Virus record (IMG/VR): IMGVR_UViG_3300028864_000017
Direction: 5' to 3' (one strand)
DNA length: 64,000 nucleotides
From: a virus
Taxonomy: Duplodnaviria; Caudoviricetes
In this document: piece after piece, positions 1 through 64,000 of the stretch
Position numbering within the stretch: position 1 is the first letter of the stretch
Layout of the letters: the number at the start of each line of letters is the position of its first letter
Position numbers and translations under genes: made by a program
The notes under the pieces: model-generated
Told to the model about the DNA's origin: nothing
The model's input: only the letters and a program-made list of their open reading frames with translations
The model's database searches: none

Positions 1-158
1 TTGTGTATCATTGGGGTAAAGTTTACTATCATGACATTTCATATAATGGAGAGAAAACAGGTAGTTTGTATGACACAAAAACATTAAATTCTGTTCAATG
101 GTGTAAATTAAAAAATTGTGCACCAATATTCAATAAAACATCTAAAAAAATAATGTAA
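1..158 (+). CDS. hypothetical protein, 5'-truncated by window edge
   Basis: Open frame from position 3 (VYHWGKVYY...KKIM) ending TAA at 156-158, just before the next ATG. Confidence 0.5.
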   Translation, partial: VYHWGKVYYHDISYNGEKTGSLYDTKTLNSVQWCKLKNCAPIFNKTSKKIM

Positions 159-159
159 C

Positions 160-492
160 ATGAAAGTAAAATTAGAAAAATTCTACAATGAAATGAAAAA
201 TTTTGTGAATAGTGATGATAATGAAGGATATTCAGTGTTTGACTATTTATCAGAAGTAGGCGATATGATGAATAAATACGATTTAACTACTGATGATTTA
301 AAAGAAATTGTTAATTTATATCCTAATGATTCAGATGTCATAAGATTTGTGAAAGGTCAATTAGAATTTGAAATTGAAGAAAAAAAGGAAATAGATAATA
401 TTAATATTTTACTAAAAAATAGTGGAGTTTTAGATATTGACAATTTTCATAAAGGTTTAAAAAAATTAGGATATAAAATAAGTTTAATCTAA
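160..492 (+). CDS. hypothetical protein
   Basis: 110-aa ORF in tightly packed + strand block. Confidence 0.75.
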   Translation: MKVKLEKFYNEMKNFVNSDDNEGYSVFDYLSEVGDMMNKYDLTTDDLKEIVNLYPNDSDVIRFVKGQLEFEIEEKKEIDNINILLKNSGVLDIDNFHKGLKKLGYKISLI

Positions 493-500
493 ATAATTAA

Positions 501-794
501 ATGAAGGAATTAATTGAACAATTAAAAAAAAGTTGTGATGACTTAGAATTAATTTCTGAACTTACTTTAAAATATAAGGATATTAAAGTAGTCGGAGAAA
601 TGCTTTTCTACAAAAAATTGGAGGAAGGTATTCTTAATAAATTGATGAATGCTAACGTGCATCAATTGGAAATTATGAAGAATTCATATAAATTCAGATA
701 TTATAAAGATGAATACACTGATAAACTCATTGACATTGCAATAATAAATGTAACAAGAAAGAATAAATTAAATAAATTAAATTTAATAAATTAA
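501..794 (+). CDS. hypothetical protein with C-terminal RKxKL tag
   Basis: 97 aa, ends TRKNKLNKLNLIN. Confidence 0.75.
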   Translation: MKELIEQLKKSCDDLELISELTLKYKDIKVVGEMLFYKKLEEGILNKLMNANVHQLEIMKNSYKFRYYKDEYTDKLIDIAIINVTRKNKLNKLNLIN

Positions 795-796
795 TC

Positions 797-994
797 ATGG
801 AAAAACTAAATGTTCTACTTTTTTTAGAAATTATATCACTTATGATATGCATTATATGTCATTTATCATCATTTATTACTAAAATAAAATTTCATTGGAA
901 ATTATATCCAACAACAGCAATTATTATATTAATGATTTTTCTATTTTCTATGTATATTGTTCAGCCACTCGCTCAATGGTTGAATGTTGGATAA
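797..994 (+). CDS. small membrane protein
   Basis: 65 aa with two hydrophobic segments. Confidence 0.65.
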   Translation: MEKLNVLLFLEIISLMICIICHLSSFITKIKFHWKLYPTTAIIILMIFLFSMYIVQPLAQWLNVG

Positions 995-1008
995 AAATAA
1001 AAAAGTCA

Positions 1009-1044
1009 TTAAAAAAGTCAGAATATTTATTCTGACTTTTTTAT
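1009..1044 (+). terminator. intrinsic terminator hairpin
   Basis: aaaaaagtcagaat-attt-attctgactttttt inverted repeat with T tract. Confidence 0.65.
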
Positions 1045-1077
1045 TAAACTATTTCATCTTATATATATACAAATATT

Positions 1078-1389
1078 ATGTCAAATTGGAATTATAGAAT
1101 ATTAGCAAGAAGAATAGCATCAGATTCATACTCAGATGTACATTTTGGTGTTTATGAGGTGTATTATAATGATGAAACTAATATACCTGAAGCTTGTACA
1201 GAAAATCCAATAACAATATTATCATATGAAGGTGAATGTGAAGATCCAATTGAATCAATACAATGGCAATTAGATGTCATAAAAGAAGCAACTAAAAAAC
1301 CAGTATTAGATTATGATAACTTTCCAAATGAGTATGTTAAGCATCTAAGAAAAAAAAAATTGAAACAAATTGGAAGTAAACTTACGTAA
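1078..1389 (+). CDS. hypothetical phage protein with C-terminal RKxKL tag
   Basis: 103 aa, ends LRKKKLKQIGSKLT. Confidence 0.8.
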   Translation: MSNWNYRILARRIASDSYSDVHFGVYEVYYNDETNIPEACTENPITILSYEGECEDPIESIQWQLDVIKEATKKPVLDYDNFPNEYVKHLRKKKLKQIGSKLT

Positions 1390-1525
1390 ACTTTTCACTT
1401 ATGATATAGTAGCAAATCCAGCATTTTATAACTGTACATTTAAAATAATATATGATAGAGAAGCTGAAATAAAAAAACTTAAAAATGATAGAATAGAAAA
1501 AATAAATAGATTAAATAATCTATAA
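1370..1525 (+). CDS. small hypothetical protein (not in ORF track)
   Basis: TTG start, 51 aa MEVNLRKLF...DRIEKINRLNNL; ends in the same RxxK[LI]xx[LI] tag as its neighbours. Confidence 0.55.
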   Translation: MEVNLRKLFTYDIVANPAFYNCTFKIIYDREAEIKKLKNDRIEKINRLNNL

Positions 1526-1526
1526 A

Positions 1527-1991
1527 TTATTTTTCAGTATTTTCATCAAACTTATTCAAATTGTACATTTTGATCATATAAATTATATGTTTGTCCCATG
1601 TTCTGGTTTCTGAATATCCTCCTCTTTTAATATTATGTACCCATATATTATAATCAGTAACATTATTTGTAATTAAAGTATTATAATACTTTCTTTTTGA
1701 AATAAATTCACAAAAATGTCTAAATGATGTTGAATCATTTTCATAACGTTTATAATGATTTCCTTGTTTTACTCCAAAGTAATTATGCTTAGTTTTACTT
1801 AATTTACTTGTTCCAGATCCACTTTCCCATAGAGAAATTGAAAGAATTACACTAACTGGAATTTTAAACTCATTGCTTAGTGACATAGATAATTTATCGA
1901 ATTTATCTATAAATTTTGTTTGGACTGTTTGTGAATTAGTATACATACTAAAAGCCAATAGCATTATTATGCCTATTAAAATTTTTCTCAT
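1527..1991 (-). CDS. secreted glucosaminidase (GH73/FlgJ-like peptidoglycan hydrolase)
   Basis: Signal-peptide-like MRKILIGIIMLLAFSMYTNS; motifs LWESGSG, NYFGVK, YEND..SF, GYSET. Confidence 0.8.
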   Translation of the reverse strand: MRKILIGIIMLLAFSMYTNSQTVQTKFIDKFDKLSMSLSNEFKIPVSVILSISLWESGSGTSKLSKTKHNYFGVKQGNHYKRYENDSTSFRHFCEFISKRKYYNTLITNNVTDYNIWVHNIKRGGYSETRTWDKHIIYMIKMYNLNKFDENTEK

Positions 1992-2354
1992 GTCTTTAAT
2001 TTGTTTTTGATTGATGATTTCAAAAAATAGGATGTTGTATAAATCCAAAGTAATAAAATAGTTAAATCTGCCTATAAGATATGATTCGCAGTAAGGAAAT
2101 CAGCAGATTAAAAATCATCAATTAATTATAAAATTAGGTGATTCTAATTTGATTTATAATTATTGTATATGTTATTATATAGTAATAAATAGTTACCATA
2201 AATTAACTCAGTATGTTATTGTATAGGTACAAATAAATAAATAGTTTATCTTTATTTGTAATTAACTAATAATCAGAATTTTAATATCATAGTTAAAAAT
2301 CATTAAACAATCACAATAGTCATTTATATAATGAATATAATGAATATAAAGAAG

Positions 2355-2362
2355 TATCTTTG
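2355..2362 (+). promoter_or_regulatory. Bacteroidota sigma-A -7 element
   Basis: TATCTTTG 30 nt upstream of ATG 2392. Confidence 0.55.
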
Positions 2363-2391
2363 CATTCATAATCATTATAAATGTAAACACA

Positions 2392-2589
2392 ATGAAATTT
2401 AAAGAATTAGACGAAATTTTACAATTAAGACTTAAAAAATCTTGTAGATTAAATGAATCTTTGAATGGCTGGCTACCTTCAAGTGAAGATTATGTTTATA
2501 TGAAAGATGATGAGGTTGTAGAAATATTCTCAAATAATTTAGAAATAGAATTTAAAGATAATAATATCACATCTGTGAATAAGTATTAA
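2392..2589 (+). CDS. hypothetical protein
   Basis: 65-aa ORF downstream of promoter motif. Confidence 0.65.
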   Translation: MKFKELDEILQLRLKKSCRLNESLNGWLPSSEDYVYMKDDEVVEIFSNNLEIEFKDNNITSVNKY

Positions 2590-3190
2590 TCTTATTTTTT
2601 CTATATTTGACTTTGGATAAATATTTATCGTCGTTTGATATTATTTCATAAGGAATATTATTTTTTTTTAGTAATTCAATTTCATTTGATCTATCTCTAT
2701 TACTATAAATAATATATACTTTTTTTATATATTTTATTGAAACTTCATTTGATACTATAATTTCTTCTGATATATTAAAATCATATGCATCTTTATTTGT
2801 TTTAATATCCCAATATTCTTTTCCAAATTCTTTTAATCTAAGTTCTTGTGCAATTGATAATCCTTTAGTTTTATTTTTTGGTAATTTTAGGTAATAATCC
2901 AAATTTTCAACAATAGGAATAATCTTATATTTATCACTTAGTTTCTGAGTATCAAATTCAATAACGCAATTACCATAACCTACTGCAGTTGAAAAATTTC
3001 TAGTCACTGATATTCCAATTCCATCTTTTATTCCTAAATTTCTTCTCATATCAGAACTCCATTGGTTACCCCATTCGCTTTTTAGTAATTTTATTTTGCC
3101 GTCAAGTAAAATATTTTTTAATTCATTAACTCCCTTATAAAGATTATAATTTTTTGACTCTAATATAAATTCTTCAAATAATATTTTCAT
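2567..3190 (-). CDS. putative virion protein with ADP-ribosyltransferase-like motifs
   Basis: N-terminal MKILFEEFILE; LYKG...ISVTRN...EEII spacing resembles ART folds. Confidence 0.45.
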   Translation of the reverse strand: MKILFEEFILESKNYNLYKGVNELKNILLDGKIKLLKSEWGNQWSSDMRRNLGIKDGIGISVTRNFSTAVGYGNCVIEFDTQKLSDKYKIIPIVENLDYYLKLPKNKTKGLSIAQELRLKEFGKEYWDIKTNKDAYDFNISEEIIVSNEVSIKYIKKVYIIYSNRDRSNEIELLKKNNIPYEIISNDDKYLSKVKYRKNKINTYSQM

Positions 3191-3228
3191 AAAGTTATAT
3201 ATTATTTTTTTATATCAAATTTAATTAG

Positions 3229-3236
3229 TATCTTTG
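3229..3236 (+). promoter_or_regulatory. Bacteroidota -7 promoter element
   Basis: TATCTTTG. Confidence 0.5.
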
Positions 3237-4052
3237 TACATAATTAAAAACATAAACAAAATGCTAAAAGAAATTTTTAAGTTCAGTGAAGACAGTTTTA
3301 AAAATGACATAGTTTATGAAAATAAACTTATTAAGAAGTTAAAATATAGTTTTGATTATTTACTAAAGTATTTACCTATCAACACTGTTGATGATAAATT
3401 CTCTTTTGATGATATAAAAATTAGGGAGGGTAAAAATTATGATTGGTTTTTCTTAGTTAAAGATGATATTCAATTATTGGTAAGACAATATGGTGGTCAT
3501 TTCACATTTATTTGTATTAATAAAGATAAAGAGATTTCATATCATAGTAGAATGTCTGTTTTTACAATCAATGATGATCGTAAAAAAATGGATGACAAAA
3601 CAAGTGACGAGCATTGTGATAATAATTATTTAACAATGGAGGAAATTTTTCCTTCACTATTAGAAATAATTAAAAAAGATAACGTACATACAATTTGGAA
3701 TCCTCTTTCATTGGTTAGACCTGAATATACAGAAGTTAAAATAGCTCAAATAGGAGAAAATACTCACAGCTTAGATTTATTACTTTTTGCATGTGATGAA
3801 GTCTTTCGTATGAATTGCGAATTATTTTCTGAAAACGAAATGGCTAATAAAATAGCTGAATTTAATGTTGGTGATATGTTAGGTGATGCATATAAGATAA
3901 CAGAAGTAAAAAAAGATATTGATGAAGAGTATTTTTATAGTACTGGCTTATCATTCATTAATACAAATTTTCCTGGTAGTAAGGCAGAATGGTCTGATAT
4001 CTATTCATTGACAAGATATTATTTGGAGTATATTTTTCCTGAAAATAAATAA
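3234..4052 (+). CDS. hypothetical protein
   Basis: 272-aa ORF; true start probably a downstream ATG (about 3261). Confidence 0.75.
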   Translation: MYIIKNINKMLKEIFKFSEDSFKNDIVYENKLIKKLKYSFDYLLKYLPINTVDDKFSFDDIKIREGKNYDWFFLVKDDIQLLVRQYGGHFTFICINKDKEISYHSRMSVFTINDDRKKMDDKTSDEHCDNNYLTMEEIFPSLLEIIKKDNVHTIWNPLSLVRPEYTEVKIAQIGENTHSLDLLLFACDEVFRMNCELFSENEMANKIAEFNVGDMLGDAYKITEVKKDIDEEYFYSTGLSFINTNFPGSKAEWSDIYSLTRYYLEYIFPENK

Positions 4053-4082
4053 ATTTAAAATATATAGAAATAAAATTATTAT

Positions 4083-4868
4083 ATGAAAAAAATAAAAACA
4101 TTTGACGAACATAATTCTACAGTTCAATCAAAAGTACCTTTTACTAAGCAAACAATGAAATTAGACATTGATTGGAGAGCAGCAAAGGATTTTGATTTAC
4201 ACTACTATTATAAATGGGTGTGTGATCATCGTATTAAAAATGATGAAAATGGCTGTAATTTACCAAATGGCGCTGATTCTTGGGTAGCTGACACATCTAA
4301 ATTGGACTATATGAGTAAACAGAAAAAAGATTGGTTGTATGAGTATGCATTATCAAAAGGTGGTAGCCCAAAACCAGCATTTACTATTAAAAAAGACACA
4401 AAAATTAAAGTTGTCGATGAAAAATACAATTTGATAATTGAAATTTTAGATGGTCCATATGCTGGTGAAAAATTTGAAGCAAAGTTATCTGATTTTAGAA
4501 CTTGCTTGGTTGGTGAAGCTAAAGATGAAAATTTAGTTGTTTCTAAGTATAAGATATTCTTAAACGGAGAACCATTGAAATCAAAATATTATACTAACAT
4601 GGGAAGAATCAAGCTTGCTTTACTAAATGCATTTGGGTTTCAAAATAGTAATGATAATGATAATGATAATGAAGATGGTGTGCCATATTACATTTCGGAT
4701 TCTAGTTCAACAACATTAAGTAAAAATGATTGTAAAAATGTTAAAATCATTAGATATGACAATAATTCAAAAGTTGGAATTCCTGTTGATTTTAATGTTC
4801 TGGAATTTTATGTTGAATATTTGGAAAAAAAAGAGTTAAAAAAAGACTCAAAAAAATATAATTTATAA
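4083..4868 (+). CDS. hypothetical protein with N-terminal KTFDE and C-terminal KKYNL tags
   Basis: MKKIKTFDEH...DSKKYNL. Confidence 0.8.
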   Translation: MKKIKTFDEHNSTVQSKVPFTKQTMKLDIDWRAAKDFDLHYYYKWVCDHRIKNDENGCNLPNGADSWVADTSKLDYMSKQKKDWLYEYALSKGGSPKPAFTIKKDTKIKVVDEKYNLIIEILDGPYAGEKFEAKLSDFRTCLVGEAKDENLVVSKYKIFLNGEPLKSKYYTNMGRIKLALLNAFGFQNSNDNDNDNEDGVPYYISDSSSTTLSKNDCKNVKIIRYDNNSKVGIPVDFNVLEFYVEYLEKKELKKDSKKYNL

Positions 4869-4870
4869 AA

Positions 4871-5452
4871 ATGAAAGTAACCACAGAAGATTGTATTAAC
4901 TCAATAGTTAAATATCTAATTGAGAAAGAAAATAATTTCACAAATTCAAAAGATTGGAAAAGAATTTCAAAATCAGGAAAAGATGATAATATCATACGCA
5001 AATTTCAAAACAAAGTTTCAAATAGAGAAATATATGTAAGATCTAGTGACTCTGAAATTTTTGAAGTTAGTGATAAAGATTTTAGTATGATTACAAATTT
5101 TAAAAATTTCACAGGTGGAAATAGTGGTAAAATTAAAACAATTGATAAAATTAAAAGTCAAAAAGAATTTTCTGAATATCTATTAGATGAATATCAATCA
5201 GGTAAATGGATAACCACCAAAGTAGACAAAGAAGATAGTGATGCATATGCTAATTTGATTTATCAGGGTGTTGATGAATTTAGGTCTGATTTGGAATCTT
5301 GGGGTGGCTGGATGTGTGATGATATTGAAAAATATTTAGACGAACCAAATTTGAAGATTGAAAATCATTATCTAAAAGACTCTGATATTGTAGAAATTGA
5401 TTCAATATCTTTTGGAGATAAACTTCTGTTGTGGAGTCTACACGAAGATTAA
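4871..5452 (+). CDS. hypothetical protein
   Basis: 193-aa ORF, 2 nt after previous stop. Confidence 0.75.
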   Translation: MKVTTEDCINSIVKYLIEKENNFTNSKDWKRISKSGKDDNIIRKFQNKVSNREIYVRSSDSEIFEVSDKDFSMITNFKNFTGGNSGKIKTIDKIKSQKEFSEYLLDEYQSGKWITTKVDKEDSDAYANLIYQGVDEFRSDLESWGGWMCDDIEKYLDEPNLKIENHYLKDSDIVEIDSISFGDKLLLWSLHED

Positions 5453-5490
5453 TTCTGATAATTAAAAAATCATAAATTTATTTATGATTT

Positions 5491-5521
5491 TTTGTTTATA
5501 TAATTATTATTAGTATCTTTG
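5491..5521 (+). promoter_or_regulatory. Bacteroidota sigma-A promoter
   Basis: TTTG (5491-5494), 19 nt, TATCTTTG (5514-5521). Confidence 0.7.
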
Positions 5522-5544
5522 TATTCAATTAAAACATAAACAAT

Positions 5545-5859
5545 ATGAAACAGTTAAAAGACACAAAAAAAATTACGCTTGCAACATTAAAAGGATTTGC
5601 AAAAAGAAATAGTGAAAATCTATTCGTAAAAAATATTAGTTCATTTGATGGAATGACAGATTGTGTTGAAAGTTGTAATGATAATAGTTGGAAAGAAACT
5701 TCTATTATTGACAAAACTAATTATTACAAAACTGGTATCAACGGAGTTTATACAGTAGGTAGTAGTCGTGATTATTTCACGTTACATGAAGATTCAATTT
5801 ATGTTGGTATTGAAGTATATAACTCTTGTGGTAATGCTATTTTAGCTGTAAAAAAATAA
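5545..5859 (+). CDS. hypothetical phage protein
   Basis: 104 aa, directly after promoter. Confidence 0.8.
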   Translation: MKQLKDTKKITLATLKGFAKRNSENLFVKNISSFDGMTDCVESCNDNSWKETSIIDKTNYYKTGINGVYTVGSSRDYFTLHEDSIYVGIEVYNSCGNAILAVKK

Positions 5860-5864
5860 ATAGT

Positions 5865-6089
5865 ATGATAATACCTGCAAATGAATTAAAGGCTGGAGAC
5901 TTAGTAAGACCTTTTATAAGTGAAAGAACAATGAAAAGAACAAAAAAAACTATTCTTATTGTTGATGGTCCATTTGAATGTAATGGAGCATTTAAAGATT
6001 ATTACATCACTTTTAAAACAGATGATCCTGATAATGATAATGAACTTTTCATTCATTCAGATGAAACAGTTGAAGTTATTGAGAAATAA
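5865..6089 (+). CDS. small KOW/SH3-like hypothetical protein
   Basis: LKAGDLVR start motif, 74 aa. Confidence 0.65.
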   Translation: MIIPANELKAGDLVRPFISERTMKRTKKTILIVDGPFECNGAFKDYYITFKTDDPDNDNELFIHSDETVEVIEK

Positions 6090-6151
6090 AGAAAAAATAA
6101 ACTAATGATTATTTTTAAATCAATAATTATAGAAATAAAATATTAAAATAT

Positions 6152-6520
6152 ATGAACATATATAAAATAACAAAGTTTAGAGATTTAGAAACAAAATTAG
6201 AAACATTATCGACTGAATTTATTTGTTCTAATCTAAACGAAGATGAATTATTAAATATGATTCACGAAAAAACAAAGGATGGCTTATTATTAAAATATTC
6301 TAAAGATATGGAATGTTATCTTGATAAAAATGTAGAATGGTATCCTTGTATATCGGACAATAAAAAATTTATGAAACAATATGGAGATAAACAAATCATA
6401 TTTAATCATGAAAAAAAATATGGCTCACATATTATAATTTCTGAATGTTTAATTAAAAGTAATGTAACCACATTTGATTATACAGATTTAATTAAATATG
6501 GAGTTTTGAAAGAGATTTGA
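6152..6520 (+). CDS. hypothetical protein
   Basis: 122-aa ORF. Confidence 0.7.
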   Translation: MNIYKITKFRDLETKLETLSTEFICSNLNEDELLNMIHEKTKDGLLLKYSKDMECYLDKNVEWYPCISDNKKFMKQYGDKQIIFNHEKKYGSHIIISECLIKSNVTTFDYTDLIKYGVLKEI

Positions 6521-6545
6521 CAATAAAAATTAAATACTATAAATT

Positions 6546-6809
6546 ATGGAAAGTAAAATTTTAAAATTAGTTGATGAATATGAAGTTGAAATTGAACTCA
6601 AATATAAAAAAAAATCAATAGTAGCAATCATTGATAACGGAGATGAAATAAAAGTTATCAAGTTAGGATTTATCAATAATATAATTGAAGAAATTGATAA
6701 AGTCTGTAAAGTTATGCTAAAAAATAAAATAAAAAAGGATAAAGAGTTAACTGAAAGACTCAATAAAATAGATAAGACTATATTTCCAGATAATTTATTC
6801 GAAAAATAA
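6546..6809 (+). CDS. hypothetical protein
   Basis: 87-aa ORF in operon orientation. Confidence 0.7.
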   Translation: MESKILKLVDEYEVEIELKYKKKSIVAIIDNGDEIKVIKLGFINNIIEEIDKVCKVMLKNKIKKDKELTERLNKIDKTIFPDNLFEK

Positions 6810-6813
6810 AAAT

Positions 6814-7131
6814 ATGAAAACTAAAAATGCAATTTTATTCTCAAATGTAGACAGAGAAGATTACTGGGTATCTAATGGGCTTGTTTTTAAAGTTGAAAAC
6901 ACAGATACATATATTAATGCTTATAATGAAATAAAAGATAAATTAGAGTCTAAAGAAGTTATTGATTATATAATAGAAGAAGCTTGTTTATTGGATGATT
7001 TATTTGAAGGTGATGAAACTTATAAATTTTTGAAGACTGAATATATTCATAGTTTATATTTCACTTTTCAAAATAGTATTGGAGAACAAGTTGAGCATAA
7101 AATGTCAGCGGATTTTGTATTTTCACTTTAA
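6814..7131 (+). CDS. hypothetical protein
   Basis: 105-aa ORF. Confidence 0.7.
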   Translation: MKTKNAILFSNVDREDYWVSNGLVFKVENTDTYINAYNEIKDKLESKEVIDYIIEEACLLDDLFEGDETYKFLKTEYIHSLYFTFQNSIGEQVEHKMSADFVFSL

Positions 7132-7142
7132 AAAATAAAATT

Positions 7143-7283
7143 ATGTCATCAGAAAACAAAAAAAGGAAATTGAAAAATTCTTATTGTGTTAAAAGTTGGT
7201 TAAAAAACAAAACAATAAAAATTAAAAGATTAGGATTCTATAATGCATCAAAAAGAAAAGTTGATAAAAGAATAGAAGAATAA
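7143..7283 (+). CDS. small basic hypothetical protein (not in ORF track)
   Basis: 46 aa MSSENKKRKLKNSYC...RIEE fills the gap between flanking genes. Confidence 0.5.
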   Translation: MSSENKKRKLKNSYCVKSWLKNKTIKIKRLGFYNASKRKVDKRIEE

Positions 7284-7303
7284 AATAATTAAAAATTGAA
7301 AAT

Positions 7304-7558
7304 ATGAATAGATTTTTTGGTATGATGCCTTCAAGTGAGGTAAAAAAAAGTAAAAGTTTTAAAGTTGGAGCTGGTCAATTAACAGTAACAATTGATGCAG
7401 GAGAAAATGGCTGGACAATTTTATTTGCTGATAGCTCATCAGAATATAAAGATGTCGTAGATACCACTGAAAACAATTTCAATTCAGCATTAGATGTTTT
7501 GAAAACTCATTTTTGTGATATAAATGAAATAAATGAAATTGAAAAATTTGAATGCTAA
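7304..7558 (+). CDS. hypothetical phage protein
   Basis: 84 aa MNRFFGMMPS... Confidence 0.75.
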   Translation: MNRFFGMMPSSEVKKSKSFKVGAGQLTVTIDAGENGWTILFADSSSEYKDVVDTTENNFNSALDVLKTHFCDINEINEIEKFEC

Positions 7559-7574
7559 ATAATTAGTATAAAAA

Positions 7575-7841
7575 ATGATAACAAATTTGAATATTGGAGA
7601 TAAAATTATTCTAAAAAAACCTTCAAATATATTTGAGGAATTTGGAATACCATCAGATTTGAGTGTTGATGAAACTTATACTATATCTGAGATACATAAA
7701 GGATTAATTGATAATGTCATTATACGTGTTGGAATAAAAGAAAAACCATATTCATTATATTATATTGGATTATTTGAAACATCATTGAAATTTGAAAGAA
7801 GACAAAAATTAAACAACTTGAAAAAATATGAAAAAAACTAA
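7575..7841 (+). CDS. small KOW-like protein with C-terminal RRQKL tag
   Basis: LNIGDKII start; ends ERRQKLNNLKKYEKN. Confidence 0.7.
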   Translation: MITNLNIGDKIILKKPSNIFEEFGIPSDLSVDETYTISEIHKGLIDNVIIRVGIKEKPYSLYYIGLFETSLKFERRQKLNNLKKYEKN

Positions 7842-8904
7842 TTTAAAACTGGCAAACGGAGAAAAAGCACTAATTGTTGATAACAATGAAGTGAAAATTT
7901 TAAAATCAGAAAACTACAATTTTCTATTTAATAAAAAAACAGGATTCTTTGCCAGATGGGGTAAAACAGAAGAAGATGATGGAGATTTAAATCTTGGATT
8001 ACCTGAAATTGCAGATATCGAAATTGCTGAAATTTGTGAAGGTGTTCCTGGAATAGGGCCATGTAAATTCTGCTATAAGAGTAATGGTAATCATGGACAT
8101 AATATGTCATTAGAAACATTCAAAAAAGTTTTCGATAAATTACCATCAAGTATTGGACAAATCGCATTTGGTTGTGGTACATTGAGAAGACATCCTGAAA
8201 TGTGGGAAATTTTCAAATATGCGAAAGATAATGGTGTCACACCAAATTTGACAATAAATGGTGACGTTGATGATGATGAATTTGATAAAATTTCTGAGAT
8301 GTGCGGAGCATGTGCAGTTTCTATTTATGATAAAAATCTATCATATGACGCTATTAAAAAACTTACTGATCGTGGAATGAAACAAGTGAATATTCACTAT
8401 ATGATTAGTCAAGAAACATATGAAAAGGCATTTGAAATAATGGATGATATAAAAACTGATCCAAGACTTGAAAAATTAGGAGCATTAGTATTTTTGAGTT
8501 TAAAAACAAAAGGTAGAAGCAAAGGCAAATTTCATCAATTGACTCAAGAACAATTTTCTAATCTTACTAATTATGCTCTTACTAATTCTGTTCCTATGGG
8601 ATTTGATTCTTGCTCAGCACAAAAATTCATGAAAGCAATTAAAGGACATGTAAATGAAGAAAAAATGATTCAATGTGCAGAACCTTGTGAAAGCACACTA
8701 TATAGCTTATATGTTGATGTCAATGGCAATTTCTTTCCATGTTCATTTTCACCTGATACAGAAGGTTGGGAAAAAGGATTATCTGTAATTGATTGTAATG
8801 ATTTCATTGAAGATATTTGGCAAAATGAAAAAACAAAAAAATTCCGTGATGGTGTCATAAAATGTAGGAACTGTGCTAAAAGTTGTTCAATTTATGAAAT
8901 TTAA
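7828..8904 (+). CDS. radical SAM protein with SPASM/twitch domain
   Basis: CEGVPGIGPCKFC (CX8CX2C) cluster motif; C-terminal PC...VDVNGNFFPCSF...CRNC..SC. Confidence 0.85.
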   Translation: MKKTNLKLANGEKALIVDNNEVKILKSENYNFLFNKKTGFFARWGKTEEDDGDLNLGLPEIADIEIAEICEGVPGIGPCKFCYKSNGNHGHNMSLETFKKVFDKLPSSIGQIAFGCGTLRRHPEMWEIFKYAKDNGVTPNLTINGDVDDDEFDKISEMCGACAVSIYDKNLSYDAIKKLTDRGMKQVNIHYMISQETYEKAFEIMDDIKTDPRLEKLGALVFLSLKTKGRSKGKFHQLTQEQFSNLTNYALTNSVPMGFDSCSAQKFMKAIKGHVNEEKMIQCAEPCESTLYSLYVDVNGNFFPCSFSPDTEGWEKGLSVIDCNDFIEDIWQNEKTKKFRDGVIKCRNCAKSCSIYEI

Positions 8905-8934
8905 TTTATATAATTTTTTATTAATATTCTAAAT

Positions 8935-9417
8935 TTAGAATATTAATAAAAAATATGATATTGAAACAGTTAAAAATGTAAATATTTCTATCCACCAAAC
9001 TATATTTGGCTTCATTTTTGGTATTAAATATGTTATAGCAGTCAATAACAATAAGCCTGCAGTTAAATACCATTGATTCATAATGAATGTAATAAATATT
9101 TGGGAGAAAAATATACCAACTATAGCTCCAATTGAGTGAACTGTATTTTCCATTTTTAAATCTTTAAAAGCAGGAGCAGCACCAACAAAGCATATACCTG
9201 ATCCAGCTAAAAACATCAATCCAGATAACGGAACTCCAATCATAATAGCAGGAATTGCATATCCCCACATCGCAATAGTAAAAAGAAATTGTAAATTTCT
9301 TGGAAGTTTATAATAACTCAATGAAACTGATGACAATACTCCATATGTTAAAAACATTGATAATACATATGAAATGAAAAAAGTATTCATAATTAAATAT
9401 AAAATTAAATTATTCAT
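8935..9417 (-). CDS. multi-pass membrane protein
   Basis: 160 aa with about 5 hydrophobic helices. Confidence 0.75.
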   Translation of the reverse strand: MNNLILYLIMNTFFISYVLSMFLTYGVLSSVSLSYYKLPRNLQFLFTIAMWGYAIPAIMIGVPLSGLMFLAGSGICFVGAAPAFKDLKMENTVHSIGAIVGIFFSQIFITFIMNQWYLTAGLLLLTAITYLIPKMKPNIVWWIEIFTFLTVSISYFLLIF

Positions 9418-9466
9418 AGTTTATTTTTATTGTATATATTTATTATCAAATTTAATTTTTTAAAAA

Positions 9467-9676
9467 ATGAAAATAAAAATAGAAGATTTATCTTTTAAAG
9501 AAGAATTGGAATTAATTGATTCTGCACTTTATAATGCTATTTATATTATGAGATGGACAGAAAACAAAGAAGGATTATATGCAGTACTTCAAGTAGAAGA
9601 AGCTGAGAAGATGGTGGAAGATATAGTAAGTGAATTGAATAAAATAGGGTACGAAATAAAAAAAATTGAAAAATAA
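9467..9676 (+). CDS. hypothetical protein
   Basis: 69-aa ORF. Confidence 0.7.
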   Translation: MKIKIEDLSFKEELELIDSALYNAIYIMRWTENKEGLYAVLQVEEAEKMVEDIVSELNKIGYEIKKIEK

Positions 9677-9720
9677 TTTGGTAATTACAAAAATAGTTTG
9701 TATCTTTAATAATATTATAA

Positions 9721-9975
9721 ATGACAATATTTACACTAAGTCTTAATAATTTCTTTTTCGATATTGAAGATAATATTTTTTATCATAGATATAATAGTTT
9801 TAGAGTAAAGTTTGTGGAATTTCAGACACATAACGAATTTCATTTATATTACGGAGGTTACGATAATTATCTAGGAAGCTTTACTGATGAAGAAATATTT
9901 ATTAAAAAAATGAAAGATTATAATATTAAGATATTGAGATATAAAAAATTAAAAGAATTAGAACTCACAAAATAA
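9721..9975 (+). CDS. hypothetical protein with C-terminal RxKKL tag
   Basis: Ends LRYKKLKELELTK; preceded by TTTG-N20-TATCTTTA. Confidence 0.7.
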   Translation: MTIFTLSLNNFFFDIEDNIFYHRYNSFRVKFVEFQTHNEFHLYYGGYDNYLGSFTDEEIFIKKMKDYNIKILRYKKLKELELTK

Positions 9976-9982
9976 TAATCAT

Positions 9983-10285
9983 ATGCAAAAAAATATTTTA
10001 AATTTAGTAAATAGTTTTTGGAAATTTGATTCTGAACAACAACCATCATCAAGCTGGAATGATAAACAAGACTTATTAAAAGAGATTGAAAAAATTCAAT
10101 TTGAAGAACTTGCGTCTGTTCGAAATAAATTAAGTCCTATATATAATTTATTAACAATGTTAGAAAGTTCATCTGACGGAGAAAAAATAGTTATCAAAGA
10201 TTCATTATATTTATTGGTAATATCTGAGATTAAAAAATCAAAAGAAGTTGTTGAATATATCGCTAAAAAAGATTTAGAAAAATGA
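9983..10285 (+). CDS. hypothetical protein
   Basis: 100-aa ORF. Confidence 0.7.
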   Translation: MQKNILNLVNSFWKFDSEQQPSSSWNDKQDLLKEIEKIQFEELASVRNKLSPIYNLLTMLESSSDGEKIVIKDSLYLLVISEIKKSKEVVEYIAKKDLEK

Positions 10286-10734
10286 TTGATGAAAATGTTT
10301 TATTTTTAACTTTCGATGCATCAGGATTTAATGGTCCTCGTCTTAAATATTATAAAGGAGAAATTTATAAGTTTGTAAAAATAGAATATCCTGGTCTGAA
10401 ATTTAATAGCACATTTACCTGTGTTGTAAATTATAGTATTGATATTAAATTGATACGTAAATTGAAATTGATGAGTGTAGCAAATCAAATAAAACATAAT
10501 AGCAAAGAAGATTTAATATTAAGTTTTATTGAAAAATCAAAGACTCTTAATGATAAAAAAGAATTTCATTATCCTAATCCTAATTATTGGTATAACTCAG
10601 ATGTTGGAAATGATATACTATTTGAAGAAAGAGAAATGTTAAGAGTTGAAAAATTAGAAAGCAACAAAAACAAATCAAAAATGTATAGTCAAAAAATAAA
10701 ACAATACAACAATAACAGAAACTATCGTAGATAA
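10282..10734 (+). CDS. hypothetical protein
   Basis: 150 aa, ATGA overlap with previous gene; internal IRKLKL motif. Confidence 0.7.
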   Translation: MIDENVLFLTFDASGFNGPRLKYYKGEIYKFVKIEYPGLKFNSTFTCVVNYSIDIKLIRKLKLMSVANQIKHNSKEDLILSFIEKSKTLNDKKEFHYPNPNYWYNSDVGNDILFEEREMLRVEKLESNKNKSKMYSQKIKQYNNNRNYRR

Positions 10735-10737
10735 TTT

Positions 10738-11019
10738 ATGAAAGAAGATACATGGAAAGATATTTTTATTAGACAAATTGGTTCTGGTAGATTTTGGAAA
10801 AATTTACTAAATAATGATTTTGATAATAGAAAATTTTTAGATAGAAGTGATGCAGTTTATATCTGCAAAAAAGCTCAATCTGACGCTTATGATAATTTAA
10901 TTATAATCCTAAATAAAGATTATGATATTGATAAAGAGATTATAATTAATATTAAAAAAATACAATTTGAATTGTGGAATACTGATGATTCAGGATTAGG
11001 ATTAATAAAATTAAAATAG
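10738..11019 (+). CDS. hypothetical protein
   Basis: 93-aa ORF. Confidence 0.7.
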   Translation: MKEDTWKDIFIRQIGSGRFWKNLLNNDFDNRKFLDRSDAVYICKKAQSDAYDNLIIILNKDYDIDKEIIINIKKIQFELWNTDDSGLGLIKLK

Positions 11020-11907
11020 ATGAATAAATATTTCACATATACAATAAAAGACAAAAAAGATAAAAATTATCTTTTTATTAAATATCTTATTGTAACTAAT
11101 ATAAAATTTTCAAGTTATCATGAATGCGAATATGGTGAGTATATAACTTTCAGTGTTAATAATAACATTCCAAGAAAATTAAAATTAAAAGTTCTAAATA
11201 ACATAAAAATTAGTTATGAAGAACAACAAATTTTAGAAATTATTAGTCAGTCTACACCAGGTGTGAGAATGGATGTTATGTGTGGTTCTGATTTTAATCA
11301 CACTTCTGAAACAGCAAAAAATTTCTCAAATACAAACAACGTAATTTGCAGTTTCAATTTTAATGGTATAATTTGTTTAATTGACAAAAGTACAAATCTC
11401 AATAATTTATATAAGTATTATAATGATGCTCATTTGATGGAATGGGCTAAAATTGGTCCTATATGTGATGATGAATATGATGATAAAACTAAAATTGAGT
11501 ATGAAAAAAAATTAAAAATATCTGAGGAAAAATCTATAAAAAGAAGAATTGAAGAACACAAAAAAGATATTGAAGTTAAAAGAAAGTATAAAGAAAAAAT
11601 AAAAGGAATTGATATTGAACTATTAAATCAAAAAGATTGGGATGATTGGAAGTTAAAAAATAAAGATTCATACGGAAATTGTGTATTTGAATATGCTGAA
11701 GGATGGGCTAAATTAATGCAATCAGAAGCAAAATCAAAAAGTAAAGAAATTGATATTGAATTACTAAAAGAAATTGCAAGTAAAACATCATTTGAAATGG
11801 ATTTTTTAGGAATATCAGGATCAATGTTTTATGCAGCTCAATCAATTCTTGTACAATGTTGGAAATATGGTAGTTTACTTAAAGAATGGAGTGAAATCAA
11901 TAAATGA
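11020..11907 (+). CDS. hypothetical phage protein, probably two domains
   Basis: 295 aa; internal PRKLKLKVL motif; Trp-rich C-terminal domain. Confidence 0.75.
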   Translation: MNKYFTYTIKDKKDKNYLFIKYLIVTNIKFSSYHECEYGEYITFSVNNNIPRKLKLKVLNNIKISYEEQQILEIISQSTPGVRMDVMCGSDFNHTSETAKNFSNTNNVICSFNFNGIICLIDKSTNLNNLYKYYNDAHLMEWAKIGPICDDEYDDKTKIEYEKKLKISEEKSIKRRIEEHKKDIEVKRKYKEKIKGIDIELLNQKDWDDWKLKNKDSYGNCVFEYAEGWAKLMQSEAKSKSKEIDIELLKEIASKTSFEMDFLGISGSMFYAAQSILVQCWKYGSLLKEWSEINK

Positions 11908-12542
11908 AAATAATAAAAGAAACTTGTTATAAAGGAACTAGAATTTTAGTCGGAGGAGAAAAAAGAGAATTAATAAATTCAATGATTAAAATATTAATTG
12001 ATGAATATCATTTTCAGGAAATTCAAATACCAATCATTCAATTTCAAGAATTGTTTCAAAATAAGGTAGGAGAAGAAAATAACAATATGATGTACAATTT
12101 TAAAGATAGAGGAGATAGAGATTTATGCTTAGCTCCTGAATATACTGCAGTTGTTCAAAAACTATCTAAAACAACATACAAAAATGAAAAAGATGTATTA
12201 TTATTCTATGTTTGTGAATGCTTTCGTGGAGAAAAACCACAGCATGGAAGATTTCGTCAATTCACTCAATTTGGAGTTGAAATATTAAATCCTACTCATG
12301 ATTATCTATCAGAAGGAGCAAACTTACAACATTTAGCAATGAAATTATTAACAAAAAATTTCACTGATAATATTGATGATTATGTTATTAACAATGATGT
12401 AAAAAGAGGACTTGATTATTACAAAAATGGTAAGGGATTTGAAATAACTTGCGAAAAATTAGGATCATCAAAACAGATTTGTGGAGGAGGAGAATATGAT
12501 GGAGGAGTTGGATTTGCAATAGGAATTGACAGATTAATATAA
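11904..12542 (+). CDS. histidyl-tRNA synthetase-like protein, catalytic domain only
   Basis: Class II motifs: GTR, MYNFKDRG..LCLAPEYT, FRGEKPQHGRFRQFTQFGVE, GGGEYD..GFAIGIDRL; ends right after motif 3 at 212 aa. Confidence 0.85.
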   Translation: MKIIKETCYKGTRILVGGEKRELINSMIKILIDEYHFQEIQIPIIQFQELFQNKVGEENNNMMYNFKDRGDRDLCLAPEYTAVVQKLSKTTYKNEKDVLLFYVCECFRGEKPQHGRFRQFTQFGVEILNPTHDYLSEGANLQHLAMKLLTKNFTDNIDDYVINNDVKRGLDYYKNGKGFEITCEKLGSSKQICGGGEYDGGVGFAIGIDRLI

Positions 12543-12587
12543 ACTATAAATAAAATATTGAATATAAATAATTAAATTAAAAATAAT

Positions 12588-12941
12588 ATGAAAATAAGAA
12601 GTGGATTTGTGAGTAACTCAAGTAGCTCATCTTTTGTAATTTTATTACCTGAGAATTTTCTTGAAATTGTTGATTATGATAAAATTACTGATGGTGATGA
12701 AGATTTTCCATTAGACACGTTTAAAGAATTATTGAAAAAACTTATTGATGAAAATGGATTATATAATTATGATATTTATGAGTATATAATATCTAATGAC
12801 GTGGAAGATTATGATTTACCTGATAGTTTAAATGATGTTATTCGTCCATACATAATTGCAGAGGTTGAAGGTGGTCCAGATGAAGGACAAATTATTATTG
12901 CTGATACTAAAAAAATCAATGAAATTTTAAAAAAGAAATAA
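12588..12941 (+). CDS. FVSNSSSSSF-family protein 1
   Basis: Starts MKIRSGFVSNSSSSSF. Confidence 0.85.
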   Translation: MKIRSGFVSNSSSSSFVILLPENFLEIVDYDKITDGDEDFPLDTFKELLKKLIDENGLYNYDIYEYIISNDVEDYDLPDSLNDVIRPYIIAEVEGGPDEGQIIIADTKKINEILKKK

Positions 12942-12945
12942 AATT

Positions 12946-13386
12946 ATGAAAGTAAGAAATGGATTTGTAAGTAATAGTAGCAGTAGTTCTTTTATTGTTA
13001 CTATTAAAAATGGAGAAAAAATATCAAAAAATATTCTTATGAAGTTATTTGATTTAGACGAAAATTCTATATTATTCAACTTTGCAAATGGATTATCGGA
13101 TTGGATGATTAACAATCTTAAAGAAATGAGCATTAAAGATATATTTGAAAATTATTGTGATTCAGGTAAGAATTTATCAGATGAAGAAATGATAGATGAA
13201 ATAATTGAACAAGGATATCCTAATATATCTAGAGAAGATTTGTTAAGAATATTAAGAAAAGAATATCGTTATTATGAAGGTTCAGCATCTGATGATTCTG
13301 GAGATGGATTAGAAACTTATTTATGTGAAACAGGAATAAATGTCAACAATGATTTAATTCACATTCAAAGTGGAGGAGATTATTAA
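12946..13386 (+). CDS. FVSNSSSSSF-family protein 2
   Basis: Starts MKVRNGFVSNSSSSSF. Confidence 0.85.
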   Translation: MKVRNGFVSNSSSSSFIVTIKNGEKISKNILMKLFDLDENSILFNFANGLSDWMINNLKEMSIKDIFENYCDSGKNLSDEEMIDEIIEQGYPNISREDLLRILRKEYRYYEGSASDDSGDGLETYLCETGINVNNDLIHIQSGGDY

Positions 13387-13403
13387 AAAAATAAATTAAA
13401 AAT

Positions 13404-13796
13404 ATGAAAATAAGAAATGGATTTGTAAGTAATTCAAGTAGTTCATCATTTGTAGTAAGAGGAATTAAACTTACAATATATGATTTAGCAAAATGCTTGA
13501 ATATAAAAAATGAAGAATTTGAAGAAATTGAAGATGATTATGATAAATTTGAATTTTTTTCAAATAAACTTGATGATGAATTTAGAATTGAAGCAGATGG
13601 TAATTATTTTGGAGAAAAAGATTACAATACTCTTATTGTAGGTGATTCACTAGGTGGATTAGAAGATGGAGAAGTAACAGAATTTAAAGATCGTACAACA
13701 GAAGAAGATGATGCATTACGTCAAAAATTTGAAAAATATGGAATTACAGGAGTAATTAACACATATATTCAAATGGTGAGTAACGACAATTATTAA
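13404..13796 (+). CDS. FVSNSSSSSF-family protein 3
   Basis: Starts MKIRNGFVSNSSSSSF. Confidence 0.85.
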   Translation: MKIRNGFVSNSSSSSFVVRGIKLTIYDLAKCLNIKNEEFEEIEDDYDKFEFFSNKLDDEFRIEADGNYFGEKDYNTLIVGDSLGGLEDGEVTEFKDRTTEEDDALRQKFEKYGITGVINTYIQMVSNDNY

Positions 13797-13824
13797 ACCA
13801 GTTTAAAATAGAATTAATAATATT

Positions 13825-14271
13825 ATGACAAATAATCAAACTCATAACATATTTTACTTTCTTGGAATTATGATAAATGATAATAAAATTATAAATACAT
13901 CACCTGATTATTTAATAGAAAAAGCTAATGCATTTTTTAGTAAATTAGGAAAAGATGAATTTATATCTAATATTAAAAATATATATCGTTCTCAAAAACT
14001 AGATTACACTACTGAATTTTGGTTATCATATTGTCAAATATGGCATATTGATAAAAACAATTTTGAATTGTTAAATATTATTAATTTTATATTAAATTCA
14101 AATATTACTGATACTAAAAATGTGATTCAAAACTTTAAAAAATATATTGGAGATATTAATATCATTCCTGATTTAGATTTGAGTTTTAAATTGCATCCAA
14201 CATTATTAATACATATAAATAAAAGTATTGATTTTGATAGTAGATATTTAAAGTTATTATCACTAAAATAA
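13825..14271 (+). CDS. hypothetical protein
   Basis: 148 aa, ends SRYLKLLSLK. Confidence 0.7.
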   Translation: MTNNQTHNIFYFLGIMINDNKIINTSPDYLIEKANAFFSKLGKDEFISNIKNIYRSQKLDYTTEFWLSYCQIWHIDKNNFELLNIINFILNSNITDTKNVIQNFKKYIGDINIIPDLDLSFKLHPTLLIHINKSIDFDSRYLKLLSLK

Positions 14272-14291
14272 AAACAAAAGAAAATAAAAGA

Positions 14292-15329
14292 ATGACAAAT
14301 AATATAGCGTTAACGTATGATGATATTCAACTTATACCATTTTATAGTGAAGTAGAACATAGAAATAAAATTTCATTAACAACAAAACTATCTACAAATT
14401 ATGAGTTGATGATACCATTGGTAGCATCACCTATGGATACCGTTTGTGAGCATGAAATGGCGTTTAAAATGTTTCAATTAGGAGGAGTAGGATGTATTCA
14501 TAGATTCATGACTATTGAAGAACAAGTTGATGAAATCAAAAAATTAAAAAAATTAATTGATTATAGTTTATATAATCCTTTTATTAATGTACAGAATATT
14601 CCAATAATGGCATCAGTAGGCTCAAATGGAGATTTTTTAGAAAGGTCTAAATCATTAATAGAATCTGGAGTAAATGTAATTCTTATTGATGTTGCTCATG
14701 GACATCACATAAATGTCAAAAAAGCGATTAAAGAAATAAAAGGATTGAATTTAGGAGTGGATATAATTGCAGGTAATATTGCAACTGCAGAAGCCGCAAT
14801 TGATTTGCAAAATTGGGGAGCTGATGGACTAAGATGTGGTATTGGTGGCGGAAGTCTTTGTACAACTAGAATCAAGACAGGATTTGGTGTTCCAAATGTT
14901 ACAAGTTTAATAGAAATTTTAAATGTTGCAAAAGTACCAGTTATGGCTGATGGTGGAATTAGAACAAGTGGAGATATATCAAAGGCTCTTGCATTAGGTT
15001 CATCTACTATTATGTTAGGCTCACTATTAGCTGGAACAGAAGAATCACCAGGAAAGGTTATAGAGAGTCCTAATGGCTTATATAAACGATATAGAGGCTC
15101 TGCATCATTAGAAACAAAAACTGTTCATGGTCAAGCGGAAAGAAATGTGGAAGGAGAGTCAACAACAATTCCATTTAAAGGAGGAGTCAAATTTGTAATT
15201 GAAGGATTAATAAACGGTGTTCGTTCTGCATTATCTTATGGAGGTGCAAAAAATTTATCTGAATATCACCCTAAATGGTATCAAGTAACAAATGCTGGAA
15301 TTGCTGAAGCAAGACCACATTTATTATAA
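14292..15329 (+). CDS. IMP dehydrogenase / GMP reductase family protein (no CBS domains)
   Basis: LTYDDIQL, SPMDTV, IDVAHGH, GNIAT, GIGGGSLCTTR catalytic loop, ADGGI, YRGSAS, NVEG. Confidence 0.92.
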   Translation: MTNNIALTYDDIQLIPFYSEVEHRNKISLTTKLSTNYELMIPLVASPMDTVCEHEMAFKMFQLGGVGCIHRFMTIEEQVDEIKKLKKLIDYSLYNPFINVQNIPIMASVGSNGDFLERSKSLIESGVNVILIDVAHGHHINVKKAIKEIKGLNLGVDIIAGNIATAEAAIDLQNWGADGLRCGIGGGSLCTTRIKTGFGVPNVTSLIEILNVAKVPVMADGGIRTSGDISKALALGSSTIMLGSLLAGTEESPGKVIESPNGLYKRYRGSASLETKTVHGQAERNVEGESTTIPFKGGVKFVIEGLINGVRSALSYGGAKNLSEYHPKWYQVTNAGIAEARPHLL

Positions 15330-15347
15330 AAATAAAAACATGATAAC

Positions 15348-15809
15348 ATGAAAATAAGAAATGGATTTGTTAGTAATTCATCATCAAGTAGTTTTATTGT
15401 TGGCATAGCCAAGATTAATGATTACAATGAATTTACACAATACACAAAAGATAATAATATTAAATTAGATTATGATGTTAAAGTATTAACCTTATCTAAT
15501 ATTAAAGAAAGTACTAATTATGATATACATTTTAATAACAATAAAATTTATGTAGATTCATTTCAAACAGATGCAAATTTAGATATTAAAGATTGTAAAG
15601 ATGAAGATTTATTTTTAGTTGTTAATATATGTAATAATGAAGGTGATTCAGATTTTATGACATCTGATTATGATGATATTGATTATGATATTGATATGTC
15701 ATTCTTTAATAAAAATGATAAAAACGTTTATAATGCATTTTATAGTAATAAATCGGGATTGGACTTAAATAAATCAGAAGTTTATTTTGGTGCAGGTCGA
15801 AATGGATAA
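15348..15809 (+). CDS. FVSNSSSSSF-family protein 4
   Basis: Starts MKIRNGFVSNSSSSSF. Confidence 0.85.
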   Translation: MKIRNGFVSNSSSSSFIVGIAKINDYNEFTQYTKDNNIKLDYDVKVLTLSNIKESTNYDIHFNNNKIYVDSFQTDANLDIKDCKDEDLFLVVNICNNEGDSDFMTSDYDDIDYDIDMSFFNKNDKNVYNAFYSNKSGLDLNKSEVYFGAGRNG

Positions 15810-15830
15810 AAAATAAAATAAAAATAAAAT

Positions 15831-16133
15831 ATGAAAATAAGAAATGGATTTGTTAGCAATTCATCATCAAGTAGTTTTGTTATAATTGGAGTCAAAAGAT
15901 TAGATTGTACAGAAGAAGAAGTTGAAAATGGATTTGAAAATGGAATAGAAGCACTTGATGTTGAAATGTCTAATTATGGATATATTGTTGGATATATAAT
16001 TTCAAATGGTGAAGAATTAAATTCTAGTATAACACCAATATCTGTTATAATGGAAAAGTCAAAAATAGTAGCAGAAACATTAAATGTTGATATTAGTGAA
16101 GTAGAATTAATAACTGGAACTAGATATTGTTAA
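15831..16133 (+). CDS. FVSNSSSSSF-family protein 5
   Basis: Starts MKIRNGFVSNSSSSSF. Confidence 0.85.
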   Translation: MKIRNGFVSNSSSSSFVIIGVKRLDCTEEEVENGFENGIEALDVEMSNYGYIVGYIISNGEELNSSITPISVIMEKSKIVAETLNVDISEVELITGTRYC

Positions 16134-16150
16134 TATAAATAATATAAAAT

Positions 16151-16789
16151 ATGAAAATAAGAAATGGATTTGTAAGTAACTCATCATCTAGTAGCTTTAT
16201 AATTTCTAACAACAATTTTGAAAGTTTACGTGATCTTGCTACGCATATGATTAAATCGAAATATGATGATTATATGGGTAATACTGGAAGAGATAAACAA
16301 TATGATAAATATAGAATAAAAGAGCATGATTTATACATTAATGGGCTAAAAAATATAGACAAAAATCAGGCAATAACATTTCAAAGTTGTAACTATGATA
16401 CTTATATAAAAAAAGTAGCAGATTGCTATTTAGTTTCTACTAGTAATAACGAAGATTGGGATTTATGGCAATTTAGCACTAAATTAACTGATGATGCAAA
16501 ATCAGAATTACGAATATTATTACAAAAATATAAGGAAGATGATGATGAATGGTGCAGCATAACCAGTCTACTTGATGGTGATAGTGAATTTTATTCTTTT
16601 GATAATGATTATTATTCTTTAGATTATCAATTATTAGGAAAAGAAAGTTATGAATCTTGTCCAATATGTGATAAAAAAGGAGATTTTAATTATATGTGGG
16701 AAACAAAAAAGCACGGTCTTATATGTCCAGTATGTAATACAGTATATAAAAGAAAAGATAAATTAGATGAAATAACTAAAAATTTATAA
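16151..16789 (+). CDS. FVSNSSSSSF-family protein 6 with C-terminal Zn ribbon
   Basis: Same N-terminal motif; CPIC...CPVC; ends KRKDKLDEITKNL. Confidence 0.85.
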   Translation: MKIRNGFVSNSSSSSFIISNNNFESLRDLATHMIKSKYDDYMGNTGRDKQYDKYRIKEHDLYINGLKNIDKNQAITFQSCNYDTYIKKVADCYLVSTSNNEDWDLWQFSTKLTDDAKSELRILLQKYKEDDDEWCSITSLLDGDSEFYSFDNDYYSLDYQLLGKESYESCPICDKKGDFNYMWETKKHGLICPVCNTVYKRKDKLDEITKNL

Positions 16790-16861
16790 TATTTTTGATT
16801 AAAATATTATAATATCAAATATTTTTTATAATTTTGTAAATAAAAATAAAAATAAAAATAT

Positions 16862-17053
16862 ATGTTAGAATTATTAAAATATGCTACTTCAGATTTTTGG
16901 ACATTTATATTTTGTTTTTTCATAATTTCTGTAATTGGAAGTTTTATAGTGGAAATATTCAACGCAATTTTTAAAAAGTCAGAGATTAGAATAGATTTAA
17001 CAGATAAAAAAGATAAACCAGATAAAACAGATAAAACAGATAATAAAAAATAG
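16862..17053 (+). CDS. small membrane protein
   Basis: One TM helix followed by DK(P/T) repeats. Confidence 0.65.
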   Translation: MLELLKYATSDFWTFIFCFFIISVIGSFIVEIFNAIFKKSEIRIDLTDKKDKPDKTDKTDNKK

Positions 17054-17054
17054 T

Positions 17055-17579
17055 ATGAAAATAAGAACTGGATTTGTAAGCAATTCATCATCAAGTAGTT
17101 TTGTAGTTATCTTCCCATTTGAACCGAAATGTATGGAAGATGTAAAAAAAATTCTTTTTAGGGAAGAACAGTTATATTATGGAGATGAAAATTATTCTGT
17201 AAATAAAGTTTCAGAAACTATCTGGAATGATATATGTGATCAAACTAAGAATGATATTGATAAGGCAAGTGAAATAATATCGAATGGATATTTGGAAATG
17301 GAAAATGATGCTCCTGATTTTGATGATTTTAAATATATTGAAGATAGAAATGAAAGATGGGAAGCATTTGCAGAAGCTAAAGATAAATATTCAAAAAAAT
17401 TACTTAAAGAATTTTTCAATGTAAGAAAATTAAAACTTCAAGTTATTGATGGTAAAGAGGTAAATGATGGAGTGATGTATTGTTTTAGTTTTTCAGATAA
17501 TGATGGAGAATATTATAGTGCACTTGAACATGATGGAATATTCAACAAATTAAAAAATATAACTGTCAATTGTCATTGA
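17055..17579 (+). CDS. FVSNSSSSSF-family protein 7
   Basis: Starts MKIRTGFVSNSSSSSF. Confidence 0.85.
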   Translation: MKIRTGFVSNSSSSSFVVIFPFEPKCMEDVKKILFREEQLYYGDENYSVNKVSETIWNDICDQTKNDIDKASEIISNGYLEMENDAPDFDDFKYIEDRNERWEAFAEAKDKYSKKLLKEFFNVRKLKLQVIDGKEVNDGVMYCFSFSDNDGEYYSALEHDGIFNKLKNITVNCH

Positions 17580-17581
17580 TT

Positions 17582-17617
17582 AAATAAAAAAGCTTCTAAA
17601 AAGAAGCTTTTTTTATT
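17582..17617. terminator. bidirectional terminator
   Basis: aaataaaaaagcttct-aaaa-agaagcttttttattt between convergent genes. Confidence 0.75.
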
Positions 17618-17855
17618 TCCAATTTCTTTTTGCTCTAATAGCAAAATTAATTTCTTGTTCTTGATCAATAATACTCTTTGGAACATCTTTGCCTTCATCT
17701 TGATATTTCTTACTTCTTTTTTTAAGTGATGATAATTCACTCTCCAACTCATCAATAGTTTTACCTGCATGTTCACCAGTATGTTTAACTTTAACTTTCT
17801 CATCCCATTTTTCATTCATAGATTTATAATCTATAAAATTTTTCATCATTTTCAT
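17613..17855 (-). CDS. small hypothetical (putative virion) protein
   Basis: MKNFIDYKSMNE start resembles capsid-targeting motif. Confidence 0.7.
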   Translation of the reverse strand: MKMMKNFIDYKSMNEKWDEKVKVKHTGEHAGKTIDELESELSSLKKRSKKYQDEGKDVPKSIIDQEQEINFAIRAKRNWK

Positions 17856-18033
17856 GTTTATAATATCATTTTCAGTATATATTTATATTGTAATGTTATC
17901 AAACTATAAAATATAAATGAAAATATAAGTAAAATATTAAAAAACAATAAAATATTTGGTAAACAATTCAAACCGAAGTACATTTGTATTGAAATTAAAA
18001 CAACAATCATTTAAATCATCTAAATTAAAAATT

Positions 18034-18198
18034 ATGACTACTAATTCAAGTAAATCAGAAAAAGTTTTCTTTTTGACTAAATCAGAATACAATGGAATTA
18101 AAGAAGTTGTAAATCTAAAAAATTTCACCAGAGTTCCAGGTGCAAATAAAGAAGTTGGTGGCTTCTCATTTTATGCAAAGAAAGAAAATGTTCTATAA
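18034..18198 (+). CDS. small hypothetical protein, copy 1
   Basis: MTTNSSKSEKVFFLT...GGFSFYAKKENVL, 54 aa. Confidence 0.75.
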   Translation: MTTNSSKSEKVFFLTKSEYNGIKEVVNLKNFTRVPGANKEVGGFSFYAKKENVL

Positions 18199-18291
18199 AA
18201 AATCATAAAATATTTTGACAATTTAAAAAAATATAGTAATTTTGTATTGAAAATAAAACAATAATCATTTAAATCATTTAAATTAAACATT

Positions 18292-18462
18292 ATGACAACT
18301 AATTCAAGTAAATCAACAAAAGTTTTCTTTTTGACTCAAAATGAGTATAATGTTATTAAAGAGGTAGTAAACCTTAAAAATTTCACCAGAGTTCCAGGAA
18401 TAAATAAAGAAGTTGGTGGCTTCTCATTTTATGCAAAGAAAGAAAAAGAACTTGCAATGTAA
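18292..18462 (+). CDS. small hypothetical protein, copy 2 (not in ORF track)
   Basis: MTTNSSKSTKVFFLT...GGFSFYAKKEKELAM, 56 aa, paralog of 18034-18198. Confidence 0.75.
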   Translation: MTTNSSKSTKVFFLTQNEYNVIKEVVNLKNFTRVPGINKEVGGFSFYAKKEKELAM

Positions 18463-18482
18463 TATAAAAAATAATATAGTAT

Positions 18483-18526
18483 AAAAAATAACCTTTTTTT
18501 CTTAATTGAAAAGAAAGGTTATTTTT
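18483..18526 (+). terminator. intrinsic terminator
   Basis: aaaaataacctttt...aaaggttattttt hairpin. Confidence 0.65.
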
Positions 18527-18598
18527 ATAAAAATAAGATTATAAACATTTTGTAAATTGATAATTTTTTATTACTTTTATACTCCAAATTAAAAATAA

Positions 18599-18835
18599 TT
18601 GAATATGAAATATAAAGTAGATTATTACACAAGCACTGGTACAATGTCAGACAATGATTTCATAGGTATATTTAATACTCCTAAAGAAGCCAGTGATGCA
18701 AAAACAGAGTACATAAAAGTGTATATGGGAGAATCAAAAGAAGAATATTGTGAACTAAACGAATGTGATGAAGAAGAATATTATGATGAATTAAAAAATT
18801 ATGAAAATTCAATAGTCATTGAACCAATATTATAA
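18599..18835 (+). CDS. small acidic hypothetical protein
   Basis: 78-aa ORF. Confidence 0.7.
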   Translation: MNMKYKVDYYTSTGTMSDNDFIGIFNTPKEASDAKTEYIKVYMGESKEEYCELNECDEEEYYDELKNYENSIVIEPIL

Positions 18836-18868
18836 TTTTTATTTATTTAAATAATAAGTTTAGAAACA

Positions 18869-18999
18869 TTTGGTAGATTAAAAACTTTTTATTACTTTTG
18901 TACTATCATATTAAAAGTAGAAAAAAATGATAGTTTTTCATTAATATAAAAAAAAGATTGAAAAATGTTTGGTAGAATGAAAACTTTTTATTACTTTTG
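18869..18999 (+). promoter_or_regulatory. two tandem near-identical Bacteroidota promoters upstream of tRNA region
   Basis: TTTG-N20-TACTTTTG at 18869-18900 and 18968-18999 within a direct repeat of about 50 bp. Confidence 0.8.
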
Positions 19000-19113
19000 T
19001 ACTATCATATTAAAAGAAAATAAAAAATAGAAAAAAATGACTTTTTTTCTATTATATATAACAAAGAATAAACTTTATAGAAAATAAAAACTAATATAAA
19101 AAAGCAAAACAAG

Positions 19114-19203
19114 ATGTATCGTAATCTATATATAAATGAGGAAATGTGTAACAACGAAATTATCAATAATATTGATGATACATCCCAATTGACTGAGAAA
19201 TAA
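19114..19203 (+). CDS. putative attenuator leader peptide 1
   Basis: 29 aa MYRNLYINEEMCNNEIINNIDDTSQLTEK followed by terminator. Confidence 0.55.
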   Translation: MYRNLYINEEMCNNEIINNIDDTSQLTEK

Positions 19204-19228
19204 AATTAAGGCTTATGCCTATAATTAT

Positions 19229-19262
19229 AAATCCAGTCAATTAAAAAATGACTGGATTTTTT
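19229..19262 (+). terminator. attenuator-type terminator 1
   Basis: aaatccagtca/tgactggattt stem with T tract; 5' arm complementary to 19187-19195. Confidence 0.75.
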
Positions 19263-19265
19263 GTT

Positions 19266-19499
19266 ATGAAAAAAGTTAAAGAAAATAAAATTGATGAATC
19301 AGCAGAAGTAGTAAATAAAATTCAAAAAAATTATGATGAACTGAAAAGGAAATCTGATAGAACTGAAAAATTTATAATGTTTGCTGATAAAATCAAAATT
19401 GATTATAGTGAAGTTCCTAAAACAGAAAAAGGAATGAATTCAAAAGCAAAAGAGATTGCTAAGAAACTTTATAAGAAAATAGATAAAGAAAAAGATTAA
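19266..19499 (+). CDS. small basic hypothetical protein
   Basis: ATG just after terminator; Lys/Glu-rich. Confidence 0.65.
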   Translation: MKKVKENKIDESAEVVNKIQKNYDELKRKSDRTEKFIMFADKIKIDYSEVPKTEKGMNSKAKEIAKKLYKKIDKEKD

Positions 19500-19506
19500 A
19501 ATATAT

Positions 19507-19578
19507 CGCGCGGTAGGGAAGTGATACCCCGCAAGGCTCATAACCTTGAGAACGCTGGTTTGAGTCCAGCCTGCGCAA
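19507..19578 (+). tRNA. tRNA-Met(CAT), initiator-like
   Basis: Cloverleaf; C1:A72 mismatch; caagg-ctCATaa-ccttg. Confidence 0.85.
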
Positions 19579-19583
19579 CAATT

Positions 19584-19664
19584 AAAAAACTATATTGAAC
19601 AGCACCTCACTGGTAATGGGGACAATGCGAGTACACTAGCAGCTAAACTCAAAATAGTTTTTTT
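19584..19664 (+). ncRNA. candidate structured RNA of unknown type
   Basis: GC-richer insert closed by aaaaaactat/atagtttttt stem, with internal hairpins. Confidence 0.35.
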
Positions 19665-19691
19665 AAAAATAATAAATTAAAAGTAAATATC

Positions 19692-19826
19692 ATGAATAAC
19701 ATTAATAACATATACAGCATTTATCGCAATTGTAATATTAATTACAATATGGAAGAGATATGTATTAATATGATTAATAATGATTATATTAATGATGATG
19801 AAAATAATGTAGGAAGAACTGGATAA
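19692..19826 (+). CDS. putative attenuator leader peptide 2
   Basis: 44 aa MNNINNIYSIYRNCNINYNMEEICINMINNDYINDDENNVGRTG, 14 Asn. Confidence 0.55.
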   Translation: MNNINNIYSIYRNCNINYNMEEICINMINNDYINDDENNVGRTG

Positions 19827-19852
19827 GTTAAAAAATTATTATGTGAATAATA

Positions 19853-19890
19853 AAAAAACTCAGTTCTTAAAAATAAGAACTGAGTTTTTT
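19853..19890 (+). terminator. attenuator-type terminator 2
   Basis: aaaaactcagttctta/taagaactgagttttt stem; 5' arm complementary to 19814-19821. Confidence 0.8.
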
Positions 19891-19933
19891 ATTTTTAAAT
19901 GCTCTTTGAAATACTAGATAATGAATAATAAAT

Positions 19934-20016
19934 GGGAGTAATGCTCAAATTGGTCAGGCGCAAAACTGTAAATTTTGTAACCTTTTAGGTCGTCAGTTCG
20001 AATCTGGCTGCTCCCA
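19934..20016 (+). tRNA. tRNA-Tyr(GTA)
   Basis: caaaa-ctGTAaa-ttttg; variable arm; TTCGAAT. Confidence 0.9.
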
Positions 20017-20026
20017 CAAAAAACAC

Positions 20027-20098
20027 GATGCGTTCGTATATCGGAAAGTACTCTAGGTTTTCAACCTAGCAAGATGAGTTCAACTCTCATACGCATTA
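20027..20098 (+). tRNA. tRNA-Glu(TTC)
   Basis: ctagg-ttTTCaa-cctag. Confidence 0.85.
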
Positions 20099-20106
20099 CA
20101 AAAAAT

Positions 20107-20179
20107 GGGATATAGGTCAAATGGTTAAGATGTCACCCCGTCACGGTGCACGGAGCGAGTTCGAATCTCGTATATCCCG
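20107..20179 (+). tRNA. tRNA-Asp(GTC)
   Basis: cacc-ccGTCac-ggtg; short variable loop. Confidence 0.85.
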
Positions 20180-20202
20180 CTTATTATCAAAAAATTAAAA
20201 AT

Positions 20203-20290
20203 GCATTGGTTGCTTTAGTCGGTCGAAAAGTCTGGTCTGTTAAACCAGTAAGAGTAATCTTCAACGTAGGTTCGAATCCTATCCAGTGCG
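20203..20290 (+). tRNA. atypical tRNA with GTT (Asn) anticodon and long variable arm
   Basis: GCATTGG/CCAGTGC acceptor, G73, ctggt-ctGTTaa-accag, V-arm aaga-gtaa-tctt. Confidence 0.75.
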
Positions 20291-20296
20291 CAAAAA

Positions 20297-20368
20297 GGGA
20301 GTGTAGCTCAAAGGTAGAGCGTTTCGCTGTTAACGAAAGTGTTGGGATGTCGCAATTCCCCACTCCCG
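20297..20368 (+). tRNA. tRNA-Asn(GTT)
   Basis: tttcg-ctGTTaa-cgaaa; short variable loop; non-consensus T-loop (gtcgcaa). Confidence 0.8.
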
Positions 20369-20448
20369 CGAATAAATGATTAACTTTAAACTTTAATCTT
20401 TTTTAATATTATATATTTTTATATATACAATAAAAATATAAATAAATT

Positions 20449-21273
20449 ATGGAAAGCATTAAAACTAAAATATTATCATTAAGAAAAGAAGGAAAAACAT
20501 ACAATGAAATATCAGAATTATTAAATTGTTCAAAAGGTACAATATCTTATCATTGTAAAAAATTATATAATAATATTGAATTAAATAAAAAAAACACAAA
20601 ATTATCAAATTTAAAAAAATTAAAAAATATACCAAATATAGATTTTGGTGATGAGATATCTGATGAGATTTTTAAAAAAGTTATTGAATATCGAATAAAT
20701 GGTAATACATATGAAGAAATAATAGAAAAAACTAAATTATCTTTAGATAAAATTAAAAAAATATGCAGATTAAATAATATCAATGATGGTAATTATAAAA
20801 AAAATAATTATTGTAAAATATATGAAAACGTTAATAATGATGACGTTATTGAAATGCAAAAATACTATGATGAATGTAAAAGTACAAGAAAAGTATCTAA
20901 AAAATTCAATATTGGTAGATATCAAATATCTAAAATTTTAATTATAAATAAAAAAGAAAAATTATCTAAAGAAGAGTATAAAATAAAAAGAAAAAATGAT
21001 ATTGTAAATAATGTTATTAGTTGGAGAAAAGATAAAAAAAGGAAACTTGTTGAATATAAAGGAGGAAAATGCGAAAGGTGTGGATATGATAAATGTATAG
21101 ATGTATTTGATTTTCATCATAAAGATCCTACTCAAAAAGATTTTGGAATAAGTGCAAAATCTTATTCATATGAAAGATTAAAAAAAGAAGTTGATAAATG
21201 TATGTTAGTGTGTAAAAATTGTCACACAGAAATACATTATGAAATAAAAAATAAAAATGGTTCTGGCGCATAA
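20449..21273 (+). CDS. HNH homing endonuclease with N-terminal HTH repeats
   Basis: GGKCERCGY...FDFHHKDP...CMLVCKNCHTEIH; two HTH-like segments; free-standing in tRNA cluster. Confidence 0.9.
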   Translation: MESIKTKILSLRKEGKTYNEISELLNCSKGTISYHCKKLYNNIELNKKNTKLSNLKKLKNIPNIDFGDEISDEIFKKVIEYRINGNTYEEIIEKTKLSLDKIKKICRLNNINDGNYKKNNYCKIYENVNNDDVIEMQKYYDECKSTRKVSKKFNIGRYQISKILIINKKEKLSKEEYKIKRKNDIVNNVISWRKDKKRKLVEYKGGKCERCGYDKCIDVFDFHHKDPTQKDFGISAKSYSYERLKKEVDKCMLVCKNCHTEIHYEIKNKNGSGA

Positions 21274-21344
21274 CGGCTGGTGTACCTGACTGTCACTCAG
21301 GCTTCTCGTAAGGGATATAGGGAATTCGACTTTCCTCAGAACCG
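21259..21344 (+). tRNA. atypical tRNA with GTC (Asp) anticodon and long variable arm
   Basis: GGTTCTG/CAGAACC acceptor, G73, cctga-ctGTCac-tcagg, V-arm tctc-gtaa-ggga. Confidence 0.75.
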
Positions 21345-21354
21345 CAAAGATAAT

Positions 21355-21436
21355 GGAAATATCGCATAGTGGCAATTGCAACTGACTGTAAATCAGTTCT
21401 TTCACAAGTTCGTGGGTTCGAGTCCCTCTATTTCCA
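21355..21436 (+). tRNA. tRNA-Tyr(GTA)
   Basis: actga-ctGTAaa-tcagt. Confidence 0.9.
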
Positions 21437-21443
21437 CAAAAAT

Positions 21444-21517
21444 GACCGAGTGCCCGAATGGAATAAAGGGATAGTCTGCAAAACTATATTGTGTGGGTTC
21501 GAGTCCCACCTTGGCCT
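21444..21517 (+). tRNA. tRNA-Cys(GCA)
   Basis: atagt-ctGCAaa-actat; U73. Confidence 0.85.
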
Positions 21518-21530
21518 CAATGAACATTAT

Positions 21531-21600
21531 GCCGAAGCTTAGTGGAAAAGAGATTTCTCTCATAAGGAAATCCAAATGAGTTCGAACCTCATATTCGGTA
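21531..21600 (+). pseudogene. degenerate tRNA(CAT)
   Basis: Intact anticodon (ctCATaa) and T arms; 2-3 nt missing between acceptor and D arm. Confidence 0.5.
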
Positions 21601-21667
21601 CAGAGTTTATTATTATGACTAGTATCATACTAATAGTATGTTATGATTAATAAAAATAAACTAAAAT

Positions 21668-21741
21668 AGTCTTGTATATCAGTCGGTTAGATTGTCATCC
21701 TGATAAGATGGAGGTCGTGAGTTCAAGTCTCACCAGGACTA
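21668..21741 (+). tRNA. tRNA-Ile(GAT)
   Basis: catc-ctGATaa-gatg; canonical cloverleaf. Confidence 0.9.
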
Positions 21742-21752
21742 CTAAATAACAT

Positions 21753-21829
21753 TGGTGAATATACCCTCTGCCTGATAAGTAGTAGAAAGGTTAATTGGTC
21801 ACATGTGGGTTCAATTCCCACTTCACCAA
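21753..21829 (+). ncRNA. tRNA-like RNA (GAT) without D-arm; D-loop-like motif 3' of anticodon arm
   Basis: TGGTGAA/TTCACCA acceptor, ctgc-ctGATaa-gtag, aagg-ttaattggt, gtggg-ttcaatt-cccac. Confidence 0.7.
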
Positions 21830-21842
21830 CAATAAAAAACAC

Positions 21843-21921
21843 ACTGTCGTATCCCCACTGGCTTATATCCAGTCATTAACAAGGTAATTGGTGTATGAGG
21901 GTTCAAGTCCCTTCGGCAGTA
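21843..21921 (+). ncRNA. tRNA-like RNA (TAT) without D-arm; D-loop-like motif 3' of anticodon arm
   Basis: ACTGTCG/CGGCAGT acceptor, actgg-ctTATat-ccagt, aagg-taattggt, gaggg-ttcaagt-ccctt. Confidence 0.7.
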
Positions 21922-21934
21922 CAATAAACAACAA

Positions 21935-22059
21935 GGTAGTGTAACTCAAAAGCACAAAGGGGATAATTATGAAACTAGAATAAATAATTTGAAACGAGCG
22001 AAGGATAGAGTGCTGGGCCGATGTCTCAGAAGTTGATGGTTCGAGTCCATCTGCTACCA
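21935..22059 (+). tRNA. tRNA(GAT)-like gene with about 50-nt insertion in D-loop
   Basis: GGTAGTG/TGCTACC acceptor, actc/gagt D-stem, ctggg-ccGATgt-ctcag, TTCGAGT. Confidence 0.6.
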
Positions 22060-22068
22060 CAAAAATAT

Positions 22069-22151
22069 GTGATTAATATGACACAGGTAGTCATGTCAGT
22101 ATGTAAAACTGATCTCTTCGGAGGTTGTGGGTTCGAGCCCAACTAGTACCA
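22069..22151 (+). pseudogene. degenerate tRNA-Tyr(GTA)-like sequence
   Basis: tcagt-atGTAaa-actga, ttcg variable arm and T arm present; acceptor stem poorly paired. Confidence 0.4.
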
Positions 22152-22219
22152 CAAAAAATATTTAATACAATTTATATTATTTATATAATTATCACTATTT
22201 ATATATAAATAAAAAAAAT

Positions 22220-22759
22220 ATGAATAAATTAGTCGAGAAATTTAAATCATCACAAGAAAAATTTGCAATATTTTTATCAGATTCATTATCTAGTATGACA
22301 ATGTTTTGGATAATTACAATATTAGTTATATTTCCATTATTTTTTAGTCAGCCATCAGGTTTAGTTGCATGGATGCAATATTTAGTATCAGTTTTCTTTC
22401 AAGGAGTAGCATTACCAGTTTTAGGATATATTGCTAAGATAAGTGGAAGTAGAACTGATGCAATAATATCAAAGATTGAAGAATTATCCGAAAAAATAGA
22501 AGCTATGACAGAGCATATAAATGTTGATGTTGATGACATAAAAACTCATGTAGTTGATATTGATATTGAATTAAAAGATGTAGATACTGATGTTAGTGAC
22601 ATAAAAAGTCATGTTGATGATATAGATATTGAGTTAAAGTATGCTGACACAGACGTTAATGAAATACAAAATCATGTTGATAATATACAAGAAGATTTAA
22701 AAAATGTAGACTTTGACATAAATAACATTCAAGATAATATAGAAAAAGAAAAAAAATAA
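22220..22759 (+). CDS. membrane protein with C-terminal coiled-coil repeats
   Basis: Two TM helices followed by D/I/V-rich heptad repeats. Confidence 0.8.
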   Translation: MNKLVEKFKSSQEKFAIFLSDSLSSMTMFWIITILVIFPLFFSQPSGLVAWMQYLVSVFFQGVALPVLGYIAKISGSRTDAIISKIEELSEKIEAMTEHINVDVDDIKTHVVDIDIELKDVDTDVSDIKSHVDDIDIELKYADTDVNEIQNHVDNIQEDLKNVDFDINNIQDNIEKEKK

Positions 22760-22830
22760 TTTACATTAAAATTATCATTGTATAAAAATTTTAATATAAT
22801 TTGTACTATTTATACATAAAGACAAATGAT

Positions 22831-23211
22831 ATGGATAATTTAGTAGAAAATATTAAGTCGGAGCAAGAAAATATATCATTAAGAACTGATGATATTATTA
22901 CAAAGATAGAAGAGTTATCTAAAAAAATAGACACAATAACTGCACAAATAACAAATGAAGTTAGTGAAATAAAAAATATTATTTATGACATACAACAAAA
23001 TATAAAAAATGTTGATACTGATGTTGATAATATAGTAGGTAATGTAGGTGAAATAAAAGGAGAATTAAAGGATGTTGATTCTGATATTAGTAAAATCAAA
23101 GATGATATTAAAAATGATAATTTGGAAGATATTAAAGACAGTGAAGAATTAAAAAACGCAATAAAAAAGAAATCTGGTGGAATTACATATAATGTAGTTA
23201 TTCAACAATAA
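22831..23211 (+). CDS. coiled-coil protein paralogous to the C-terminus of 22220-22759
   Basis: RTDDIITKIEELSKKI versus RTDAIISKIEELSEKI. Confidence 0.7.
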   Translation: MDNLVENIKSEQENISLRTDDIITKIEELSKKIDTITAQITNEVSEIKNIIYDIQQNIKNVDTDVDNIVGNVGEIKGELKDVDSDISKIKDDIKNDNLEDIKDSEELKNAIKKKSGGITYNVVIQQ

Positions 23212-23274
23212 AAAATTTTTAATATTGAATATACAAAAAAATTGTGTATCTTTGTTTTTATTTAAAAAATCAAC

Positions 23275-23760
23275 ATGAAATACGGAATTTACACATTAGT
23301 AATTGAGAATTATATCACTAAAAATTTACCTCTACTAAGTACATTTTCATTAAAAATGGAATTCGGATGGGGTAATGGTTATATATTAATACCTAATAAT
23401 CATCCATCATATGGAGTTTCATATGATGATATGAATACAATAAGTGTACATGGAGGATTAACATATGGTCAATTTTTTGATTCTAAATCATTTTTAGAAT
23501 GGATTGATAATTTAGAAATTGATGGTGATGTAACAATAGATAATTATAAAAAATTAGATAATTATTGGATGATAGGATTTGATACTAATCATTATGGAGA
23601 TAGTATTGAAAAATGTTCTAAAGAATATGTAATACATCAATCTGAATATTTAATGGAACAATGTTTAAATAATAAAATAGAAGGAGTTATGAAATACAAA
23701 TTAGCATACTCAAGAAAAGAAAAATTAAAAAACATTAATCAAGTCATTAAAAATAAATGA
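23275..23760 (+). CDS. conserved phage protein of unknown function
   Basis: WGNGY..P..HP, VHGGLTY, W.IGFDTNH motifs; ends SRKEKLKNI; TATCTTTG upstream. Confidence 0.8.
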   Translation: MKYGIYTLVIENYITKNLPLLSTFSLKMEFGWGNGYILIPNNHPSYGVSYDDMNTISVHGGLTYGQFFDSKSFLEWIDNLEIDGDVTIDNYKKLDNYWMIGFDTNHYGDSIEKCSKEYVIHQSEYLMEQCLNNKIEGVMKYKLAYSRKEKLKNINQVIKNK

Positions 23761-23774
23761 GTAAATACTTACAT

Positions 23775-23846
23775 GTGCTTATAGTGTAATGGATAACACG
23801 TATCACTACGGATGATGAGTTGAAGGTTCGAGTCCTTCTAGGCATA
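23775..23846 (+). tRNA. tRNA-Arg(ACG)
   Basis: atca-ctACGga-tgat; canonical cloverleaf. Confidence 0.9.
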
Positions 23847-23921
23847 CAAAAAAATCAATTTGGACTAATTTAATTTTATATATAAGTTAATTAATAAACT
23901 TAAAATTAAAAAATTAAATAA

Positions 23922-24218
23922 ATGAATAAAATTGAAGAAATTTTCAAATCTTGGAGAATATCATTCAACCCAAATGATGAGCAATCAGATCTTGCAAGTA
24001 AAAGAATTGAAATATGTGATGGGTGTGAGCATAAAGAGATGTTAAATATAGGAGAGATTGATATATTTGCAAGATGTAATTTATGTGGCTGTGCGTTAAA
24101 AGCAAAAATATTCACACCTAAAACATATCAAGATATCGGAGGAACATGTCCTATTCAAAAATGGACTGAAGTTGAAAAAGAGCATTTAGATTCAATTGAA
24201 AATGGAAAGAAAATTTAA
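23922..24218 (+). CDS. small Cys-rich phage protein
   Basis: RIEICDGC...CNLCGC.LKAK...CPIQKW. Confidence 0.8.
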   Translation: MNKIEEIFKSWRISFNPNDEQSDLASKRIEICDGCEHKEMLNIGEIDIFARCNLCGCALKAKIFTPKTYQDIGGTCPIQKWTEVEKEHLDSIENGKKI

Positions 24219-24477
24219 AATAGGTGACATTGTTATTTGTTCTGAAATTTGCAATGACATTAAAGAATATCCTTGGTATCATAAAATTCCTATGTCAATT
24301 ATTGGATTTTCAGAATATGGTAATTGTTACTATACTGATTATTGGGACTCTGATAACATAGGAATGATGACAAATAAGACAATAAATGGAGTAACTTATG
24401 AAAGTATTTCAGAAGAATGTTTAGAGTTTTCTATTAAGCACACAAGAAAAGAGAAATTAAAAAAGCTTCATATTTAA
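24196..24477 (+). CDS. KOW-like small protein with RKEKL tag
   Basis: KFKIGDIV start; ends TRKEKLKKLHI. Confidence 0.7.
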   Translation: MKMERKFKIGDIVICSEICNDIKEYPWYHKIPMSIIGFSEYGNCYYTDYWDSDNIGMMTNKTINGVTYESISEECLEFSIKHTRKEKLKKLHI

Positions 24478-24492
24478 ATATGAAGCTTTTTT
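24460..24492. terminator. bidirectional terminator
   Basis: aaaaagcttcatatt-ta-aatatgaagcttttt between convergent genes. Confidence 0.7.
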
Positions 24493-24498
24493 AATTTT

Positions 24499-25539
24499 TT
24501 AATTTTTACCATGAATAGGACAGTTATCATCAATTAAACATTTTTTTGAAGGATAAATTTCAATATTATTAATTTTTGGACATGTACATCTTGGAGTTTG
24601 CCAAAATTTATGAAATAATATATCTTCATCTTCTCCGTAAAGAGTTTGCATATTAAATTCAATATTAGTTAGTTTTTTATAATATTTTTTTATACTACCT
24701 TCACAGTTATAAATATCATCATAAATCTTCAATTTATTTAACAAACAATCTTTCAATTTTGATAAATTTTCATTAATTTGAATTCTATTCTCATCAACTC
24801 TACTTCTAAACTCTTTATATTTAACCAAATATTTATCCTCTTTTTCATATTTGTCAATCAAATCATTTAGTGTAGAACTTTTCAATTCTTTATATTCTTC
24901 AGGATTAATATCTTCGTCTTCAATACATTTTTCTAGCTCTTCAAATCTTTCTTTTTTATCAAGAGGACCACCATGAAATGTTATTTCACTAAATATTGCG
25001 TTATACAAATCAAATAATGTAAATGTTTTTTCTCCTAACTCAAATTTTGAATCTTCTTCATTTTTACCCTCTATCAATTTATTATAATCATATACAGTGA
25101 AATTTTTATTGAGTGAAATGTTTAATTTTTTTAAATTATTAAGAGATACAAAGTCTATTGAATAAAAATCAGAATTGTTATTTGATACGCCGTGAATTGT
25201 AGATGTTACATTTAATTCATTATCATACTTATTACAGCTCCAATTAACTTCTAGATAATCCATATCAAGTTTGTCAGTTGGATTATTTTCAATTTCTTGT
25301 AAAAATGGATCAATATAATATCCATCTAATGATGAATAAAAAATATCATTAAAATCATTAACATTATGTGATATAATATCAAACAATCTTTTAAATATTA
25401 AATTCTCACCTAATTCAACAGTATCTGACAAAAAAAGTAATATATCGTTTGGGTCAATAACATCAGCATTATCTATTGAATCTAGGTATAAAATTGATTC
25501 TTCGCTATAATAGATTTTATTGTTTGTTATGGTTATCAT
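24499..25539 (-). CDS. hypothetical phage protein
   Basis: 346 aa; C-terminal PRCTCP..N...CPIHG motif. Confidence 0.8.
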   Translation of the reverse strand: MITITNNKIYYSEESILYLDSIDNADVIDPNDILLFLSDTVELGENLIFKRLFDIISHNVNDFNDIFYSSLDGYYIDPFLQEIENNPTDKLDMDYLEVNWSCNKYDNELNVTSTIHGVSNNNSDFYSIDFVSLNNLKKLNISLNKNFTVYDYNKLIEGKNEEDSKFELGEKTFTLFDLYNAIFSEITFHGGPLDKKERFEELEKCIEDEDINPEEYKELKSSTLNDLIDKYEKEDKYLVKYKEFRSRVDENRIQINENLSKLKDCLLNKLKIYDDIYNCEGSIKKYYKKLTNIEFNMQTLYGEDEDILFHKFWQTPRCTCPKINNIEIYPSKKCLIDDNCPIHGKN

Positions 25540-25548
25540 ATAATTAAA

Positions 25549-25875
25549 TTATTTATTAGTATCGACTAATTCAGCATCAACAATTTCTACCGATTCAGGA
25601 GAAATTATACTTTCTTCAACTACTTCTGGTATAACACTTAGATTATCAATATCAATTAATGATATATCATCTATAGTATTCAATTCATCAATATTTATAT
25701 CTGAATCAATAGCATCTTCTGTTGATGTATGTGCTTGTCCAGCCATAATCTCCTGTTGAAGTTTAATATAATTTTCCATCATTTTCTTCTTCAATATTTC
25801 TTGCTGTACTTTCTTATTTTCGTTATATTTTCTAACTTTAGAATCGTGTCCTTTTCTATTTTTTGATTTTGGCAT
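25549..25875 (-). CDS. hypothetical protein
   Basis: Basic N-terminus, acidic C-terminus, 108 aa. Confidence 0.75.
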   Translation of the reverse strand: MPKSKNRKGHDSKVRKYNENKKVQQEILKKKMMENYIKLQQEIMAGQAHTSTEDAIDSDINIDELNTIDDISLIDIDNLSVIPEVVEESIISPESVEIVDAELVDTNK

Positions 25876-25909
25876 ATTTTTATGTTTTTATTTTATATTA
25901 ATTGATTAA

Positions 25910-26272
25910 TCAATTAAAATTCTCTATTTTATTTATTTTATCTTTTCTGAGATATAAGCTAAAATCAGTTATTTTAATTAAACTAAGTTTATCTAAATAC
26001 GATGCAAGTTCTGTATCACAGAAATAATAAGAATTATTATATTTAAATATCAAGTAGTGATCATAATTTACATAAGACATAAAATCATCAAGGTTATCTA
26101 ATTCGATAACCTTGAGATTTTTTATCTCATCAATAATATAAAGATTTTTCAATGAAGATATCTTAACATCACTTATATCAATAGCATTTTCGCTATTATT
26201 ATATATTATGTCTCTTATTTCATCAAAAATCTCCTTATTATTGCTGTGTTTCTGATACTGTTCCTGGTTCAT
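25910..26272 (-). CDS. hypothetical protein with RKDKI tag
   Basis: Ends LRKDKINKIENFN. Confidence 0.75.
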   Translation of the reverse strand: MNQEQYQKHSNNKEIFDEIRDIIYNNSENAIDISDVKISSLKNLYIIDEIKNLKVIELDNLDDFMSYVNYDHYLIFKYNNSYYFCDTELASYLDKLSLIKITDFSLYLRKDKINKIENFN

Positions 26273-27023
26273 CTATTCTATCTATGTTATTATATCCGTC
26301 CATAGTATTTAATGCATCTACCCAATTGTTAAACATATTGGTGTATCTTTCTAATACTACTCCATAAGCATTAAAAAGTCTTGTCATCAAACCAACTTCA
26401 GTTAATACATTTTTAAAATAAAAGAAATGATCAGTTGATCCTTTTTCTTCATGTTTCATCAACAAGTGACTAACTAAAACTAAACTTTGTATTGAGCAAG
26501 CTGGAACGAATGATTCGATTCCTTTTGGTAAACTTTTGATATAATTTCTTGTTGGATCAATAAATTTGGTGAAAAGTTCCCAAAAATTGAAAAGTTCATT
26601 TCCATTATATGACAATTTTTTTGTTAATATATTATCCATATAATTCCACTCTTTAATAGAGAGTTCAAAATTAAAATTCAATGAACTATATTGAGTTTGA
26701 TATGTTGAGAATAGTTCTCTACCATATCCAAACAATTTATCTCTATCTTCTTTAGTCATAGATTTTACTTCTACTGAATCAGTTTGAAATCTATTTAAAA
26801 ATAAATCTAAATTGGTAAATAGGTATTCATATTTTTGAAGGGATTTACTTTCAATATATTTCTGTCCTGTTTCTGAAATAATCTTTTCAGCATCTTTAAT
26901 TTTATTATCGTTTGTACTAATTTTTTGGTTATCTCCATCTACAAATAAATTTGTATATTCTGTATTTAAATCGAATGCTTCATCACCGTTAAAATTAAAA
27001 AATTTTTTTTCTTCCATTATCAT
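26238..27023 (-). CDS. hypothetical protein
   Basis: 261-aa ORF. Confidence 0.8.
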   Translation of the reverse strand: MIMEEKKFFNFNGDEAFDLNTEYTNLFVDGDNQKISTNDNKIKDAEKIISETGQKYIESKSLQKYEYLFTNLDLFLNRFQTDSVEVKSMTKEDRDKLFGYGRELFSTYQTQYSSLNFNFELSIKEWNYMDNILTKKLSYNGNELFNFWELFTKFIDPTRNYIKSLPKGIESFVPACSIQSLVLVSHLLMKHEEKGSTDHFFYFKNVLTEVGLMTRLFNAYGVVLERYTNMFNNWVDALNTMDGYNNIDRIDEPGTVSETQQ

Positions 27024-27047
27024 TTATTTTTGTTTTTTGTTTTTATT

Positions 27048-27485
27048 TTATCTATTTGCTTTTGTTTCTTTTTCTTTTTCAGCTTGTTGACTATTATATA
27101 AATCTCTACATTTATTTGCTCTTTCAACTGCTTCAACTCCATATCTATTAATAATACCGTATGATGTTACTAAATCTGCTTTACCTAATTTTATAGTTCC
27201 TTTATCAAGATCTGTTTCAATTAATGCCAACTCTTGATCAATTAAAATGTTTTTTATTTCATCATCAAATGCGTCATAAAAATTTTCATTAAAACTGACT
27301 AAAAGTTCAGCATTTAATAAACTTACATATCTATCATTAATTTTAACTATTTTTATTAATGTTTTTTGTTTATCATCCGCTTGAAATACAAATTTTAAAT
27401 TTATTGGGATGCACAATTTTTCTTCTAAGACTTTAAAATAGTCTATAATATAATCTGCTAATTCGTGATATTGTTCTTTTGCCAT
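27048..27485 (-). CDS. putative phage metallopeptidase-like protein (possibly inactive)
   Basis: ..ILIDQELALI.. at the position of HE motif; weak family resemblance only. Confidence 0.4.
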   Translation of the reverse strand: MAKEQYHELADYIIDYFKVLEEKLCIPINLKFVFQADDKQKTLIKIVKINDRYVSLLNAELLVSFNENFYDAFDDEIKNILIDQELALIETDLDKGTIKLGKADLVTSYGIINRYGVEAVERANKCRDLYNSQQAEKEKETKANR

Positions 27486-27526
27486 GTTTTTTGTTTTTTA
27501 AATATATTGTAATTATTTAATAAAGT

Positions 27527-27952
27527 TTATAATAAAAATAATAAAGAAAACATTCCAAATAAAATTAATGAGATTATTGATACTATAATGAATCTTGCAA
27601 TAAATTTAGTATTTAGATATTTAAACTTCAATACTATTCTTATATTTAAATCATCAATTTGTTGAATATTATCTGTATCTAATTCAACATATTCTAGCAT
27701 TCCTAATTCAAATAAAAAATTATTAATTTCAATCACATGATTTCTAACCATATTATCAACATAATAGTAGCCATACTTATCAATATTTTCTTTATCATCT
27801 AAAGGTAAGTTTAATACTGTATATAATCTACCTATCCAATCATACTGAATACCGTAAGGATTAATATTTTTATTAATTCTTGATTCTTCCAAAACTTTTT
27901 TATTCTTCTTAAGAAGCTTAAAATATCTTATCAAATATAAAAATCTTTTCAT
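27527..27952 (-). CDS. hypothetical protein with C-terminal membrane anchor
   Basis: 141 aa, terminal hydrophobic helix. Confidence 0.75.
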   Translation of the reverse strand: MKRFLYLIRYFKLLKKNKKVLEESRINKNINPYGIQYDWIGRLYTVLNLPLDDKENIDKYGYYYVDNMVRNHVIEINNFLFELGMLEYVELDTDNIQQIDDLNIRIVLKFKYLNTKFIARFIIVSIISLILFGMFSLLFLL

Positions 27953-28107
27953 GTCTTATTTTTTATTTATATATTTATTGATATAGGTTCAAATGTGCCT
28001 ATATCAATAAATAATTTGATATTTATTAATATCAAATTATTTACTTCAATTACATATAGATTAAAAATAATTTAAAGTTTACTTGAAAGACGTATTATTG
28101 TAGTTAA

Positions 28108-31098
28108 TTATCTATGAAAGCTAGATGCTGGTGCTGGCTTATCTAAAGAATTTTTAATTGATTTTAATAATTTTCTAACCTCAGATATTTCAGAATAAAA
28201 TTGAGGTTCAATTTTAGTGACAACTACCATAGGTTCTTTTGCTTTTTTCTCATCTTCTATTTTATCGGATCCTGTTAAGTTATTAAATGCATTACCAATT
28301 GTTTTCATTAAATTAGGAGTAGAATCAGAGTTACCATAAATAGTTTTTATTGTATCTTGATTATCTTTTAATTTATCAAGAACTATTTGCAATTTTGCAT
28401 CATCAACAGCACTCAATAAAACAACACTAGCTGAAACTTTTGATAAATTATCAAATGTTGTAATATCTTTCAAAGAATTAGATAAATCAACAAACGAGTC
28501 TGCCAATTTATGTATTTGAACACTTTTATCTGGCATATTATCTAATAATTTAACTAATTTATCAAATCCTTGAATATAAAGTTCTGATAAAGGATTTTGT
28601 GTTGCATTTGACAATAATATTAAAGATGGAAATAGCATACCTAAATTATTTGTAAAATTCATCACATCATTTATATTTACTGCAAAATCATTTATATTTT
28701 TAGCCATTGAAACTATAAAATTATTAAAATTTGTTAAATAAGTTGCATCTGGAATATTAGTAAAATTACCGTCTGATAATATATTTGATGCTAAAACTAT
28801 TGAATTTGATGATTCTCTCACAAAATCTGTTATTGTCATTTTATTACCACCAACATTAAATAATCTAGCTATAATATCCATTATTCCTATATCATTAACT
28901 TTAGAATATGCTGTAGCCATAGATATAAGAAAGCTACCAATTCCTTCTGAATATTCTTTAGTTGGATGTCCAGCATTATTCCAATTTGTAGAATCTAATA
29001 TTGTTTTTGCTGTAACCATAGAAGAAGCAGCGTTTTTAACAAATACATTGAAACTTTCAGGATTCACACTAAATATATTAGCGCCTGCGATAGATACTAT
29101 TGCATATGTTTCAGCGAATGATTTTAATAATTCACCAACTCCATCAGCATAATCTTTAGATGGATAACTACCTGCTGTACTCCAATTAACACCAGATAAT
29201 TCTGAATTTGCAGTTTTCATTGCTCCTGCTGCTGATATTACAAAATCATTAAAACTTTGGGCTTTGGTACCAGTCAAAAATGAAAATACTTTATTAATTC
29301 CTTGCAATCCTGTAATAGCAACATAAGCAGCAGCGAATAATGTGAGTGCTGTACCAACTCCCAATGACCATTCCAATTTTGGATAACCACTATCCCATTT
29401 ACCACTTTGTAATAATAAAGATACTTCAACCATTGTATTTGCTATTTTAATTAAAGGGTTTTCTTCACCAGTAAATATTTTTGATATCGCTCCTGCAATA
29501 CTACCAGCGGATGCTATCACCATAGCAGAACTAAACGCAATTAATGATCCACCTACTCCTAATGCCCAATCCAAAGGTGGATATTTAGTATAATCACCAG
29601 TTGGTATTATATGTGAAACAAGAACCATAATTCCAGCAACAGCAAGAATAGCAGCAAGACCAATCCAGAAAAATGGATTAGTTCCAGCAAATAATCCAAC
29701 TCCAGCAGCAATAAGAGCAAATCCTCCAATTGCTAATCCAGCAGATAATGTCCACATAAAATCAGGTGCTATCATATTAGTAGGCAATGATGAAAATATA
29801 TTAGCAACGACTACAATAGCAATAGATGTTAATATACTTCCTGCTATACCAACAAGCAAATCAGAAAGAGATAATTTACCTAACAACATAACTGTAGGTG
29901 TAAAAATTAATATTGATATACCCATTGCTAATGTACTTAATACAACATTTAATGGATCAGAAAGAGATATAAATTCACTAAAAATTATACTAGATTGTGT
30001 AATAGCAATAGACATTGGCAAAATCATTAATGTTCCAGTAATAACATCTTCCAATTTCATTTTACCTAAAAAATAAATTGCGGGAGTAAAAAACAGCAAC
30101 GATAATCCAATAACAGCACTACCAATTAATAAATCTAATGGATTACTAATTGGAACAAATCCTTTAAATATTTCACTTGCTAAAACTATACCTCCTGCTA
30201 TTAATGGTATCATAAAAGGCAATGCCAACATTTCTTTATATGTCACATTTTTTAATCCTTTTAATGCTAAAGAAATTCCAATAGTTGCTACACCCAAAGC
30301 CAATCCTATCATACCTACAGATAATACTTGCATAAAAGATATATTTTCAACCCCTTTTAAAATATGAGAAGATTTTACAATGCCCCATGCTATCATTGGT
30401 AATATTAAAGGTAGCAATGGTACCATTTTTAATGATGAACTACTAATTTTAGACACTGATTTCATTATAAGATACGCAGCTAATCCCATTGCGGTACTAA
30501 TTAGAAGAATTGACATTGATTGCATTACTGAAAAGTCTGGCATTCCTTTTAATATGTAGCCAGACAATGCTAAGCCAATTGCCATCAATGGCATAATAGA
30601 TGAAATTAACAGTATATTAGTATATTTTAAATTTTTTATGTCCGCTATTTTACTATATGCCAATGACATAGCTATCATAGATACTGATAACGCGACAACT
30701 GATAGAAAATCTACTTTTCCTATTATTTTAAATGCCAATCCTAACGCTAAAACTCCTGCAGCAATTAAAACAACAACTTTTATACCATCAACAATCTTAT
30801 TTTTGTTCTTAGGATCTTCTATGCTACCAAACATTCCAGATTCTTTTTGCTTCTTTATTCCATCAATTTTCTGTAATATTTTTTCATTATCAGTTTTGAC
30901 ATTTTTAAATCCGTCTTCTGTAATTTTCTGTAAATCCTTTACTACATGACTCAAATCATTCATAGGAGTCTTTAAAAAATCATTAACGACGTCTGATTTG
31001 CCAGTTTTTTGCTGTTCTTTTAATATTTCCACAATTTTCTCTAATGCGGTAGTGAATGTATCTAATGATTCTATGTATTTTTCATCTATTTTAGACAT
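28108..31098 (-). CDS. tape-measure-like / tail-associated protein
   Basis: 996 aa; long repetitive hydrophobic Ala/Gly/Ile/Leu helical region, helical termini. Confidence 0.5.
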   Translation of the reverse strand: MSKIDEKYIESLDTFTTALEKIVEILKEQQKTGKSDVVNDFLKTPMNDLSHVVKDLQKITEDGFKNVKTDNEKILQKIDGIKKQKESGMFGSIEDPKNKNKIVDGIKVVVLIAAGVLALGLAFKIIGKVDFLSVVALSVSMIAMSLAYSKIADIKNLKYTNILLISSIMPLMAIGLALSGYILKGMPDFSVMQSMSILLISTAMGLAAYLIMKSVSKISSSSLKMVPLLPLILPMIAWGIVKSSHILKGVENISFMQVLSVGMIGLALGVATIGISLALKGLKNVTYKEMLALPFMIPLIAGGIVLASEIFKGFVPISNPLDLLIGSAVIGLSLLFFTPAIYFLGKMKLEDVITGTLMILPMSIAITQSSIIFSEFISLSDPLNVVLSTLAMGISILIFTPTVMLLGKLSLSDLLVGIAGSILTSIAIVVVANIFSSLPTNMIAPDFMWTLSAGLAIGGFALIAAGVGLFAGTNPFFWIGLAAILAVAGIMVLVSHIIPTGDYTKYPPLDWALGVGGSLIAFSSAMVIASAGSIAGAISKIFTGEENPLIKIANTMVEVSLLLQSGKWDSGYPKLEWSLGVGTALTLFAAAYVAITGLQGINKVFSFLTGTKAQSFNDFVISAAGAMKTANSELSGVNWSTAGSYPSKDYADGVGELLKSFAETYAIVSIAGANIFSVNPESFNVFVKNAASSMVTAKTILDSTNWNNAGHPTKEYSEGIGSFLISMATAYSKVNDIGIMDIIARLFNVGGNKMTITDFVRESSNSIVLASNILSDGNFTNIPDATYLTNFNNFIVSMAKNINDFAVNINDVMNFTNNLGMLFPSLILLSNATQNPLSELYIQGFDKLVKLLDNMPDKSVQIHKLADSFVDLSNSLKDITTFDNLSKVSASVVLLSAVDDAKLQIVLDKLKDNQDTIKTIYGNSDSTPNLMKTIGNAFNNLTGSDKIEDEKKAKEPMVVVTKIEPQFYSEISEVRKLLKSIKNSLDKPAPASSFHR

Positions 31099-31104
31099 TT
31101 ATAA

Positions 31105-31539
31105 TTAAAGATTATTTTGGGTTCTTACTTTTTTCATATTAGGGTTTGGAACTGAGTTAATATTAGATTTTTTAAGTGTTTGATTTAATTTATCTATTTG
31201 CTGTACTGTTTTATCAAATTCTTGTACTTGATTTTTATAATCTTGAACTTGTGTTTTTACTTCTTTTTGATTTTCTGGCTCTAGATCTTGAATATTTTGT
31301 AACAATCCTTTTTCAATAACATCTTTCTTTGCTAAAATGGTTTGTTTTTGTTGTTCAGTATCTATTAAAATATTATCCACACCATCTGTTGGTTTATTGT
31401 TATTTGTCTGATGATTATTGTTATTTTGAACTGGTTTTAATTTTGTTTTATTTGATAATGAATTTATATAACCTTGTGTAGTGTTAGGATTATTCATTCC
31501 GTTTTCTAAAAAAATTTCGTAATTATTTATATGTATCAT
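31105..31539 (-). CDS. putative virion protein
   Basis: MIHINNYEIFLE start; Asn/Gln-rich, coiled coil. Confidence 0.65.
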   Translation of the reverse strand: MIHINNYEIFLENGMNNPNTTQGYINSLSNKTKLKPVQNNNNHQTNNNKPTDGVDNILIDTEQQKQTILAKKDVIEKGLLQNIQDLEPENQKEVKTQVQDYKNQVQEFDKTVQQIDKLNQTLKKSNINSVPNPNMKKVRTQNNL

Positions 31540-31540
31540 T

Positions 31541-32737
31541 TTAATTTTGATGTTTATTTTTAGCTCTACGTAGAGTTTCACTATTTTTAAATTCTTTACT
31601 AGACATAACATGGGGGTTATCAGAATTTGTTACTGTACTTGTTCCTGATGTACCTTTACTCACTCCTGATGTTCCTGCTTCAACTGTACTTGTACCTGAT
31701 GTACCTTTACTCACTCCTGATGTTCCTGGTGCAACTGTACTTGTCCCTGATGTTCCTGGCTCAACTGTACTTGTTCCTGATGTTCCTGGCTCAACTGTAC
31801 TTGTTCCTGATGTTCCTGTTGCAACTGTACTTGCTCCTGATGTTCCTGTACCTGGGTTTTTAACTAATGTCAGTTTTTGACTATCTGTTGTAGTTGTTGT
31901 AGTGGTATTATTTGATTTATTAGATTCATTATATATTTTCAATTTAGTAATATCAAATATAGGGTCATTGTTTTTATCTACTAAACTAATTGATTGATTT
32001 GTATCAGCGTTAACCATAGTTTTTATAGCATGATTTTCAAATGTGAATTCAACTGGCTGTTCATCATATAGATATGTTTGATTTTCATCTATATCAGTTA
32101 ATAATTCAAATTCATCCAATCGTAATCCTTTTTCAAATGCCTTCAATTTTGAACTATCAACATAATCTTTACTATTTATTATTTCTTTTATTTTTGAATT
32201 ATAATTTTCGTCATTTTTTCTTTCAAAAAATGAAATAATACTAGGTTTTCCTCCTAATCCTTTTTTTTCTAATTTAACTGGGTATTCATTATAGAAAAAC
32301 AAGTCTCCTACTTCAGAATCATCCAATCGTTTTTGACAATCTGCTGTCTTATCATTAATAACTTCATTGATTCTTTCTTTATATTTAGTGTATTTTGAAT
32401 TTTTTTGTTTCACATAAAGAATCTTTAGTGTATTACCAGAAAAATTTAATTCATTTTCTGTTATTATTTTATTTGTCCAAAAATCATGAATTTCTTTTAT
32501 TATTTCCTCACCTTTTATATTATCAAAACTTGAACTTACAGTATCTGGTGTATCATCATTTTTTTTTGTTTCATCAGGTGATTGTTCATCTGTTTTTTCT
32601 TCACCTGACTCATCTGGTTTGATTGTATTAGTGGAAGTTGTATTATTAGATGTATCTTCTTTTTTTGTGACACTAGGAGCAATTACTGTTGATGTTTCTG
32701 CTTCATTTAACATGAAATCTGAATACGTTTTTTTCAT
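31541..32737 (-). CDS. putative virion protein with GTSGTSTV repeats
   Basis: MKKTYSDFMLNE start; C-terminal Gly/Thr/Ser repeats. Confidence 0.8.
   Translation of the reverse strand: MKKTYSDFMLNEAETSTVIAPSVTKKEDTSNNTTSTNTIKPDESGEEKTDEQSPDETKKNDDTPDTVSSSFDNIKGEEIIKEIHDFWTNKIITENELNFSGNTLKILYVKQKNSKYTKYKERINEVINDKTADCQKRLDDSEVGDLFFYNEYPVKLEKKGLGGKPSIISFFERKNDENYNSKIKEIINSKDYVDSSKLKAFEKGLRLDEFELLTDIDENQTYLYDEQPVEFTFENHAIKTMVNADTNQSISLVDKNNDPIFDITKLKIYNESNKSNNTTTTTTTDSQKLTLVKNPGTGTSGASTVATGTSGTSTVEPGTSGTSTVEPGTSGTSTVAPGTSGVSKGTSGTSTVEAGTSGVSKGTSGTSTVTNSDNPHVMSSKEFKNSETLRRAKNKHQN
31630..31860 (-). repeat. imperfect coding tandem repeat (mostly 30 bp)
   Basis: Repeated tgttcctg(g/a)...aactgtacttg(t/c)(t/c)cctga units. 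Confidence 0.85.
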
Positions 32738-32757
32738 TTTATGTTTTATATTTTTAT

Positions 32758-34707
32758 TTAAAATTTAGATGCAATTTTTTTCAAATTATCTAATACTACT
32801 TTATTATCCCAAAAATTAGGATTACTTTCCTCATCTTTAAATGCACTAAATTTTTTATCATTGGAATCTGATATTAAATTTAATGCTTTCCACCAAAACT
32901 TAACTCTATCAATTTTACGACAGCTCTTAATATTTATTTTATCTTTTTGATAATTACTAGCTATTACACCATCAAATGAATTACTAGGATTACTTAGATC
33001 TAAATCAGCTATGAATTTTTCACCTGATGGCTCGCACAAAAATAATTTATTTGTCTTATTATCGGAGCTAATATAATTATTAAAAACTAAAAAACTATTA
33101 CTTTGTCCATTAGTATTTGCACTTGTACCTGATGGTAAGCTTGCACCTTTCTTTAGCATAAAATATACATTAACGACATCATCTTTTTTAAGAGTCACAT
33201 TTGCAAAATTAGTAGATGAAAATATATTTTGAAATTCTTTAAAATTTGATGTAACTATATTATTTTCAATTTTCTTTATTGTCTGAGTGATCATAAACAT
33301 ATAGAAGCCATTTGATGGCGCTGAACTAATTGGTGCAATTGTAGAATTATAATTTATTCCTTGATAATCAAATATACAATATTGCCAATTTCCTTCCAAA
33401 CCACCAATCTTAGTTTCATATTGATTTAATGAATCACCAAGTTGATCACCAATCTCTAATGATTCAGTGTCACTTCCAAGTTTTTTTACTTCTTTATTTG
33501 CTTTTAATGTAGATCCTGATAAATTTACAGTTGATCCATAGTTACCTTCTCTTATATCAACAATTGGTATGTCCATAAGCAAAGAAAAACTTGCATATAC
33601 TTTTGATAATTCTTTATCCCATCTCAATTTCAATTTTTGTTTTTCAACATCTTGACCTTGATTTTCTGGGACAAATAATTCTTTTGCAGTAAGTTGAATA
33701 ACTTTCAAGCTTTCTGAATTTACATTTGATGCAACTTCTTTCATAACATCAGTTTTTCTATTAATTGTTTTTTCTATTTCTGCTAAATTTATATCTGATA
33801 TTGGAAGAGAAAAATCTTCTTCTCGTTCTTTATATTTATCTTGATCTCTTTTAGTTATTATACTTTTAACACTAACCCAACTCTTGACTCCTGATTTTGG
33901 TCTGATAGTTGGTGAATTTGATCCTAATCCTATTTTACCTGCGCTTGAATCTGTCTTAAGTTGAGCTAATGCTTCATTTGTAGATGTTGCTTCTGATGCA
34001 CCTTTACTTTTAGATTCTTTTTCTTTTAATTTTCTAACTATCTCATAATTAACATATATAGCTTTTATCATATCAAGTTTCTTTTTAGCATCTTCGTCAC
34101 CTTCATCTGCGTTTTTCTTAATTTCATCAAAATATTGAATATTTTTTTTCAAAAATTCGTATGTCTCAGATTCCATTCTATCATATTCTTCTTTATCTAC
34201 AACTTCTTTTACATCATTAATATTTTTTATTATAGGTCTATCATTATCTGTTTTTATTCCTGATTTTTTAATCAATTCTTCAACATCTTCACCTTCTGTG
34301 CCATTCATCATCCTATTAAATAAATCTTCTCCAATATCTTTTTTAATTGCTTCAAAATTAACATCATTTTTATTTTCAGATGAATCAGAATTAGTATTTT
34401 CTTCTCCTCCTTCAATTTTACCTGATTGCAAATTAATTTTTTTAATAAAACAATATATTATAACTCCACGTACCAATTCATTTATTAATTTTGCAATCAA
34501 TCTATTAATTATGAAATTTTCTTTACCCTTTCTCCATAGCCAACTCAAACCTTTGAATAAACCATTCATCAATTTTCCTAAATATGTATCTTTCAAATCA
34601 GCATTATTAGCAAATCCATCTCTAGCTCCAACTCCACCTTGAGTACCGCCAAATATTTCATTCATTTTAATAAAATCTTTACGACTTTGAATATTTTTAA
34701 ATTCCAT
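32758..34707 (-). CDS. large hypothetical (putative virion) protein
   Basis: 649-aa ORF in structural-type block. Confidence 0.8.
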   Translation of the reverse strand: MEFKNIQSRKDFIKMNEIFGGTQGGVGARDGFANNADLKDTYLGKLMNGLFKGLSWLWRKGKENFIINRLIAKLINELVRGVIIYCFIKKINLQSGKIEGGEENTNSDSSENKNDVNFEAIKKDIGEDLFNRMMNGTEGEDVEELIKKSGIKTDNDRPIIKNINDVKEVVDKEEYDRMESETYEFLKKNIQYFDEIKKNADEGDEDAKKKLDMIKAIYVNYEIVRKLKEKESKSKGASEATSTNEALAQLKTDSSAGKIGLGSNSPTIRPKSGVKSWVSVKSIITKRDQDKYKEREEDFSLPISDINLAEIEKTINRKTDVMKEVASNVNSESLKVIQLTAKELFVPENQGQDVEKQKLKLRWDKELSKVYASFSLLMDIPIVDIREGNYGSTVNLSGSTLKANKEVKKLGSDTESLEIGDQLGDSLNQYETKIGGLEGNWQYCIFDYQGINYNSTIAPISSAPSNGFYMFMITQTIKKIENNIVTSNFKEFQNIFSSTNFANVTLKKDDVVNVYFMLKKGASLPSGTSANTNGQSNSFLVFNNYISSDNKTNKLFLCEPSGEKFIADLDLSNPSNSFDGVIASNYQKDKINIKSCRKIDRVKFWWKALNLISDSNDKKFSAFKDEESNPNFWDNKVVLDNLKKIASKF

Positions 34708-34712
34708 TTATT

Positions 34713-35201
34713 TTATATTAATTTTTTAATTTTTAGACCATTATATGAATATTTTTTACCAAATAATACAAAATAATCATTTTCAAATTTAACAGGGCAA
34801 TCTTTAGATTTATCTATACTTGAATCATAAATAATAACATCATTGATGCTTAATGAATAATTTTTTAATTCATTTATAAAAGATCCATATAATTCTTTAT
34901 TAGATTTCATAATAGTATATTTTTTTTCAGGTTTTACTACTGATGATTCAATATTTTCTATTTTTTTCACTTCTGAGATTTTTTCGTTTTTTTTATTTTC
35001 ACTTTTTTTATTAAGTGATTTAGATGGAATATCTTGAATTAATTCATCATTAATATGCTTCTTAATTGATGATTCTGAAGGAGAATCAGTTATTAGCTCA
35101 GCAGAATCATCTTTAAATTGATATTTTTCAACAATATCAAATTTTTTATTATTATTGATATTTTTATTATTTTCTTGATTATTATCTAATTCTTCTGACA
35201 T
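34713..35201 (-). CDS. hypothetical protein
   Basis: 162-aa ORF. Confidence 0.75.
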   Translation of the reverse strand: MSEELDNNQENNKNINNNKKFDIVEKYQFKDDSAELITDSPSESSIKKHINDELIQDIPSKSLNKKSENKKNEKISEVKKIENIESSVVKPEKKYTIMKSNKELYGSFINELKNYSLSINDVIIYDSSIDKSKDCPVKFENDYFVLFGKKYSYNGLKIKKLI

Positions 35202-35290
35202 AAATATTCTTTTTATCTTTATATATTAATATTAATTATTCCTTTAAATATATATTAAAATAATAAATCTAAAAATTTATATATAACATT

Positions 35291-36058
35291 ATGAAAGTAT
35301 TAAAATATAGTAGATATTCATTTTTAAAGGAAGCAAATCTTATAACAGAAGATTCTGAATTTCAACAATTTCAATTCGGAATCGAACCAATGGGTACAGC
35401 TGGAGGGGGAGGAGACTTTGCATTTGCTATGGATCCAGGTGCTTCATATTATAATTATCAAGACAGTCCTTACACTGATTTTTATGCAAGACAATCTGGA
35501 TTAGTATCGAATTTAGATAGAGTAATAAAAAGCTTACGTGGTCAAAATAATTTAATTTATAAAGATAGTAATCCTTTTTTAGAAGATATCGAATTATACG
35601 ATAATATCAAAATTTTAAGAATATATGAAAATAATAGTTTAAAATTAGATGTGTTTATATCATTTGAATTTGATAAAGAAGAATACTTTGGAGTGTTCAG
35701 AAACTATAATGGATTAATAAGGCCAACACTTGAATCTGAAGTATATTTTGATCCAGAATACTTATATAGATTTGATAGTGAGTATAAACTAAAATTAAGT
35801 AATTATTTTTATAAGAAATTGGAAAAATGGTTCATTCCAGATCAAGGTTTTTATAAAAATATGAAAAATGAAACTAAAGTAAAAAATAATATTGGTAAAT
35901 TATACGAAATAAATGAAAATAAAGTAGTTGAGATTTTAGGATATAATATCAATAGTAATAACAAGCCATATATTATAATGAAAGTAAATGAAGATACTTA
36001 TCATATAGAAAACAATGACTATTATTACTTTAAATGGAGATTTGAGAAATTGAAATAA
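35291..36058 (+). CDS. putative virion protein
   Basis: MKVLKYSRYSFLKEAN start; TATATA upstream. Confidence 0.75.
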   Translation: MKVLKYSRYSFLKEANLITEDSEFQQFQFGIEPMGTAGGGGDFAFAMDPGASYYNYQDSPYTDFYARQSGLVSNLDRVIKSLRGQNNLIYKDSNPFLEDIELYDNIKILRIYENNSLKLDVFISFEFDKEEYFGVFRNYNGLIRPTLESEVYFDPEYLYRFDSEYKLKLSNYFYKKLEKWFIPDQGFYKNMKNETKVKNNIGKLYEINENKVVEILGYNINSNNKPYIIMKVNEDTYHIENNDYYYFKWRFEKLK

Positions 36059-36092
36059 ATAAAAAGAGATTCAAATGAATCTCTTTTTATTT
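36058..36092. terminator. bidirectional terminator
   Basis: aaaaagagattc-aaat-gaatctcttttt. Confidence 0.75.
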
Positions 36093-36768
36093 ATTCTATA
36101 ATAGTGTCTTTATAAATCACATAAATATCTACTAACAAATTTCTCAAATTATCTGATGAATTATCCATATCAAATTTCATTTTCTTTAATTTAATTATTA
36201 TTTCACATATTTCACGTTTTGTATATTTAAAATACTCTTTTGTATGATAATTATGATTCATATTAAATAATTCCTTTACATCTTCTGCAGTTTCTTTAAT
36301 TATAGACACTATACAATTATCAGATTTAGTTTCAGAATTAATCGAATTAAACAAACTTTTTCTATAAAGTTCATTAGTAGGAACACAATTAATATCTCCT
36401 ACTTCATCTGGATTTAATGTTTTAACTTTACTAAATACTTCTTCTAATACTTTATTACTACGACCAAAAAATTCATCTGGATCAACACCATCAACTGGCA
36501 TAAACAAATCATAAAATAGTCCTCTTTGAATTTTATCTCCATTACTCAAATTACACATTTTATCATTTTGAGATAGAATTGTTACAATATATGCATCATT
36601 TGTTTTTAATCTATAATCTTCTCCGACTATTTCTAAATTATTTTCTTTTAAATATTTTTTAATAGCATCTTCAAAAAAAGAACTTTTATTAATATTTTTC
36701 TCTGTCGCTAATGTATCAAAAGCATTATACAACGTTTCATCAATTGAATAAGTTTTTATTGTTTTCAT
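36091..36768 (-). CDS. ribbon-helix-helix (CopG-like) DNA-binding protein
   Basis: MKTIKTYSIDETLYNAFDTLATEKNINKSSFFEDAIKKYL is a typical RHH pattern. Confidence 0.75.
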   Translation of the reverse strand: MKTIKTYSIDETLYNAFDTLATEKNINKSSFFEDAIKKYLKENNLEIVGEDYRLKTNDAYIVTILSQNDKMCNLSNGDKIQRGLFYDLFMPVDGVDPDEFFGRSNKVLEEVFSKVKTLNPDEVGDINCVPTNELYRKSLFNSINSETKSDNCIVSIIKETAEDVKELFNMNHNYHTKEYFKYTKREICEIIIKLKKMKFDMDNSSDNLRNLLVDIYVIYKDTIIE

Positions 36769-36814
36769 GTTTTTAGTTGTTTTTAGTTTATATATAAATA
36801 TTTTATTGTTCAAA

Positions 36815-36848
36815 TTAATATTATTAATAATATTATTAATAATATTAA
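36815..36848. promoter_or_regulatory. 34-bp perfect palindrome in divergent promoter region (candidate operator)
   Basis: ttaatattattaataatattattaataatattaa equals its own reverse complement. Confidence 0.45.
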
Positions 36849-36894
36849 CATTTTTTATAGAAAACTTTTTTATTATAGTATTATATAATTATAT

Positions 36895-38637
36895 ATGATA
36901 ATTAAATCCATATCTCTTAGAAATTTCAAATCATTTGGAAACAACACACAATCAGTAAAATTTGAAGATAATTCATCTGATTTAATATTATTAACAGCAG
37001 ATAACGGTGGTGGTAAGTCATCTTTTCAACAATCATTTGATTTTTCGCTATTTGGTATTGTAAGAGGAAAAAGCGGAAAAAGAGTTCCACAAGCAATATT
37101 ATCCAATAGAATTAATAAGAATTTAGAAACTGAAATACATTTTGTCAATAATATGTCTGATAACATCAGAATTCAGAGATGTTTGGAGCCAAATCATGCA
37201 AAAGTTTTTATTAATGACGTAGATGAAACAAGGAAATTTAAAAATTTAAAAAAAGAAGATAGAGATAAATTAATAGGATTTGATTATGATACATACAAGA
37301 GTTTTATATCTATGTCAGTATCTGATTTTGCAAATTTCATAGACTTAAATCCTGAGGAAAAAAGAAGTATAATAAATAGATTATTCAATTTACAAGACTT
37401 AGATGAATATCTATCGTTAAGTAACGGATTAATTAGGCAAAACAAAGAAGAAGAATTAAAATTATCATCTATAATAGAAACTAATAATCAAACGATTATA
37501 ACACTGAGTAAAAATATTGAAAATATAAAAAAAAGTGGAATATTAGATAAGGAGAAAGAAAAAGAAAAATTAGAGATAGAAAAAAATTCTAAAAGAGAAC
37601 CATATATAAATTCTAAAAAAGAAATGCTATCATATGCAGAAAAATTTAAAAAATTAGAGATAGAAAGGCAGGATTTTGAGAATCAAAGAAATATAATATC
37701 TAATAATATCATTGAAATAAAATTTGAAATAAAAAATATAGAGGAGAAACTTGAGATATATGAATCTGGAACTTGTCCATTATGTAGTACTAATTTGAGT
37801 GATGAAAATCATAAGCATGACTTGAGTAAAATTAATTCTAAATTTATAATTGAAAAAGAAAAATTCAAAAAACTAAATTTAGAAAAAAATGAATTGACAT
37901 TAAAATTGACTCAGATTTCAAACAATAGAGATTCATTATACAAAAAGAAAAATATAACAAGTTTAGTATATAACAATTTGATTTCTGACTTAAAAATAAT
38001 AACTAAAAAAATATCAGATTTAATAGAAATAACTGAACATGTATCAATTTCAGAATTAGAAAAAAACATTATAGAACTTAAAAATAATAATATCAAAAAT
38101 AACGAAAAAATATTAGAAATAAAAGGAAAAAATCAGGTGTATGAAGAATTAAAAATAGTTTTTTCTACTAATGGAGTTAGAAAAAGTATTGTTAAAAATA
38201 TAGTAAAACCTATAAATGTTTATTTAAAAGAAATTTTAGATGACATGAAATCTACATATAGTGTAAAAATAGATGAAAATTTTAATGTCAAAATATATGA
38301 AAGATTAACTACTGAGATACATTCAGAAAGTTTATCAATGGGTGAATCAAAGAAAATAAATATTGGTATAGCTCTATCTTATTTAAAATTAATATTAAAA
38401 TTTAGAAAACTTAATATTTTATTTTTAGATGAAGTATTTTCAAGTATGGGTCCAGTAAATGTTGAATTTGCTTTGAAAGTTCTTAAAGATTTCACTAAGG
38501 AATTTAATCTTAATATAATTATATTGGATCCAAAAGTATATTTCACTGAAAGTTCTCCAATGAGTAGTTATTTTGATAGAATATTAAAAATAAACAAAAA
38601 AATGTCATTCTCAGTAATAAATGAAGAAAATTTATAA
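36895..38637 (+). CDS. SbcC/Rad50/T4 gp46-like recombination ATPase
   Basis: Walker A ADNGGGKSS, coiled coils, CPLC zinc hook, LSMGE signature, LFLDEVF Walker B. Confidence 0.92.
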   Translation: MIIKSISLRNFKSFGNNTQSVKFEDNSSDLILLTADNGGGKSSFQQSFDFSLFGIVRGKSGKRVPQAILSNRINKNLETEIHFVNNMSDNIRIQRCLEPNHAKVFINDVDETRKFKNLKKEDRDKLIGFDYDTYKSFISMSVSDFANFIDLNPEEKRSIINRLFNLQDLDEYLSLSNGLIRQNKEEELKLSSIIETNNQTIITLSKNIENIKKSGILDKEKEKEKLEIEKNSKREPYINSKKEMLSYAEKFKKLEIERQDFENQRNIISNNIIEIKFEIKNIEEKLEIYESGTCPLCSTNLSDENHKHDLSKINSKFIIEKEKFKKLNLEKNELTLKLTQISNNRDSLYKKKNITSLVYNNLISDLKIITKKISDLIEITEHVSISELEKNIIELKNNNIKNNEKILEIKGKNQVYEELKIVFSTNGVRKSIVKNIVKPINVYLKEILDDMKSTYSVKIDENFNVKIYERLTTEIHSESLSMGESKKINIGIALSYLKLILKFRKLNILFLDEVFSSMGPVNVEFALKVLKDFTKEFNLNIIILDPKVYFTESSPMSSYFDRILKINKKMSFSVINEENL

Positions 38638-38995
38638 AATAGTAGAAAACCGAATAAATTATTTAGTAATAGAAGAAGATGGTTGTTCTAATTGGGAAAA
38701 TATCATTGAACACAATTTTTGGTATAAAATTCCTAAAAAATACAAAAAATATAAAGATATTAAATTTATAATAAATAATAAACACAATAATCTTGATATA
38801 ATAATTGCATATTATCGCAATAGAAAAGAGCATAATATTTACGGTTCATCATGTATATCTAGAAAACCTTCTACTGGTTGGTATTATAATAACTGGTGTA
38901 TTTATGGTAAAGAATATTTTGATATGAATGAATGGAGCAAAAAAAGCAATTCAATAATCAGGAATAAAAAAATACAAGTATTAAATAGAATTTAA
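38621..38995 (+). CDS. hypothetical protein with RNKKI tag
   Basis: Ends IRNKKIQVLNRI. Confidence 0.7.
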   Translation: MKKIYKIVENRINYLVIEEDGCSNWENIIEHNFWYKIPKKYKKYKDIKFIINNKHNNLDIIIAYYRNRKEHNIYGSSCISRKPSTGWYYNNWCIYGKEYFDMNEWSKKSNSIIRNKKIQVLNRI

Positions 38996-39643
38996 ACTAT
39001 TTAATGCTTGTATTTTCTGTTTTCTAATATATGATTCATCATAATAATCCAATAAATAACAAGATTTATAACTCAAGTCTTTTAATACATCAGAATTTAG
39101 ATTGGAGTCGATTGAATCAAATATAGATTTAGTATTTTTATCATATGGAAATATATTTATATAAAAATCATTATTACAATCTGCAGTCTTGATTAAATCT
39201 ATATTATAAAAAAAAGTAAAAACTAATTTACACTTTATAATACTATAATATGAATTAAATTCTAAAAATTTATTAACATCCTTATACACACCCATATAAC
39301 CATCATATACTATCAATTCTGGTTTATATTTTAATAATATTGTTGGTATATCATCTTTTATTGATAAAAATATTAATTTGTTATTATTTATAAAATTAAT
39401 ATCATTTTTTTTATATCTAACAACAACATTATCTATATCTGTTTGTATTCTTGATATCGAATTACTAAAATAACTTTTCAAATCAGTAATAAATAACATT
39501 ATCTTATTATTATTATTTAAAACAAAATTTTCTATAATTTTATTTATTAATAAACTCTTTCCTGTTTGTCTTGGCCATATTATTATAGATTTATCATATT
39601 CAATAATTTTATTGAATGCGCATTTTTGATAATCTCTTAGCAT
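38981..39643 (-). CDS. terminase-ATPase-like P-loop protein (short)
   Basis: MLRDYQ...PRQTGKS; 220 aa; ends IRKQKIQAL. Confidence 0.55.
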   Translation of the reverse strand: MLRDYQKCAFNKIIEYDKSIIIWPRQTGKSLLINKIIENFVLNNNNKIMLFITDLKSYFSNSISRIQTDIDNVVVRYKKNDINFINNNKLIFLSIKDDIPTILLKYKPELIVYDGYMGVYKDVNKFLEFNSYYSIIKCKLVFTFFYNIDLIKTADCNNDFYINIFPYDKNTKSIFDSIDSNLNSDVLKDLSYKSCYLLDYYDESYIRKQKIQALNSLNSI

Positions 39644-39852
39644 TAACGTCTAACTTGTTTTTTATTAGCAGAATAAAATTGTTGGGGTGGTCTTTGAATT
39701 ATTTTTTTCTTTTTATTTAAAATTGTTGGATTAATAAGGCTTGAACATATAATAGCTAACGCAAATATAATTGTCACTTCAAATCCAAATGTTTTATAAG
39801 TAGAAAATAATATTACGTTGAAAAAAAGTGATATAATAAGGAATTTCCACAT
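39643..39852 (-). CDS. small membrane protein
   Basis: Two hydrophobic helices, basic tail. Confidence 0.7.
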   Translation of the reverse strand: MWKFLIISLFFNVILFSTYKTFGFEVTIIFALAIICSSLINPTILNKKKKIIQRPPQQFYSANKKQVRR

Positions 39853-39984
39853 AAAAAATAGTCTTTTTCTTATAATATAAGAAAAAAGACTATTAGTTTA
39901 TTTTTAATTAATAACATTTTAGTCCAATGCCATATTTTTATTTTTTGCGATAAAAACAAAAAATTTAAAGGTTACTATATCAAA

Positions 39985-40488
39985 TCATGCATACTTGATA
40001 ATCTTTCTATTTAATTTTTTATTACCAACTTCATAAACTTTATTAGTCAAAGAGTAACACTCTGGTCCTAAACCTCTTAATAAACTATCTGGTGTGGTGA
40101 GCGTCCGACCGCACCTTCCACAAATTCCTTTGTGATATATTACCATATCTTTATGAGTTTTATTCATCATCAGTAAGTTAAAGAAAAATGTGAATGCTTT
40201 GTAAGATAATGCATCTGTACCAATTTTAGATTTTTGAGTTAATTTAAACCTCAATGTAATATAATTAAAAATAGCACCCATATAAGTATATGCGCCTTCA
40301 TTATCGCTTCCTGTAAGTACATATACAAATAATGGTGATTTTTCATCATCATCTTTCATTTTTCTGACTTTATAAGTAAACCAATTACCAGTCACTTTGC
40401 TTTCTAATGTTAAAATTGCATTACCTCCAACTATGAAATTTTTAATGTCTTCGACATTTTCAAACTGATAAAGAGTTTCTTTTTTCAT
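39985..40488 (-). CDS. DUF6011-like Zn-binding phage protein
   Basis: CGRCGRTLTTPDSLLRGLGPEC motif; TATCTTTG upstream at 40511-40518. Confidence 0.8.
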   Translation of the reverse strand: MKKETLYQFENVEDIKNFIVGGNAILTLESKVTGNWFTYKVRKMKDDDEKSPLFVYVLTGSDNEGAYTYMGAIFNYITLRFKLTQKSKIGTDALSYKAFTFFFNLLMMNKTHKDMVIYHKGICGRCGRTLTTPDSLLRGLGPECYSLTNKVYEVGNKKLNRKIIKYA

Positions 40489-40593
40489 ATCTTTGTTTTT
40501 AATTATAGTACAAAGATACAACATTTTAGACTAATAAAAAATCCTTGATACATATATTATCAAGGATTATAAATATTTAATATATTTTAATAT

Positions 40594-41241
40594 TTAAATC
40601 AATTCTACTACTTGTGAAACAACATCTGATAGCACTTCTTCCTCATTATCTGATATGATATAATCATCTGAATATGTAGCATAAAAAAAGCCTAAGCAAT
40701 CTGATTCAGCATATTCTAAATCTTCATAATTCTTTTTTAAGTATATTTTATATATATCTCTTTCTTTTATAATACTATATATAGATTTGTTATATTTAAT
40801 TGATTTAATATCATCAATAAATATATAATTTAAATTGTCATCACTTTTTAAAATAGATGATGATATTATATTGGCAGTAACGGTTAAATCATCTAATAAA
40901 AAATTATCAATAACTACACCAGAATTATTAATTGTAAACAATAAATCTAATGATATATAATCGTTTTTATAATTATATTTAAAAAAACTCATATAATTAA
41001 ATTGTGAATTGTATGATGACTCATTACCGTTATAATCTTTGCCATTAGAAAACATATCACTAGTTTCTTTTAATATTTTCATATAATTCAAATCTTCATG
41101 ATTTGATAATTTTTCAATATTTTTTGATAAAATTTCGATTATTGAACTATATTTTTTTTTGTTAGCATTATGATTTTTTCTAATAATAATAAATACAACA
41201 ATAACTAAAGTAATAAATACACAGATAACTATTTCATTCAT
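40594..41241 (-). CDS. membrane-anchored hypothetical protein
   Basis: N-terminal TM helix, 215 aa. Confidence 0.7.
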   Translation of the reverse strand: MNEIVICVFITLVIVVFIIIRKNHNANKKKYSSIIEILSKNIEKLSNHEDLNYMKILKETSDMFSNGKDYNGNESSYNSQFNYMSFFKYNYKNDYISLDLLFTINNSGVVIDNFLLDDLTVTANIISSSILKSDDNLNYIFIDDIKSIKYNKSIYSIIKERDIYKIYLKKNYEDLEYAESDCLGFFYATYSDDYIISDNEEEVLSDVVSQVVELI

Positions 41242-41252
41242 ACTCTTATGAA

Positions 41253-41957
41253 TTATTTTTTATTTATTAACACCGCTATTTTTATGGCTGTTTCAGCAAA
41301 TTCAGAAAATTGTTCAGTTGTCAATTCTTTTGTGTGATTATAATATTCCATTGTTATTAATCCAATTGGAGTATTATCATAATCTTCTAAAATTGTTGAA
41401 TAGTAAGTTTTTATTCCTAATGATGTTAAATAATCTTTTAAAAATTGGTCTTTCAAATTAGATACTAATGGAATAAAAATTTCTTCTCTTGTTGCTAATA
41501 TTCGATTCCAAAGAGGATTTATACTCAATGGCATATTTTGCATCTCTTTTATCATTGGTTTAGTTTCTAATGATACTGCTTCGTATGTATTACTACATTT
41601 TTTAAATTCTATTCCTGCTAAATTTTTACCTCCATTATGAAATTCAAAAATTGATATTCTCTCACTATCAAATATTTGCAACAAATGGTACATTTGTATT
41701 TGTATTTTATTCGCATTTTCAGCAAAATTCATGAATTTTGCTGGTAAATCTGAATGGTCATCATTTGGCATTTTTTTCATCATATTATCCAATCTATTAT
41801 ATAATGAATCAATCTTATCTTCTTGTTCTTTTATTCTTTTTGCTGAACTATTTATCAACATATATGCAATTAGTATTATTATTAAAAAAACTGTAATTAT
41901 AAAACCATAATCTTGAAATATATTGACGATATTTACTGCTAGTATTGAATTTAACAT
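41253..41957 (-). CDS. membrane-anchored GAF-like domain protein (T4 gpt-type holin-like)
   Basis: N-terminal TM, coiled coil, then IFEFHNG...CSNTYE...PIGLITMEY GAF-like region. Confidence 0.5.
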   Translation of the reverse strand: MLNSILAVNIVNIFQDYGFIITVFLIIILIAYMLINSSAKRIKEQEDKIDSLYNRLDNMMKKMPNDDHSDLPAKFMNFAENANKIQIQMYHLLQIFDSERISIFEFHNGGKNLAGIEFKKCSNTYEAVSLETKPMIKEMQNMPLSINPLWNRILATREEIFIPLVSNLKDQFLKDYLTSLGIKTYYSTILEDYDNTPIGLITMEYYNHTKELTTEQFSEFAETAIKIAVLINKK

Positions 41958-41974
41958 TTTAATTTATTTGTTTT

Positions 41975-42616
41975 TTATTTCTTCAAATAGTTACCTGTTT
42001 CAGCACTATAGATATATTGATGATTTTTAATTACATTAACATTAAACGACTTTAATGCTATATATACATCGTCTAAGCATTCATCTTCTGCTCCTCCACA
42101 TATTATAACCTTTTTATTTCTTAATTTTTTAAATAGTTCTACCAATTCATCATTGACATAAAACCATTGATGATTATTTCCTATATATATTAAGAATTCA
42201 TTTTGTTCCTTTAATCTAAATGCATCTCCTTTCTTAAATACATTATTTCTTGATTTGAATTCTTCAAGTGTTTTTTTATCAAAAATATGTGTTATCCATT
42301 CTTTAAACCCTCCTTTATATTTAGAATAAAATTTTTTAACTCCATATTTTTTTTCTATCAAATCTATCTCATTTTTAAATTTATAAGTAGGCTTAGAACC
42401 TTGATTTGAATCCCATATTTGATACACTCCTTTTCCTGTTTCATCTGATGGAAAATCCAAACAATATTTGTCAATTTTTTTAATGAAACCATTAGGATCA
42501 GTAGGAAAATATTTCTTAAAATTAGACTGAACATCAACGATTAATAATATTCCGTCATGATTAATTAGTGATATATTTTCATTTATAGCAAAATTTTCAA
42601 ATTTAAATATCTTCAT
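41975..42616 (-). CDS. isochorismatase/cysteine-hydrolase-like protein
   Basis: ILLIVDVQ, VIICGGAEDECL; MKIFKFENFAINE start. Confidence 0.65.
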   Translation of the reverse strand: MKIFKFENFAINENISLINHDGILLIVDVQSNFKKYFPTDPNGFIKKIDKYCLDFPSDETGKGVYQIWDSNQGSKPTYKFKNEIDLIEKKYGVKKFYSKYKGGFKEWITHIFDKKTLEEFKSRNNVFKKGDAFRLKEQNEFLIYIGNNHQWFYVNDELVELFKKLRNKKVIICGGAEDECLDDVYIALKSFNVNVIKNHQYIYSAETGNYLKK

Positions 42617-42850
42617 AGATTTATATATATAATTTATTAACTTATTTTTTATATATAAATTTGTGAATATCAAAAAACTCAGGGAATTAGCACATGTAGC
42701 AATCATTATTGAAATATATATAATGATAAATATCTACACATAAATACTATATGTTATCAAAAAATATAATAATGAAATAAGAATATGAATTTACTTTTAA
42801 TTTATTAAAGTTTAAAATTTATATATAATAAAAAATAATAATATATAATT

Positions 42851-43603
42851 ATGGCAATGACAATTGATCAATTAGTCGATATAGTTCAAGGTGATTTGAC
42901 AATATCAGGACTTTTTGATAAAATTTTACCTGACATGGAAATAATTCGTTTAGTTAGAGAAGAAGCATTAGATTGGTTCTATAAAAACTATCAATTCTCT
43001 AAAATAAAAATGTTTTATTATCTAAAAAAAGATTTCATATACACGGATGAATATCATAGAAATAAAACGATTGTTTTACCTCCAGAAGTTGAAGATTTGG
43101 TTAGAATTGTAAAGATAGATAATCCTAATATGTTTAGACTTGGTATACAAGCTCCGCAATTATCAATAAATCTTGGTGTAACTAATCAACCATTTTTAAC
43201 AAGTTTTGTAACAACAGCAGGTGAATTAGGAGTATATAGATCAGTTATTAGTGCATTTGCAGATCAAATAAATAAAATGACCACTAATACATTAAGATTT
43301 AATTTTAATCACATAAATAAGCATCTAAATTTATTAACTATGATTGATACTGATATGATGTTAGAGATATATGCAAGAATTGAAGAAGAAGAACTTTTTG
43401 ATAATGTATATTTCAAGCAATATCTTATTGGATTATGTCAAATGAGAATGGGTCAAGCAGTTGGAAGATTCAATTTCAATATGCCTGGAAGTTTTCAATA
43501 TAACGCTGCTGATATGATTACTCAAGGTAAAGAAAAAATGGATGCTATAGTAGAAAAAGTTAGATCAGAAACAAACACAGGCTGGTTCATTATGGATAGA
43601 TAA
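42851..43603 (+). CDS. neck / head-tail connector protein (T4 gp13-like)
   Basis: C-terminal YFKQY...MGQAVGRFNFNMPGSFQYNAADMITQGKE resembles gp13-type sequence. Confidence 0.7.
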   Translation: MAMTIDQLVDIVQGDLTISGLFDKILPDMEIIRLVREEALDWFYKNYQFSKIKMFYYLKKDFIYTDEYHRNKTIVLPPEVEDLVRIVKIDNPNMFRLGIQAPQLSINLGVTNQPFLTSFVTTAGELGVYRSVISAFADQINKMTTNTLRFNFNHINKHLNLLTMIDTDMMLEIYARIEEEELFDNVYFKQYLIGLCQMRMGQAVGRFNFNMPGSFQYNAADMITQGKEKMDAIVEKVRSETNTGWFIMDR

Positions 43604-43637
43604 AAAAATAAACCACTCAATTGAGTGGTTTTTTCTT
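43604..43637. terminator. bidirectional terminator
   Basis: aaaccactc-aatt-gagtggtttt with flanking A/T tracts. Confidence 0.75.
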
Positions 43638-44924
43638 TTTATTATTTTCGTAGTAATACTCAGTTATAGAATCATCTCTTTTTATTACTGTTATAAGATC
43701 ATCATCGTTGTTATTATTATTATCAAACAAAGTCATAAATTCTTCTAATTCCTCTACCAATGGTTCTTCATCCAATTCAGTATTATTCAATTTATCAAAA
43801 TGATATTCTAATTCTTCATTATACCATTCCTCACGTATTTCATTGTATATTTCATCCATATAATCAATAGGTTCTACAATAGGTTCTACAATAGGTTCTA
43901 CAATAGGTTCTACAATAGGTTCTACAATAGGTTCTACAATAGGTTCTACAATAGGTTCTACAATAGGTTCTACAATAGGTTCTACAATAGGTTCTACAAT
44001 ATTGGTATTTATATCAAAAGATTTAGGATTATTAATAATATAGTTTATAACATCTATAACTATTTTATTATATTTTTCTTTTTCAACTTCTTCAACTTCT
44101 TCATCTTCTTCAACTTCATCGTCCTCCTTTTTTTCTGTTAATTGATTAATACCTATTAATAAAGTAATCGCCAATGGATCAAACACGCATATAATAAGTA
44201 ATGCTACTATATTAACTAAATTATCAATAGGTATTCCTGTTAATTTTGCGACAAATTTATAAGGACCTATTTCATTTGTTGCATCAGATGACTTAAGATT
44301 AATAATCTTCTGCTCGTAATATGAAATAGAGTCATTATATACACTTGCTTGCTTCATTTTTAAGGTGATATCAGAATTAATCATATTTATCTGATTATCT
44401 GATCCTGTTATATGACTTTCTGCACTTTTTGCGATACTATTATTTTTTTTAGTATATAAATCATCTAAACGTTTTTCTTGCTGTGTTCTCAATCCAGATA
44501 ATGTATTAATTCTATTATTTGAACTCTCAATAGATTTATTTATCATATCTAACTGAACTTTAAATAGTGATTTTTTACTTTCAACTATTTTTATTTGAGA
44601 ATCTCTACTTTCTAATTTATTGGCAGATTGCTGATAAGCACCAGTCAAAAATCCATATATACCTACTGATGTCAAAAACATAATAAACACAACAGCAAAA
44701 ACATAGAATGCTCTTAGTATTGGCTTTATATTTTTCCAATAACGATAAACGTAAGATACTGTGACTAACTTAGAAAATTCTAAAGCTGCTGCTAATATAG
44801 TTATACCTAATCCTGCAGATGCAAATAATTTTGTCAATCCAAATATCGAAAAATATGCTGCAGTACCTGCTAGTGATAATGCAGCAATTGATAATAATAT
44901 CACAAAAGTTAAATTTTTATTCAT
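43617..44924 (-). CDS. phage membrane protein with coiled coil and (IVEP)11 repeat
   Basis: Three N-terminal TM helices (AAYFSIFGL..LF, LEFSKLV), coiled coil, TM with DPLA, acidic tail. Confidence 0.8.
   Translation of the reverse strand: MNKNLTFVILLSIAALSLAGTAAYFSIFGLTKLFASAGLGITILAAALEFSKLVTVSYVYRYWKNIKPILRAFYVFAVVFIMFLTSVGIYGFLTGAYQQSANKLESRDSQIKIVESKKSLFKVQLDMINKSIESSNNRINTLSGLRTQQEKRLDDLYTKKNNSIAKSAESHITGSDNQINMINSDITLKMKQASVYNDSISYYEQKIINLKSSDATNEIGPYKFVAKLTGIPIDNLVNIVALLIICVFDPLAITLLIGINQLTEKKEDDEVEEDEEVEEVEKEKYNKIVIDVINYIINNPKSFDINTNIVEPIVEPIVEPIVEPIVEPIVEPIVEPIVEPIVEPIVEPIVEPIDYMDEIYNEIREEWYNEELEYHFDKLNNTELDEEPLVEELEEFMTLFDNNNNNDDDLITVIKRDDSITEYYYENNKKKKPLN
43866..43997 (-). repeat. 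perfect 12-bp tandem repeat x11
   Basis: (aataggttctac)11 encoding IVEP repeats. Confidence 0.95.
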
Positions 44925-44941
44925 AAATATTTATTAAAAAG

Positions 44942-45412
44942 TTATACATTAAATTTTTTTGATTGTTTAAAAATTTCATATCTTTCAGGGTTAATATTAG
45001 TTATTATTTCGTCCAAATCATTAACATCATCTGATTTACCTTGAAATGAAAAATATGATTTACTACCACCAGAAATTATATGAAATGAATATATTAAGAA
45101 TTGAATGAAAATCATAAAAACTTTCAAATATTTATATTCTAAATCTACCCAAGAATCACGAATCCATATTATATAATAATTATCAGAATCTAAACAAAAA
45201 CTAATATCTAAATTATATATTAACTGTTTTTCATCTTTAGTAAAGAATTCTATATTACAAGAATAATCTTTTTTTGATATTGTTGGTATATCCTTATATA
45301 TTAAACAATCAAAATCTTTAAAATTAGTATCAGATGTAAATGTATCACATATAGATTTTGCTAAATTATTAGTTTTTAATTTTTGAGAATAGTCACTATA
45401 ATTTTTTATCAT
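44942..45412 (-). CDS. tagged hypothetical protein (ends KKFNV)
   Basis: MIKNYSDY...QSKKFNV. Confidence 0.75.
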   Translation of the reverse strand: MIKNYSDYSQKLKTNNLAKSICDTFTSDTNFKDFDCLIYKDIPTISKKDYSCNIEFFTKDEKQLIYNLDISFCLDSDNYYIIWIRDSWVDLEYKYLKVFMIFIQFLIYSFHIISGGSKSYFSFQGKSDDVNDLDEIITNINPERYEIFKQSKKFNV

Positions 45413-45417
45413 ATGAT

Positions 45418-45843
45418 TTAATCTTTTCTACCTGATACATATCTACCTTTTCTAGTTTTGTTTATATTAGAAAATGTTATGAATTTATCATCTATCTTAA
45501 TATCAAAGCTATAAAGGTTTGTATCATTACTTAATAATTGTTTAATTTTTTCTACTTTAATATGTGATCTTGATTCAAAGTCATAAATTAAAAATTTTAG
45601 TCCATCGTTCTCACTAAGACGATCTTTAAATTCTGGTAATCTTAAAAATTCCATTATTCTTTCAACTAATTTGCCAAATTTATCAGATCCTTTTCGATAT
45701 TCTCCAAAATATTGCTTGAAGTTCTTTATCCTTGGTTCCTCCCCATAATTAGTTCCAGCAAAAGGAATTTTACCTTCTGGCCCTGCAACAGATGGAAAAT
45801 AAAAATTATGATCTGTTGATTTAGTATCAAAGCTTGTAATCAT
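45418..45843 (-). CDS. hypothetical protein
   Basis: 141-aa ORF. Confidence 0.75.
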   Translation of the reverse strand: MITSFDTKSTDHNFYFPSVAGPEGKIPFAGTNYGEEPRIKNFKQYFGEYRKGSDKFGKLVERIMEFLRLPEFKDRLSENDGLKFLIYDFESRSHIKVEKIKQLLSNDTNLYSFDIKIDDKFITFSNINKTRKGRYVSGRKD

Positions 45844-46181
45844 TATAAATTATATTTTTTTGAGTTTTTTAATATTTTCATTTCCTTTATAAAAGGTTTA
45901 ATATCATCAAAATTTACCAGTAATGTATCCTTTTCATATTTAAAATTTTCTCCGCATCTTAGAATAAGATCAAACATATCTTTATAATCAATATAAGATT
46001 CTTTTGTAATGGCTACACGAGTTTTAGTGTTTATTTCATAAAAAATATTATCAGATGTATCTATATAAGAATAGCATGTCATTTGATACAATTTTAACGA
46101 ATCATCCCATAAATCTAAAAATAATTCTTTAGCTTCATCAGCTAAATTTTTACCTTCACTTTGAAATCTATCTATTTCCAT
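45843..46181 (-). CDS. tagged hypothetical protein (ends KKYNL)
   Basis: MEIDRFQSE...NSKKYNL. Confidence 0.75.
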   Translation of the reverse strand: MEIDRFQSEGKNLADEAKELFLDLWDDSLKLYQMTCYSYIDTSDNIFYEINTKTRVAITKESYIDYKDMFDLILRCGENFKYEKDTLLVNFDDIKPFIKEMKILKNSKKYNL

Positions 46182-46612
46182 TATATGTTGAATTTTTTTG
46201 AATCTATTTTTGTGTATAAATCATCTAAACATATTTCAACATTGTTATGAAATGTCAAAGAAATTTTTGTTGATGAATTACTCCCAGGATATATCACGAA
46301 ATCACAACGGTCTTCTATGTAAGTCAAAAATAGTTTAAAATTATTATAATTATTAGATAACCTTAATTTATCACTGGAAAAATTACTTATCTTATCTGAA
46401 ACATTAATTATTAATAATAAATTGTCATATTCTTCAAAATATTCGTATTTAATGAAGCATTTTAAATCACTAAAAAATGTTTTTTTTAATAAAGATATAT
46501 ATTCTTCACATTTCTTTATCCTATCATCTATAACTTTAGAATCTCCTATTTTTTTCAATGAAATTTTATCTTTTTTACTAAAAAAACCTTCATTGAATTT
46601 ATCTATTTTCAT
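46181..46612 (-). CDS. tagged hypothetical protein (ends KKFNI)
   Basis: MKIDKFNE...DSKKFNI. Confidence 0.75.
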   Translation of the reverse strand: MKIDKFNEGFFSKKDKISLKKIGDSKVIDDRIKKCEEYISLLKKTFFSDLKCFIKYEYFEEYDNLLLIINVSDKISNFSSDKLRLSNNYNNFKLFLTYIEDRCDFVIYPGSNSSTKISLTFHNNVEICLDDLYTKIDSKKFNI

Positions 46613-46614
46613 TA

Positions 46615-46947
46615 TTATACATTAAATTTTCTTGAATTTAGCAATAGTTTAATATTATCAATAAGTTTATTAAAATCTGTTATGCTTGCATACATAACGC
46701 CAGAAATTAATTGAAATCTTGAATCAGAATCGTTTAAAACATTACACAGTTCATTATATTCTACAAAATTATCACTCGTAATAGACATACTAATATTAAA
46801 AGATAGATTAAATCTGACATTAGTATCTATTTTAAAACTTGAAATTCCTAATTTATCGTCCCATAATTCTAAAAACAAAGATTTAACTTTATTTACAAAA
46901 TTGTCATAATCTTCTCTATTATTTTCATTAAATTTTTCTATTTTCAT
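46615..46947 (-). CDS. tagged hypothetical protein (ends RKFNV)
   Basis: MKIEKFNE...NSRKFNV. Confidence 0.75.
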   Translation of the reverse strand: MKIEKFNENNREDYDNFVNKVKSLFLELWDDKLGISSFKIDTNVRFNLSFNISMSITSDNFVEYNELCNVLNDSDSRFQLISGVMYASITDFNKLIDNIKLLLNSRKFNV

Positions 46948-46948
46948 A

Positions 46949-48364
46949 TTACCATTTTTTTCCTTTTGTGAATGGTATTTTCATATCTTTCAAATCTTCT
47001 GGTCCTTTTTTAATATCTTCTCCAGTTGGTGTAGTGTGAAAATAATTGTTAGTATCAGTTGCAATCTTAACAGAATCATCTATAATTGCATTTGGTCCAA
47101 GCTTACACATTCTTATAACAGAATTTCCTTTTACTCTACAGTTAATCATACATTGATATAAATAACAATCACTAACTTCTGAATCTAAATCAATCGTAGC
47201 ACTTTCAATTTTAGAATTCAATATATCAGTATCAGAAATTTCTCCGCCATGAATAGTACCATTAACTAATTCTGATGAGATAAAATTACAGCTTGTATAT
47301 CTACCATTATTCATAGAGCATTCAATAAAATCTAAATCATATAAATCAAATATTGTTTTAAAAGTTGCATCAACCAATTCAATTCTATTAACTTCAGTAT
47401 CTAAATTTATAATACAATCTTTAAGATTATAAATATTTCTAACCATGTCAAATATCTTAGTATAAATAGTATCATAATAAGCTTTCACTATACTATAATC
47501 ATTCAATTTATCTACTTGAATATCAATTGTTGGAAATTCTGCAATAAAATCATTATAATTTGAAAATGTTTTGAATATATTAATATTTTCAAATAAATAT
47601 TTTTGTAATTTTTTTAAATCATTATCATCCAATTTAGCATCACAACAATTCCAAGTAATTGCCATAAAATAATCCATTAATGATAATATCTCAGATGATT
47701 TCTGATTATAATTATCTCCTCCAATATATCTCCACTCTAATCTTTGTCCAGATGCTTCAATATTTTCTGCTGGTATAAAATTTATTCCATAATATTTAGT
47801 ATTTCCTATTTGTACATTATTCTGTAATATATCTACTGCATTAGTAGAAAAATCAAAACCTTTGAATGGAATTAATGTTTTAACACTTTTTGCATAGATA
47901 TTATTTTTTCTTTCAGGAAAAAAGTTGTATATTCGTTCTTCATCTACAGATAAAATTAATTTTAACTTATTTAAATTATCTAATACTTTACCATTACCTA
48001 TATCATCAAAAGATATATTGATGTGAATAGAGCATTTTTCATCAGTTCTAGCATATTTATCAAGAACTTTTAAAATTTTCAATAAAATTATTTTAGAATT
48101 TACATAAGGTATTGGTCCAGTAATTAATTCTACAAGATCAGCACCACCTGATAAATCTGGTTCAATTTTAAAATTATTTTCATCTGGAGTAAAAGTTGAG
48201 TGATATTTTCTATAACCATGTACCTGAATAGGAGCAAGAGTATTATTTAATAATTCAATTAATTTAAAATATGATTTATCGGTATAAAATTCAAATTCAA
48301 ACCCTATAACAGAATTTTTTAATTTGTTAAAATCTGTAATATATTCATTAGAGTAGATTTTCAT
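46949..48364 (-). CDS. putative amidoligase (COOH-NH2 ligase family) with C-terminal beta-helix-like region
   Basis: IGFEFEF, IEPDLS, ELITGP, CSIHINIS, KYYGINF, LEWRYIGG motifs. Confidence 0.8.
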   Translation of the reverse strand: MKIYSNEYITDFNKLKNSVIGFEFEFYTDKSYFKLIELLNNTLAPIQVHGYRKYHSTFTPDENNFKIEPDLSGGADLVELITGPIPYVNSKIILLKILKVLDKYARTDEKCSIHINISFDDIGNGKVLDNLNKLKLILSVDEERIYNFFPERKNNIYAKSVKTLIPFKGFDFSTNAVDILQNNVQIGNTKYYGINFIPAENIEASGQRLEWRYIGGDNYNQKSSEILSLMDYFMAITWNCCDAKLDDNDLKKLQKYLFENINIFKTFSNYNDFIAEFPTIDIQVDKLNDYSIVKAYYDTIYTKIFDMVRNIYNLKDCIINLDTEVNRIELVDATFKTIFDLYDLDFIECSMNNGRYTSCNFISSELVNGTIHGGEISDTDILNSKIESATIDLDSEVSDCYLYQCMINCRVKGNSVIRMCKLGPNAIIDDSVKIATDTNNYFHTTPTGEDIKKGPEDLKDMKIPFTKGKKW

Positions 48365-48448
48365 TAATATTATATTATATTTTCAAGTATATATAAAAAA
48401 AAATTCATCAAAAAATTAATATATACTTTCACAAAAAACAAGGAAATT

Positions 48449-49171
48449 ATGGAAATAAAAAGATTTAACGAAGAAATAAAAACAGTACCATTCTCAAAAA
48501 TTGATAAATGGAGTGTTAATAATATACTACAGCCAAAAATTAAAATAGGCAATAAAGAATTAGATTTAAAATTAGGTTCTAAAGTTTTAGAGTTGTTTAA
48601 TAATTACGGATTTGATATTAATGTAAATGTATTTGATTGGATGAAAAAACAGCATCTGTTACTGTCAGATGAAACAAATTTTATTGAAAATAGAGTTGAA
48701 GTTGGAAAAAAACAGTCATGGGAAGATTTTCTAGATGATAATGGATACGAATATGATGATTTACCTGAAAATGAACAAAAGAAGATAGACGAGGAATTTG
48801 AAAATAGAGGATTCGTTAATGATGAAGCAGAAATAGAATTCTCTGTATTTTTACCAGAAAATTTAGAAAATATTGAATATGCAGCATTGGCAGATGCTTC
48901 TGTATATTTGAAAATTCTATCTGATAGTGAATTAAATGGAGTTTTAAATGGTAATACAGATTATCGTATATTATCAGATGAACCATTTGGATTTAAAAAA
49001 TTTTTAAACTTTAAAAAAATAAAAATAACTAATAATAATATTGAAGAAGTTCCAAGTATTGAACATAGACTATACAAAGATAGTAAAGTGTTTGAGATAT
49101 TTAAAAGAGAGCTTGGAGGAGATCAAAATTTTAGAAATTTTTTCAATGAATGGTTATCATTAATAAAATAA
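48449..49171 (+). CDS. hypothetical (putative virion) protein
   Basis: MEIKRFNEE start. Confidence 0.75.
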   Translation: MEIKRFNEEIKTVPFSKIDKWSVNNILQPKIKIGNKELDLKLGSKVLELFNNYGFDINVNVFDWMKKQHLLLSDETNFIENRVEVGKKQSWEDFLDDNGYEYDDLPENEQKKIDEEFENRGFVNDEAEIEFSVFLPENLENIEYAALADASVYLKILSDSELNGVLNGNTDYRILSDEPFGFKKFLNFKKIKITNNNIEEVPSIEHRLYKDSKVFEIFKRELGGDQNFRNFFNEWLSLIK

Positions 49172-49662
49172 TAGAAATGATATTTGGATATAAAAAGAAA
49201 GAGTTATATGACTCATTTATAATAAATTTCATACCTAATGAAATTGATATGTATTGTGAGCCATTTGGTGGTAACTACTGTGTTTTTAATTATTTAAAAA
49301 TTAAACCTAATTTTTCAATTTATAATGACATAAATACTTATGATAAAAAAATTGATGCTAATATAATTCATCACTTAGATTATAAAGAAATTTTCAGTAT
49401 GTATAATACTGAAAATATTTTTTGGTATTTAGACCCTCCATATTATAAAAAAGAATTTTTATATGAAAATTGTGAGAATTATAATGAAAATTTTCATATA
49501 GAACTAAAAAATGAAATTGATAAGCTCAAAGGAAAAGTTATTATATCATATGAGGATAACCAATTCATAAGAAAATTATATAAAGATTATAATATTAATA
49601 AATATAGTGGAGATAATTTTATTTTTAGAAATGAAATAATAATAACAAATGAGAGAAACTGA
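49150..49662 (+). CDS. DNA adenine methyltransferase (short Dam/D12 class)
   Basis: YCEPFGG, YNDIN, YLDPPY. Confidence 0.8.
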   Translation: MVIINKIIEMIFGYKKKELYDSFIINFIPNEIDMYCEPFGGNYCVFNYLKIKPNFSIYNDINTYDKKIDANIIHHLDYKEIFSMYNTENIFWYLDPPYYKKEFLYENCENYNENFHIELKNEIDKLKGKVIISYEDNQFIRKLYKDYNINKYSGDNFIFRNEIIITNERN

Positions 49663-50077
49663 TATCATTAAAATTATAGATGAAATGTTAAAAACAAAAT
49701 TTCATAACTTGAGCTATAGAGATTATTATGGATTAAACGAAAAATATTTAATTTCTGTTCATCCGTATGCAATACACATATATAAAATCATAAAACCTAT
49801 TAATAATTGGATAAATATTTTAAATGATATAAATTTTGGAACAGGAAATTATATAAAATTAATAATAGATTATCATAAATCAGATTATATAAATGATATA
49901 TGTCTTTATAATCCATGTGAAATATATGAAAAAGTGTCTGGATATAACTCTTTAATGGAAAATGATAATATTGGAGAGACAAGTGATTATTGGGATAATA
50001 AAAAAGACATATTCAACAAATACCTAATTACACATAAAAGAAAAGAAAAATTAATTAATATAAATAAGTCAATATGA
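49649..50077 (+). CDS. hypothetical protein with RKEKL tag
   Basis: Ends HKRKEKLININKSI. Confidence 0.7.
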   Translation: MRETDIIKIIDEMLKTKFHNLSYRDYYGLNEKYLISVHPYAIHIYKIIKPINNWINILNDINFGTGNYIKLIIDYHKSDYINDICLYNPCEIYEKVSGYNSLMENDNIGETSDYWDNKKDIFNKYLITHKRKEKLININKSI

Positions 50078-50607
50078 AAACATGCTATAGCGGAGGTGCA
50101 TCTGGATCAGATTATATATTTGAGCAAGAATCAATTAAAAAAGGAATAAAAGTCATATCTTTTTCTTTTGAAGGACATAACACAAAATCAGATAATAAAT
50201 ATATTCTATCAACAAATCAGATAAAAGAAGGTTATGAACATATAAAAATTGCTAATGAAAGACTAAATAGAAACATAAAGAATATTTCTTCATATGTAAA
50301 ATATCTAATATCAAGAGATTGGTTTCAAGTAAAATGTTCTGATACAATATTTGCAATTGGTACTCTTGAAAATGAAACTAATGTCAGAGGTGGAACAGGT
50401 TATGCTTGTTCTTGTGCGATTGACAATCACAAACCAGTATATTTATTTGAGCAAAATGTGAACCAGTGGCATTATTTTGATTATGAGTCAAACGCATTTG
50501 AAATATATGAAGGTATTCCAAAATTAACTGAAAAATTTGCAGGAATTGGAACAAGAAATATAAATGAAAATGGAATGAATGCAATAATAAGTTTATTTAA
50601 ATATTAA
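50074..50607 (+). CDS. SLOG-superfamily-like protein
   Basis: SGGASGSD, GGTGYA...AIDNHKPVYLFEQ, FAGIGTR. Confidence 0.6.
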   Translation: MKTCYSGGASGSDYIFEQESIKKGIKVISFSFEGHNTKSDNKYILSTNQIKEGYEHIKIANERLNRNIKNISSYVKYLISRDWFQVKCSDTIFAIGTLENETNVRGGTGYACSCAIDNHKPVYLFEQNVNQWHYFDYESNAFEIYEGIPKLTEKFAGIGTRNINENGMNAIISLFKY

Positions 50608-50935
50608 ATTTATCAGATAAATTTTTAATTTTCTGTTCTTTAATTTCATCAGGTGTAGCTAATATTAAATCTGCATCAGAAAACGGCATAGTATAATCAA
50701 AGTTACTAGTATAATATTTTTTTATATAATCTAATATTTCAATAGGAATATTTTCAAATTTGACATTATAATATTTAAAATTGTCATGTTTATCATAATC
50801 TATGGATTCAATTTTTCCGATATTATTCTCAAAAAAGTTTTTCAAATCTTTTGAATATGTCAATTCATGACATCTTACATAATCACCTACGTTAAATCCA
50901 GAATTTAAATCTTCATAATGTTTTAAAAATTTCAT
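50597..50935 (-). CDS. KOW-like tagged protein (ends DKFNI)
   Basis: MKFLKHYED...FNVGDYVRC...NNIGKI...DKFNI. Confidence 0.7.
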   Translation of the reverse strand: MKFLKHYEDLNSGFNVGDYVRCHELTYSKDLKNFFENNIGKIESIDYDKHDNFKYYNVKFENIPIEILDYIKKYYTSNFDYTMPFSDADLILATPDEIKEQKIKNLSDKFNI

Positions 50936-50997
50936 ATTAAAAATTATTTTATAATAATTATATATAAAAAAATCCACAATAAATTGTGGATTTTTTA

Positions 50998-51246
50998 TTA
51001 CCAAGCATCATTACTTTCTGGTAAATAATAAATATCATCCAAATAAGGACTAGAACAATTTTTATTTTTGTTTTCTATCATTTCAGATTCACTAACAATG
51101 ATAAAATTATAAAAACCATTATGAATACTTTCTTCTAATAAATTTGAAAGATCTTCATCAGATAAATTATAAAGATCTGATTGTTTTTTAATAATTGCAT
51201 TAATTGCGAATTCTCTTGTTACTATATGTGTTGTTTTTATGCTCAT
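50998..51246 (-). CDS. hypothetical protein
   Basis: 82-aa ORF. Confidence 0.7.
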   Translation of the reverse strand: MSIKTTHIVTREFAINAIIKKQSDLYNLSDEDLSNLLEESIHNGFYNFIIVSESEMIENKNKNCSSPYLDDIYYLPESNDAW

Positions 51247-51248
51247 TT

Positions 51249-51473
51249 TTAAATTATTTCTCTATAATTAATATTTTTTGTTGAATTTTCATTGATTCCT
51301 ATTCTACGAAGTTTTCTAACGACTGATCCTTTTTTATAAATAGTTAATATACAATCTTCAGTATCTATTTCAGATGTTTTAATTTTTCCTGTATATTTAT
51401 TAAAATCTTCTGAATTTTCAAAAACAAATTCAACATTTTTCTTTTCTTTTTCTACAGTGACTTTTTCTTTCAT
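51249..51473 (-). CDS. hypothetical protein
   Basis: 74-aa ORF overlapping the MTase stop. Confidence 0.65.
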   Translation of the reverse strand: MKEKVTVEKEKKNVEFVFENSEDFNKYTGKIKTSEIDTEDCILTIYKKGSVVRKLRRIGINENSTKNINYREII

Positions 51474-52219
51474 TACATTTCATTTTTTTTTCTAATTTTG
51501 CCTTCCTCTACATTTTTTTCAGCAATATTAATATATTCTCCTGATATATCAAAACCGATATACTTTCTACCTAATCTTTTTGCAACAAGAGCAGTTGTGC
51601 CTACTCCCATAAAAGGATCTAATACTACATCTCCTTCTTTAGTAGTTGCATTTATACAATGTTCAACTAATTCTTCTGGAAAAGGAGCTGGATGAGGAAT
51701 ATTCATTTTTGGTGATATTCTCCAAATACTTTTTTGTTCAATCAAATCTCTTTTATTGAAAATTGGTGCTTTTTTATTATCTTTTGTTAACCAATATACT
51801 AATTCATATACTGGTTGAAAAAAATATAAAGAATTATTAACATCAGCTTTTCTATCCCAAATAATTGTTTGATAAATATTTATATTTGATTTACTAACCC
51901 ATTCATATGGAGAATACTCTGTTTTATCATATCTTCTATTTTTATGATTATAAAAAAATGAGCCACCAGGTTTTAATACTCTCTGAATTTCATTTAATAT
52001 TTCTATTTGCCATTTCTGATACTCATCTTCAGGCATATTATCTTCAAAATTATCATATGTGATATATCCATCCCAATCTCCACCTTTTTGCTTTTTTCCT
52101 TTCATGAGTCCAAGTTTATTATATGGTGGTGAAGATACTCCAGCATCAATACTATTATCATCTAGTTTTCTTAATCCTTCTAATACATCCATCTGATATA
52201 TTTTATTAAATTCTAGCAT
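51473..52219 (-). CDS. DNA methyltransferase, N4-C/N6-A beta class
   Basis: SSPPY catalytic motif precedes HPAPFP and VLDPFMGVGTT SAM-binding motif. Confidence 0.92.
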   Translation of the reverse strand: MLEFNKIYQMDVLEGLRKLDDNSIDAGVSSPPYNKLGLMKGKKQKGGDWDGYITYDNFEDNMPEDEYQKWQIEILNEIQRVLKPGGSFFYNHKNRRYDKTEYSPYEWVSKSNINIYQTIIWDRKADVNNSLYFFQPVYELVYWLTKDNKKAPIFNKRDLIEQKSIWRISPKMNIPHPAPFPEELVEHCINATTKEGDVVLDPFMGVGTTALVAKRLGRKYIGFDISGEYINIAEKNVEEGKIRKKNEM

Positions 52220-52265
52220 TTATTATTTGTTTTTTTTGTTTTTAATTATAATATAAATTATTTAA

Positions 52266-53111
52266 TCATGCATAAGATGACAAATCAACGACAATTTCTG
52301 GTACAATATTTCTGCATAAAAAAGAACAATTTCCAACAAATCCGTGTTTTTTGTTATATTTTCTTTGTGATAATACATAAATACATTCATCTTTATCATC
52401 ACAAAAATAAATATAAGTATAACCATTATCATCTATTCTCATCTTAACTGTTATGTAATCACAATTAACAAAATTATTTATATCTAATTTTTTTAAAAAT
52501 AAAATATCATCACTACTATCAGATTTTGATAAAAAATATTTAATATTCTCAAGTTGTTTTTCTTTATATGCATAACCAATTTCCGAAAATGATATTATAT
52601 CAATACATTTTTCTCTAGTTATTTTTCCAATTTTTGTCAATAAACTAAAATTGTTTTTTATTTTATTGAAGTCAGATTCACTTTTAAATAAATTATTTAA
52701 TATAGGTATATTCAATAATTCACAAAAAATTAATGGTTTAATATTAGAATCCACTCCTTTAAAAAAATTTTTTTTATTTAAATCTTTAGGAAATTTCATA
52801 ATATTATTAATATCATAATAATTTTTAACATCAGCAATTATAAAGTTATTAAAATTAGTTATTAATAAATCACCTCGATATGCACTACAGCAATTAAGTC
52901 CTGGTATCTTTATTTTTTTTAATTTAATATATTCACATTTAATTATTTTTCTATCAATATTATTTATCTTATTTTTAGAATCTATATCTTTAACTTCTTT
53001 ATGTGATACACCAAACAAATCAAAGCTAAGCTCATGATTTGTATTTTTATTAACTTTACTTAAATCATTTTTAAATGATTCTTGAAATTTATCTCCTGTT
53101 ATTTTTTTCAT
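52266..53111 (-). CDS. putative PD-(D/E)XK nuclease
   Basis: RGDLLIT...IIADVKN motif; directly upstream of the MTase. Confidence 0.5.
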   Translation of the reverse strand: MKKITGDKFQESFKNDLSKVNKNTNHELSFDLFGVSHKEVKDIDSKNKINNIDRKIIKCEYIKLKKIKIPGLNCCSAYRGDLLITNFNNFIIADVKNYYDINNIMKFPKDLNKKNFFKGVDSNIKPLIFCELLNIPILNNLFKSESDFNKIKNNFSLLTKIGKITREKCIDIISFSEIGYAYKEKQLENIKYFLSKSDSSDDILFLKKLDINNFVNCDYITVKMRIDDNGYTYIYFCDDKDECIYVLSQRKYNKKHGFVGNCSFLCRNIVPEIVVDLSSYA

Positions 53112-53185
53112 ATTTATTTTACGTTATTAAATATATATTATAAATATGATAATTTGTTTGATAATTAATCAACAACAATATTTGT

Positions 53186-54547
53186 TTAAAATTGAAAGAT
53201 TGAATTCAAAACTGACAATCTTTTATTTATTGTAGGTAATCCAATTGGTTCAAGAAACCTATTTACGATGTGAAGCATTGTCACATCAAATTGTTCATCA
53301 TAATCTATTTTAACACCTTCTTTTTCACATATTTCATATGGATATAATCCTCTTTGATATGCAAATACGCTATTTTTAACATGATTACAATAAAAATATT
53401 TTATACGTCCTCCTCTAATATTATCATACTTTGTTTTATATTCAGAGTTTTTATTTAATAAGTAATTGTGTAAAGCTGCAGCTTTAACTGCAAAGTGAGC
53501 ACCCTTAACACATAAAACATCAGTAACATCATCAATAACTTTAATTGGATAATTAGTGCAACTTGAAGTCATACTAATATCTTCAATATTAGCCATCATG
53601 AATTGTTTTTTCAAATCTTTCACAATTAGTAATATTTTTCTAATATTCAAATTATTAGGATTAGAAAATATATATCTCAAAAACTCATAAATATTTTCTC
53701 TAACAAATGGAGGGGTAGATGATTTAACAATTTCAACACCTTTTGGATAAAAATAACTCATACTTTCATAAAATAAGCCATCTTCCCAAGCTACATTATT
53801 TATATAATGCTTTTTTTGTATGTGTAATGCTGATCTATTAATTGTTTCTAATTCAAAGTTGTGTATATTCTTAACTCCATATCTTGCAGCATATTCATCT
53901 AGCCAACCATTATATTTTTTTTCTATAAAAACTCTATCCATATGAAGAATGAAGTCTAATTCATCTCCATTAAATCCACATGACTTTATCATAGGAGCGA
54001 ATGAAATATATAATGAATCAGTATCGCCGTAAATTGTAATTGGAACATCTTTTGGTAACTGAGTTACATTAGAGAAATCATGAATAAATCTACTAAATAA
54101 TACATTATAACCATTTAATTCTTTTTTATCTTCAACTAAATCATTACGATAGTAATTCAATTTTTCTAATAAATTATCAACTGATTCATATTTATAATGA
54201 ATATTATCTCCATTTCTATCTAATAAATAAAAACTACCATCTTTTTCAGCAATATATTCTAATCCAAGTAGTTGATGAGTCTTTACATCTAAGTGCCATT
54301 CTTTATAGAAATATGTTTCTATTTTTTTAAGCATATAATTTATAACATCACGTCCTTGAGCAGTAATAGCATTTGCAATATGAGAATTTGACAATACAAA
54401 TTTAGGATGAGCGAATGCTCCATATGTACCGTTAATAACCAATTTCAAAGCTAATTGCATTGCTTTTGCTCTATCATAATCAGCCTTAGTTACATCAATT
54501 TTTGTTTTTAATTCTGCTATTTTATCTCTCTTTTCTTGTGCTGTCAT
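53186..54547 (-). CDS. family B DNA polymerase, C-terminal subunit (split gene)
   Basis: KLVINGTYG (motif B), YGDTDS (motif C), KKHY, KGVEIVKSSTP; no exonuclease domain or motif A. Confidence 0.9.
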   Translation of the reverse strand: MTAQEKRDKIAELKTKIDVTKADYDRAKAMQLALKLVINGTYGAFAHPKFVLSNSHIANAITAQGRDVINYMLKKIETYFYKEWHLDVKTHQLLGLEYIAEKDGSFYLLDRNGDNIHYKYESVDNLLEKLNYYRNDLVEDKKELNGYNVLFSRFIHDFSNVTQLPKDVPITIYGDTDSLYISFAPMIKSCGFNGDELDFILHMDRVFIEKKYNGWLDEYAARYGVKNIHNFELETINRSALHIQKKHYINNVAWEDGLFYESMSYFYPKGVEIVKSSTPPFVRENIYEFLRYIFSNPNNLNIRKILLIVKDLKKQFMMANIEDISMTSSCTNYPIKVIDDVTDVLCVKGAHFAVKAAALHNYLLNKNSEYKTKYDNIRGGRIKYFYCNHVKNSVFAYQRGLYPYEICEKEGVKIDYDEQFDVTMLHIVNRFLEPIGLPTINKRLSVLNSIFQF

Positions 54548-54619
54548 TATATTTATTGTTTCTTATTATATCAATTATTTTATAATTGGTTTAAATAAAA
54601 AATATTAAACTGACATATA

Positions 54620-54650
54620 AAAAAAGAGATGATATTAATCATCTCTTTTT
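54620..54650 (-). terminator. terminator hairpin
   Basis: aaaaagagatgat-atta-atcatctcttttt. Confidence 0.7.
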
Positions 54651-55326
54651 ATATATTGTATTTATTTATTTTGTTTGATAACTCTATTAATTTTGATATT
54701 GAATCTCCTTCTAAATTTAATGATTTTAGATAATTATTAAATTCATCAATAAAATCTTCATTTATATCATACCATCTTTGATCTAATTTATCTAAATCTT
54801 CATTTTTATCATTATCATACTCACTATATTCTCCGTTATCTCCATTGTAACAATTAAAATTAACACTATCAAAATTAAAATCTTTCATTATTGAATATGC
54901 ATCATATACTAATTTTTTAGAAATATGTTCTGATATTTTTAATTTTTCAAACAAAATAATCATTTTTTCATGAATATCAACGTTATTATAAGGATTACCA
55001 CCACGGTTATAATAACCTTTTGATTTAGAACTGGCATATCCATTATCATAATATTGTAGATGCCCGCCATTAAAAACTTGTCCATTATAGTTACCAAGAA
55101 GAACACAAAAACACGGTAATGTTCCATATTTTTCTTTTACCAAATTTAAAAAATCATCATAATTAATATCAGATGAATAATCTTTATATAAAACATCAAT
55201 TATACCGTGAAATACATCACCTTTTGAAAAATCTTCATTTTTTAATAATAATGTTTTCAATTCTTTTTCATTTTTGAATAATATTATAGAATAACTATTT
55301 TCTTCATACATTTTAACATGTTTCAT
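54649..55326 (-). CDS. tagged hypothetical protein (ends NKYNI)
   Basis: MKHVKMYEE...INKYNI; YNGQVFNGGHLQYYDNG segment. Confidence 0.75.
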   Translation of the reverse strand: MKHVKMYEENSYSIILFKNEKELKTLLLKNEDFSKGDVFHGIIDVLYKDYSSDINYDDFLNLVKEKYGTLPCFCVLLGNYNGQVFNGGHLQYYDNGYASSKSKGYYNRGGNPYNNVDIHEKMIILFEKLKISEHISKKLVYDAYSIMKDFNFDSVNFNCYNGDNGEYSEYDNDKNEDLDKLDQRWYDINEDFIDEFNNYLKSLNLEGDSISKLIELSNKINKYNI

Positions 55327-55327
55327 A

Positions 55328-55840
55328 TTATAAATTAAATTTTTTTACTGAATTATCAAACTCATCTTTCTTTAAATAATCTTTATATTTTTCTGGAAAT
55401 TTAATAGCTATTTTATTAATATCATAATCAGTTAAAAAATCAAATGGTTTATGTCCTTGATTATTTTTGCAATATAATGAAGATCCAGCAGATAATAACA
55501 CAAACATTGATGCAACATCACTATTTATAGCTGATCTCATCAAAGGAGTATCATTATTATCATTTTTAGCTTCTATTTCAGCACCAACTTCTATTAGTTT
55601 ATAAATTAAGTCATGATAACATAACGTAGCAGCATAAGTCAAAGGAGTCTGTCCATTTTTAGATTTTATGTTTGGATATGCTCCATCATCTAATAAATTT
55701 ATCATTTTTATTGAAGGCTCCATGCTTCTACTATCTAAAGATTTCGCATCTAAAATTTTCATCAATTCTAATGTTGATTCAATTTTTCTAATCTCAGAAT
55801 AATCAGAATAATTTTCAAATATATTAAATTTTATTATCAT
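55328..55840 (-). CDS. ankyrin-repeat protein with terminal tags
   Basis: GQTPLTYA, DTPLMRSA, GHKPFD ANK motifs; MIIKFNIFE...KKFNL. Confidence 0.85.
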   Translation of the reverse strand: MIIKFNIFENYSDYSEIRKIESTLELMKILDAKSLDSRSMEPSIKMINLLDDGAYPNIKSKNGQTPLTYAATLCYHDLIYKLIEVGAEIEAKNDNNDTPLMRSAINSDVASMFVLLSAGSSLYCKNNQGHKPFDFLTDYDINKIAIKFPEKYKDYLKKDEFDNSVKKFNL

Positions 55841-56154
55841 AAATTAAATTTGTTTGTTTGTATTATATATTCTAATTCTTCTTTATTTTTTGATATATAT
55901 TTTATTTCATCTAATGACATATTTCTTTCATTGTGCGAGAAATATTTTTCTAAATTTTTTGGTATTTCTTCATAATATATCACATATGGTCCCATGAAAT
56001 CTGTATCATATCTAATATATTTACCTATATTATTTGATGTGAAATTAATAACGTCATAATAAGAATATAACTCTGATTCATTACATACTACCCAATCTCC
56101 AATTTCTGGCTCATCTTTACTAATTGTTTCAAACAATTTAAATTTAGTTATCAT
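55837..56154 (-). CDS. KOW-like tagged protein (ends NKFNL)
   Basis: MITKFKLFE...EIGDWVVC...NNIGKY...NKFNL; paralog of 50597-50935. Confidence 0.75.
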   Translation of the reverse strand: MITKFKLFETISKDEPEIGDWVVCNESELYSYYDVINFTSNNIGKYIRYDTDFMGPYVIYYEEIPKNLEKYFSHNERNMSLDEIKYISKNKEELEYIIQTNKFNL

Positions 56155-56516
56155 ATATTGAATTTAGTGGTATTTTTTTTAAATTCAATATCGTCATAGT
56201 ATTCTTGAATTTCTTCTGGAGTACATTCTAATTTACCCATAAATATATTATATTCATTACTTTCTGATGTTGGATACCAATACCATGTATATGAGTCTTC
56301 ATGTTCTGGATGTTTTACTAATGAAATAGTTTCAAAATTAGTATTAGTATCTTTAGTTGAAAAAACTTTATTCTTACGAAGCCTTATCCAATCGATAATT
56401 TGTTTATCTGGCATTCCAATTTTTTTAAGAGAGATATAAAAATCTGGCATTTTTACTGGAATATTCCAAACTAATTTTTTATCAGAATCTTCAAATAGTT
56501 TAAATTTAGTTATCAT
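56151..56516 (-). CDS. tagged hypothetical protein (ends TKFNI)
   Basis: MITKFKLFED...TTKFNI. Confidence 0.75.
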   Translation of the reverse strand: MITKFKLFEDSDKKLVWNIPVKMPDFYISLKKIGMPDKQIIDWIRLRKNKVFSTKDTNTNFETISLVKHPEHEDSYTWYWYPTSESNEYNIFMGKLECTPEEIQEYYDDIEFKKNTTKFNI

Positions 56517-56562
56517 GTCATTATATATAAAAAACATTTTTAGAAAATAAATATTAATATAT

Positions 56563-56889
56563 ATGAATATGGAAAATTCTAACTTAACTAAGCAAGCAAG
56601 ATCTGATATATTCTCTGAATTATATCCAATTATAATTTTTTATATCAATAAAGGAGCTACATCACAAGCATTGAAAAAATATTATAGAAACTCTAAAAGG
56701 TTTAATGATATTTTAGATGATATAAAAAACAAAGGTGCTAATATAATAACAGATGATATTGAGTATAAAAATTTAGTAAGAACTGTATTAAATGATATAT
56801 TAGATGATTTAATAGCAAAAGAAAAAGATGATGAATATAAAAAACTAACTCACATAAAAGAATTCAACTCATATGAATATAAAAAATAA
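56563..56889 (+). CDS. hypothetical protein
   Basis: 108-aa ORF. Confidence 0.75.
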   Translation: MNMENSNLTKQARSDIFSELYPIIIFYINKGATSQALKKYYRNSKRFNDILDDIKNKGANIITDDIEYKNLVRTVLNDILDDLIAKEKDDEYKKLTHIKEFNSYEYKK

Positions 56890-56898
56890 TTATCAAAA

Positions 56899-57435
56899 AT
56901 GATAAATGAAATAAATAATATAAAAAAATTCACAGAATGGTCTCCATTATATGAATTTCAAATACCTAATGTAAAATTGGATGAATTTTTCTATAACATA
57001 AAATTAGCTACTGCTAAATATACTAAAACTCTTGTTGATTATTTTAAAACATATGAACAATATATTGATTTAATGGATAAAAAGAAACATCAATTCAAAA
57101 TTAATGATATGTCAGGAGATATTTTAGGTACAGAAAAAGTAGTATTTAAATGTAGTATTTTTGATAAAGAAGATATTGAAAATATTAGAGAAAATTTAGT
57201 AACTTTTGCATTATCAGAATTCTATTCTGATATACCTGATTCATTAAACGTTTTTGGTATTATGATGAAACCTTTATCGTTTATTGATAAAGAAAAAGTT
57301 AAATATTCATTTCAACAAACAATAACATTTGACACAACAATAAACGTCATATCAACATTAGGTAATATGGTATATGACAATGAATTCAATGGCTATTATA
57401 TTTGGACTGACAAAAAAGACAAATTAACTGAATGA
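56899..57435 (+). CDS. hypothetical (putative virion) protein
   Basis: IKKFTEW near the start. Confidence 0.75.
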   Translation: MINEINNIKKFTEWSPLYEFQIPNVKLDEFFYNIKLATAKYTKTLVDYFKTYEQYIDLMDKKKHQFKINDMSGDILGTEKVVFKCSIFDKEDIENIRENLVTFALSEFYSDIPDSLNVFGIMMKPLSFIDKEKVKYSFQQTITFDTTINVISTLGNMVYDNEFNGYYIWTDKKDKLTE

Positions 57436-57971
57436 TAATTAAAAGATTTTTTCAATTAAATGAAAGTGTAATTCGGGAAGATAAATTATCTAAAATAGTA
57501 GATAGGTATGATGAATTATTAGAATATACAATTGAATATTTAAAAATATATGAGGAAATAGAAGATATAGTTAAAATAACTGATTTTTGGGATGATAATA
57601 TGATAGCATATACTGACAGTAATGAAAATGAAGAAGAATTTGAAATATCAAAAAATAGAATGATAGAATATAAGAAATATTTAAAAGAAAATGGAATAAA
57701 TAATTATAAAAAAATAATATCAGATAGAAATGATACATTTGGATGGATTACTGAATATTTAAAATTTAATAATTTATGTAAAGATTCTGAATATGTTGAT
57801 TTTTATACTTATACTGAAACTGGAAATGATGCATTAGAAATAGGAATAACAGACAATGATGTATTCAATCTTAGCAGGGATTACACATTCGATAAAGATG
57901 AATATCAATCATTAATATATTTCATAAATAATATAGAATCTTATGACTCAACAAAAAAATTTAATATTTGA
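57432..57971 (+). CDS. tagged hypothetical protein (ends KKFNI)
   Basis: MIIKRFFQLNE...STKKFNI. Confidence 0.75.
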   Translation: MIIKRFFQLNESVIREDKLSKIVDRYDELLEYTIEYLKIYEEIEDIVKITDFWDDNMIAYTDSNENEEEFEISKNRMIEYKKYLKENGINNYKKIISDRNDTFGWITEYLKFNNLCKDSEYVDFYTYTETGNDALEIGITDNDVFNLSRDYTFDKDEYQSLIYFINNIESYDSTKKFNI

Positions 57972-58228
57972 TTATGATAGAAAAAGATATGCAAATTAAA
58001 GAATTATATGATTTAAAACATATAAATGATAATATAATAACAGGATTTGATTATGAAGAAGGACTGATGACAAGATCATTATCTAATTTGATGTTTCAAA
58101 ATGAAACAACAAGCACATTTCTTGATAAAATTAAAAAATTATTGATTTATACAATAGAATCTAACTTAATAGTTAGAAATTTTTTCAATTATACAGTACA
58201 CAAATACTACAATAAACATAATAATTAA
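57968..58228 (+). CDS. hypothetical protein
   Basis: 86-aa ORF. Confidence 0.7.
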   Translation: MIMIEKDMQIKELYDLKHINDNIITGFDYEEGLMTRSLSNLMFQNETTSTFLDKIKKLLIYTIESNLIVRNFFNYTVHKYYNKHNN

Positions 58229-58230
58229 AT

Positions 58231-58506
58231 ATGGAAATTAGAAAATTTGAAAAATACGAAAATAAAATTGAGCCTTTTATACAAGATCCTGAATACAGAC
58301 TAATGCAGATTCATTCAAATGGAGACTCAGAAGAAATTGAGAGTGATGTAAATCCATTTGATTTAAATGAAATTGTTCAATTATACTTAGATTATAAAGG
58401 TTATGATAATAATATGTGGATAAAAAAAGTAACAGAAGAGATTGTAGACTTGAATATGATTCCTGAAATAAAAATACACTTATCTTCAAAAAAATATAAC
58501 ATATAA
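58231..58506 (+). CDS. tagged hypothetical protein (ends KKYNI)
   Basis: MEIRKFEKYE...SSKKYNI. Confidence 0.75.
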   Translation: MEIRKFEKYENKIEPFIQDPEYRLMQIHSNGDSEEIESDVNPFDLNEIVQLYLDYKGYDNNMWIKKVTEEIVDLNMIPEIKIHLSSKKYNI

Positions 58507-58576
58507 TTTTTTTATTCAAATTATTATTTGTATATTTGTATTCGGAATTATAATAACTCACTTAAAAAGGTATATA

Positions 58577-59434
58577 ATGAATACAAAAGTTGAAAATTTA
58601 AAAATCAAAAAGAACGCTAAAATTAACGAGAAAACATTCAAATATTATTCATTTGATATTGATGATAATTTGCTATACACAAACACTAAAATCATCATGG
58701 AACATTTAGTAAATAATGAATGGATTGATGAAGAAGTAGACACAGAAATGTTTGCTAAAGTCAGAAGTGCTGAAGGATGGCGGTATAAGTCAGGACAACT
58801 ATCATTTGCAAATTTTAGAGATTGGGGTAAACTAAAAGATGAGACATTCATCGTTGCATTCAAAGATGCTGTAATGAATAAGAAATTTGCACCTTCTTGG
58901 ACAACATTTATAGAATGTATCATAAATGGTAATATATTCTCTATTGTAACATCAAGAGGTCACTCGCCAAAAAACATAAAAAAAGCGTTATATTGGCTTA
59001 TATATGAGTATGGTTTAGAAAATTTCAAAGATTTACAAATTGAAAATGTGAATAAAGATGTTGATTTCAAAACTCAAATGATAAACAATCTTTTGAAATA
59101 TCACAAAATATTTGGAACTGAATCTCACCAAGTAATTGATTATTATATTGAATTATGTCCAATTTATACTGTATCATCTGATTATTTCATTGAAAAATAT
59201 GGAATAATGCCAATAGAAGAATCAAAAAAAGTTGCTCTTCAAGATTTTAATGTATTAGTTAATAAATATGCAAATAAATTAGGAATAAATGTTGAATATG
59301 GTTTTTCAGATGATGATCCTAATTTTGTTAAGGCTGCAATGGATCAATTTTTAGAATTAAGATTATCAACTAAGAATGTAACATATTCAGTATTTGATAC
59401 AGGTGGTGATAAAAGAGTAAAAAAGGTAATGTAA
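58577..59434 (+). CDS. HAD-superfamily phosphatase-like protein
   Basis: FDIDDN (motif I), IVTSRGH (motif II), K, FSDDD (motif IV). Confidence 0.75.
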   Translation: MNTKVENLKIKKNAKINEKTFKYYSFDIDDNLLYTNTKIIMEHLVNNEWIDEEVDTEMFAKVRSAEGWRYKSGQLSFANFRDWGKLKDETFIVAFKDAVMNKKFAPSWTTFIECIINGNIFSIVTSRGHSPKNIKKALYWLIYEYGLENFKDLQIENVNKDVDFKTQMINNLLKYHKIFGTESHQVIDYYIELCPIYTVSSDYFIEKYGIMPIEESKKVALQDFNVLVNKYANKLGINVEYGFSDDDPNFVKAAMDQFLELRLSTKNVTYSVFDTGGDKRVKKVM

Positions 59435-59438
59435 AATT

Positions 59439-59660
59439 ATGATACTCACAAATAAAAGTAGAAATATTTGGGTATCTGAGAATTTCAACAGATATAACAA
59501 ATTATCAAACATTTTTAATTTATCAAATGATGACATTAAATTTTTAGATAAATTTGAATCAATATATAATAAATTACACTCAAAAGAAATTAAAGAATTC
59601 TATAATGACACTCCATTAGCCCACATAGGACGAACTCACAAAGTTCTATATAAGAATTAA
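59439..59660 (+). CDS. hypothetical protein
   Basis: 73-aa ORF. Confidence 0.65.
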   Translation: MILTNKSRNIWVSENFNRYNKLSNIFNLSNDDIKFLDKFESIYNKLHSKEIKEFYNDTPLAHIGRTHKVLYKN

Positions 59661-59665
59661 AAACA

Positions 59666-59700
59666 AAAAAAACCAACATTATTAATGTTGGTTTTTTTAT
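59666..59700. terminator. bidirectional terminator
   Basis: aaaaaaccaacatt-att-aatgttggttttt. Confidence 0.75.
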
Positions 59701-59717
59701 ATAAACTAATATTGAAA

Positions 59718-59858
59718 TTAGTTTTTGCTATAAAACTCACCCATTGTAACCAATTGAAAGCACTGAGTAGGTGTAATGCCATTTTTCTCTGCATATTCAG
59801 CAATGTTTGATCCAGTTGAAACATAACCATTGTAAAAAGAAATTAATTGTTCATTCAT
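59718..59858 (-). CDS. small hypothetical protein (not in ORF track)
   Basis: 46 aa MNEQLISFYNGY...EFYSKN, with own TACCTTTG promoter (59897-59904) and downstream terminator. Confidence 0.6.
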   Translation of the reverse strand: MNEQLISFYNGYVSTGSNIAEYAEKNGITPTQCFQLVTMGEFYSKN

Positions 59859-59947
59859 TTTTTTAATTTTTAGATTGTTTTATAATTAATTGAATACAAA
59901 GGTATATAAAAAAATCTGAACTACAAAAGTAATTCAGATTTTTTATG

Positions 59948-60211
59948 TTAAATATTATGTTCTATTTCTAAAATTTTTATTTTTCTTTCATATGATATAT
60001 CTTTTAGATAAAACCAATTTTTATATGACAATCCAAAGTTATCTTTATTTATTGTAAAAAATGAATTTTCATCATTATCATCTAAAATACATAATCTCAT
60101 ATAATCTGTATCAATATCAATACTTATGATTTCATATAATGAACCACAAGTTAAAATTGATGAACCACATTCAGATTTATAACAACATAATTTATCTCCA
60201 ACTTTTATCAT
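59948..60211 (-). CDS. KOW-like small protein with RKIKI tag
   Basis: MIKVGDKL start; ends ERKIKILEIEHNI. Confidence 0.7.
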   Translation of the reverse strand: MIKVGDKLCCYKSECGSSILTCGSLYEIISIDIDTDYMRLCILDDNDENSFFTINKDNFGLSYKNWFYLKDISYERKIKILEIEHNI

Positions 60212-62007
60212 TTAAGCAAAGATTTCAATTCTTCTAAATAATCAGAGAATTGTTTGAATGCATCTTTATAACATTCTCCATCAGTCAAATCAATACCAGC
60301 TTTTTTAAGCAAATCTACAGGATAATCACTACCACCAGATTTCAATAATTCCATATATTTTTCTAATTGTTCTTTATCTCCATTCAAAATTCTAGTCGAA
60401 AGAATAACTGCAGAAATAAAGCTAGTTGAATATTGAAATACATAAAAATCATAATAGAAATGTGGAATACGTGACCATTCATTTGCATATAGTTTATCAA
60501 TTTTTATGATGTTTTTATCTTCACCATGATACTTTTTAAGTAATTCATAATACTTATCATTCATCATTGATGATGTTAGAACCTCTTCATTTTCTACTGA
60601 TTCATACATAAATTTTTCAAATTCAGCGAACATGGTTTGTCTGAATACAGTAGTCCTAAAATGTTCAATATAATTATTCAACAAGAAAATTTTCAATTGC
60701 TTATCATCTGTTGTAGTTAGCATATGATTAAGAAGCAATAACTCATTTGTTGTTGATGCAATTTCAGCAATGAATGTTGAGTAACTTGCTTTATTGTATG
60801 GTTGATTTTCATTACTTAGAACAGAATGTCCAGCGTGTCCAGCTTCATGAAGCATAGTTGAAACATCATCATATTTACCTTTATAGTTCAATAGAATATA
60901 AGGATGAACATCATACACAGAACCATTCATATAAGCACCAGTATCTTTAAATTGATTTGGATAAATATCTATCCAACTTTCACTTATTGCTCTATTCATA
61001 ATATCTGTATATTCTTCACCAAGAATTGCAGTAGATTCAATAAGTAATTTCTTAGCGTTATCATACGAATATTCATAATCAACATCATCAACAATAGGAT
61101 TATACAAATCATAATAATTCAAATCTTCATATCCTAAAATATCTTTTCTAAGATTAAGATAATCAAACATTTTATCAAGATTATTAGAAACGTTTTCAAT
61201 CAATCCGTCATAAATAGATGTTGGAATATTTTCTGATGATAAAGATTGATCTAAAGATGATTTATAATTTCTAATTTTACTTCCTGTTGTTGAACTCTTA
61301 ATAAATTTGAACATCAATTTAGATAGTGTGTTCTTATATTCATCAAATGTCTTATAGAAAGTATCATAAACTAATTTACGGTCATCTCTATTACTTGACT
61401 CAATTAATACTCTATAATTCCTATCATCAACCAAAACATCTTCTCCATTAGATAATTTTACAGTTGAATATTTCAGTTCAGTATTTTTGAATATAGTATA
61501 AACATCACTTGACGTAGAAAAAACATCCGAGATTTTAGTAAGAAGTTCTTCTTCTATTTTAGATAAAATATGACTCTTATTTTTTAAGGTATCTTTAATA
61601 TCAAAATGATAAAGCTTCAAATCATCATTTGATAATATTATAGAAATTGTTTCATCATCAAAATGAATAATTTCATCAGTGATGAATGCGCATTTTGAAC
61701 TTATTTTAACAGACGCATCTTTCACTTTCTGAACCAACTTATCTGCATCTTCATTATTTTGCTCTTGATCTAAATACATGTTAGCATAACAAAAAAGTTT
61801 TGTGATCATTTTTCTTACATCTCCCATTAAATCTAAGCAATCTTTCAGTTCTTTTGGATTTGATAATTTTCCATTAAATAATTCAATTTTTTCAGTGAAT
61901 CCAACAATTTTATTACAATCACTATCAAAATCTGATCTATTTTCGTAAATATGAGTCAAATTCCATTTAAACTCTTCGGGAATGTCTTTTCTTAATTTTG
62001 TTTCCAT
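60208..62007 (-). CDS. pepF: oligoendopeptidase F (peptidase M3B)
   Basis: WNL..IY, KDTGAYMNG...HPYILLNY, HEAGHAGH zinc motif, AEIAST, IPHFY..FYVFQY. Confidence 0.92.
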   Translation of the reverse strand: METKLRKDIPEEFKWNLTHIYENRSDFDSDCNKIVGFTEKIELFNGKLSNPKELKDCLDLMGDVRKMITKLFCYANMYLDQEQNNEDADKLVQKVKDASVKISSKCAFITDEIIHFDDETISIILSNDDLKLYHFDIKDTLKNKSHILSKIEEELLTKISDVFSTSSDVYTIFKNTELKYSTVKLSNGEDVLVDDRNYRVLIESSNRDDRKLVYDTFYKTFDEYKNTLSKLMFKFIKSSTTGSKIRNYKSSLDQSLSSENIPTSIYDGLIENVSNNLDKMFDYLNLRKDILGYEDLNYYDLYNPIVDDVDYEYSYDNAKKLLIESTAILGEEYTDIMNRAISESWIDIYPNQFKDTGAYMNGSVYDVHPYILLNYKGKYDDVSTMLHEAGHAGHSVLSNENQPYNKASYSTFIAEIASTTNELLLLNHMLTTTDDKQLKIFLLNNYIEHFRTTVFRQTMFAEFEKFMYESVENEEVLTSSMMNDKYYELLKKYHGEDKNIIKIDKLYANEWSRIPHFYYDFYVFQYSTSFISAVILSTRILNGDKEQLEKYMELLKSGGSDYPVDLLKKAGIDLTDGECYKDAFKQFSDYLEELKSLLK

Positions 62008-62009
62008 TT

Positions 62010-62735
62010 TTATTTTATAATTGTTTGAATTTTATCCGTTTGTGTTTGATTTTGCAACCATTTATTTGTAATTTTTCTATATTTTATGCTATCTTTAATC
62101 TCTTTAATCTTTTTTTTGGAATCTTCAATTTCTTTATGAAATCTTTCTTTATCAGAATTATATAAAGGCATAAGCTCATTATATAAATCTAATTGACTTT
62201 TATCATTACCATCATTCAGCATCTTAGTTGATTGAATCAAGCATGTTTTTACATCATCATTATTTATATACCAAGTTTTTTGTGTTATCCATTTTTTTGT
62301 ATCATCATCTATTTGAAATTGCTCTGATGTTAATTCAACTTCTTTCATATTAGTCAAATCAATTAATTTATTTTCATTATCTTTTAGCCATTTAGTATAT
62401 CGTTCCATATTACCAACGTTTTTCAACATATCAGATATTTTAACTCCTATTCCTAAATCTTCCTTTCCAAGATACATTCTAATAAAAATTAAAGCGCCTG
62501 GATGGGTTGTATCATCATCTTTAATAGCAAAATAACAACCAGCAGGAACAACCCATTCATCAGATGGTAAGAATGAAAATGATTTAACATAAATATCAGC
62601 TTTACCTTCTTCAATAAGTTCATCTACTAATTTAGCATATTCACTTGATTTTGCTCTAATGATTGATAGTGCCAAGCCTTGACCAGTTTCTTTTGTAAGA
62701 TGAATAATCTTATTTAGCATTTCTGTTTTTTCCAT
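62010..62735 (-). CDS. hypothetical protein
   Basis: 241-aa ORF. Confidence 0.75.
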   Translation of the reverse strand: MEKTEMLNKIIHLTKETGQGLALSIIRAKSSEYAKLVDELIEEGKADIYVKSFSFLPSDEWVVPAGCYFAIKDDDTTHPGALIFIRMYLGKEDLGIGVKISDMLKNVGNMERYTKWLKDNENKLIDLTNMKEVELTSEQFQIDDDTKKWITQKTWYINNDDVKTCLIQSTKMLNDGNDKSQLDLYNELMPLYNSDKERFHKEIEDSKKKIKEIKDSIKYRKITNKWLQNQTQTDKIQTIIK

Positions 62736-63263
62736 TTATTTTGTTTTTTTTGGTTTTATTGTCATTTGCATTCTTTTACCTTCTAATTTTGGCATAGACT
62801 CTGCTATTCCAATTCCATCTAATTCTTCAACAAACTTCAATAATTTAACTTTACCTTGATCTTGATATACTATCTCTCTTCCTTTGAAAAATACTGATAA
62901 TAATACTTTATTTCCTTCAGATAAAAAGTTTTTTGCGTGTGTCAATTTAAAATTGAAATCATGTTCATCAATATTAGGAGTCATTCTAATCTCTTTGACT
63001 TCAATCTGATTTTGTTTTTGAGTTTTCTTTTGTTCTTTATCTTTTTTCTTTTTATCATAAAGAAATTTTTCATAATCAACTATTCTACATATAGAAATAT
63101 TATTATTAGATGATATTTCTACTAAATCTAATTCCATTTCATCTGCAAGTCTAATAGCCTTTCTAGTATCTAAAACACAATTTTCGACGTTATCTCCTAC
63201 TAATCTAACACTTTGATTGGTAATAAATCTATTAATCTTGTTTTGATTTTCTGGTTTACTCAT
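62736..63263 (-). CDS. infC: translation initiation factor IF-3
   Basis: IN..I....VRLVG, LDLVEIS, CRIVDYEKF.Y, VKEIRM.PNIDEHD, FL.EGNKV...FKGRE, MPKLEGK. Confidence 0.95.
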   Translation of the reverse strand: MSKPENQNKINRFITNQSVRLVGDNVENCVLDTRKAIRLADEMELDLVEISSNNNISICRIVDYEKFLYDKKKKDKEQKKTQKQNQIEVKEIRMTPNIDEHDFNFKLTHAKNFLSEGNKVLLSVFFKGREIVYQDQGKVKLLKFVEELDGIGIAESMPKLEGKRMQMTIKPKKTK

Positions 63264-63331
63264 ATTTATTATTAATTATTTGTGCAAATATAATAAAATT
63301 ATTTCTATATACCAAATATATTGATACTTCA

Positions 63332-64000
63332 TTAAAAATATTTATGAAATATATTAAAATTTAATTTATTTTTATTTATAATATTAATCATAGAATAAAG
63401 TTGATTATTTTCATTAGTATTAAATAATACATCATTATATTCAGTATATTCTATTAATTTCCAAGCATCTAAAATCAATTCTTCCCTTATTTCTTCATAT
63501 AATTGATAATTGGAAAAATTATCTTTTTGCCCTAAAAAACGAAGTTCACTTCTTCTAAAATTATCAAGTTCACCATGTCCACAGCAAGGTCTCATAATAT
63601 CCAAAACATCAGAATCATAAACTATATTATGATTTATGTCATTTGTTAAGTTCTTACTAATTAGTGATGAAATATATTTACATTTATCTTCATCATAAAA
63701 AGAATTTTCTAATAAGTATTTTAAACAATTATTTGCACTATCATCTTCCCATAAATCTATTCCACTTCCTTTTCTACCGCTATCATGAAAAGATACTGCA
63801 TATCTTATTGCATTGAAATCTATATCTTTACCTAATTCCTTTGTATAAAATCTTGACATAAATTCAGAAAAAATAATAGATCTTGATATGTGACGTCTTC
63901 CATGAATTCCATATTCATCAAAACTATTTTCATGTTTTTTATAAATATTTAGAATTGATTTATCCAACTCATTTAAAAAATCATTCCATTCTTCAATGTC
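63332..64000 (-). CDS. HD-domain protein (frame open to window edge, 5' end possibly outside)
   Basis: HG..H..R, FHDSGR, DSD motifs. Confidence 0.75.
   Translation of the reverse strand, partial: DIEEWNDFLNELDKSILNIYKKHENSFDEYGIHGRRHISRSIIFSEFMSRFYTKELGKDIDFNAIRYAVSFHDSGRKGSGIDLWEDDSANNCLKYLLENSFYDEDKCKYISSLISKNLTNDINHNIVYDSDVLDIMRPCCGHGELDNFRRSELRFLGQKDNFSNYQLYEEIREELILDAWKLIEYTEYNDVLFNTNENNQLYSMINIINKNKLNFNIFHKYF

Follow-up and report, generated by a model that had tools for sequence, protein, structure and literature searches.

The loading of proteins into phage heads through short N-terminal signals has been described in several systems. In phage T4, the internal proteins IPI-III and Alt are unrelated, fast-evolving small proteins sharing a leader that starts at Met1 (CTS, MKTYQEFIAE), and about ten N-terminal residues suffice to direct any protein into the T4 head (PMC7697877, PMC8442874). 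In phage P1, the first 30 residues of DarB are likewise sufficient for head loading (PMC9024508). The P1 Dar proteins and the ejection proteins of phiKZ and SPN3US are anti-defence or ejection proteins, with paralog families among the head contents, which enter heads by means of N-terminal signals or propeptides; these signals are protein-specific, ranging from 30 to more than 100 residues, and no common C-terminal tetrapeptide accompanies them (PMC5694885, PMC9024508).

Outside of phages, the poxvirus ankyrin/PRANC (F-box-like) proteins constitute a large viral family in which variable ankyrin binder modules precede a constant C-terminal handle, a domain of around 60 residues through which the proteins dock on a single machine. 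Short, position-specific peptides on unrelated cargo are also known as N-terminal T3SS signals, C-terminal Dot/Icm signals, ClpX motifs and PDZ ligands, the C-terminal members of these classes being dependent on a free carboxyl end. To our knowledge, none of these pairs a constant octapeptide at the N-terminus with a constant tetrapeptide at the C-terminus. Such a pair has been detected in an uncultivated huge phage of the 'Mahaphage' type (approximately 700 kb, Bacteroidota host), where it marks about one gene in six. The window analysed here is a stretch of 64,000 nucleotides from its 143,429 bp record, IMGVR_UViG_3300028864_000017, and its features are listed in Table 1.

Terminal tags and their coupling

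The preliminary description had listed twelve window proteins ending in K[YF]N[ILV] (the C-tag), a claim confirmed in full, as the stop codon directly follows the motif in 12 of 12 ORFs and no further window ORF of at least 50 aa ends in it. Given an internal rate of 7.8e-4 per residue in the window ORFs, only about 0.1 terminal cases would be expected. The class also proved larger than first claimed, with the C-tag present on 28 of the approximately 216 genes of the whole record and on 103 of 566 genes (18%, against 0.14 expected) in G001, a 330 kb close relative, which means that 46% of a genome encodes at least 103 different tagged proteins. Enrichment in G001 is found solely at the exact C-terminus, the internal frequency corresponding to the composition expectation, and no near-terminal or fused forms were found there. 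The C-tag therefore requires a free C-terminal carboxyl end, as would a ligase substrate.

The N-tag comprises about eight residues at the protein start, with the consensus MK[YH][IL]Kx[FY]E or, alternatively, MIxxFK[IL]FE, and its Glu occupies position 8 in 65% of tags. It is as position-specific as the C-tag, its core starting at residue 2 in 62 of the 566 G001 genes (0.05 expected). Using a scoring matrix trained on G001, with a score of at least 10 as the cut-off, the N-tag was detected in 16 of 28 tagged and 3 of 188 untagged genes of the 143,429 bp record; three more tagged genes fall below the cut-off because their starts were mis-called. Co-occurrence is also evident in G001, where the N-tag is carried by 83 of the 103 C-tagged genes and by 16 of the 463 others. 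The N-terminal motif reported on all twelve window proteins is thus real and linked to the C-tag, but it is weak in 44942-45412 and 45843-46181. The estimate of about nine probable virion proteins with only the N-tag was not confirmed: just three untagged genes on the record score at least 10 and seven at least 8. They are unannotated, and those in the window (Table 1) show no sign of being virion proteins.

Two alternative starts within the window were rejected. The TTG start of 50597-51004 was discarded in favour of the ATG at 50935, which carries the N-tag MKFLKHYE, and the start of 56151-56537 was replaced by 56516 (MITKFKLFE), the initial seven codons being a promoter element, whose sequence TTTTTTATATATA had been taken for codons 2-6.

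Table 1. Tagged genes, neighbouring genes and promoter-like elements in the window.
Position	Strand	Feature	Remarks
2567..3190		N-tag-only gene	
3229..3236	+	Host-type Bacteroidota -7 box TATCTTTG (TAnnTTTG)	24 nt before unit with tagged 4083-4868
4083..4868	+	Tagged protein, 261 aa, MKKIKTFDE...KKYNL	Lone window tagged gene in host-type (early) unit
17613..17855		N-tag-only gene	
36091..36768		N-tag-only gene	
42818..42827	+	Phage-specific element TTTATATATA	23 nt ahead of gp13-like neck/head-tail adaptor gene 42851-43603
44942..45412	-	Tagged protein, 156 aa, ...KKFNV	N-tag MIKNYSDYS; missing from relative L001
45843..46181	-	Tagged protein, 112 aa, MEIDRFQSE...KKYNL	Paralog of 46615-46947; missing from L001
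46181..46612	-	Tagged protein, 143 aa, MKIDKFNE...KKFNI	Missing from L001
46615..46947	-	Tagged protein, 110 aa, MKIEKFNE...RKFNV	
46949..48364	-	Operon leader, 471 aa	Amidoligase_2-like N-terminal domain, C-terminal pentapeptide repeats
48388..48403	-	Phage-specific promoter-like element	23 nt ahead of 471-aa gene heading four-tagged-gene operon
48449..49171	+	N-tag-only protein, 240 aa, MEIKRFNEE...	No C-tag, no family match
50597..50935	-	Tagged protein, 112 aa, MKFLKHYE...DKFNI	Single-gene unit after phage-specific promoter element
50959..50972	-	Phage-specific promoter-like element	23 nt ahead of tagged gene 50597-50935
54649..55326	-	Tagged protein, 225 aa, MKHVKMYEE...NKYNI	Last of four-gene tagged array upstream of polB
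55328..55840	-	Tagged protein, 170 aa, MIIKFNIFE...KKFNL	Ankyrin-repeat body
55837..56154	-	Tagged protein, 105 aa, MITKFKLFE...NKFNL	
56151..56516	-	Tagged protein, 121 aa, MITKFKLFE...TKFNI	YWLxPT subfamily; corrected start
56522..56534	-	Phage-specific promoter-like element TTTTTTATATATA	5 nt before true start of four-gene tagged array
57432..57971	+	Tagged protein, 179 aa, MIIKRFFQLNE...KKFNI	
58231..58506	+	Tagged protein, 91 aa, MEIRKFEKYE...KKYNI	

Selection on the tags and properties of the tagged proteins

Comparison with relatives has revealed that both tags are kept in 139 of 150 profile matches and that arrays in other lineages are tagged in 9 of 10 and 13 of 14 genes, with the preferred tag variant differing from lineage to lineage. 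In orthologs, the K, F/Y and N of the C-tag are constant and the last residue is exchanged among I, L and V. The codons behind these residues vary (TTC, TAC, ATA/ATT and TTA/TTG are all present, as are the stops TAA and TGA), AAC encodes the Asn in 36% of C-tags compared to 12% of the background, and the gap from a tagged gene to the next gene ranges from -29 to +101 nt, convergent neighbours included. This variation in synonymous sites and in next-gene distance, together with the restriction of the motif to the exact C-terminus, shows that selection maintains the tags at the peptide level, and the overlapping DNA signal that had been named as a possible refutation does not account for them.

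A broader nucleic-acid-level role would have the conserved ends act mainly as start/stop context, as an internal promoter or as homology arms for cassette shuffling, leaving the peptides without a role. Tight gene packing with ATGA and TAATG overlaps would be in keeping with this, as would the ability of KFNI-TAA codons to mimic a promoter element and the finding that entire tagged genes differ among relatives, with endpoints at tag positions. However, synonymous variation lies at or above background, the codons differ where the amino acids are invariant, just 3 of 103 tags fit the pattern of the promoter, and the C-tag also occurs ahead of convergent genes and long gaps. The cassette turnover suggested earlier is seen insofar as close relatives gain or lose entire tagged genes, but without a significant excess over other genes. 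Synonymous-site variation has already largely refuted the nucleic-acid-level explanation, which we consider highly improbable.

The tagged proteins are small (about 70-450 aa) and their bodies are mutually unrelated, a comparison that supports a modular, two-ended peptide label. The only recurrent recognisable bodies are binder scaffolds, 11 of the 105 tagged proteins carrying ankyrin repeats and 2 carrying LRR; the diversity of cargo noted in the preliminary description and its ankyrin assignment are therefore upheld, but the 'KOW-like' assignment received no Pfam support. Ig-like, FN3 and carbohydrate-binding bodies were not found among the tagged proteins, bar one weak CBM match. The tagged proteins are acidic, soluble and low in Cys: in G001 their median pI is 5.3, compared to 6.7 in untagged proteins, with just 7% above pI 9, and a TM-like segment occurs in 0 of 103 tagged but 65 of 463 untagged proteins. 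Two AlphaFold models depict the N-tag as a loose, unpaired coil (pLDDT 64 and 53) and the C-tag as closing a long terminal helix. In the 46615..46947 protein (pLDDT 87), residues 1-7 are modelled as coil and helix 92-108 ends in the C-tag; in the 56151..56516 protein (pLDDT 85), residues 1-8 form the coil with pLDDT 53 and FNI extends freely beyond helix 100-118. The C-tag, K-[FY]-N-[ILV], closes an amphipathic C-terminal helix of about 16 residues and leaves its carboxyl end free.

Transcription units of the tagged genes

A new observation is that tagged genes are almost confined to units of a phage-specific promoter class and are nearly absent from host-type units. By predicted unit class, 89 of the 103 tagged genes lie under a T-run+ATATATA element and 3 under TAnnTTTG, while the units holding tagged genes number 19 of 49 and 1 of 51, respectively (p = 2e-6). 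TAnnTTTG is the Bacteroidota -7 box (PMC7366714), and its class contains typical early functions. The phage-specific element also precedes a gp13-like neck gene and a collagen tail-fibre-like gene, and the 'structural/delayed' label of the class is anchored on its occurrence ahead of the former (42851-43603). Since topoisomerase II, PPK2 and NUDIX genes are included as well, the delayed class is not purely 'late structural'. Exceptions in the window are one tagged gene in an early-type unit and two without a recognised element. The overall pattern fits late synthesis and virion loading of the tagged proteins.

One predicted operon joins four tagged genes to the 471-aa leader, whose amidoligase-like assignment has an Atlas score of 0.96, with PF12224 matched by 10 of 36 family members. 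This gene also occurs, to the same extent, in the tag-less relatives LR756501/2 and the tag-poor G006 and adjoins one array of many, and is not tag-specific. For Pup/RimK-like ligase substrates, the ligase gene would be expected to accompany the tagged substrates across genomes, which is not the case here.

Possible functions of the paired tags

When compared to T4 internal proteins, the tagged class shares the short Met1 leader on unrelated, fast-evolving small proteins and the plasticity of its loci between relatives. T4 internal proteins are made with the head genes, and the tagged genes share a promoter class with neck- and fibre-like genes, topoisomerase II and PPK2. The leader sequences themselves agree at M1, K2 and F7 and both contain a Glu, but the likeness to the T4 capsid-targeting sequence proposed earlier is weak overall: MKTYQEFIAE scores 4.1 on the N-tag matrix, a value equalled by 12% of untagged proteins. 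The residue three positions before the conserved Glu (P3) is K, T, F or S in the N-tag and L or I at T4 sites, which mismatches both T4 and phiKZ-type cleavage motifs (PMC5694885). The gp21-type protease and (L/I)xE site of T4 were not seen in the tagged-phage records, which are incomplete, or in the tags; prohead protease and capsid families were not recognised in related records of 143-735 kb, and Peptidase_S77 and S78 gave zero matches, these records being incomplete or too divergent. T4 internal proteins also lack a strictly C-terminal second tag, number just a handful as opposed to more than 100 tagged members per half genome, and are highly basic, unlike the acidic tagged proteins (median pI 5.3; PMC8442874). 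The tagged share of approximately 18% of genes in G001 is far above the total of roughly 50 head proteins known for a giant phage (PMC5694885). The poxvirus family resembles the tagged class in combining variable modules with a constant terminal handle; here, however, the handle is a terminal peptide of 4-16 residues with an N-terminal counterpart, most bodies are not ankyrin (11 of 105), the phage infects a bacterium, and none of the 105 tagged proteins matched PRANC or F-box.

The tags may alternatively serve as a cytoplasmic handle, where the variable bodies would bind targets in the host or in rival phages and the constant ends would dock onto one intracellular machine. This could be an unfoldase/protease, following the degron or adaptor logic of poxvirus ankyrin/PRANC adaptors or of the terminal motifs read by ClpX, or a phage compartment in middle or late infection. 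This would agree with binder scaffolds as the sole recurrent recognisable bodies, with soluble, acidic, Cys-poor proteins resembling cytoplasmic inhibitors, with the unstructured N-tag and the free carboxyl required at the other end, and with a number of members that suits an adaptor library better than head contents. ClpX reads the basic-aliphatic C-terminus of MuA (RRKKAI) and recognises N-motifs of the polar-hydrophobic-hydrophobic-basic-hydrophobic type, which may offer a parallel. ClpP, Clp-type AAA+ proteins and tail-specific protease were, however, not found on five related incomplete records, and a cytoplasmic handle does not predict co-transcription with neck and fibre genes; we consider it rather unlikely.

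Anchoring on the particle exterior (capsid or fibres), as a decoration or adaptor library, or a function in the assembly of the very large proteins whose genes lie just upstream, appears improbable. Arrays do follow immediately on the genes for proteins of 1060, 1145 and 829 aa and share their units, they adjoin collagen, LRR and TIG fibre-type genes, and their promoter class is common to structural genes. Nonetheless, ankyrin repeats, like acidic bodies with few Cys, typically belong to proteins inside cells, the near absence of Ig-like, FN3 and carbohydrate-binding bodies argues against an exterior location, and most G001 arrays are located in a 100 kb hyperplastic region, apart from recognisable structural genes. 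There is similarly little probability that the two tags act on each other, as a clasp in cis or by head-to-tail pairing in trans, perhaps covalently locked; the bond might be a Lys-Asn isopeptide of the kind seen in HK97 and in pilins, or result from carboxylate ligation by the amidoligase-like enzyme (46949-48364). The near-constant co-occurrence of both tags would be explained, and a K-[FY]-[EN] core is present in both, the near-invariant residues being Lys plus Glu in the N-tag and Lys plus Asn in the C-tag; the requirement for a free carboxyl and the position of the amidoligase-like gene at the head of an operon of four tagged genes point in the same direction. Against mutual action, the N-tag is unpaired in both AlphaFold models, F/Y does not co-vary between the tags, and the distribution of the amidoligase-like gene is independent of them.

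The interpretation that we tentatively favour is that the two tags constitute a shared address label, most likely for the virion loading of binder or inhibitor proteins. Of the two-address loading idea put forward in the preliminary description, the modular label, the selection on the peptide and the delayed promoter class speak in its favour, whereas the T4 likeness and the expected basic charge do not. According to this loading model, both ends would be read by one common partner, and the label would direct diverse proteins to the inside or the surface of the virion during its assembly, for ready-made arrival in the next host cell. The logic would be that of the T4 internal proteins and their capsid-targeting leader, extended by a second element at the C-terminus and applied to far more proteins, and the purpose would likewise be the delivery of ready-made effectors.

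A two-ended peptide label

In the preliminary description, twelve ORFs of the window were said to end in K[YF]N[ILV] directly before the stop codon (hereafter the C-tag, with proteins carrying it termed tagged). All twelve do, and no other ORF of at least 50 aa in the window shares this ending. Judged by the internal frequency of K[YF]N[ILV] in the window ORFs (7.8e-4 per residue), about 0.1 terminal cases would be expected. Across the whole 143,429 bp record, 28 tagged genes have been detected, and in G001, a close relative of 330 kb linked to this record by 172 reciprocal best hits (median identity ~80%), the C-tag occurs on 103 of 566 genes (18%). In two further relatives, 87 and 67 matches were counted at the DNA level, where a reversed control gave 11 and 8. 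The starts of two tagged ORFs have been corrected, with ORF 50597-51004 now beginning at the ATG at 50935 and ORF 56151-56537 at 56516, the latter because its first codons constitute the promoter element described below.

Enrichment of the C-tag is confined to the exact terminus, with internal frequencies (2.4-2.8e-4) equal to the expectation from composition (2.5e-4), and a search for near-terminal or fused versions yielded none. This terminal-only enrichment implies that the free carboxyl end matters. The conserved C-terminal module is longer than four residues, extending over an amphipathic pattern of ~16 residues (hydrophobic-E-E-hydrophobic-E-hydrophobic ... N-[TAS]-[NK]-K-F-N-[LI]).

At the opposite end, the proteins begin with an N-tag of the consensus M-K-[YH]-[IL]-K-x-[FY]-E or M-I-x-x-F-K-[IL]-[FY]-E. 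Its core is found at residue 2 of 62 of the 566 G001 genes, against 0.05 expected, and the two tags are linked, the N-tag being present in 83 of 103 tagged and 16 of 463 untagged genes of G001. A matrix of the N-tag applied to this record detected 16 of 28 tagged genes and 3 of 188 others, with three more tagged cases lost through mis-called starts. No significant co-variation of F and Y has been detected between the two tags. Three adjacent G001 genes starting with MKTFNQYNE, MKTFIQFNE and MKTYQQFNE carry the N-tag variants nearest to the T4 leader MKTYQEFIAE.

An overlapping DNA signal had been set beforehand as the observation that would speak against a peptide label, and the sequences indicate the reverse, with variable synonymous sites and conserved amino acids. 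Synonymous positions inside the C-tag are as variable as the background or more so; the Asn codon AAC is used in 10 of 28 tags, compared to 12% genome-wide (p = 0.001), and the codons TTC, TAC, ATA/ATT and TTA/TTG are all present, as are the stops TAA and TGA. The gap separating the tag from the following gene varies between -29 and +101 nt, and some of the neighbouring genes are convergent. In comparisons of orthologs, substitutions of K, F/Y or N are never seen, while the final residue exchanges among I, L and V. The possibility that the tag codons form a promoter element has been discarded, a match having been found in just 3 of 103 tags. The two-ended label is thus real, strongly non-random and peptide-level, and the huge-phage proteins that carry it form a very large class specific to lineages. 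This part of the earlier reading stands; the further proposal of about nine probable virion proteins carrying only the N-tag is not confirmed, given that genes of this kind are few and none is recognisable as a virion protein.

Genome setting, protein bodies and distribution

The window is the minus strand of bases 9000-72999 in an IMG/VR viral contig that is 143,429 bp long, with a G+C content of 24.5% and a CheckV completeness of 20%, pointing to a genome of about 700 kb; the source samples are from peat and bog. The nearest matches of its family-B polymerase (36-49% identity) are in LR756501-4 and LR745206, genomes of 735, 642, 636 and 634 kb titled 'uncultured phage', which belong to the Mahaphage clade, with Bacteroidetes as predicted hosts (PMC7162821). 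Besides polB, the window encodes a Rad50-like ATPase, a peptidase M3, a GMP-reductase-like protein, a radical-SAM protein and a gp13-like neck/adaptor protein. The polB ORF is short, at 453 aa, with a clamp-binding-like tail (LNSIFQF) at its end, and in the relative L001 gene calling divides the matching region (1147-3169) into two ORFs, one of 323 and one of 327 aa. Relatives may differ in how the polymerase is split or interrupted. Conserved termini are also found elsewhere in this phage. Seven genes share a near-identical MK[IV]R[NST]GFVSNSSSSSF leader and then diverge, forming a second family with a conserved N-terminus, and a third terminal-motif family consists of small proteins with an [IV]GDxVxC start region and K-L-x-K-L-type tails (for example ...RKEKLKKLHI and ...KLKKLKKLK).

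Positions of features in the window, unless another record is named
Feature	Position	Strand
Genes with shared MK[IV]R[NST]GFVSNSSSSSF leader	12588-17579	+
tRNA array, 8 genes (Met, Tyr x2, Glu, Asn, Cys, Ile, Arg)	19507-23847	+
HNH homing-endonuclease gene inside the tRNA array, behind a phage-specific promoter element	20449-21273	
Third terminal-motif family	24202-24477	+
Third terminal-motif family, many genes	whole record, 79160-87185	
471-aa protein, Amidoligase_2-like N-terminal domain and C-terminal pentapeptide repeats	46949-48364	-
polB ORF	53186-54547	-
Promoter-like site, TAnnTTTG	3229-3236	
Promoter-like sites, T-run+ATATATA (many more intergenic)	42818-42827, 48388-48403, 50959-50972, 56522-56534	
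Three adjacent tagged genes with MKTFNQYNE, MKTFIQFNE and MKTYQQFNE starts	G001, 290116-291286 (L034:10116-11283)	

The bodies between the tags are diverse. All-against-all BLAST of the 28 tagged proteins gave four small subfamilies and about 13 singletons, and a domain scan of 105 tagged proteins detected 11 with ankyrin repeats, 2 with LRR and 1 with an ExoX-like C-terminal domain, the remainder being without a match. The tagged proteins are acidic (median pI 5.3 compared to 6.7 for the others, p = 8e-6) and Cys-poor, and none has a TM-like segment, compared to 65 of 463 other genes in G001. AlphaFold models of two unrelated members (pLDDT 87 and 85) differ in topology and are alike at their ends: the first 7-8 residues are predicted as coil (pLDDT 64 and 53, despite an alignment of 135 sequences), and the C-tag lies on a long terminal helix with the last 2-3 residues free. 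Fold searches with both models against PDB, AFDB clusters and BFVD returned nothing significant, the best being the T4 MotA C-terminal domain (E = 0.05), and an ESM Atlas search with a member of the YWLxPT subfamily, which contains 56151-56516, retrieved just unnamed viral clusters.

A profile of the largest subfamily found 450 representatives among 1.84 billion proteins; in the best 150 of these, the C-tag is kept in 139, mostly as KYNL, and the N-tag in nearly all. In arrays from other samples, 9 of 10 and 13 of 14 genes are tagged, always with L as the final residue. The tag load depends on the lineage, with 116 matches in the 330 kb of G001, 28 in the 155 kb of a second relative (G007), of the KYNL type, and numbers near background in a third (G006, 501 kb). 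KFN-stop matches in LR756501/2 have been dismissed as chance mini-ORFs, with one possible exception, and deposited phage genomes searched by tblastn with a family member gave no match. Turnover of tagged cassettes between relatives, also proposed earlier, is borne out as far as whole genes are concerned, three of the window's tagged genes being absent from L001 between flanking genes of 74-93% identity. An excess over other genes has not been found, neither retention in G001 (20 of 28 tagged, 152 of 188 other) nor divergence (74 and 82%) differing significantly.

Promoter-like classes

Two elements occur upstream of transcription units more often than by chance, each in 23-24% of units compared to 2% and 7% of random 80-nt windows, and as judged from sequence these two promoter-like classes appear to divide the genome. 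One, TAnnTTTG, is the -7 box of the Bacteroidota primary sigma factor (PMC7366714), and supports a probable Bacteroidota host. The units it leads encode functions of an early type, namely thymidylate synthase, IF3, DnaK, Dam methylase, a gp32-like protein, NAD salvage and RNA repair. In G001 (L020-L036), units led by this element also encode Cas6, Cas12f/TnpB-like domains, IF3, microbial PARG, RtcB and polynucleotide kinase, which suggests CRISPR-related and RNA-repair functions encoded by the phage in putative early-type units. The other element, a T-run followed by ATATATA, lies mostly 19-23 nt and sometimes about 5 nt upstream of the ATG, and is found in front of the gp13-like neck gene, a gene for a collagen tail-fibre-like protein, homing endonucleases, operons of 1060-, 1145-, 829-, 996- and 649-aa proteins, and the tagged arrays. 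Since topoisomerase II, PPK2 and NUDIX belong to it too, this class is best described as phage-specific and probably delayed, not strictly late.

When starts had been corrected and the elements sought in intergenic sequence alone, T-run+ATATATA units accounted for 89 of the 103 tagged genes of G001 and TAnnTTTG units for 3; counted by unit, tagged genes are present in 19 of 49 and 1 of 51, respectively (p = 2e-6). On this record the corresponding numbers of tagged genes are 18 and 1. Within the window, nine belong to the T-run+ATATATA class, 4083-4868 lies in an early-type unit, and 57432-57971 and 58231-58506 are without a recognised element. This division by expression class is new in this analysis, and the two classes would provide a first temporal map for these uncultivated phages.

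Proposed virion loading and possible ligation

As the tagged genes are almost absent from early-type units and appear to be transcribed together with structural genes, loading into the virion fits them best. Cytoplasmic-type proteins resembling binders or inhibitors would be made late and guided by their label into the particle, to be used in the next cell; this is the best mechanism at present, held with somewhat less than even confidence. The logic would be that of the T4 internal proteins, ready-made products loaded for the next cell, where a leader of ~10 residues, removed by cleavage after Glu, suffices for encapsidation (PMC7697877, PMC8442874), and of the P1 Dar proteins (PMC9024508). 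Several points nonetheless speak against membership of the T4 family: the T4 leader scores just 4.1 on the N-tag matrix, the P3 residue of the N-tag does not fit known cleavage motifs (PMC5694885), the tagged proteins are acidic rather than basic, and in size the class exceeds every known set of head proteins several-fold. Neither a capsid gene nor one for a head protease has been recognised, even in the complete 735 kb relative; Pfam searches of this record, G001-G003, G006 and that genome for T4 protease and capsid, sheath, portal, and HK97-type protease and capsid gave nothing over threshold. ClpP, Clp AAA+ and the S41 tail-specific protease were likewise not detected on the five related records searched, all of them incomplete.

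An enzymatic fate for the C-tag is suggested by the 471-aa gene which heads the main tagged operon of the window. Among 36 members of its family, 10 match Amidoligase_2 and 28 contain pentapeptide repeats, and the alignment of the amidoligase-like domain contains invariant E-x-E, H-x-N and R-x-E-x-R positions; the family assignment is supported. A putative carboxylate-amine ligase adjoining proteins that need a free C-terminus is suggestive, and tagged proteins could be ligated by such an enzyme. The gene is, however, conserved across the whole huge-phage clade, including relatives where tags are missing or scarce (LR756501/2, G006); a role as tag-specific reader or partner has therefore been rejected, and ligation is given a low probability. 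A 97% identical copy of the gene lies on a 711 kb contig that counts, with G001-G003 and G007, among the tag-rich genomes.

Returning to virion loading, these phages could possess a two-ended sorting code of their own, by which at least ~100 small binders or inhibitors are loaded late into the capsid and fired with the DNA into the next Bacteroidota cell; the terminal K[FY]N[ILV] would add a second signal, governing the order of ejection, docking or an enzymatic ligation, that has no T4 counterpart. Such a pre-made 'shotgun' arsenal would exceed by far all known sets of phage ejection proteins in size. In this full form the proposal is doubtful. The 4-residue C-terminal and 8-residue N-terminal tags would make an attractive handle with which to deliver proteins or pull down a reader. 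Should the label be a sorting signal, about one in six proteins of the largest known phages, otherwise all 'hypothetical', would fall into one functional class, which a simple sequence rule would find in metagenomes. The T4 capsid-targeting principle would then be extended to a two-signal system, and the class would constitute a very large reservoir of candidate anti-defence or host-manipulating proteins with bodies based on ankyrin, LRR and novel folds.

Follow-up and report, generated by a model that had tools for sequence, protein, structure and literature searches.

A classical RiPP precursor consists of a short leader and a core peptide, is released by a protease and is usually exported. 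Two-electron oxidation is a reaction typical of SPASM/twitch enzymes. To our knowledge, folded proteins are unusual substrates in this enzyme class, except for those of the anaerobic sulfatase maturases (anSME/AtsB), radical SAM/SPASM enzymes that target full-length sulfatases at a Ser or Cys within a short motif. Peptide-sensing vWA/STAND conflict systems use FxS peptides modified by a radical SAM enzyme. The Gly of glycyl-radical enzymes is invariant and belongs to an R-V-x-G-[YF] loop; their activase has no SPASM domain. In phage T4, the internal proteins (IPI, IPII, IPIII, Alt) combine a common N-terminal capsid-targeting sequence with unrelated payloads and are encoded in hypervariable regions; such capsid-targeting proteins are packaged into the head, their N-terminal signal is cut off by the prohead protease, and we know of no radical SAM partner for this signal. 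Some RiPP clusters pair a single radical SAM/SPASM maturase with multiple precursors that have a recognition sequence in common, among them those of SkfB, StrB/SuiB, CteB/SCIFF, MftC, PqqE and the triceptide 3-CyFEs (PMC11499958), and FxSxx-COOH peptides are found with the radical SAM/SPASM enzyme FxsB in vWA-MoxR/STAND conflict systems (Kaur et al. 2020, PMC7159879).

Here we analyze a 64,000-nucleotide stretch (the window) of the 143-kb record of a very large Caudoviricetes phage, which holds seven proteins with a common N-terminal 16-mer, the tag, and a single radical SAM/SPASM enzyme. The tag/enzyme pairing recurs in hundreds of phage genomes and is most likely a widespread protein-tagging system for which full-text literature searches (on the motif and on phage radical SAM systems) returned no description.

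Comparison with described systems

The phage locus resembles the RiPP clusters in several respects. Both have a radical SAM core with a C-terminal auxiliary-cluster domain, and in both the enzyme gene lies beside several same-strand genes that share a short conserved segment and differ in the remainder. The best, albeit weak, profile matches of the phage enzyme are likewise maturases of peptides or proteins (W-cofactor oxidoreductase maturase, MftC, StsB, SkfB and the BtrN twitch domain). In contrast to RiPP precursors, the phage “precursors” are folded proteins in which the conserved segment forms the very N-terminus, Met1 included, and outside large phages the system is essentially absent. 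The tagged proteins have a median length of 138 aa (range 82-275) and confidently folded bodies, and no protease, peptidase, exporter or transporter recurs among the neighbours of tag loci; classical RiPP precursors were rejected on these grounds. The enzyme also stays below the cut-off of every curated family, all maturase models included, so that its chemistry cannot be read from homology.

The anSME/AtsB system is the closest precedent for protein substrates and for serine chemistry. It was rejected, since the tag lacks the sulfatase motif C/S-x-P/A-x-R, the bodies are not sulfatases and no anSME model is found among the NCBIfam matches of 31 enzyme homologues.

With FxsA/FxsB the phage system shares an aromatic-x-Ser motif (F7-V8-S9 in the tag), a radical SAM/SPASM enzyme and a biological-conflict setting, and in Slopekvirus phages two tag genes flank a vWA/MIDAS protein. 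The phage motif is found at N-terminal residues 7-9 and not at the C-terminus, there is no metallopeptidase partner or other recurrent peptidase neighbour, and the FxsB model is absent from the matches of the enzyme homologues at E<=1e-3; this system was rejected too. A three-residue F-x-S cyclophane at tag residues 7-9 is also weakened as a product, because Gly or Ala can stand at residue 9. That a real orthologue (P0006) has Gly there speaks against a cross-link to the beta-carbon of this residue being obligatory.

The T4 internal proteins offer another parallel, a short conserved N-terminal peptide on unrelated payloads, with packaging of the tagged proteins being putative (the papers searched contained no virion proteomics bearing on it); the phage tag, unlike the T4 signal, is conserved far beyond one capsid lineage. 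A glycyl-radical enzyme with its activase was rejected because the tag Arg lies two and not three residues before the Gly and because Gly6 varies (S, A, K, C, D, N or Y in real tags); moreover, the enzyme has a SPASM-type end.

The tagged proteins

All seven ORFs lie on the + strand and each opens with MK[IV]R[SNT]GFVSNSSSSSF upon translation, which confirms the near-invariant 16-aa N-terminus of the original prediction. A degenerate DNA pattern for GFVSNSSSSSF gave seven matches in the window versus none in 100 shuffles, and again seven over the whole 143-kb record. Identity across the array is 95% for the tags and averages 19% (range 13-28%) for the bodies. The profile of phrog_7397, a family of unknown function, matches all seven (E 7e-11 to 2e-3); the match covers residues 1-170 of the protein at 17055 and residues 1-138 of that at 15348, and only the first 19-29 residues of the other five.

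Protein 1 (12588..12941, 117 aa) begins with the tag MKIRSGFVSNSSSSSF, followed by a helical body with a beta-hairpin; its phrog_7397 match is confined to residues 1-29 and its body has 19 homologues in other phage loci. Protein 2 (12946..13386, 146 aa) has a body homologous to that of protein 7. The acidic body of protein 3 (13404..13796, 130 aa; phrog_7397 match confined to residues 1-22) has no detectable kin among the other six. Protein 4 (15348..15809, 153 aa) falls into the subfamily of Klebsiella phage KP15_97 and matches phrog_7397 with E 8.6e-5; its body homologues include L068 (phage KP15) 13901-14368. Protein 5 (15831..16133, 100 aa) carries the tag, to which its phrog_7397 match is nearly restricted (residues 1-19), and has four body homologues. 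Protein 6 (16151..16789, 212 aa), with 12 body homologues, ends in a zinc-ribbon-like CxxC...CxxC stretch that gives weak zinc-ribbon matches (YnfU family E 7e-4, also Pfam). Protein 7 (17055..17579, 174 aa) is a full-length member of phrog_7397 (E 7e-11) with 51 full-length homologues and a conserved C-terminal SDNDG..LEH..H whose final residue is His; D148, E158, H159 and H174 are invariant in its subfamily. Scans of all tagged proteins of the array against Pfam, NCBIfam and PADLOC returned nothing meaningful.

That the bodies “diverge completely”, as had been proposed, is overstated. Their identity is low (<=28%), yet an HHalign comparison of bodies only links 12946 to the 17055 family (probability 98.3%, E 1.7e-14), and 15348 matches phrog_7397 well beyond the tag. 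Judged by profile comparison, the bodies of 12946, 15348 and 17055 are still detectably related; those of 12588, 13404 and 15831 showed no similarity to other array bodies. Body-only HHalign between the paralogs themselves was negative for 20 of 21 pairs, the profiles being shallow. A strand end of the form [SC][DN][DN][DE] had been reported to recur in several copies. The element is indeed enriched, both in the array (3/7 versus 0.56 expected, P ~0.01) and among tagged proteins at large (39/277 versus 11 +/- 3), and in the 17055 subfamily it includes an invariant Asp; only three of the seven carry it. The shared cryptic fold suggested earlier holds for only three or four of the seven.

AlphaFold2 models of 17055 (pLDDT 87; residues 1-6 and 8-10 below 50) and of 12588 (pLDDT 84; residues 1-12 below 50) both predict the tag to be a free flexible tail before the first strand of the body. 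Fold searches with 17055 (PDB Foldseek, a wide VIA-align search of PDB, BFVD, AFDB clusters and ESM Atlas) found no known fold, returning uncharacterised family members only (best Z 3.6). For 12588 they gave weak winged-helix-like rows (Z <=5.2) below the level at which the tool is reliable.

The tag family is large and almost purely viral. A profile search with the 17055 family recovered 7,499 clusters at 50% identity (E<=1e-3), and the family has no Pfam or NCBIfam model. Its genes are arranged in tandem arrays of 1-14, the tag consensus is M-K-[IV]-R-x-G-[FYH]-V-[STA]-N-S-S-S-S-S-[FY], and the Gly lies exactly five residues past the start Met in 328 of 354 cases. Residue 7 stays aromatic. 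The bodies are acidic (median pI 4.7), and proteins recovered in body-only searches almost all carry the tag. Rare tag variants are common to all paralogs within a genome (H7 in 4/4, S6+A9 in 4/4, T9 in 3/3) even where the bodies are merely 13-22% identical, which fits one genome-specific partner. T4-like and larger phages encode these proteins, a conserved N-terminal peptide plus a variable payload, in early regions that are hypervariable, and the cultured phages KP15, Miro and E. coli phage Lw1 hold a minimal version of the system. In Lw1 the enzyme is Lw1_gp161 and the two tag genes lie at about 66.5 and 70.4 kb; KP15 has a homologue of the enzyme and the tagged proteins KP15_97 and KP15_102. 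One scan of species genomes gave 16 tag loci, almost all on MAG contigs resembling phage DNA. A tblastn search of ORF 17055 against GenBank phages gave no match, probably owing to divergence and the low-complexity filter, and an ESM Atlas feature search returned only unnamed viral clusters.

The radical SAM/SPASM enzyme and its linkage to the tag

The ORF at 7828..8904 (+, 358 aa), present as a single copy in the 143-kb record, is assigned by its sequence to the radical SAM superfamily with a SPASM/twitch extension (PF04055 + PF13186). It matches Pfam SPASM with E 2.7e-6 and phrog_7293 with E 1e-95; among 31 homologues, Pfam Radical_SAM matches 24 and SPASM 21. In the alignment of these homologues the radical SAM triad C70, C79 and C82 is invariant, with a Cx8Cx2C spacing in the window copy and the canonical Cx3Cx2C in many relatives. 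The auxiliary-cluster cysteines C262, C287, C305 and C353 are invariant as well, and C287-x12-G-x4-C305 agrees with the SPASM signature. A search of GenBank phages with the enzyme found 172 records.

The neighbours of 77 phage loci seeded by the tag were all clustered (78 loci when the window is included). A single recurrent neighbour emerged, the enzyme of phrog_7293, which is the dominant non-family gene in 51 of 78 tag loci, with 13 for the runner-up. In the tag-seeded loci that have the enzyme (50/77) it is always on the strand of the tag (50/50); its position is upstream in 34, within the array in 12 and downstream in 4, often 0-1 kb away. Many tag loci without the enzyme are truncated on their upstream side. 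Among records without a nearby enzyme, it was found elsewhere in 4/5, including 3/3 complete genomes, and all five MAG or isolate assemblies with a tag gene also hold the enzyme, on the same contig where comparable. The link works in both directions: of 80 loci seeded by the enzyme, 66 have 1-13 tag ORFs no more than 10 kb away, and every one of these ORFs (269/269) lies on the enzyme’s strand. Of the 14 seemingly empty loci, at least four contain variant tags (GHVSN, SFVAN) or a tag hidden by a mis-called start; three loci seeded by the enzyme have complete flanks and yet no tag within 10 kb. In the window, 3.7 kb with several ORFs, one of them on the opposite strand, separate the array from the enzyme, which lies upstream, and in Slopekvirus phages the enzyme is about 20 kb from the tag genes, so co-transcription is not general.

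The earlier framing of a constant leader with a variable payload is correct, and of the three mechanisms offered with it, comparative genomics strongly favours substrates of a common maturase, here the radical SAM/SPASM enzyme, which is by far the commonest neighbour, on the same strand and linked both ways. The other maturase candidate named, a HisRS-like gene, is not linked to the family: it occurs in three loci only, all close relatives. A gene of anti-defence type with a Tad4 domain adjoins the array; as a partner it was rejected together with the HisRS-like gene, each being present in only three related loci.

Proposed mechanism and competing explanations

Genomic linkage in itself is no proof of an enzyme-substrate relation, and we infer the binding, modification, chemistry and biological purpose of the tag/enzyme pair. 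The tag is probably the site that the radical SAM enzyme recognises and modifies. One enzyme would serve a set of small proteins whose bodies are mostly unrelated and whose common feature is the N-terminal 16-mer. It would recognise the flexible tail and modify at least one residue in the invariant N-S-S(-S-S-S) core, the likeliest reaction being a two-electron oxidation that may yield a side-chain cross-link or convert Ser to formylglycine. The modified tail may then give the varied payloads a common property (stability, docking or reactivity) during infection. It is unusual that the proposed substrates are folded proteins of 100-275 aa and not peptides, which counts against the maturase reading. 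A predicted complex of the enzyme with SAM, two clusters and ORF 17055 scored 0.57, 0.12 and 0.01 and counts for neither side.

There is a small but real chance that the tag is a docking peptide and not a substrate, the bodies bringing different targets (host or phage protein, nucleic acid) to the enzyme or regulating it. Linkage, genome-specific tag variants and a free tail are equally explained in this way, and as many as 14 diverse bodies for a single enzyme would fit as well. Five invariant hydroxyl residues in a row, however, suggest a reaction site rather than a docking strand, tag loci have no recurrent candidate for a third-party substrate, and we know of no radical SAM/SPASM enzyme with exchangeable adaptor subunits. 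It is distinctly unlikely that the tag acts independently of the enzyme, as a linear motif for a conserved host or phage hub or as a capsid-targeting signal, with the enzyme merely sharing the accessory neighbourhood. A conserved N-terminal peptide on variable, acidic payloads, encoded by T4-like and larger phages in hypervariable early regions, would be compatible with such a role, as would the Tad4-domain gene beside the array; against it stand the two-way linkage across very divergent phages, which persists at a separation of about 20 kb, and the fact that no other neighbour approaches the enzyme’s frequency. A capsid signal would furthermore be expected to vary with capsid lineage, and the tag is nearly invariant across thousands of clusters.

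A self-processing or catalytic Ser motif, be it pyruvoyl-type Ser-Ser cleavage, an N-terminal nucleophile or a metal site formed with SDNDG/EH/H, is very improbable. The invariant Asp, Glu and two His of the 17055 subfamily and the enriched [SC][DN][DN][DE] element speak for it, but these body residues are missing from most tagged proteins (EH is present in 53/277, a terminal His in 57/277), the tag is modelled as unpacked against them and the enzyme linkage is left unexplained. In the profile and fold searches nothing supports the pyruvoyl-type motif of the original prediction, no similarity to known pyruvoyl or Ntn enzymes being found. Practically negligible, finally, is the reading of the shared start as a nucleic-acid element (DNA repeat, translation-initiation cassette or recombination site), or of the HisRS-like enzyme as the maturase. 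The first eight codons are almost identical in the seven copies, and the HisRS-like gene lies immediately upstream of the array. At Ser positions 11-15, however, TCN and AGY codon families alternate among the copies, and third-position identity of the tag is 73% versus 95% peptide identity, which together indicate selection at the peptide level. The tag peptide is also retained in phages with entirely different codon choices (e.g. Lw1, Miro), and the HisRS-like gene is limited to three closely related loci. The codon data rule out a DNA repeat as the origin of the shared start, and the claim that conservation acts on the peptide is borne out.

Returning to the tag as a modification site, an extended scenario, which we regard as unlikely, is that the tag becomes a reactive or cross-linked cap (a formylglycine “aldehyde tag” or a strained ring) with which dozens of unrelated early proteins would attach to or mimic a ligand of host conflict machinery, for example of the peptide-sensing vWA/STAND systems, a “passport” for counter-defence.

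If the tag is indeed modified by the enzyme, this would be a hitherto undescribed phage system for post-translational protein tagging, comprising thousands of sequence clusters and as many as 14 substrates in one genome. Radical SAM/SPASM maturation would then reach beyond peptides and sulfatases to many folded proteins, and new serine chemistry could emerge. A portable 16-residue tag with a single maturase would be of interest to protein engineers. Cultured Klebsiella and E. coli phages with members of the family are used as therapy candidates, and the system would provide the first functional handle for a large block of “hypothetical” early genes.

The tag and its divergent bodies

The AT-rich window (GC about 23-25%) belongs to a viral IMG/VR record of 143 kb with a CheckV completeness of 20%. 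Seven ORFs on the plus strand, named by their start positions 12588, 12946, 13404, 15348, 15831, 16151 and 17055, have products of 100-212 aa, all starting with MK[IV]R[SNT]GFVSNSSSSSF (hereafter the tag; the remainder of each protein is its body). Searched as a degenerate DNA pattern, GFVSNSSSSSF matched exactly these seven sites (0 matches in 100 shuffles) and no further site in the whole 143-kb record, which bears out the original prediction of seven genes with a near-invariant N-terminus. Conservation at the peptide level, as also predicted, was confirmed: the copies differ in whether Ser codons 11-15 of the tag belong to the TCN or the AGY family, and the seven tags show 95% peptide identity versus 73% identity at third codon positions, both of which argue for selection on the tag peptide. 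Two adjacent small ORFs without the tag, window 17956-18198 (+) and 18292-18462 (+), are paralogs of each other with similar sequence (..TTNSSKS.KVFFLT..NLKNFTRVPG..GGFSFYAKKE..).

The mean identity of the bodies is 19%, but that they diverge completely is overstated: those of 12946 and 17055 are homologues along their full length (HHalign 98.3%, E 1.7e-14), and residues 1-138 of 15348 match the profile of phrog_7397. This family of unknown function is matched by all seven ORFs, at full length by 17055 only; searches of Pfam, NCBIfam and PADLOC with the seven proteins gave no meaningful match. An [SC][DN][DN][DE] element is enriched (3/7 versus 0.56 expected; 39 of 277 tagged proteins versus 11 expected). 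The proposed shared cryptic fold is borne out for only three or four of the seven proteins. Two AlphaFold2 models, both confident for the bodies, look different: the body of 17055 (pLDDT 87) is modeled as an alpha/beta fold without known match in fold searches, that of 12588 (pLDDT 84) as helices plus a hairpin. Immediately before the first strand pLDDT is below 50 (residues 1-10 in 17055, 1-12 in 12588), and such an invariant, apparently unpacked tail fits an intermolecular role.

Payload bodies are diverse, one having a zinc-ribbon-like end and one subfamily an Asp/Glu/His/His site. In the latter, the 17055 subfamily (product residues 148-174), D148, E158, H159 and the last-residue His are all invariant and may form a metal site; a terminal His is present in 57 of 277 tagged proteins. 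The 51 full-length relatives of ORF 17055 from metagenomes have two features in common, the invariant tag and a C-terminal SDNDG..LEH..H ending at the last residue.

Distribution and gene neighborhood

A profile search of 1.84 billion cluster representatives yielded 7,499 clusters at E<=1e-3, of which 775 remain at E<=1e-30. ESM Atlas clusters of this shape are 100% viral, and when prokaryotes were scanned with one genome for each species, only 16 loci were returned, nearly all on MAG contigs. Profiles of the bodies alone retrieved proteins nearly all of which are tagged, so bodies and tag are coupled. Arrays were surveyed in 77 IMG/VR loci with 10-kb flanks (contigs of 6-548 kb, many >100 kb), in which 1-14 tagged ORFs stand in tandem on one strand, the tag Gly follows the initiator Met by exactly five residues in 328 of 354 cases, and the proteins have a median length of 138 aa and a median pI of 4.7. 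The phage genome may be several hundred kb in size, since the 143-kb record is rated 20% complete and contigs carrying the orthologue of ORF 17055 measure 330 kb and 711 kb.

Every ORF of the loci was clustered by BLASTP. The sole stand-out neighbor outside the family comprises homologues of window ORF 7828-8904 (+, 358 aa), found in 51 of 78 loci, a radical SAM/SPASM enzyme that is thereby the dominant neighbor. The runner-up, GMP reductase, occurs in 13 loci; in the window a GMP reductase/IMPDH-family gene (14292-15329, +) lies inside the array, and that of a 330-kb relative (L092 6738-8309) is intein-split (Pfam Intein_splicing). Occasional neighbors, judged by N-terminal sequence only, resemble a pol-beta-type nucleotidyltransferase (11 loci) or an isochorismatase/nicotinamidase (7 loci), at for example L034 10621-11790, L047 2112-2924 and similar coordinates.

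Other window genes include eight tRNA genes (19507-23847; Met, Tyr x2, Glu, Asn, Cys, Ile, Arg), interrupted at 20449-21273 by a 274-aa helix-turn-helix protein, and a full-length peptidase M3/oligoendopeptidase F homologue (60208-62007, -; Pfam E 8e-64). Beside the array lie two ORFs that overlap by 4 nt. The first (11020-11907, +; 295 aa) matches Pfam Tad4, a type I Thoeris inhibitor, over its last 90 residues (E 6e-20); the second (11904-12542, +; 212 aa) encodes a truncated class II core, HisRS/HisZ-like, that lacks an anticodon-binding domain. Both genes were found in close relatives of this phage only. This restriction speaks against the HisRS-like gene as the common maturase; the two may be a separate counter-defence pair.

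The enzyme and its linkage to the tag

The enzyme is a radical SAM protein with a SPASM/twitch-type end (Pfam SPASM match; phrog_7293 at E 1e-95). Cysteines C70, C79, C82, C262, C287, C305 and C353 are invariant among homologues; the triad is Cx8Cx2C, with a longer loop, in the window and the canonical Cx3Cx2C in many relatives. Pfam Radical_SAM is matched by 24 and SPASM by 21 of 31 homologues. The enzyme reaches no curated family cut-off, and its nearest relatives, by weak matches, are protein and peptide maturases; among profile hits at E<=1e-3 of 31 homologues, FxsB was absent.

Tag and enzyme are strongly linked, whichever of the two is used to find loci. In all 50 tag loci having it, the enzyme shares the array strand (upstream in 34, inside in 12, downstream in 4). 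Among loci without it many contigs end on the upstream side; in whole records lacking it nearby it is found elsewhere in 4/5, including 3/3 complete genomes, and genome assemblies with a tag gene have it in 5/5. Conversely, 66 of 80 loci found via the enzyme carry 1-13 tag ORFs within 10 kb, 269/269 on the enzyme strand, and at least 4 of the 14 apparently tagless loci have variant tags (MKIRxGHVSNSS.., MKxRQSFVANSS..) or a tag that a mis-called start had hidden.

In GenBank phages the enzyme is found in 172 records, mostly Slopekvirus (KP15, KP27, Miro) and Pseudotevenvirus, including the E. coli phages Lw1 and phT4A, and is annotated 'radical SAM protein' or 'hypothetical'. Lw1 and Miro have two tag genes each on the enzyme strand; KP15_102 and KP15_97 also bear the tag and have the annotation 'hypothetical'. 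In Slopekvirus phages a 739-aa protein with a MIDAS/vWA site is encoded between the two tag genes (in Klebsiella phage KP15 at L192 2327-4543, between KP15_97 and KP15_102). This arrangement recalls those bacterial vWA conflict systems in which radical-SAM-modified FxS peptides are used (PMC7159879); the vWA gene did not recur with the tag in the other loci surveyed.

A maturase-substrate reading and its rivals

The most economical reading of tag and enzyme is a maturase-substrate system, in which the radical SAM/SPASM enzyme would bind the N-terminal tail of the tagged proteins and modify its N-S-S-S-S-S core, the payloads being diverse accessory proteins. The rivals are an adaptor role of the tagged proteins, a tag that acts without dependence on the radical SAM enzyme, and self-processing of the tag. 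Within the tag, N10, S11 and S12 do not vary; position 7 nearly always holds an aromatic residue (F, followed by Y, H and W), and at position 9 S comes first, followed by T, A and G. Rare variants are common to all paralogs of a genome (H7 in 4/4; S6 plus A9 in 4/4; T9 in 3/3, at two separate loci), the bodies of these paralogs being only 13-22% identical; such genome-wide sharing is what a single genome-specific tag reader would produce. No recurrent protease or exporter was found among the neighbors of tag loci, so the tag probably stays attached and acts intracellularly.

Candidate chemistry comes from the precedents in the radical SAM/SPASM class, which are two-electron oxidations: conversion of Ser to formylglycine by anaerobic sulfatase maturases, oxidation of an alcohol by BtrN, and side-chain cross-links. 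A glycyl-radical loop is excluded, as Gly6 of the tag varies. By analogy to the three-residue F-x-S cyclophane of Fxs and triceptide systems (PMC11499958, PMC7159879), a cyclophane at tag residues 7-9 would be an attractive candidate because residue 7 stays aromatic, but it is weakened by a real orthologue with Gly at residue 9.

A full-text literature search found no paper printing the tag motif or describing the tag-enzyme pairing. The phage system is real, very widespread and apparently undescribed, and is best classed as a radical SAM/SPASM maturation variant whose target would be a universal N-terminal tag carried by folded proteins.

Follow-up and report, generated by a model that had tools for sequence, protein, structure and literature searches.

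Two tandem multivalent leader-peptide attenuators probably gate the tRNA genes of a phage

We analyzed the tRNA region of a giant tailed phage (Duplodnaviria; Caudoviricetes; IMG/VR record IMGVR_UViG_3300028864_000017) within a window of 64,000 nucleotides, meaning the whole stretch of DNA that was examined, and extended record-wide scans to the full 143-kb record. Table 1 presents the features of the locus. Inspection of the region reveals two successive units, each made up of a short leader ORF followed by an intrinsic terminator, and both ORFs and both terminators lie where an earlier, sequence-only reading of this DNA had placed them. The small protein gene between the units begins 4 nt past the U-run of T1, and in 8 related phages a homologue is found at the corresponding position; the protein matches no family in Pfam or PHROGs. 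The tRNA with anticodon CAU that follows carries a C1:A72 mismatch and is initiator-like. Within the 143-kb record, no tRNA was found beyond 19.5-23.9 kb of the window.

Upstream of leader 1, two copies of a repeated cassette each hold a promoter. The record is enriched in the Bacteroidota promoter motif, with 25 occurrences versus 6.9 ± 2.6 in shuffles; a sigma-70 promoter scan was uninformative, with 81 sites versus 87.5 expected. The host, which is uncultured, is probably a member of the Bacteroidota. The promoter/5′ UTR cassette also lies upstream of leader 1 in the related phage L003, and the same cassette lies upstream of the leader of a Lys/Phe/Trp/Ser/His array in the relative G002. 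A bypass promoter between T2 and the first tRNA was considered and rejected, as the only -7-like box would overlap the 5′ end of that tRNA. Non-canonical promoters may be located between tRNA-CAU and leader 2. DNA of this phage comes from peat and permafrost metagenomes.

Table 1. Features of the leader and tRNA region, in window coordinates.
Feature	Position	Strand	Description and basis
First promoter cassette copy	18836-18927	+	Holds P1; repeat family D1
Promoter P1	18869-18900	+	Bacteroidota type, TTTG-N20-TAnnTTTG; motif scan
Promoter P2	18968-18999	+	In second cassette copy (18935-19026); motif scan
A/U hairpin	19027-19052	+	5′ UTR, downstream of P2
Leader ORF 1	19114-19203	+	29 aa; ORF list and codon count
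Leader 1, sensor codons	19117-19179	+	
Leader 1, tail	19180-19200	+	
Leader 1, stop	19201-19203	+	
Antiterminator 1, 5′ strand	19187-19195	+	Within last codons of leader 1; pairs with 19234-19242
Small GC hairpin	19209-19220	+	AGGC-loop-GCCU; folds; enclosed by antiterminator 1
Intrinsic terminator T1	19229-19262	+	11-bp stem 19229-19259, 9-nt loop, U6 ending at 19262
Small protein gene	19266-19499	+	77 aa from this ATG; invariant PKTEKG motif
tRNA, anticodon CAU	19507-19579	+	ARAGORN; Rfam 55 bits with alignment
Leader ORF 2	19692-19826	+	44 aa, 14 Asn; ORF list and codon count
Leader 2, sensor codons	19695-19808	+	
Leader 2, tail	19809-19823	+	
Antiterminator 2, 5′ strand	19814-19821	+	Pairs with 19861-19868; encloses hairpin 19836-19853
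Intrinsic terminator T2	19853-19896	+	17-bp stem 19853-19890 including A/U pairs, 4-nt loop, U-run to 19896
Main tRNA array	19934-22059	+	Tyr GUA, Glu UUC, Asp GUC, long-arm tRNA with GUU, Asn GUU; after the HTH-HNH ORF, Tyr GUA, Cys GCA, CAU, Ile GAU; at the end, D-arm-less tRNA-like genes with GAU and UAU, then a weaker tRNA-like piece; ARAGORN; Rfam with alignments
HTH-HNH ORF	20449-21273	+	Inside array after Asn GUU; Pfam for HTH ORF
tRNA-Arg (ACG)	23775-23847	+	Last tRNA of same-strand block; ARAGORN, Rfam
Strong bidirectional terminator	24452-24499		Closes tRNA block

Each leader is divided into a run of sensor codons and a short tail, and the sensors are closely matched to the tRNAs downstream. 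The phage's own tRNAs can read 20/21 codons of sensor 1 and 37/38 of sensor 2, the exceptions being CTA (Leu) and AGC (Ser), respectively, against a proteome baseline of 42% of codons readable by the array anticodons. Binomial P values for this match are 3.7e-7 for leader 1, which by itself is only marginally significant genome-wide, and 2.6e-13 for leader 2. The anticodon set matched by the leaders comprises CAU, Asn, Ile GAU/UAU, Tyr, Arg ACG, Cys, Glu and Asp. When the entire 143-kb record was scanned in six frames for maximal segments of the tRNA-defined amino-acid set, the leaders ranked first (score 36) and second (score 17), with a background maximum of 16. Lys, Phe and Leu are nearly missing from the sensors, though common in the proteome. 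Description of the leaders as Asn/Ile/Asp-rich in the sequence-only reading was correct but incomplete, and such richness is a weak signature because AT-rich DNA yields it for free; the signature proper is Met, Asn, Ile, Tyr, Arg, Cys, Glu and Asp without Lys, Phe and Leu. The claim that the downstream tRNAs match the leader residues agrees with the codon match, but the tRNA list given with it missed tRNA-Arg (ACG), which fits the CGT and CGC codons used for Arg in the sensors. Across the record AGA accounts for 80% of Arg codons (AGA 778, CGT 102, CGC 8).

The composition bias of the leaders is confined to one reading frame. The A-rich start contexts of both leaders match those of 131 long ORFs of the record, and Shine-Dalgarno (SD) sequences are unused by the genes of this genome. 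A peptide pattern had been reported as common to the two leaders; their similarity in residue order goes modestly beyond composition (P ~0.004, composition-preserving shuffles), but the pattern is only approximate. DNA similarity between the two units, judged within the window only, is not significant (P = 0.07), and their paralogy is drawn from the family alignment and the peptide order.

We next consider how the leaders are wired to the terminators. The complementarity claimed between each leader tail and the 5′ arm of the adjoining terminator is exact over 9 nt in unit 1 and 8 nt in unit 2. A record-wide search (143 kb) gave 43 terminator-like hairpins, of which T1 and T2 are the only two with an upstream complement to the 5′ arm of at least 8 nt; for the remaining hairpins this complement is at most 7 nt and mostly A/T. 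In silico, each unit can adopt either of two mutually exclusive folds. The nascent RNA folds into the helix between tail and 5′ arm at -19.2 kcal/mol in unit 1 (z = -6.4) and at -11.3 kcal/mol in unit 2, the latter far weaker in this window than T2 (-22 to -25 kcal/mol). Masking of the tail lets the terminator form instead, at -20.5 kcal/mol for T1 and -22.0 kcal/mol for T2. RNA folding of these alternatives had been suggested as a check, and both folds exist in all 13 units of an alignment of homologous units from 7 phages. The antiterminator is the minimum free energy structure of the nascent RNA in 13/13 of these units, and the leader stop codon lies 0-8 nt past the antiterminator strand in every one.

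Folding of both units found no anti-antiterminator of the 1:2 type, so that an untranslated leader would default to read-through. The sensors contain hairpins of their own, at 19159-19179 and 19763-19794; these leave the tail strand unpaired, and AAU/AUU codons would give them anyway. A ribosome stalled on any of the last 2-4 sensor codons would itself mask the tail, because these codons are so near to it. An Rfam search of positions 17000-25000 at E ≤ 1 returned no T-box, riboswitch or known leader family (Trp, His, Leu, Thr), and the weak sRNA matches in this region fall far under their gathering scores.

The same architecture is kept in 8 related phages, where identity of the orf77 protein is 43-96% where aligned. 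A blastn search against 50,697 phage records gave tRNA-sized matches only and no relative; a locus search with a profile of the small protein yielded at least one new phage among the matches listed. Pattern-scan matches in GC-rich IMG/VR contigs were discarded as chance. The leader peptides of the relatives drift in sequence and remain within the eight amino acids, with residues outside this set clustering in the last 4-8 leader codons. The order of residues is poorly conserved, whereas composition is conserved. Most unit-1 leaders carry Leu or Phe at the position of the non-cognate CTA (Leu) codon, and leader 2 of L003 has Arg (CGC) in place of the Ser codon.

Covariation, also suggested earlier as a check in related phages, was assessed in a set of 13-15 related units from about 8 phages and revealed compensatory changes in both helices. 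Across the 13 aligned units, 95% of cells in the antiterminator helix are paired and 3 pairs have changed on both sides; for the terminator helix the corresponding figures are 98% and 5 pairs. The antiterminator covariation score was reached by 0/500 shuffles, a statistic that is inflated because the units come from related phages. Between units 1 and 2, three base pairs of the antiterminator differ on both sides with pairing retained. One antiterminator pair changes from U-A to G-C where the terminator leaves that base unused, and L057 shows joint changes in tail, 5′ arm and 3′ arm. L005 keeps the sequence of the tail motif in another reading frame; the tails are conserved at the RNA level and not at the peptide level. 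The small GC hairpin recurs in the unit-1 copies of L003, L005, L013, L015, L016 and L024, with loops that differ or stems that have changed.

Leaders of other composition accompany other tRNA arrays in close relatives. Gln tRNA arrays lie behind QQQQ(Q) leaders in L008, L051 and L052. In L050, an array for Lys, Phe, Trp, Ser and His lies behind a leader in which 17/19 residues are S, K, H, F or W, and this leader in turn lies behind the same promoter cassette. The S/K/H/F/W leader was confirmed in the 88% relative. Leader composition tracks the adjoining tRNAs in three array types, and the Gln and K/F/W/S/H arrays constitute a double dissociation of leader composition by array content. The candidate regulons seen are M/N/I/Y/R/C/E/D, Gln and K/F/W/S/H.

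Codon composition, folds, compensatory changes and matched leaders elsewhere back the core of the sequence-only reading, namely two paralogous attenuators with classical antiterminator geometry. We consider it probable (roughly 0.8) that the units are tandem multivalent leader-peptide transcription attenuators, acting in series to gate the phage tRNAs. Transcription from the host-type promoters at 18869-18999 would produce a transcript with leader 1 first. T1 would gate the small protein gene, tRNA-CAU and leader 2, and T2 would then gate the main array. The proposal that the units gate the tRNA operon thus fits unit 2, which would control the main array, but not unit 1 in the same sense, which would directly gate only the small protein gene and tRNA-CAU and would reach the main array only via unit 2. 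The predicted sensor consists almost entirely of Met, Asn, Ile, Tyr, Arg (CGY), Cys, Glu and Asp codons, that is, the amino acids of the phage's tRNAs, and is followed by a tail of 5-7 codons whose RNA could pair with the 5′ arm of the terminator. A fast ribosome would reach the stop codon and cover the tail, allowing the terminator hairpin to form and transcription to end. When a charged cognate tRNA is short, the ribosome would stall on the sensor, leaving the tail free to pair with the emerging 5′ arm as the antiterminator, and RNA polymerase would read through into the tRNA genes. The net effect would be negative feedback, with the tRNA set supplied on demand. Translation of the leaders, coupling of translation to transcription in the host, the physiological cue for the response and its direction are predicted here from sequence. 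Since the leaders are codon-matched and wired to a switchable stop, the phage probably makes these tRNAs only when their codons are read slowly.

What triggers the attenuators is a separate matter. A role against tRNA-cleaving defences has been proposed for phage tRNAs, and the trigger could be, as the sequence-only reading suggested, host attack on tRNAs, by anticodon nucleases or tRNA depletion, with the array kept as a stand-by replacement set. The anatomy would suit such a role, as it senses slow decoding of exactly those codons whose tRNAs are gated, and separate arrays with separate matched sensors would allow the phage to replace only the attacked set. Yet the sequence gives nothing to tell attack from ordinary shortage, and the leaders would react equally to amino-acid starvation. 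At a GC content of 24%, the phage draws heavily on Ile, Asn, Asp, Glu and Tyr, so that its demand could by itself exceed what the host supplies. The anatomy is explained just as well by simple supply-and-demand feedback on the speed of decoding, and we regard a dedicated defence trigger as rather unlikely. It is much less probable that the switch is real but independent of ribosomes, operated by a protein or, in the manner of a T-box, by tRNA that binds directly, with the ORFs incidental. Both folds do exist regardless of translation, and the ORFs have no SD sequence upstream, but SD sequences are used by no gene here. A frame-specific composition bias that outlasts wide sequence drift, and that shifts to Gln or S/K/H/F/W along with array content, argues for reading by ribosomes, as do the constant distance of 0-8 nt between stop codon and tail strand and the lack of any T-box or other riboswitch match in Rfam.

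Small proteins are common in giant phages, and the leader ORFs are positionally conserved, acidic and cysteine-containing, such that they could instead encode functional peptides, the hairpins being ordinary leaky intergenic terminators. Conservation of composition over residue order, retention of the C-terminal tails as RNA rather than peptide, and the tracking of neighboring tRNAs in three array types make this reading very improbable, slightly more so than a ribosome-independent switch. Least probable of all is chance. DNA of 24% GC supplies Asn, Ile and Tyr codons in abundance, AAU and AUU are self-complementary, short complementarities could arise beside terminators, and the similarity of the two units within the window falls short of significance. 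However, chance would not account for the exclusion of Lys, Phe and Leu, whose codons are the richest in AT, or for the inclusion of rare Cys, Met and CGY Arg codons. The units also rank first and second in both independent record-wide scans, and compensatory changes conserve the design in relatives. Chance is effectively refuted by the six-frame scan, the hairpin complement scan, covariation and the matched leaders of other arrays.

Comparison with known systems places the predicted attenuators closest to the amino-acid leaders of enterobacteria, which include the multivalent leaders of ilvGMEDA (Ile/Leu/Val) and thr (Thr/Ile) as well as trpL, hisL, leuL and pheL. Shared features are a short leader ORF enriched in regulatory codons and an intrinsic terminator with an antiterminator that uses the terminator's 5′ arm. 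Masking of the antiterminator strand by a ribosome at the stop codon, its release by a stalled ribosome, and the sensing of several amino acids by one leader are likewise shared, though here predicted. In contrast to the enterobacterial leaders, the phage units would regulate tRNA genes and one small protein rather than biosynthetic enzymes, are predicted to sense eight amino acids via 21-38 codons, lack a detected 1:2 anti-antiterminator and an Rfam leader-family match, and reside in a phage whose promoters are of the Bacteroidota type and whose genes use no SD sequences. T-box elements similarly let a specific tRNA pool set the choice between terminator and antiterminator, with genes for tRNA charging or amino-acid supply as output. 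A T-box, however, recognizes uncharged tRNA by direct contact, using a specifier codon and the T-box sequence and no ORF, whereas the phage units have no T-box match and their signal lies in frame-specific codon composition.

The pheST operon of E. coli has a Phe-rich leader. In bacilli, leaders with His codons lie upstream of hisS paralogues (PMC2965389). In each case, as proposed here, a sensor of decoding speed controls a part of the aminoacyl-tRNA supply for the same amino acid. The pheST and hisS leaders control synthetase proteins and respond to a single amino acid, whereas the phage output would be the tRNAs themselves, so that the product would feed directly back onto its own sensor. 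The Salmonella mgtCBR leader has a pair of short ORFs and tandem attenuators (PMC3641672). The mgtCBR arrangement likewise has two leader-ORF-dependent switches in series on one transcript, but it responds to other signals and its regulated genes encode proteins.

To our knowledge, leader-peptide attenuation has so far been described for amino-acid operons and for a small number of synthetase genes. A full-text literature search, which covered few subscription journals, returned no paper on leader-peptide attenuation of tRNA genes. The present units would extend leader-peptide attenuation to an RNA-gene output, to a phage setting and to SD-less expression of the Bacteroidota type, and a single leader is predicted to sense eight amino acids at once. 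The purpose of the tRNA arrays of large phages has long been debated; they might compensate for codon usage, replace host tRNAs that have been degraded, or allow escape from defences that target tRNAs. A sensor of decoding speed on the codons served by the gated tRNAs would mean that tRNA supply is regulated on demand and is not constitutive, which would open the question of phage tRNAs to simple reporter experiments. The rule linking array content to leader composition is a strong, purely computational predictor that can be surveyed across metagenomic phages. As a tentative generalization, which we consider less likely than not, the giant phages of this clade could split their tRNA genes into regulons with codon-matched leaders, monitoring the decoding capacity of the infected cell codon by codon in real time and switching on whichever set is limiting. 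If so, this monitor would respond to limits set by host defence (anticodon nucleases, tRNA depletion) or by codon mismatch, the regulons would be the first tRNA genes under ribosome-mediated attenuation, and they would offer a direct functional view of the reason that phages encode tRNAs.

The codon content of the two leader ORFs (Table) was compared with the tRNA and tRNA-like genes of the record, 14 in number and all located on the + strand at 19.5-23.9 kb of the window. The set for this comparison was taken from tool-called tRNAs alone, with anticodons CAU (19507, 21531), GUA (twice), UUC, GUC, GUU (twice), GCA, GAU (21668, with a D-arm-less copy at 21753), UAU (21843) and ACG (23775), which together decode Met, Tyr, Glu, Asp, Asn, Cys, Ile and the CGU/C/A codons of Arg. 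Codons readable by this array make up 42% of all codons in 166 long ORFs. Inspection of the sensors, the leader codons that run from the start to the tail, reveals that 20 of 21 are array-readable in leader 1 (exception CTA; binomial P 3.7e-7) and 37 of 38 in leader 2 (exception AGC; binomial P 2.6e-13). When the entire record was scanned in six frames for maximal segments, the leaders came first with a score of 36 and second with 17, against 16 for the top background segment.

Positions of the leader units and adjoining features in the window
Feature	Position	Strand	Remarks
Promoter cassette, three copies	18515-18606, 18836-18927, 18935-19026		roughly 92 nt each
Leader ORF1	19114-19203	+	sensor MYRNLYINEEMCNNEIINNIDD, then tail TSQLTEK
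Antiterminator helix, unit 1	19187-19195 with 19234-19242		
Terminator T1	stem 19229-19259, U-run to 19262	+	
Small protein gene	19266-19499	+	begins 4 nt past U-run of T1
tRNA-CAU	19507-19579	+	C1:A72 mismatch atop acceptor stem
Leader ORF2	19692-19826	+	start codon, 38-codon sensor, tail VGRTG
Antiterminator helix, unit 2	19814-19821 with 19861-19868		
Terminator T2	19853-19890, U-run to 19896	+	

AT-richness (GC content is 22-30%) is unable to explain the sensor bias, because Lys, Leu and Phe, which have the most AT-rich codons and constitute 9.8%, 7.9% and 5.2% of the proteome, are essentially missing from the sensors. Sensor Arg residues are encoded by CGT or CGC, though 778 of the 975 Arg codons are AGA; the leaders use AGA just once, in the leader 2 tail. 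Other tRNA arrays on longer contigs of close relatives allowed the codon-matching rule to be tested independently. In G001, a 96% relative, four tRNA-Gln genes lie behind a 17-codon ORF (L008:1068-1121) that contains a run of five Gln codons and whose stop codon overlaps a strand competing with a terminator arm. In two further relatives, G004 and G006, the Gln arrays follow ORFs containing QQQQ and terminators (L051:2947-2988; L052, minus strand). The array of G002, an 88% relative, holds Lys UUU, Phe, Trp, Ser GCU, His and Lys CUU tRNAs, and its leader is a 35-codon ORF (L050:1122-1229) with S, K, H, F or W at 17 of 19 central residues, followed by a terminator. Since Gln and S/K/H/F/W leaders each precede matching arrays, leader composition follows array content within one phage lineage, and this shift excludes base composition or avoidance of A/U runs as the cause of the bias.

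The sequence-only reading had located both ORFs, their terminators and the complementary segments, and all of these positions were correct when re-checked. Complementarity between each tail, the last 5-7 leader codons, and the terminator 5' arm is exact. For each of the record's 43 terminator-like hairpins, the 62 nt preceding the 5' arm were searched for the longest perfect complement to that arm; T1 ranked first (9 nt) and T2 second (8 nt), with at most 7 nt for the rest. Unit 1 RNA extending up to the terminator loop is predicted to pair its tail with the 5' arm (-19.2 kcal/mol, z = -6.4), enclosing a small GC hairpin at 19209-19220; masking the tail, which mimics a ribosome at the stop codon, yields the terminator conformer at -20.5 kcal/mol. 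For unit 2, the antiterminator fold reaches -11.3 kcal/mol and the tail-masked terminator -22.0 kcal/mol, and in this phage the unit is predicted to be biased towards termination. Because the folds with free and masked tails differ accordingly, each unit has two structures that are both available and mutually exclusive, as had been proposed.

Related contigs were retrieved via the small protein gene, followed by two structure-pattern scans and a profile search; small-protein identity to the window ranges from 43% to 96% where aligned. At least eight phage lineages (the L001 group, L003, L005, L006, L013, L015, L016 and L024/L057) share the layout, in the common order leader 1, T1, small protein, tRNA-CAU, leader 2, T2 and array; among them, no unit 1 turned up in L006, and L013 and L015 yielded no unit 2. 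In these lineages the array is made up solely of CAU, Glu, Asp, Asn, Tyr, Cys, Ile and Arg tRNAs. Their leader peptides diverge greatly in sequence yet keep to eight amino acids (Met, Asn, Ile, Tyr, Arg, Cys, Glu and Asp), with other residues concentrated in the final 4-8 codons. A few Lys residues lie near the N-termini of some leaders, where the true start may be a later ATG, and in leader 2 of L003 Arg (CGC) replaces the lone Ser. The tail is conserved as RNA rather than peptide: TTGACTG encodes Leu-Thr in most unit-1 leaders and Ile-Asp-stop in L005 through a 1-nt insertion, and GGACTGG of unit-2 leaders is read in two different frames.

Thirteen units from seven phages could be aligned, which establishes homology between the unit-1 and unit-2 modules. 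In every one, the stop codon lies 0-8 nt past the tail strand, the minimum free energy (MFE) fold of the nascent RNA is the antiterminator (-10.6 to -19.2 kcal/mol) and that of the tail-masked RNA is the terminator (-16.7 to -24.2 kcal/mol). Covariation in related phages bears out both helices through two-sided changes. The antiterminator is paired in 95% of cells, with three pairs changed on both sides (8 cells); none of 500 column shuffles matched its covariation score, and shifting the partner by 1-3 columns makes the pairing collapse. The terminator is 98% paired, with five pairs changed on both sides. These figures are supportive rather than formal probabilities, as the sequences are few and related. 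At columns 18/73, U-A becomes G-C in unit-2 copies whose terminator does not pair that base, which makes the antiterminator the sole source of constraint at this position. In L057, tail (G to A), 5' arm (C to U) and 3' arm (G to A) have changed jointly.

The IMG/VR record spanning the window comprises 143,429 bases and, with a CheckV completeness of about 20%, represents a fragment of a giant phage; peat metagenomes contain near-identical DNA. Genes of the record do not use Shine-Dalgarno sequences, such motifs occurring in 6 of 131 long ORFs, the level at random positions. Given this, start contexts that are 55-65% A in the same ORFs, and enrichment of the Bacteroidota promoter motif TTTG-N18-21-TAnnTTTG (25 observed versus 6.9 +/- 2.6 in shuffles), a host of Bacteroidota type is likely. 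The second and third promoter cassettes are 83% identical and stand in tandem upstream of leader 1; the same cassette, including its A/U hairpin and 5' UTR, also precedes the Lys/Phe/Trp/Ser/His-array leader of G002 (L050:980-1121). Separately, three other AT-rich phage contigs carry the same TTGACTGG / CCCAGTCAA / TTGACTGG switch (L012:8035-8100, L021:8104-8168, L026:8907-8971; minus strands), preceded by a promoter of Bacteroidota type and an ORF of 14-15 codons (MK.LHTYKI...). A gene for a small basic protein lies downstream, and there is no tRNA within 4 kb. The switch seems to be a related attenuator whose leader and cargo differ.

The small protein family is Lys/Glu-rich, has an invariant PKTEKG motif, always follows T1 immediately and has no match in Pfam or PHROG; the L003 member carries a 52-residue N-terminal extension. 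In every relative, the tRNA-CAU that follows is the one tRNA placed between the two attenuators. Its C1:A72 mismatch is the hallmark of bacterial initiator tRNA and makes it initiator-like; the bottom of its anticodon stem has just two G-C pairs.

Several further features accompany the array. Between T2 and the first tRNA lies a conserved motif (19901-19923; GCTCTTTGAAATACT in the window, GTTCTTTGACATATTGG in L005, L006, L016, L024 and L057) that does not fit a canonical promoter and may be a processing or binding site. An 89-nt tRNA with a long variable arm (type II shape) and the Asn anticodon GUU (20203-20291) adjoins a normal 72-nt tRNA-Asn (20297-20368) and recurs in the 96% relative (L001:5739-5827). 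An ORF at 20449-21273 interrupts the array; it combines an N-terminal helix-turn-helix (Pfam HTH_28/HTH_38) with an HNH-type Cys/His motif at the C-terminus and probably encodes a homing endonuclease. The insert at this position varies among relatives. D-arm-less tRNA-like genes (anticodons GAU, UAU) with a long extra segment past the anticodon arm, then weaker tRNA-like pieces, occupy 21753-21829, 21843-21921, 21999-22059 and about 22070-22152 (Rfam scores from 21753 on: 31, 29 and 20 bits); at the matching place, ARAGORN calls a normal tRNA-Ile(UAU) in L003. A very strong bidirectional terminator with a 20-bp stem (24452-24499) bounds the + strand tRNA block and the - strand genes.

Codon match, competing helices, conservation and covariation agree with the reading of both units as leader-peptide attenuators, which is well supported in silico (probability roughly 0.8); the evidence extends over promoters, leader ORFs, codon match, terminators, competing helices and the conservation of these. 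The units show four of the structural features of leader-peptide attenuators, and Rfam assigns them to no leader family and no T-box. Their working principle is that of the multivalent leader-peptide attenuators of the enterobacterial ilv and thr operons. Their predicted output is tRNA genes; a full-text literature search returned no described attenuator controlling tRNA genes, and we know of none. The nearest published logic found is that of leader peptides upstream of hisS paralogues (PMC2965389).

Under the attenuator reading, an undelayed ribosome would reach the stop codon and cover the tail, so that the two terminator arms pair and polymerase stops in the U-run. A ribosome delayed by a shortage of any one of the eight kinds of charged tRNA would leave the tail free to capture the 5' arm first, allowing read-through. 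An untranslated leader should also read through, since no anti-antiterminator was found. That the trigger is a tRNA-targeting host defence, the corollary drawn by the sequence-only reading, is plausible but less likely than not. The direct output of unit 1 would be the small protein and the initiator-like tRNA-CAU, and the two switches probably act in series, as no canonical promoter was found in the window between tRNA-CAU and leader 2. Because the products are the very tRNAs that are sensed, the circuit would constitute negative feedback on decoding capacity.
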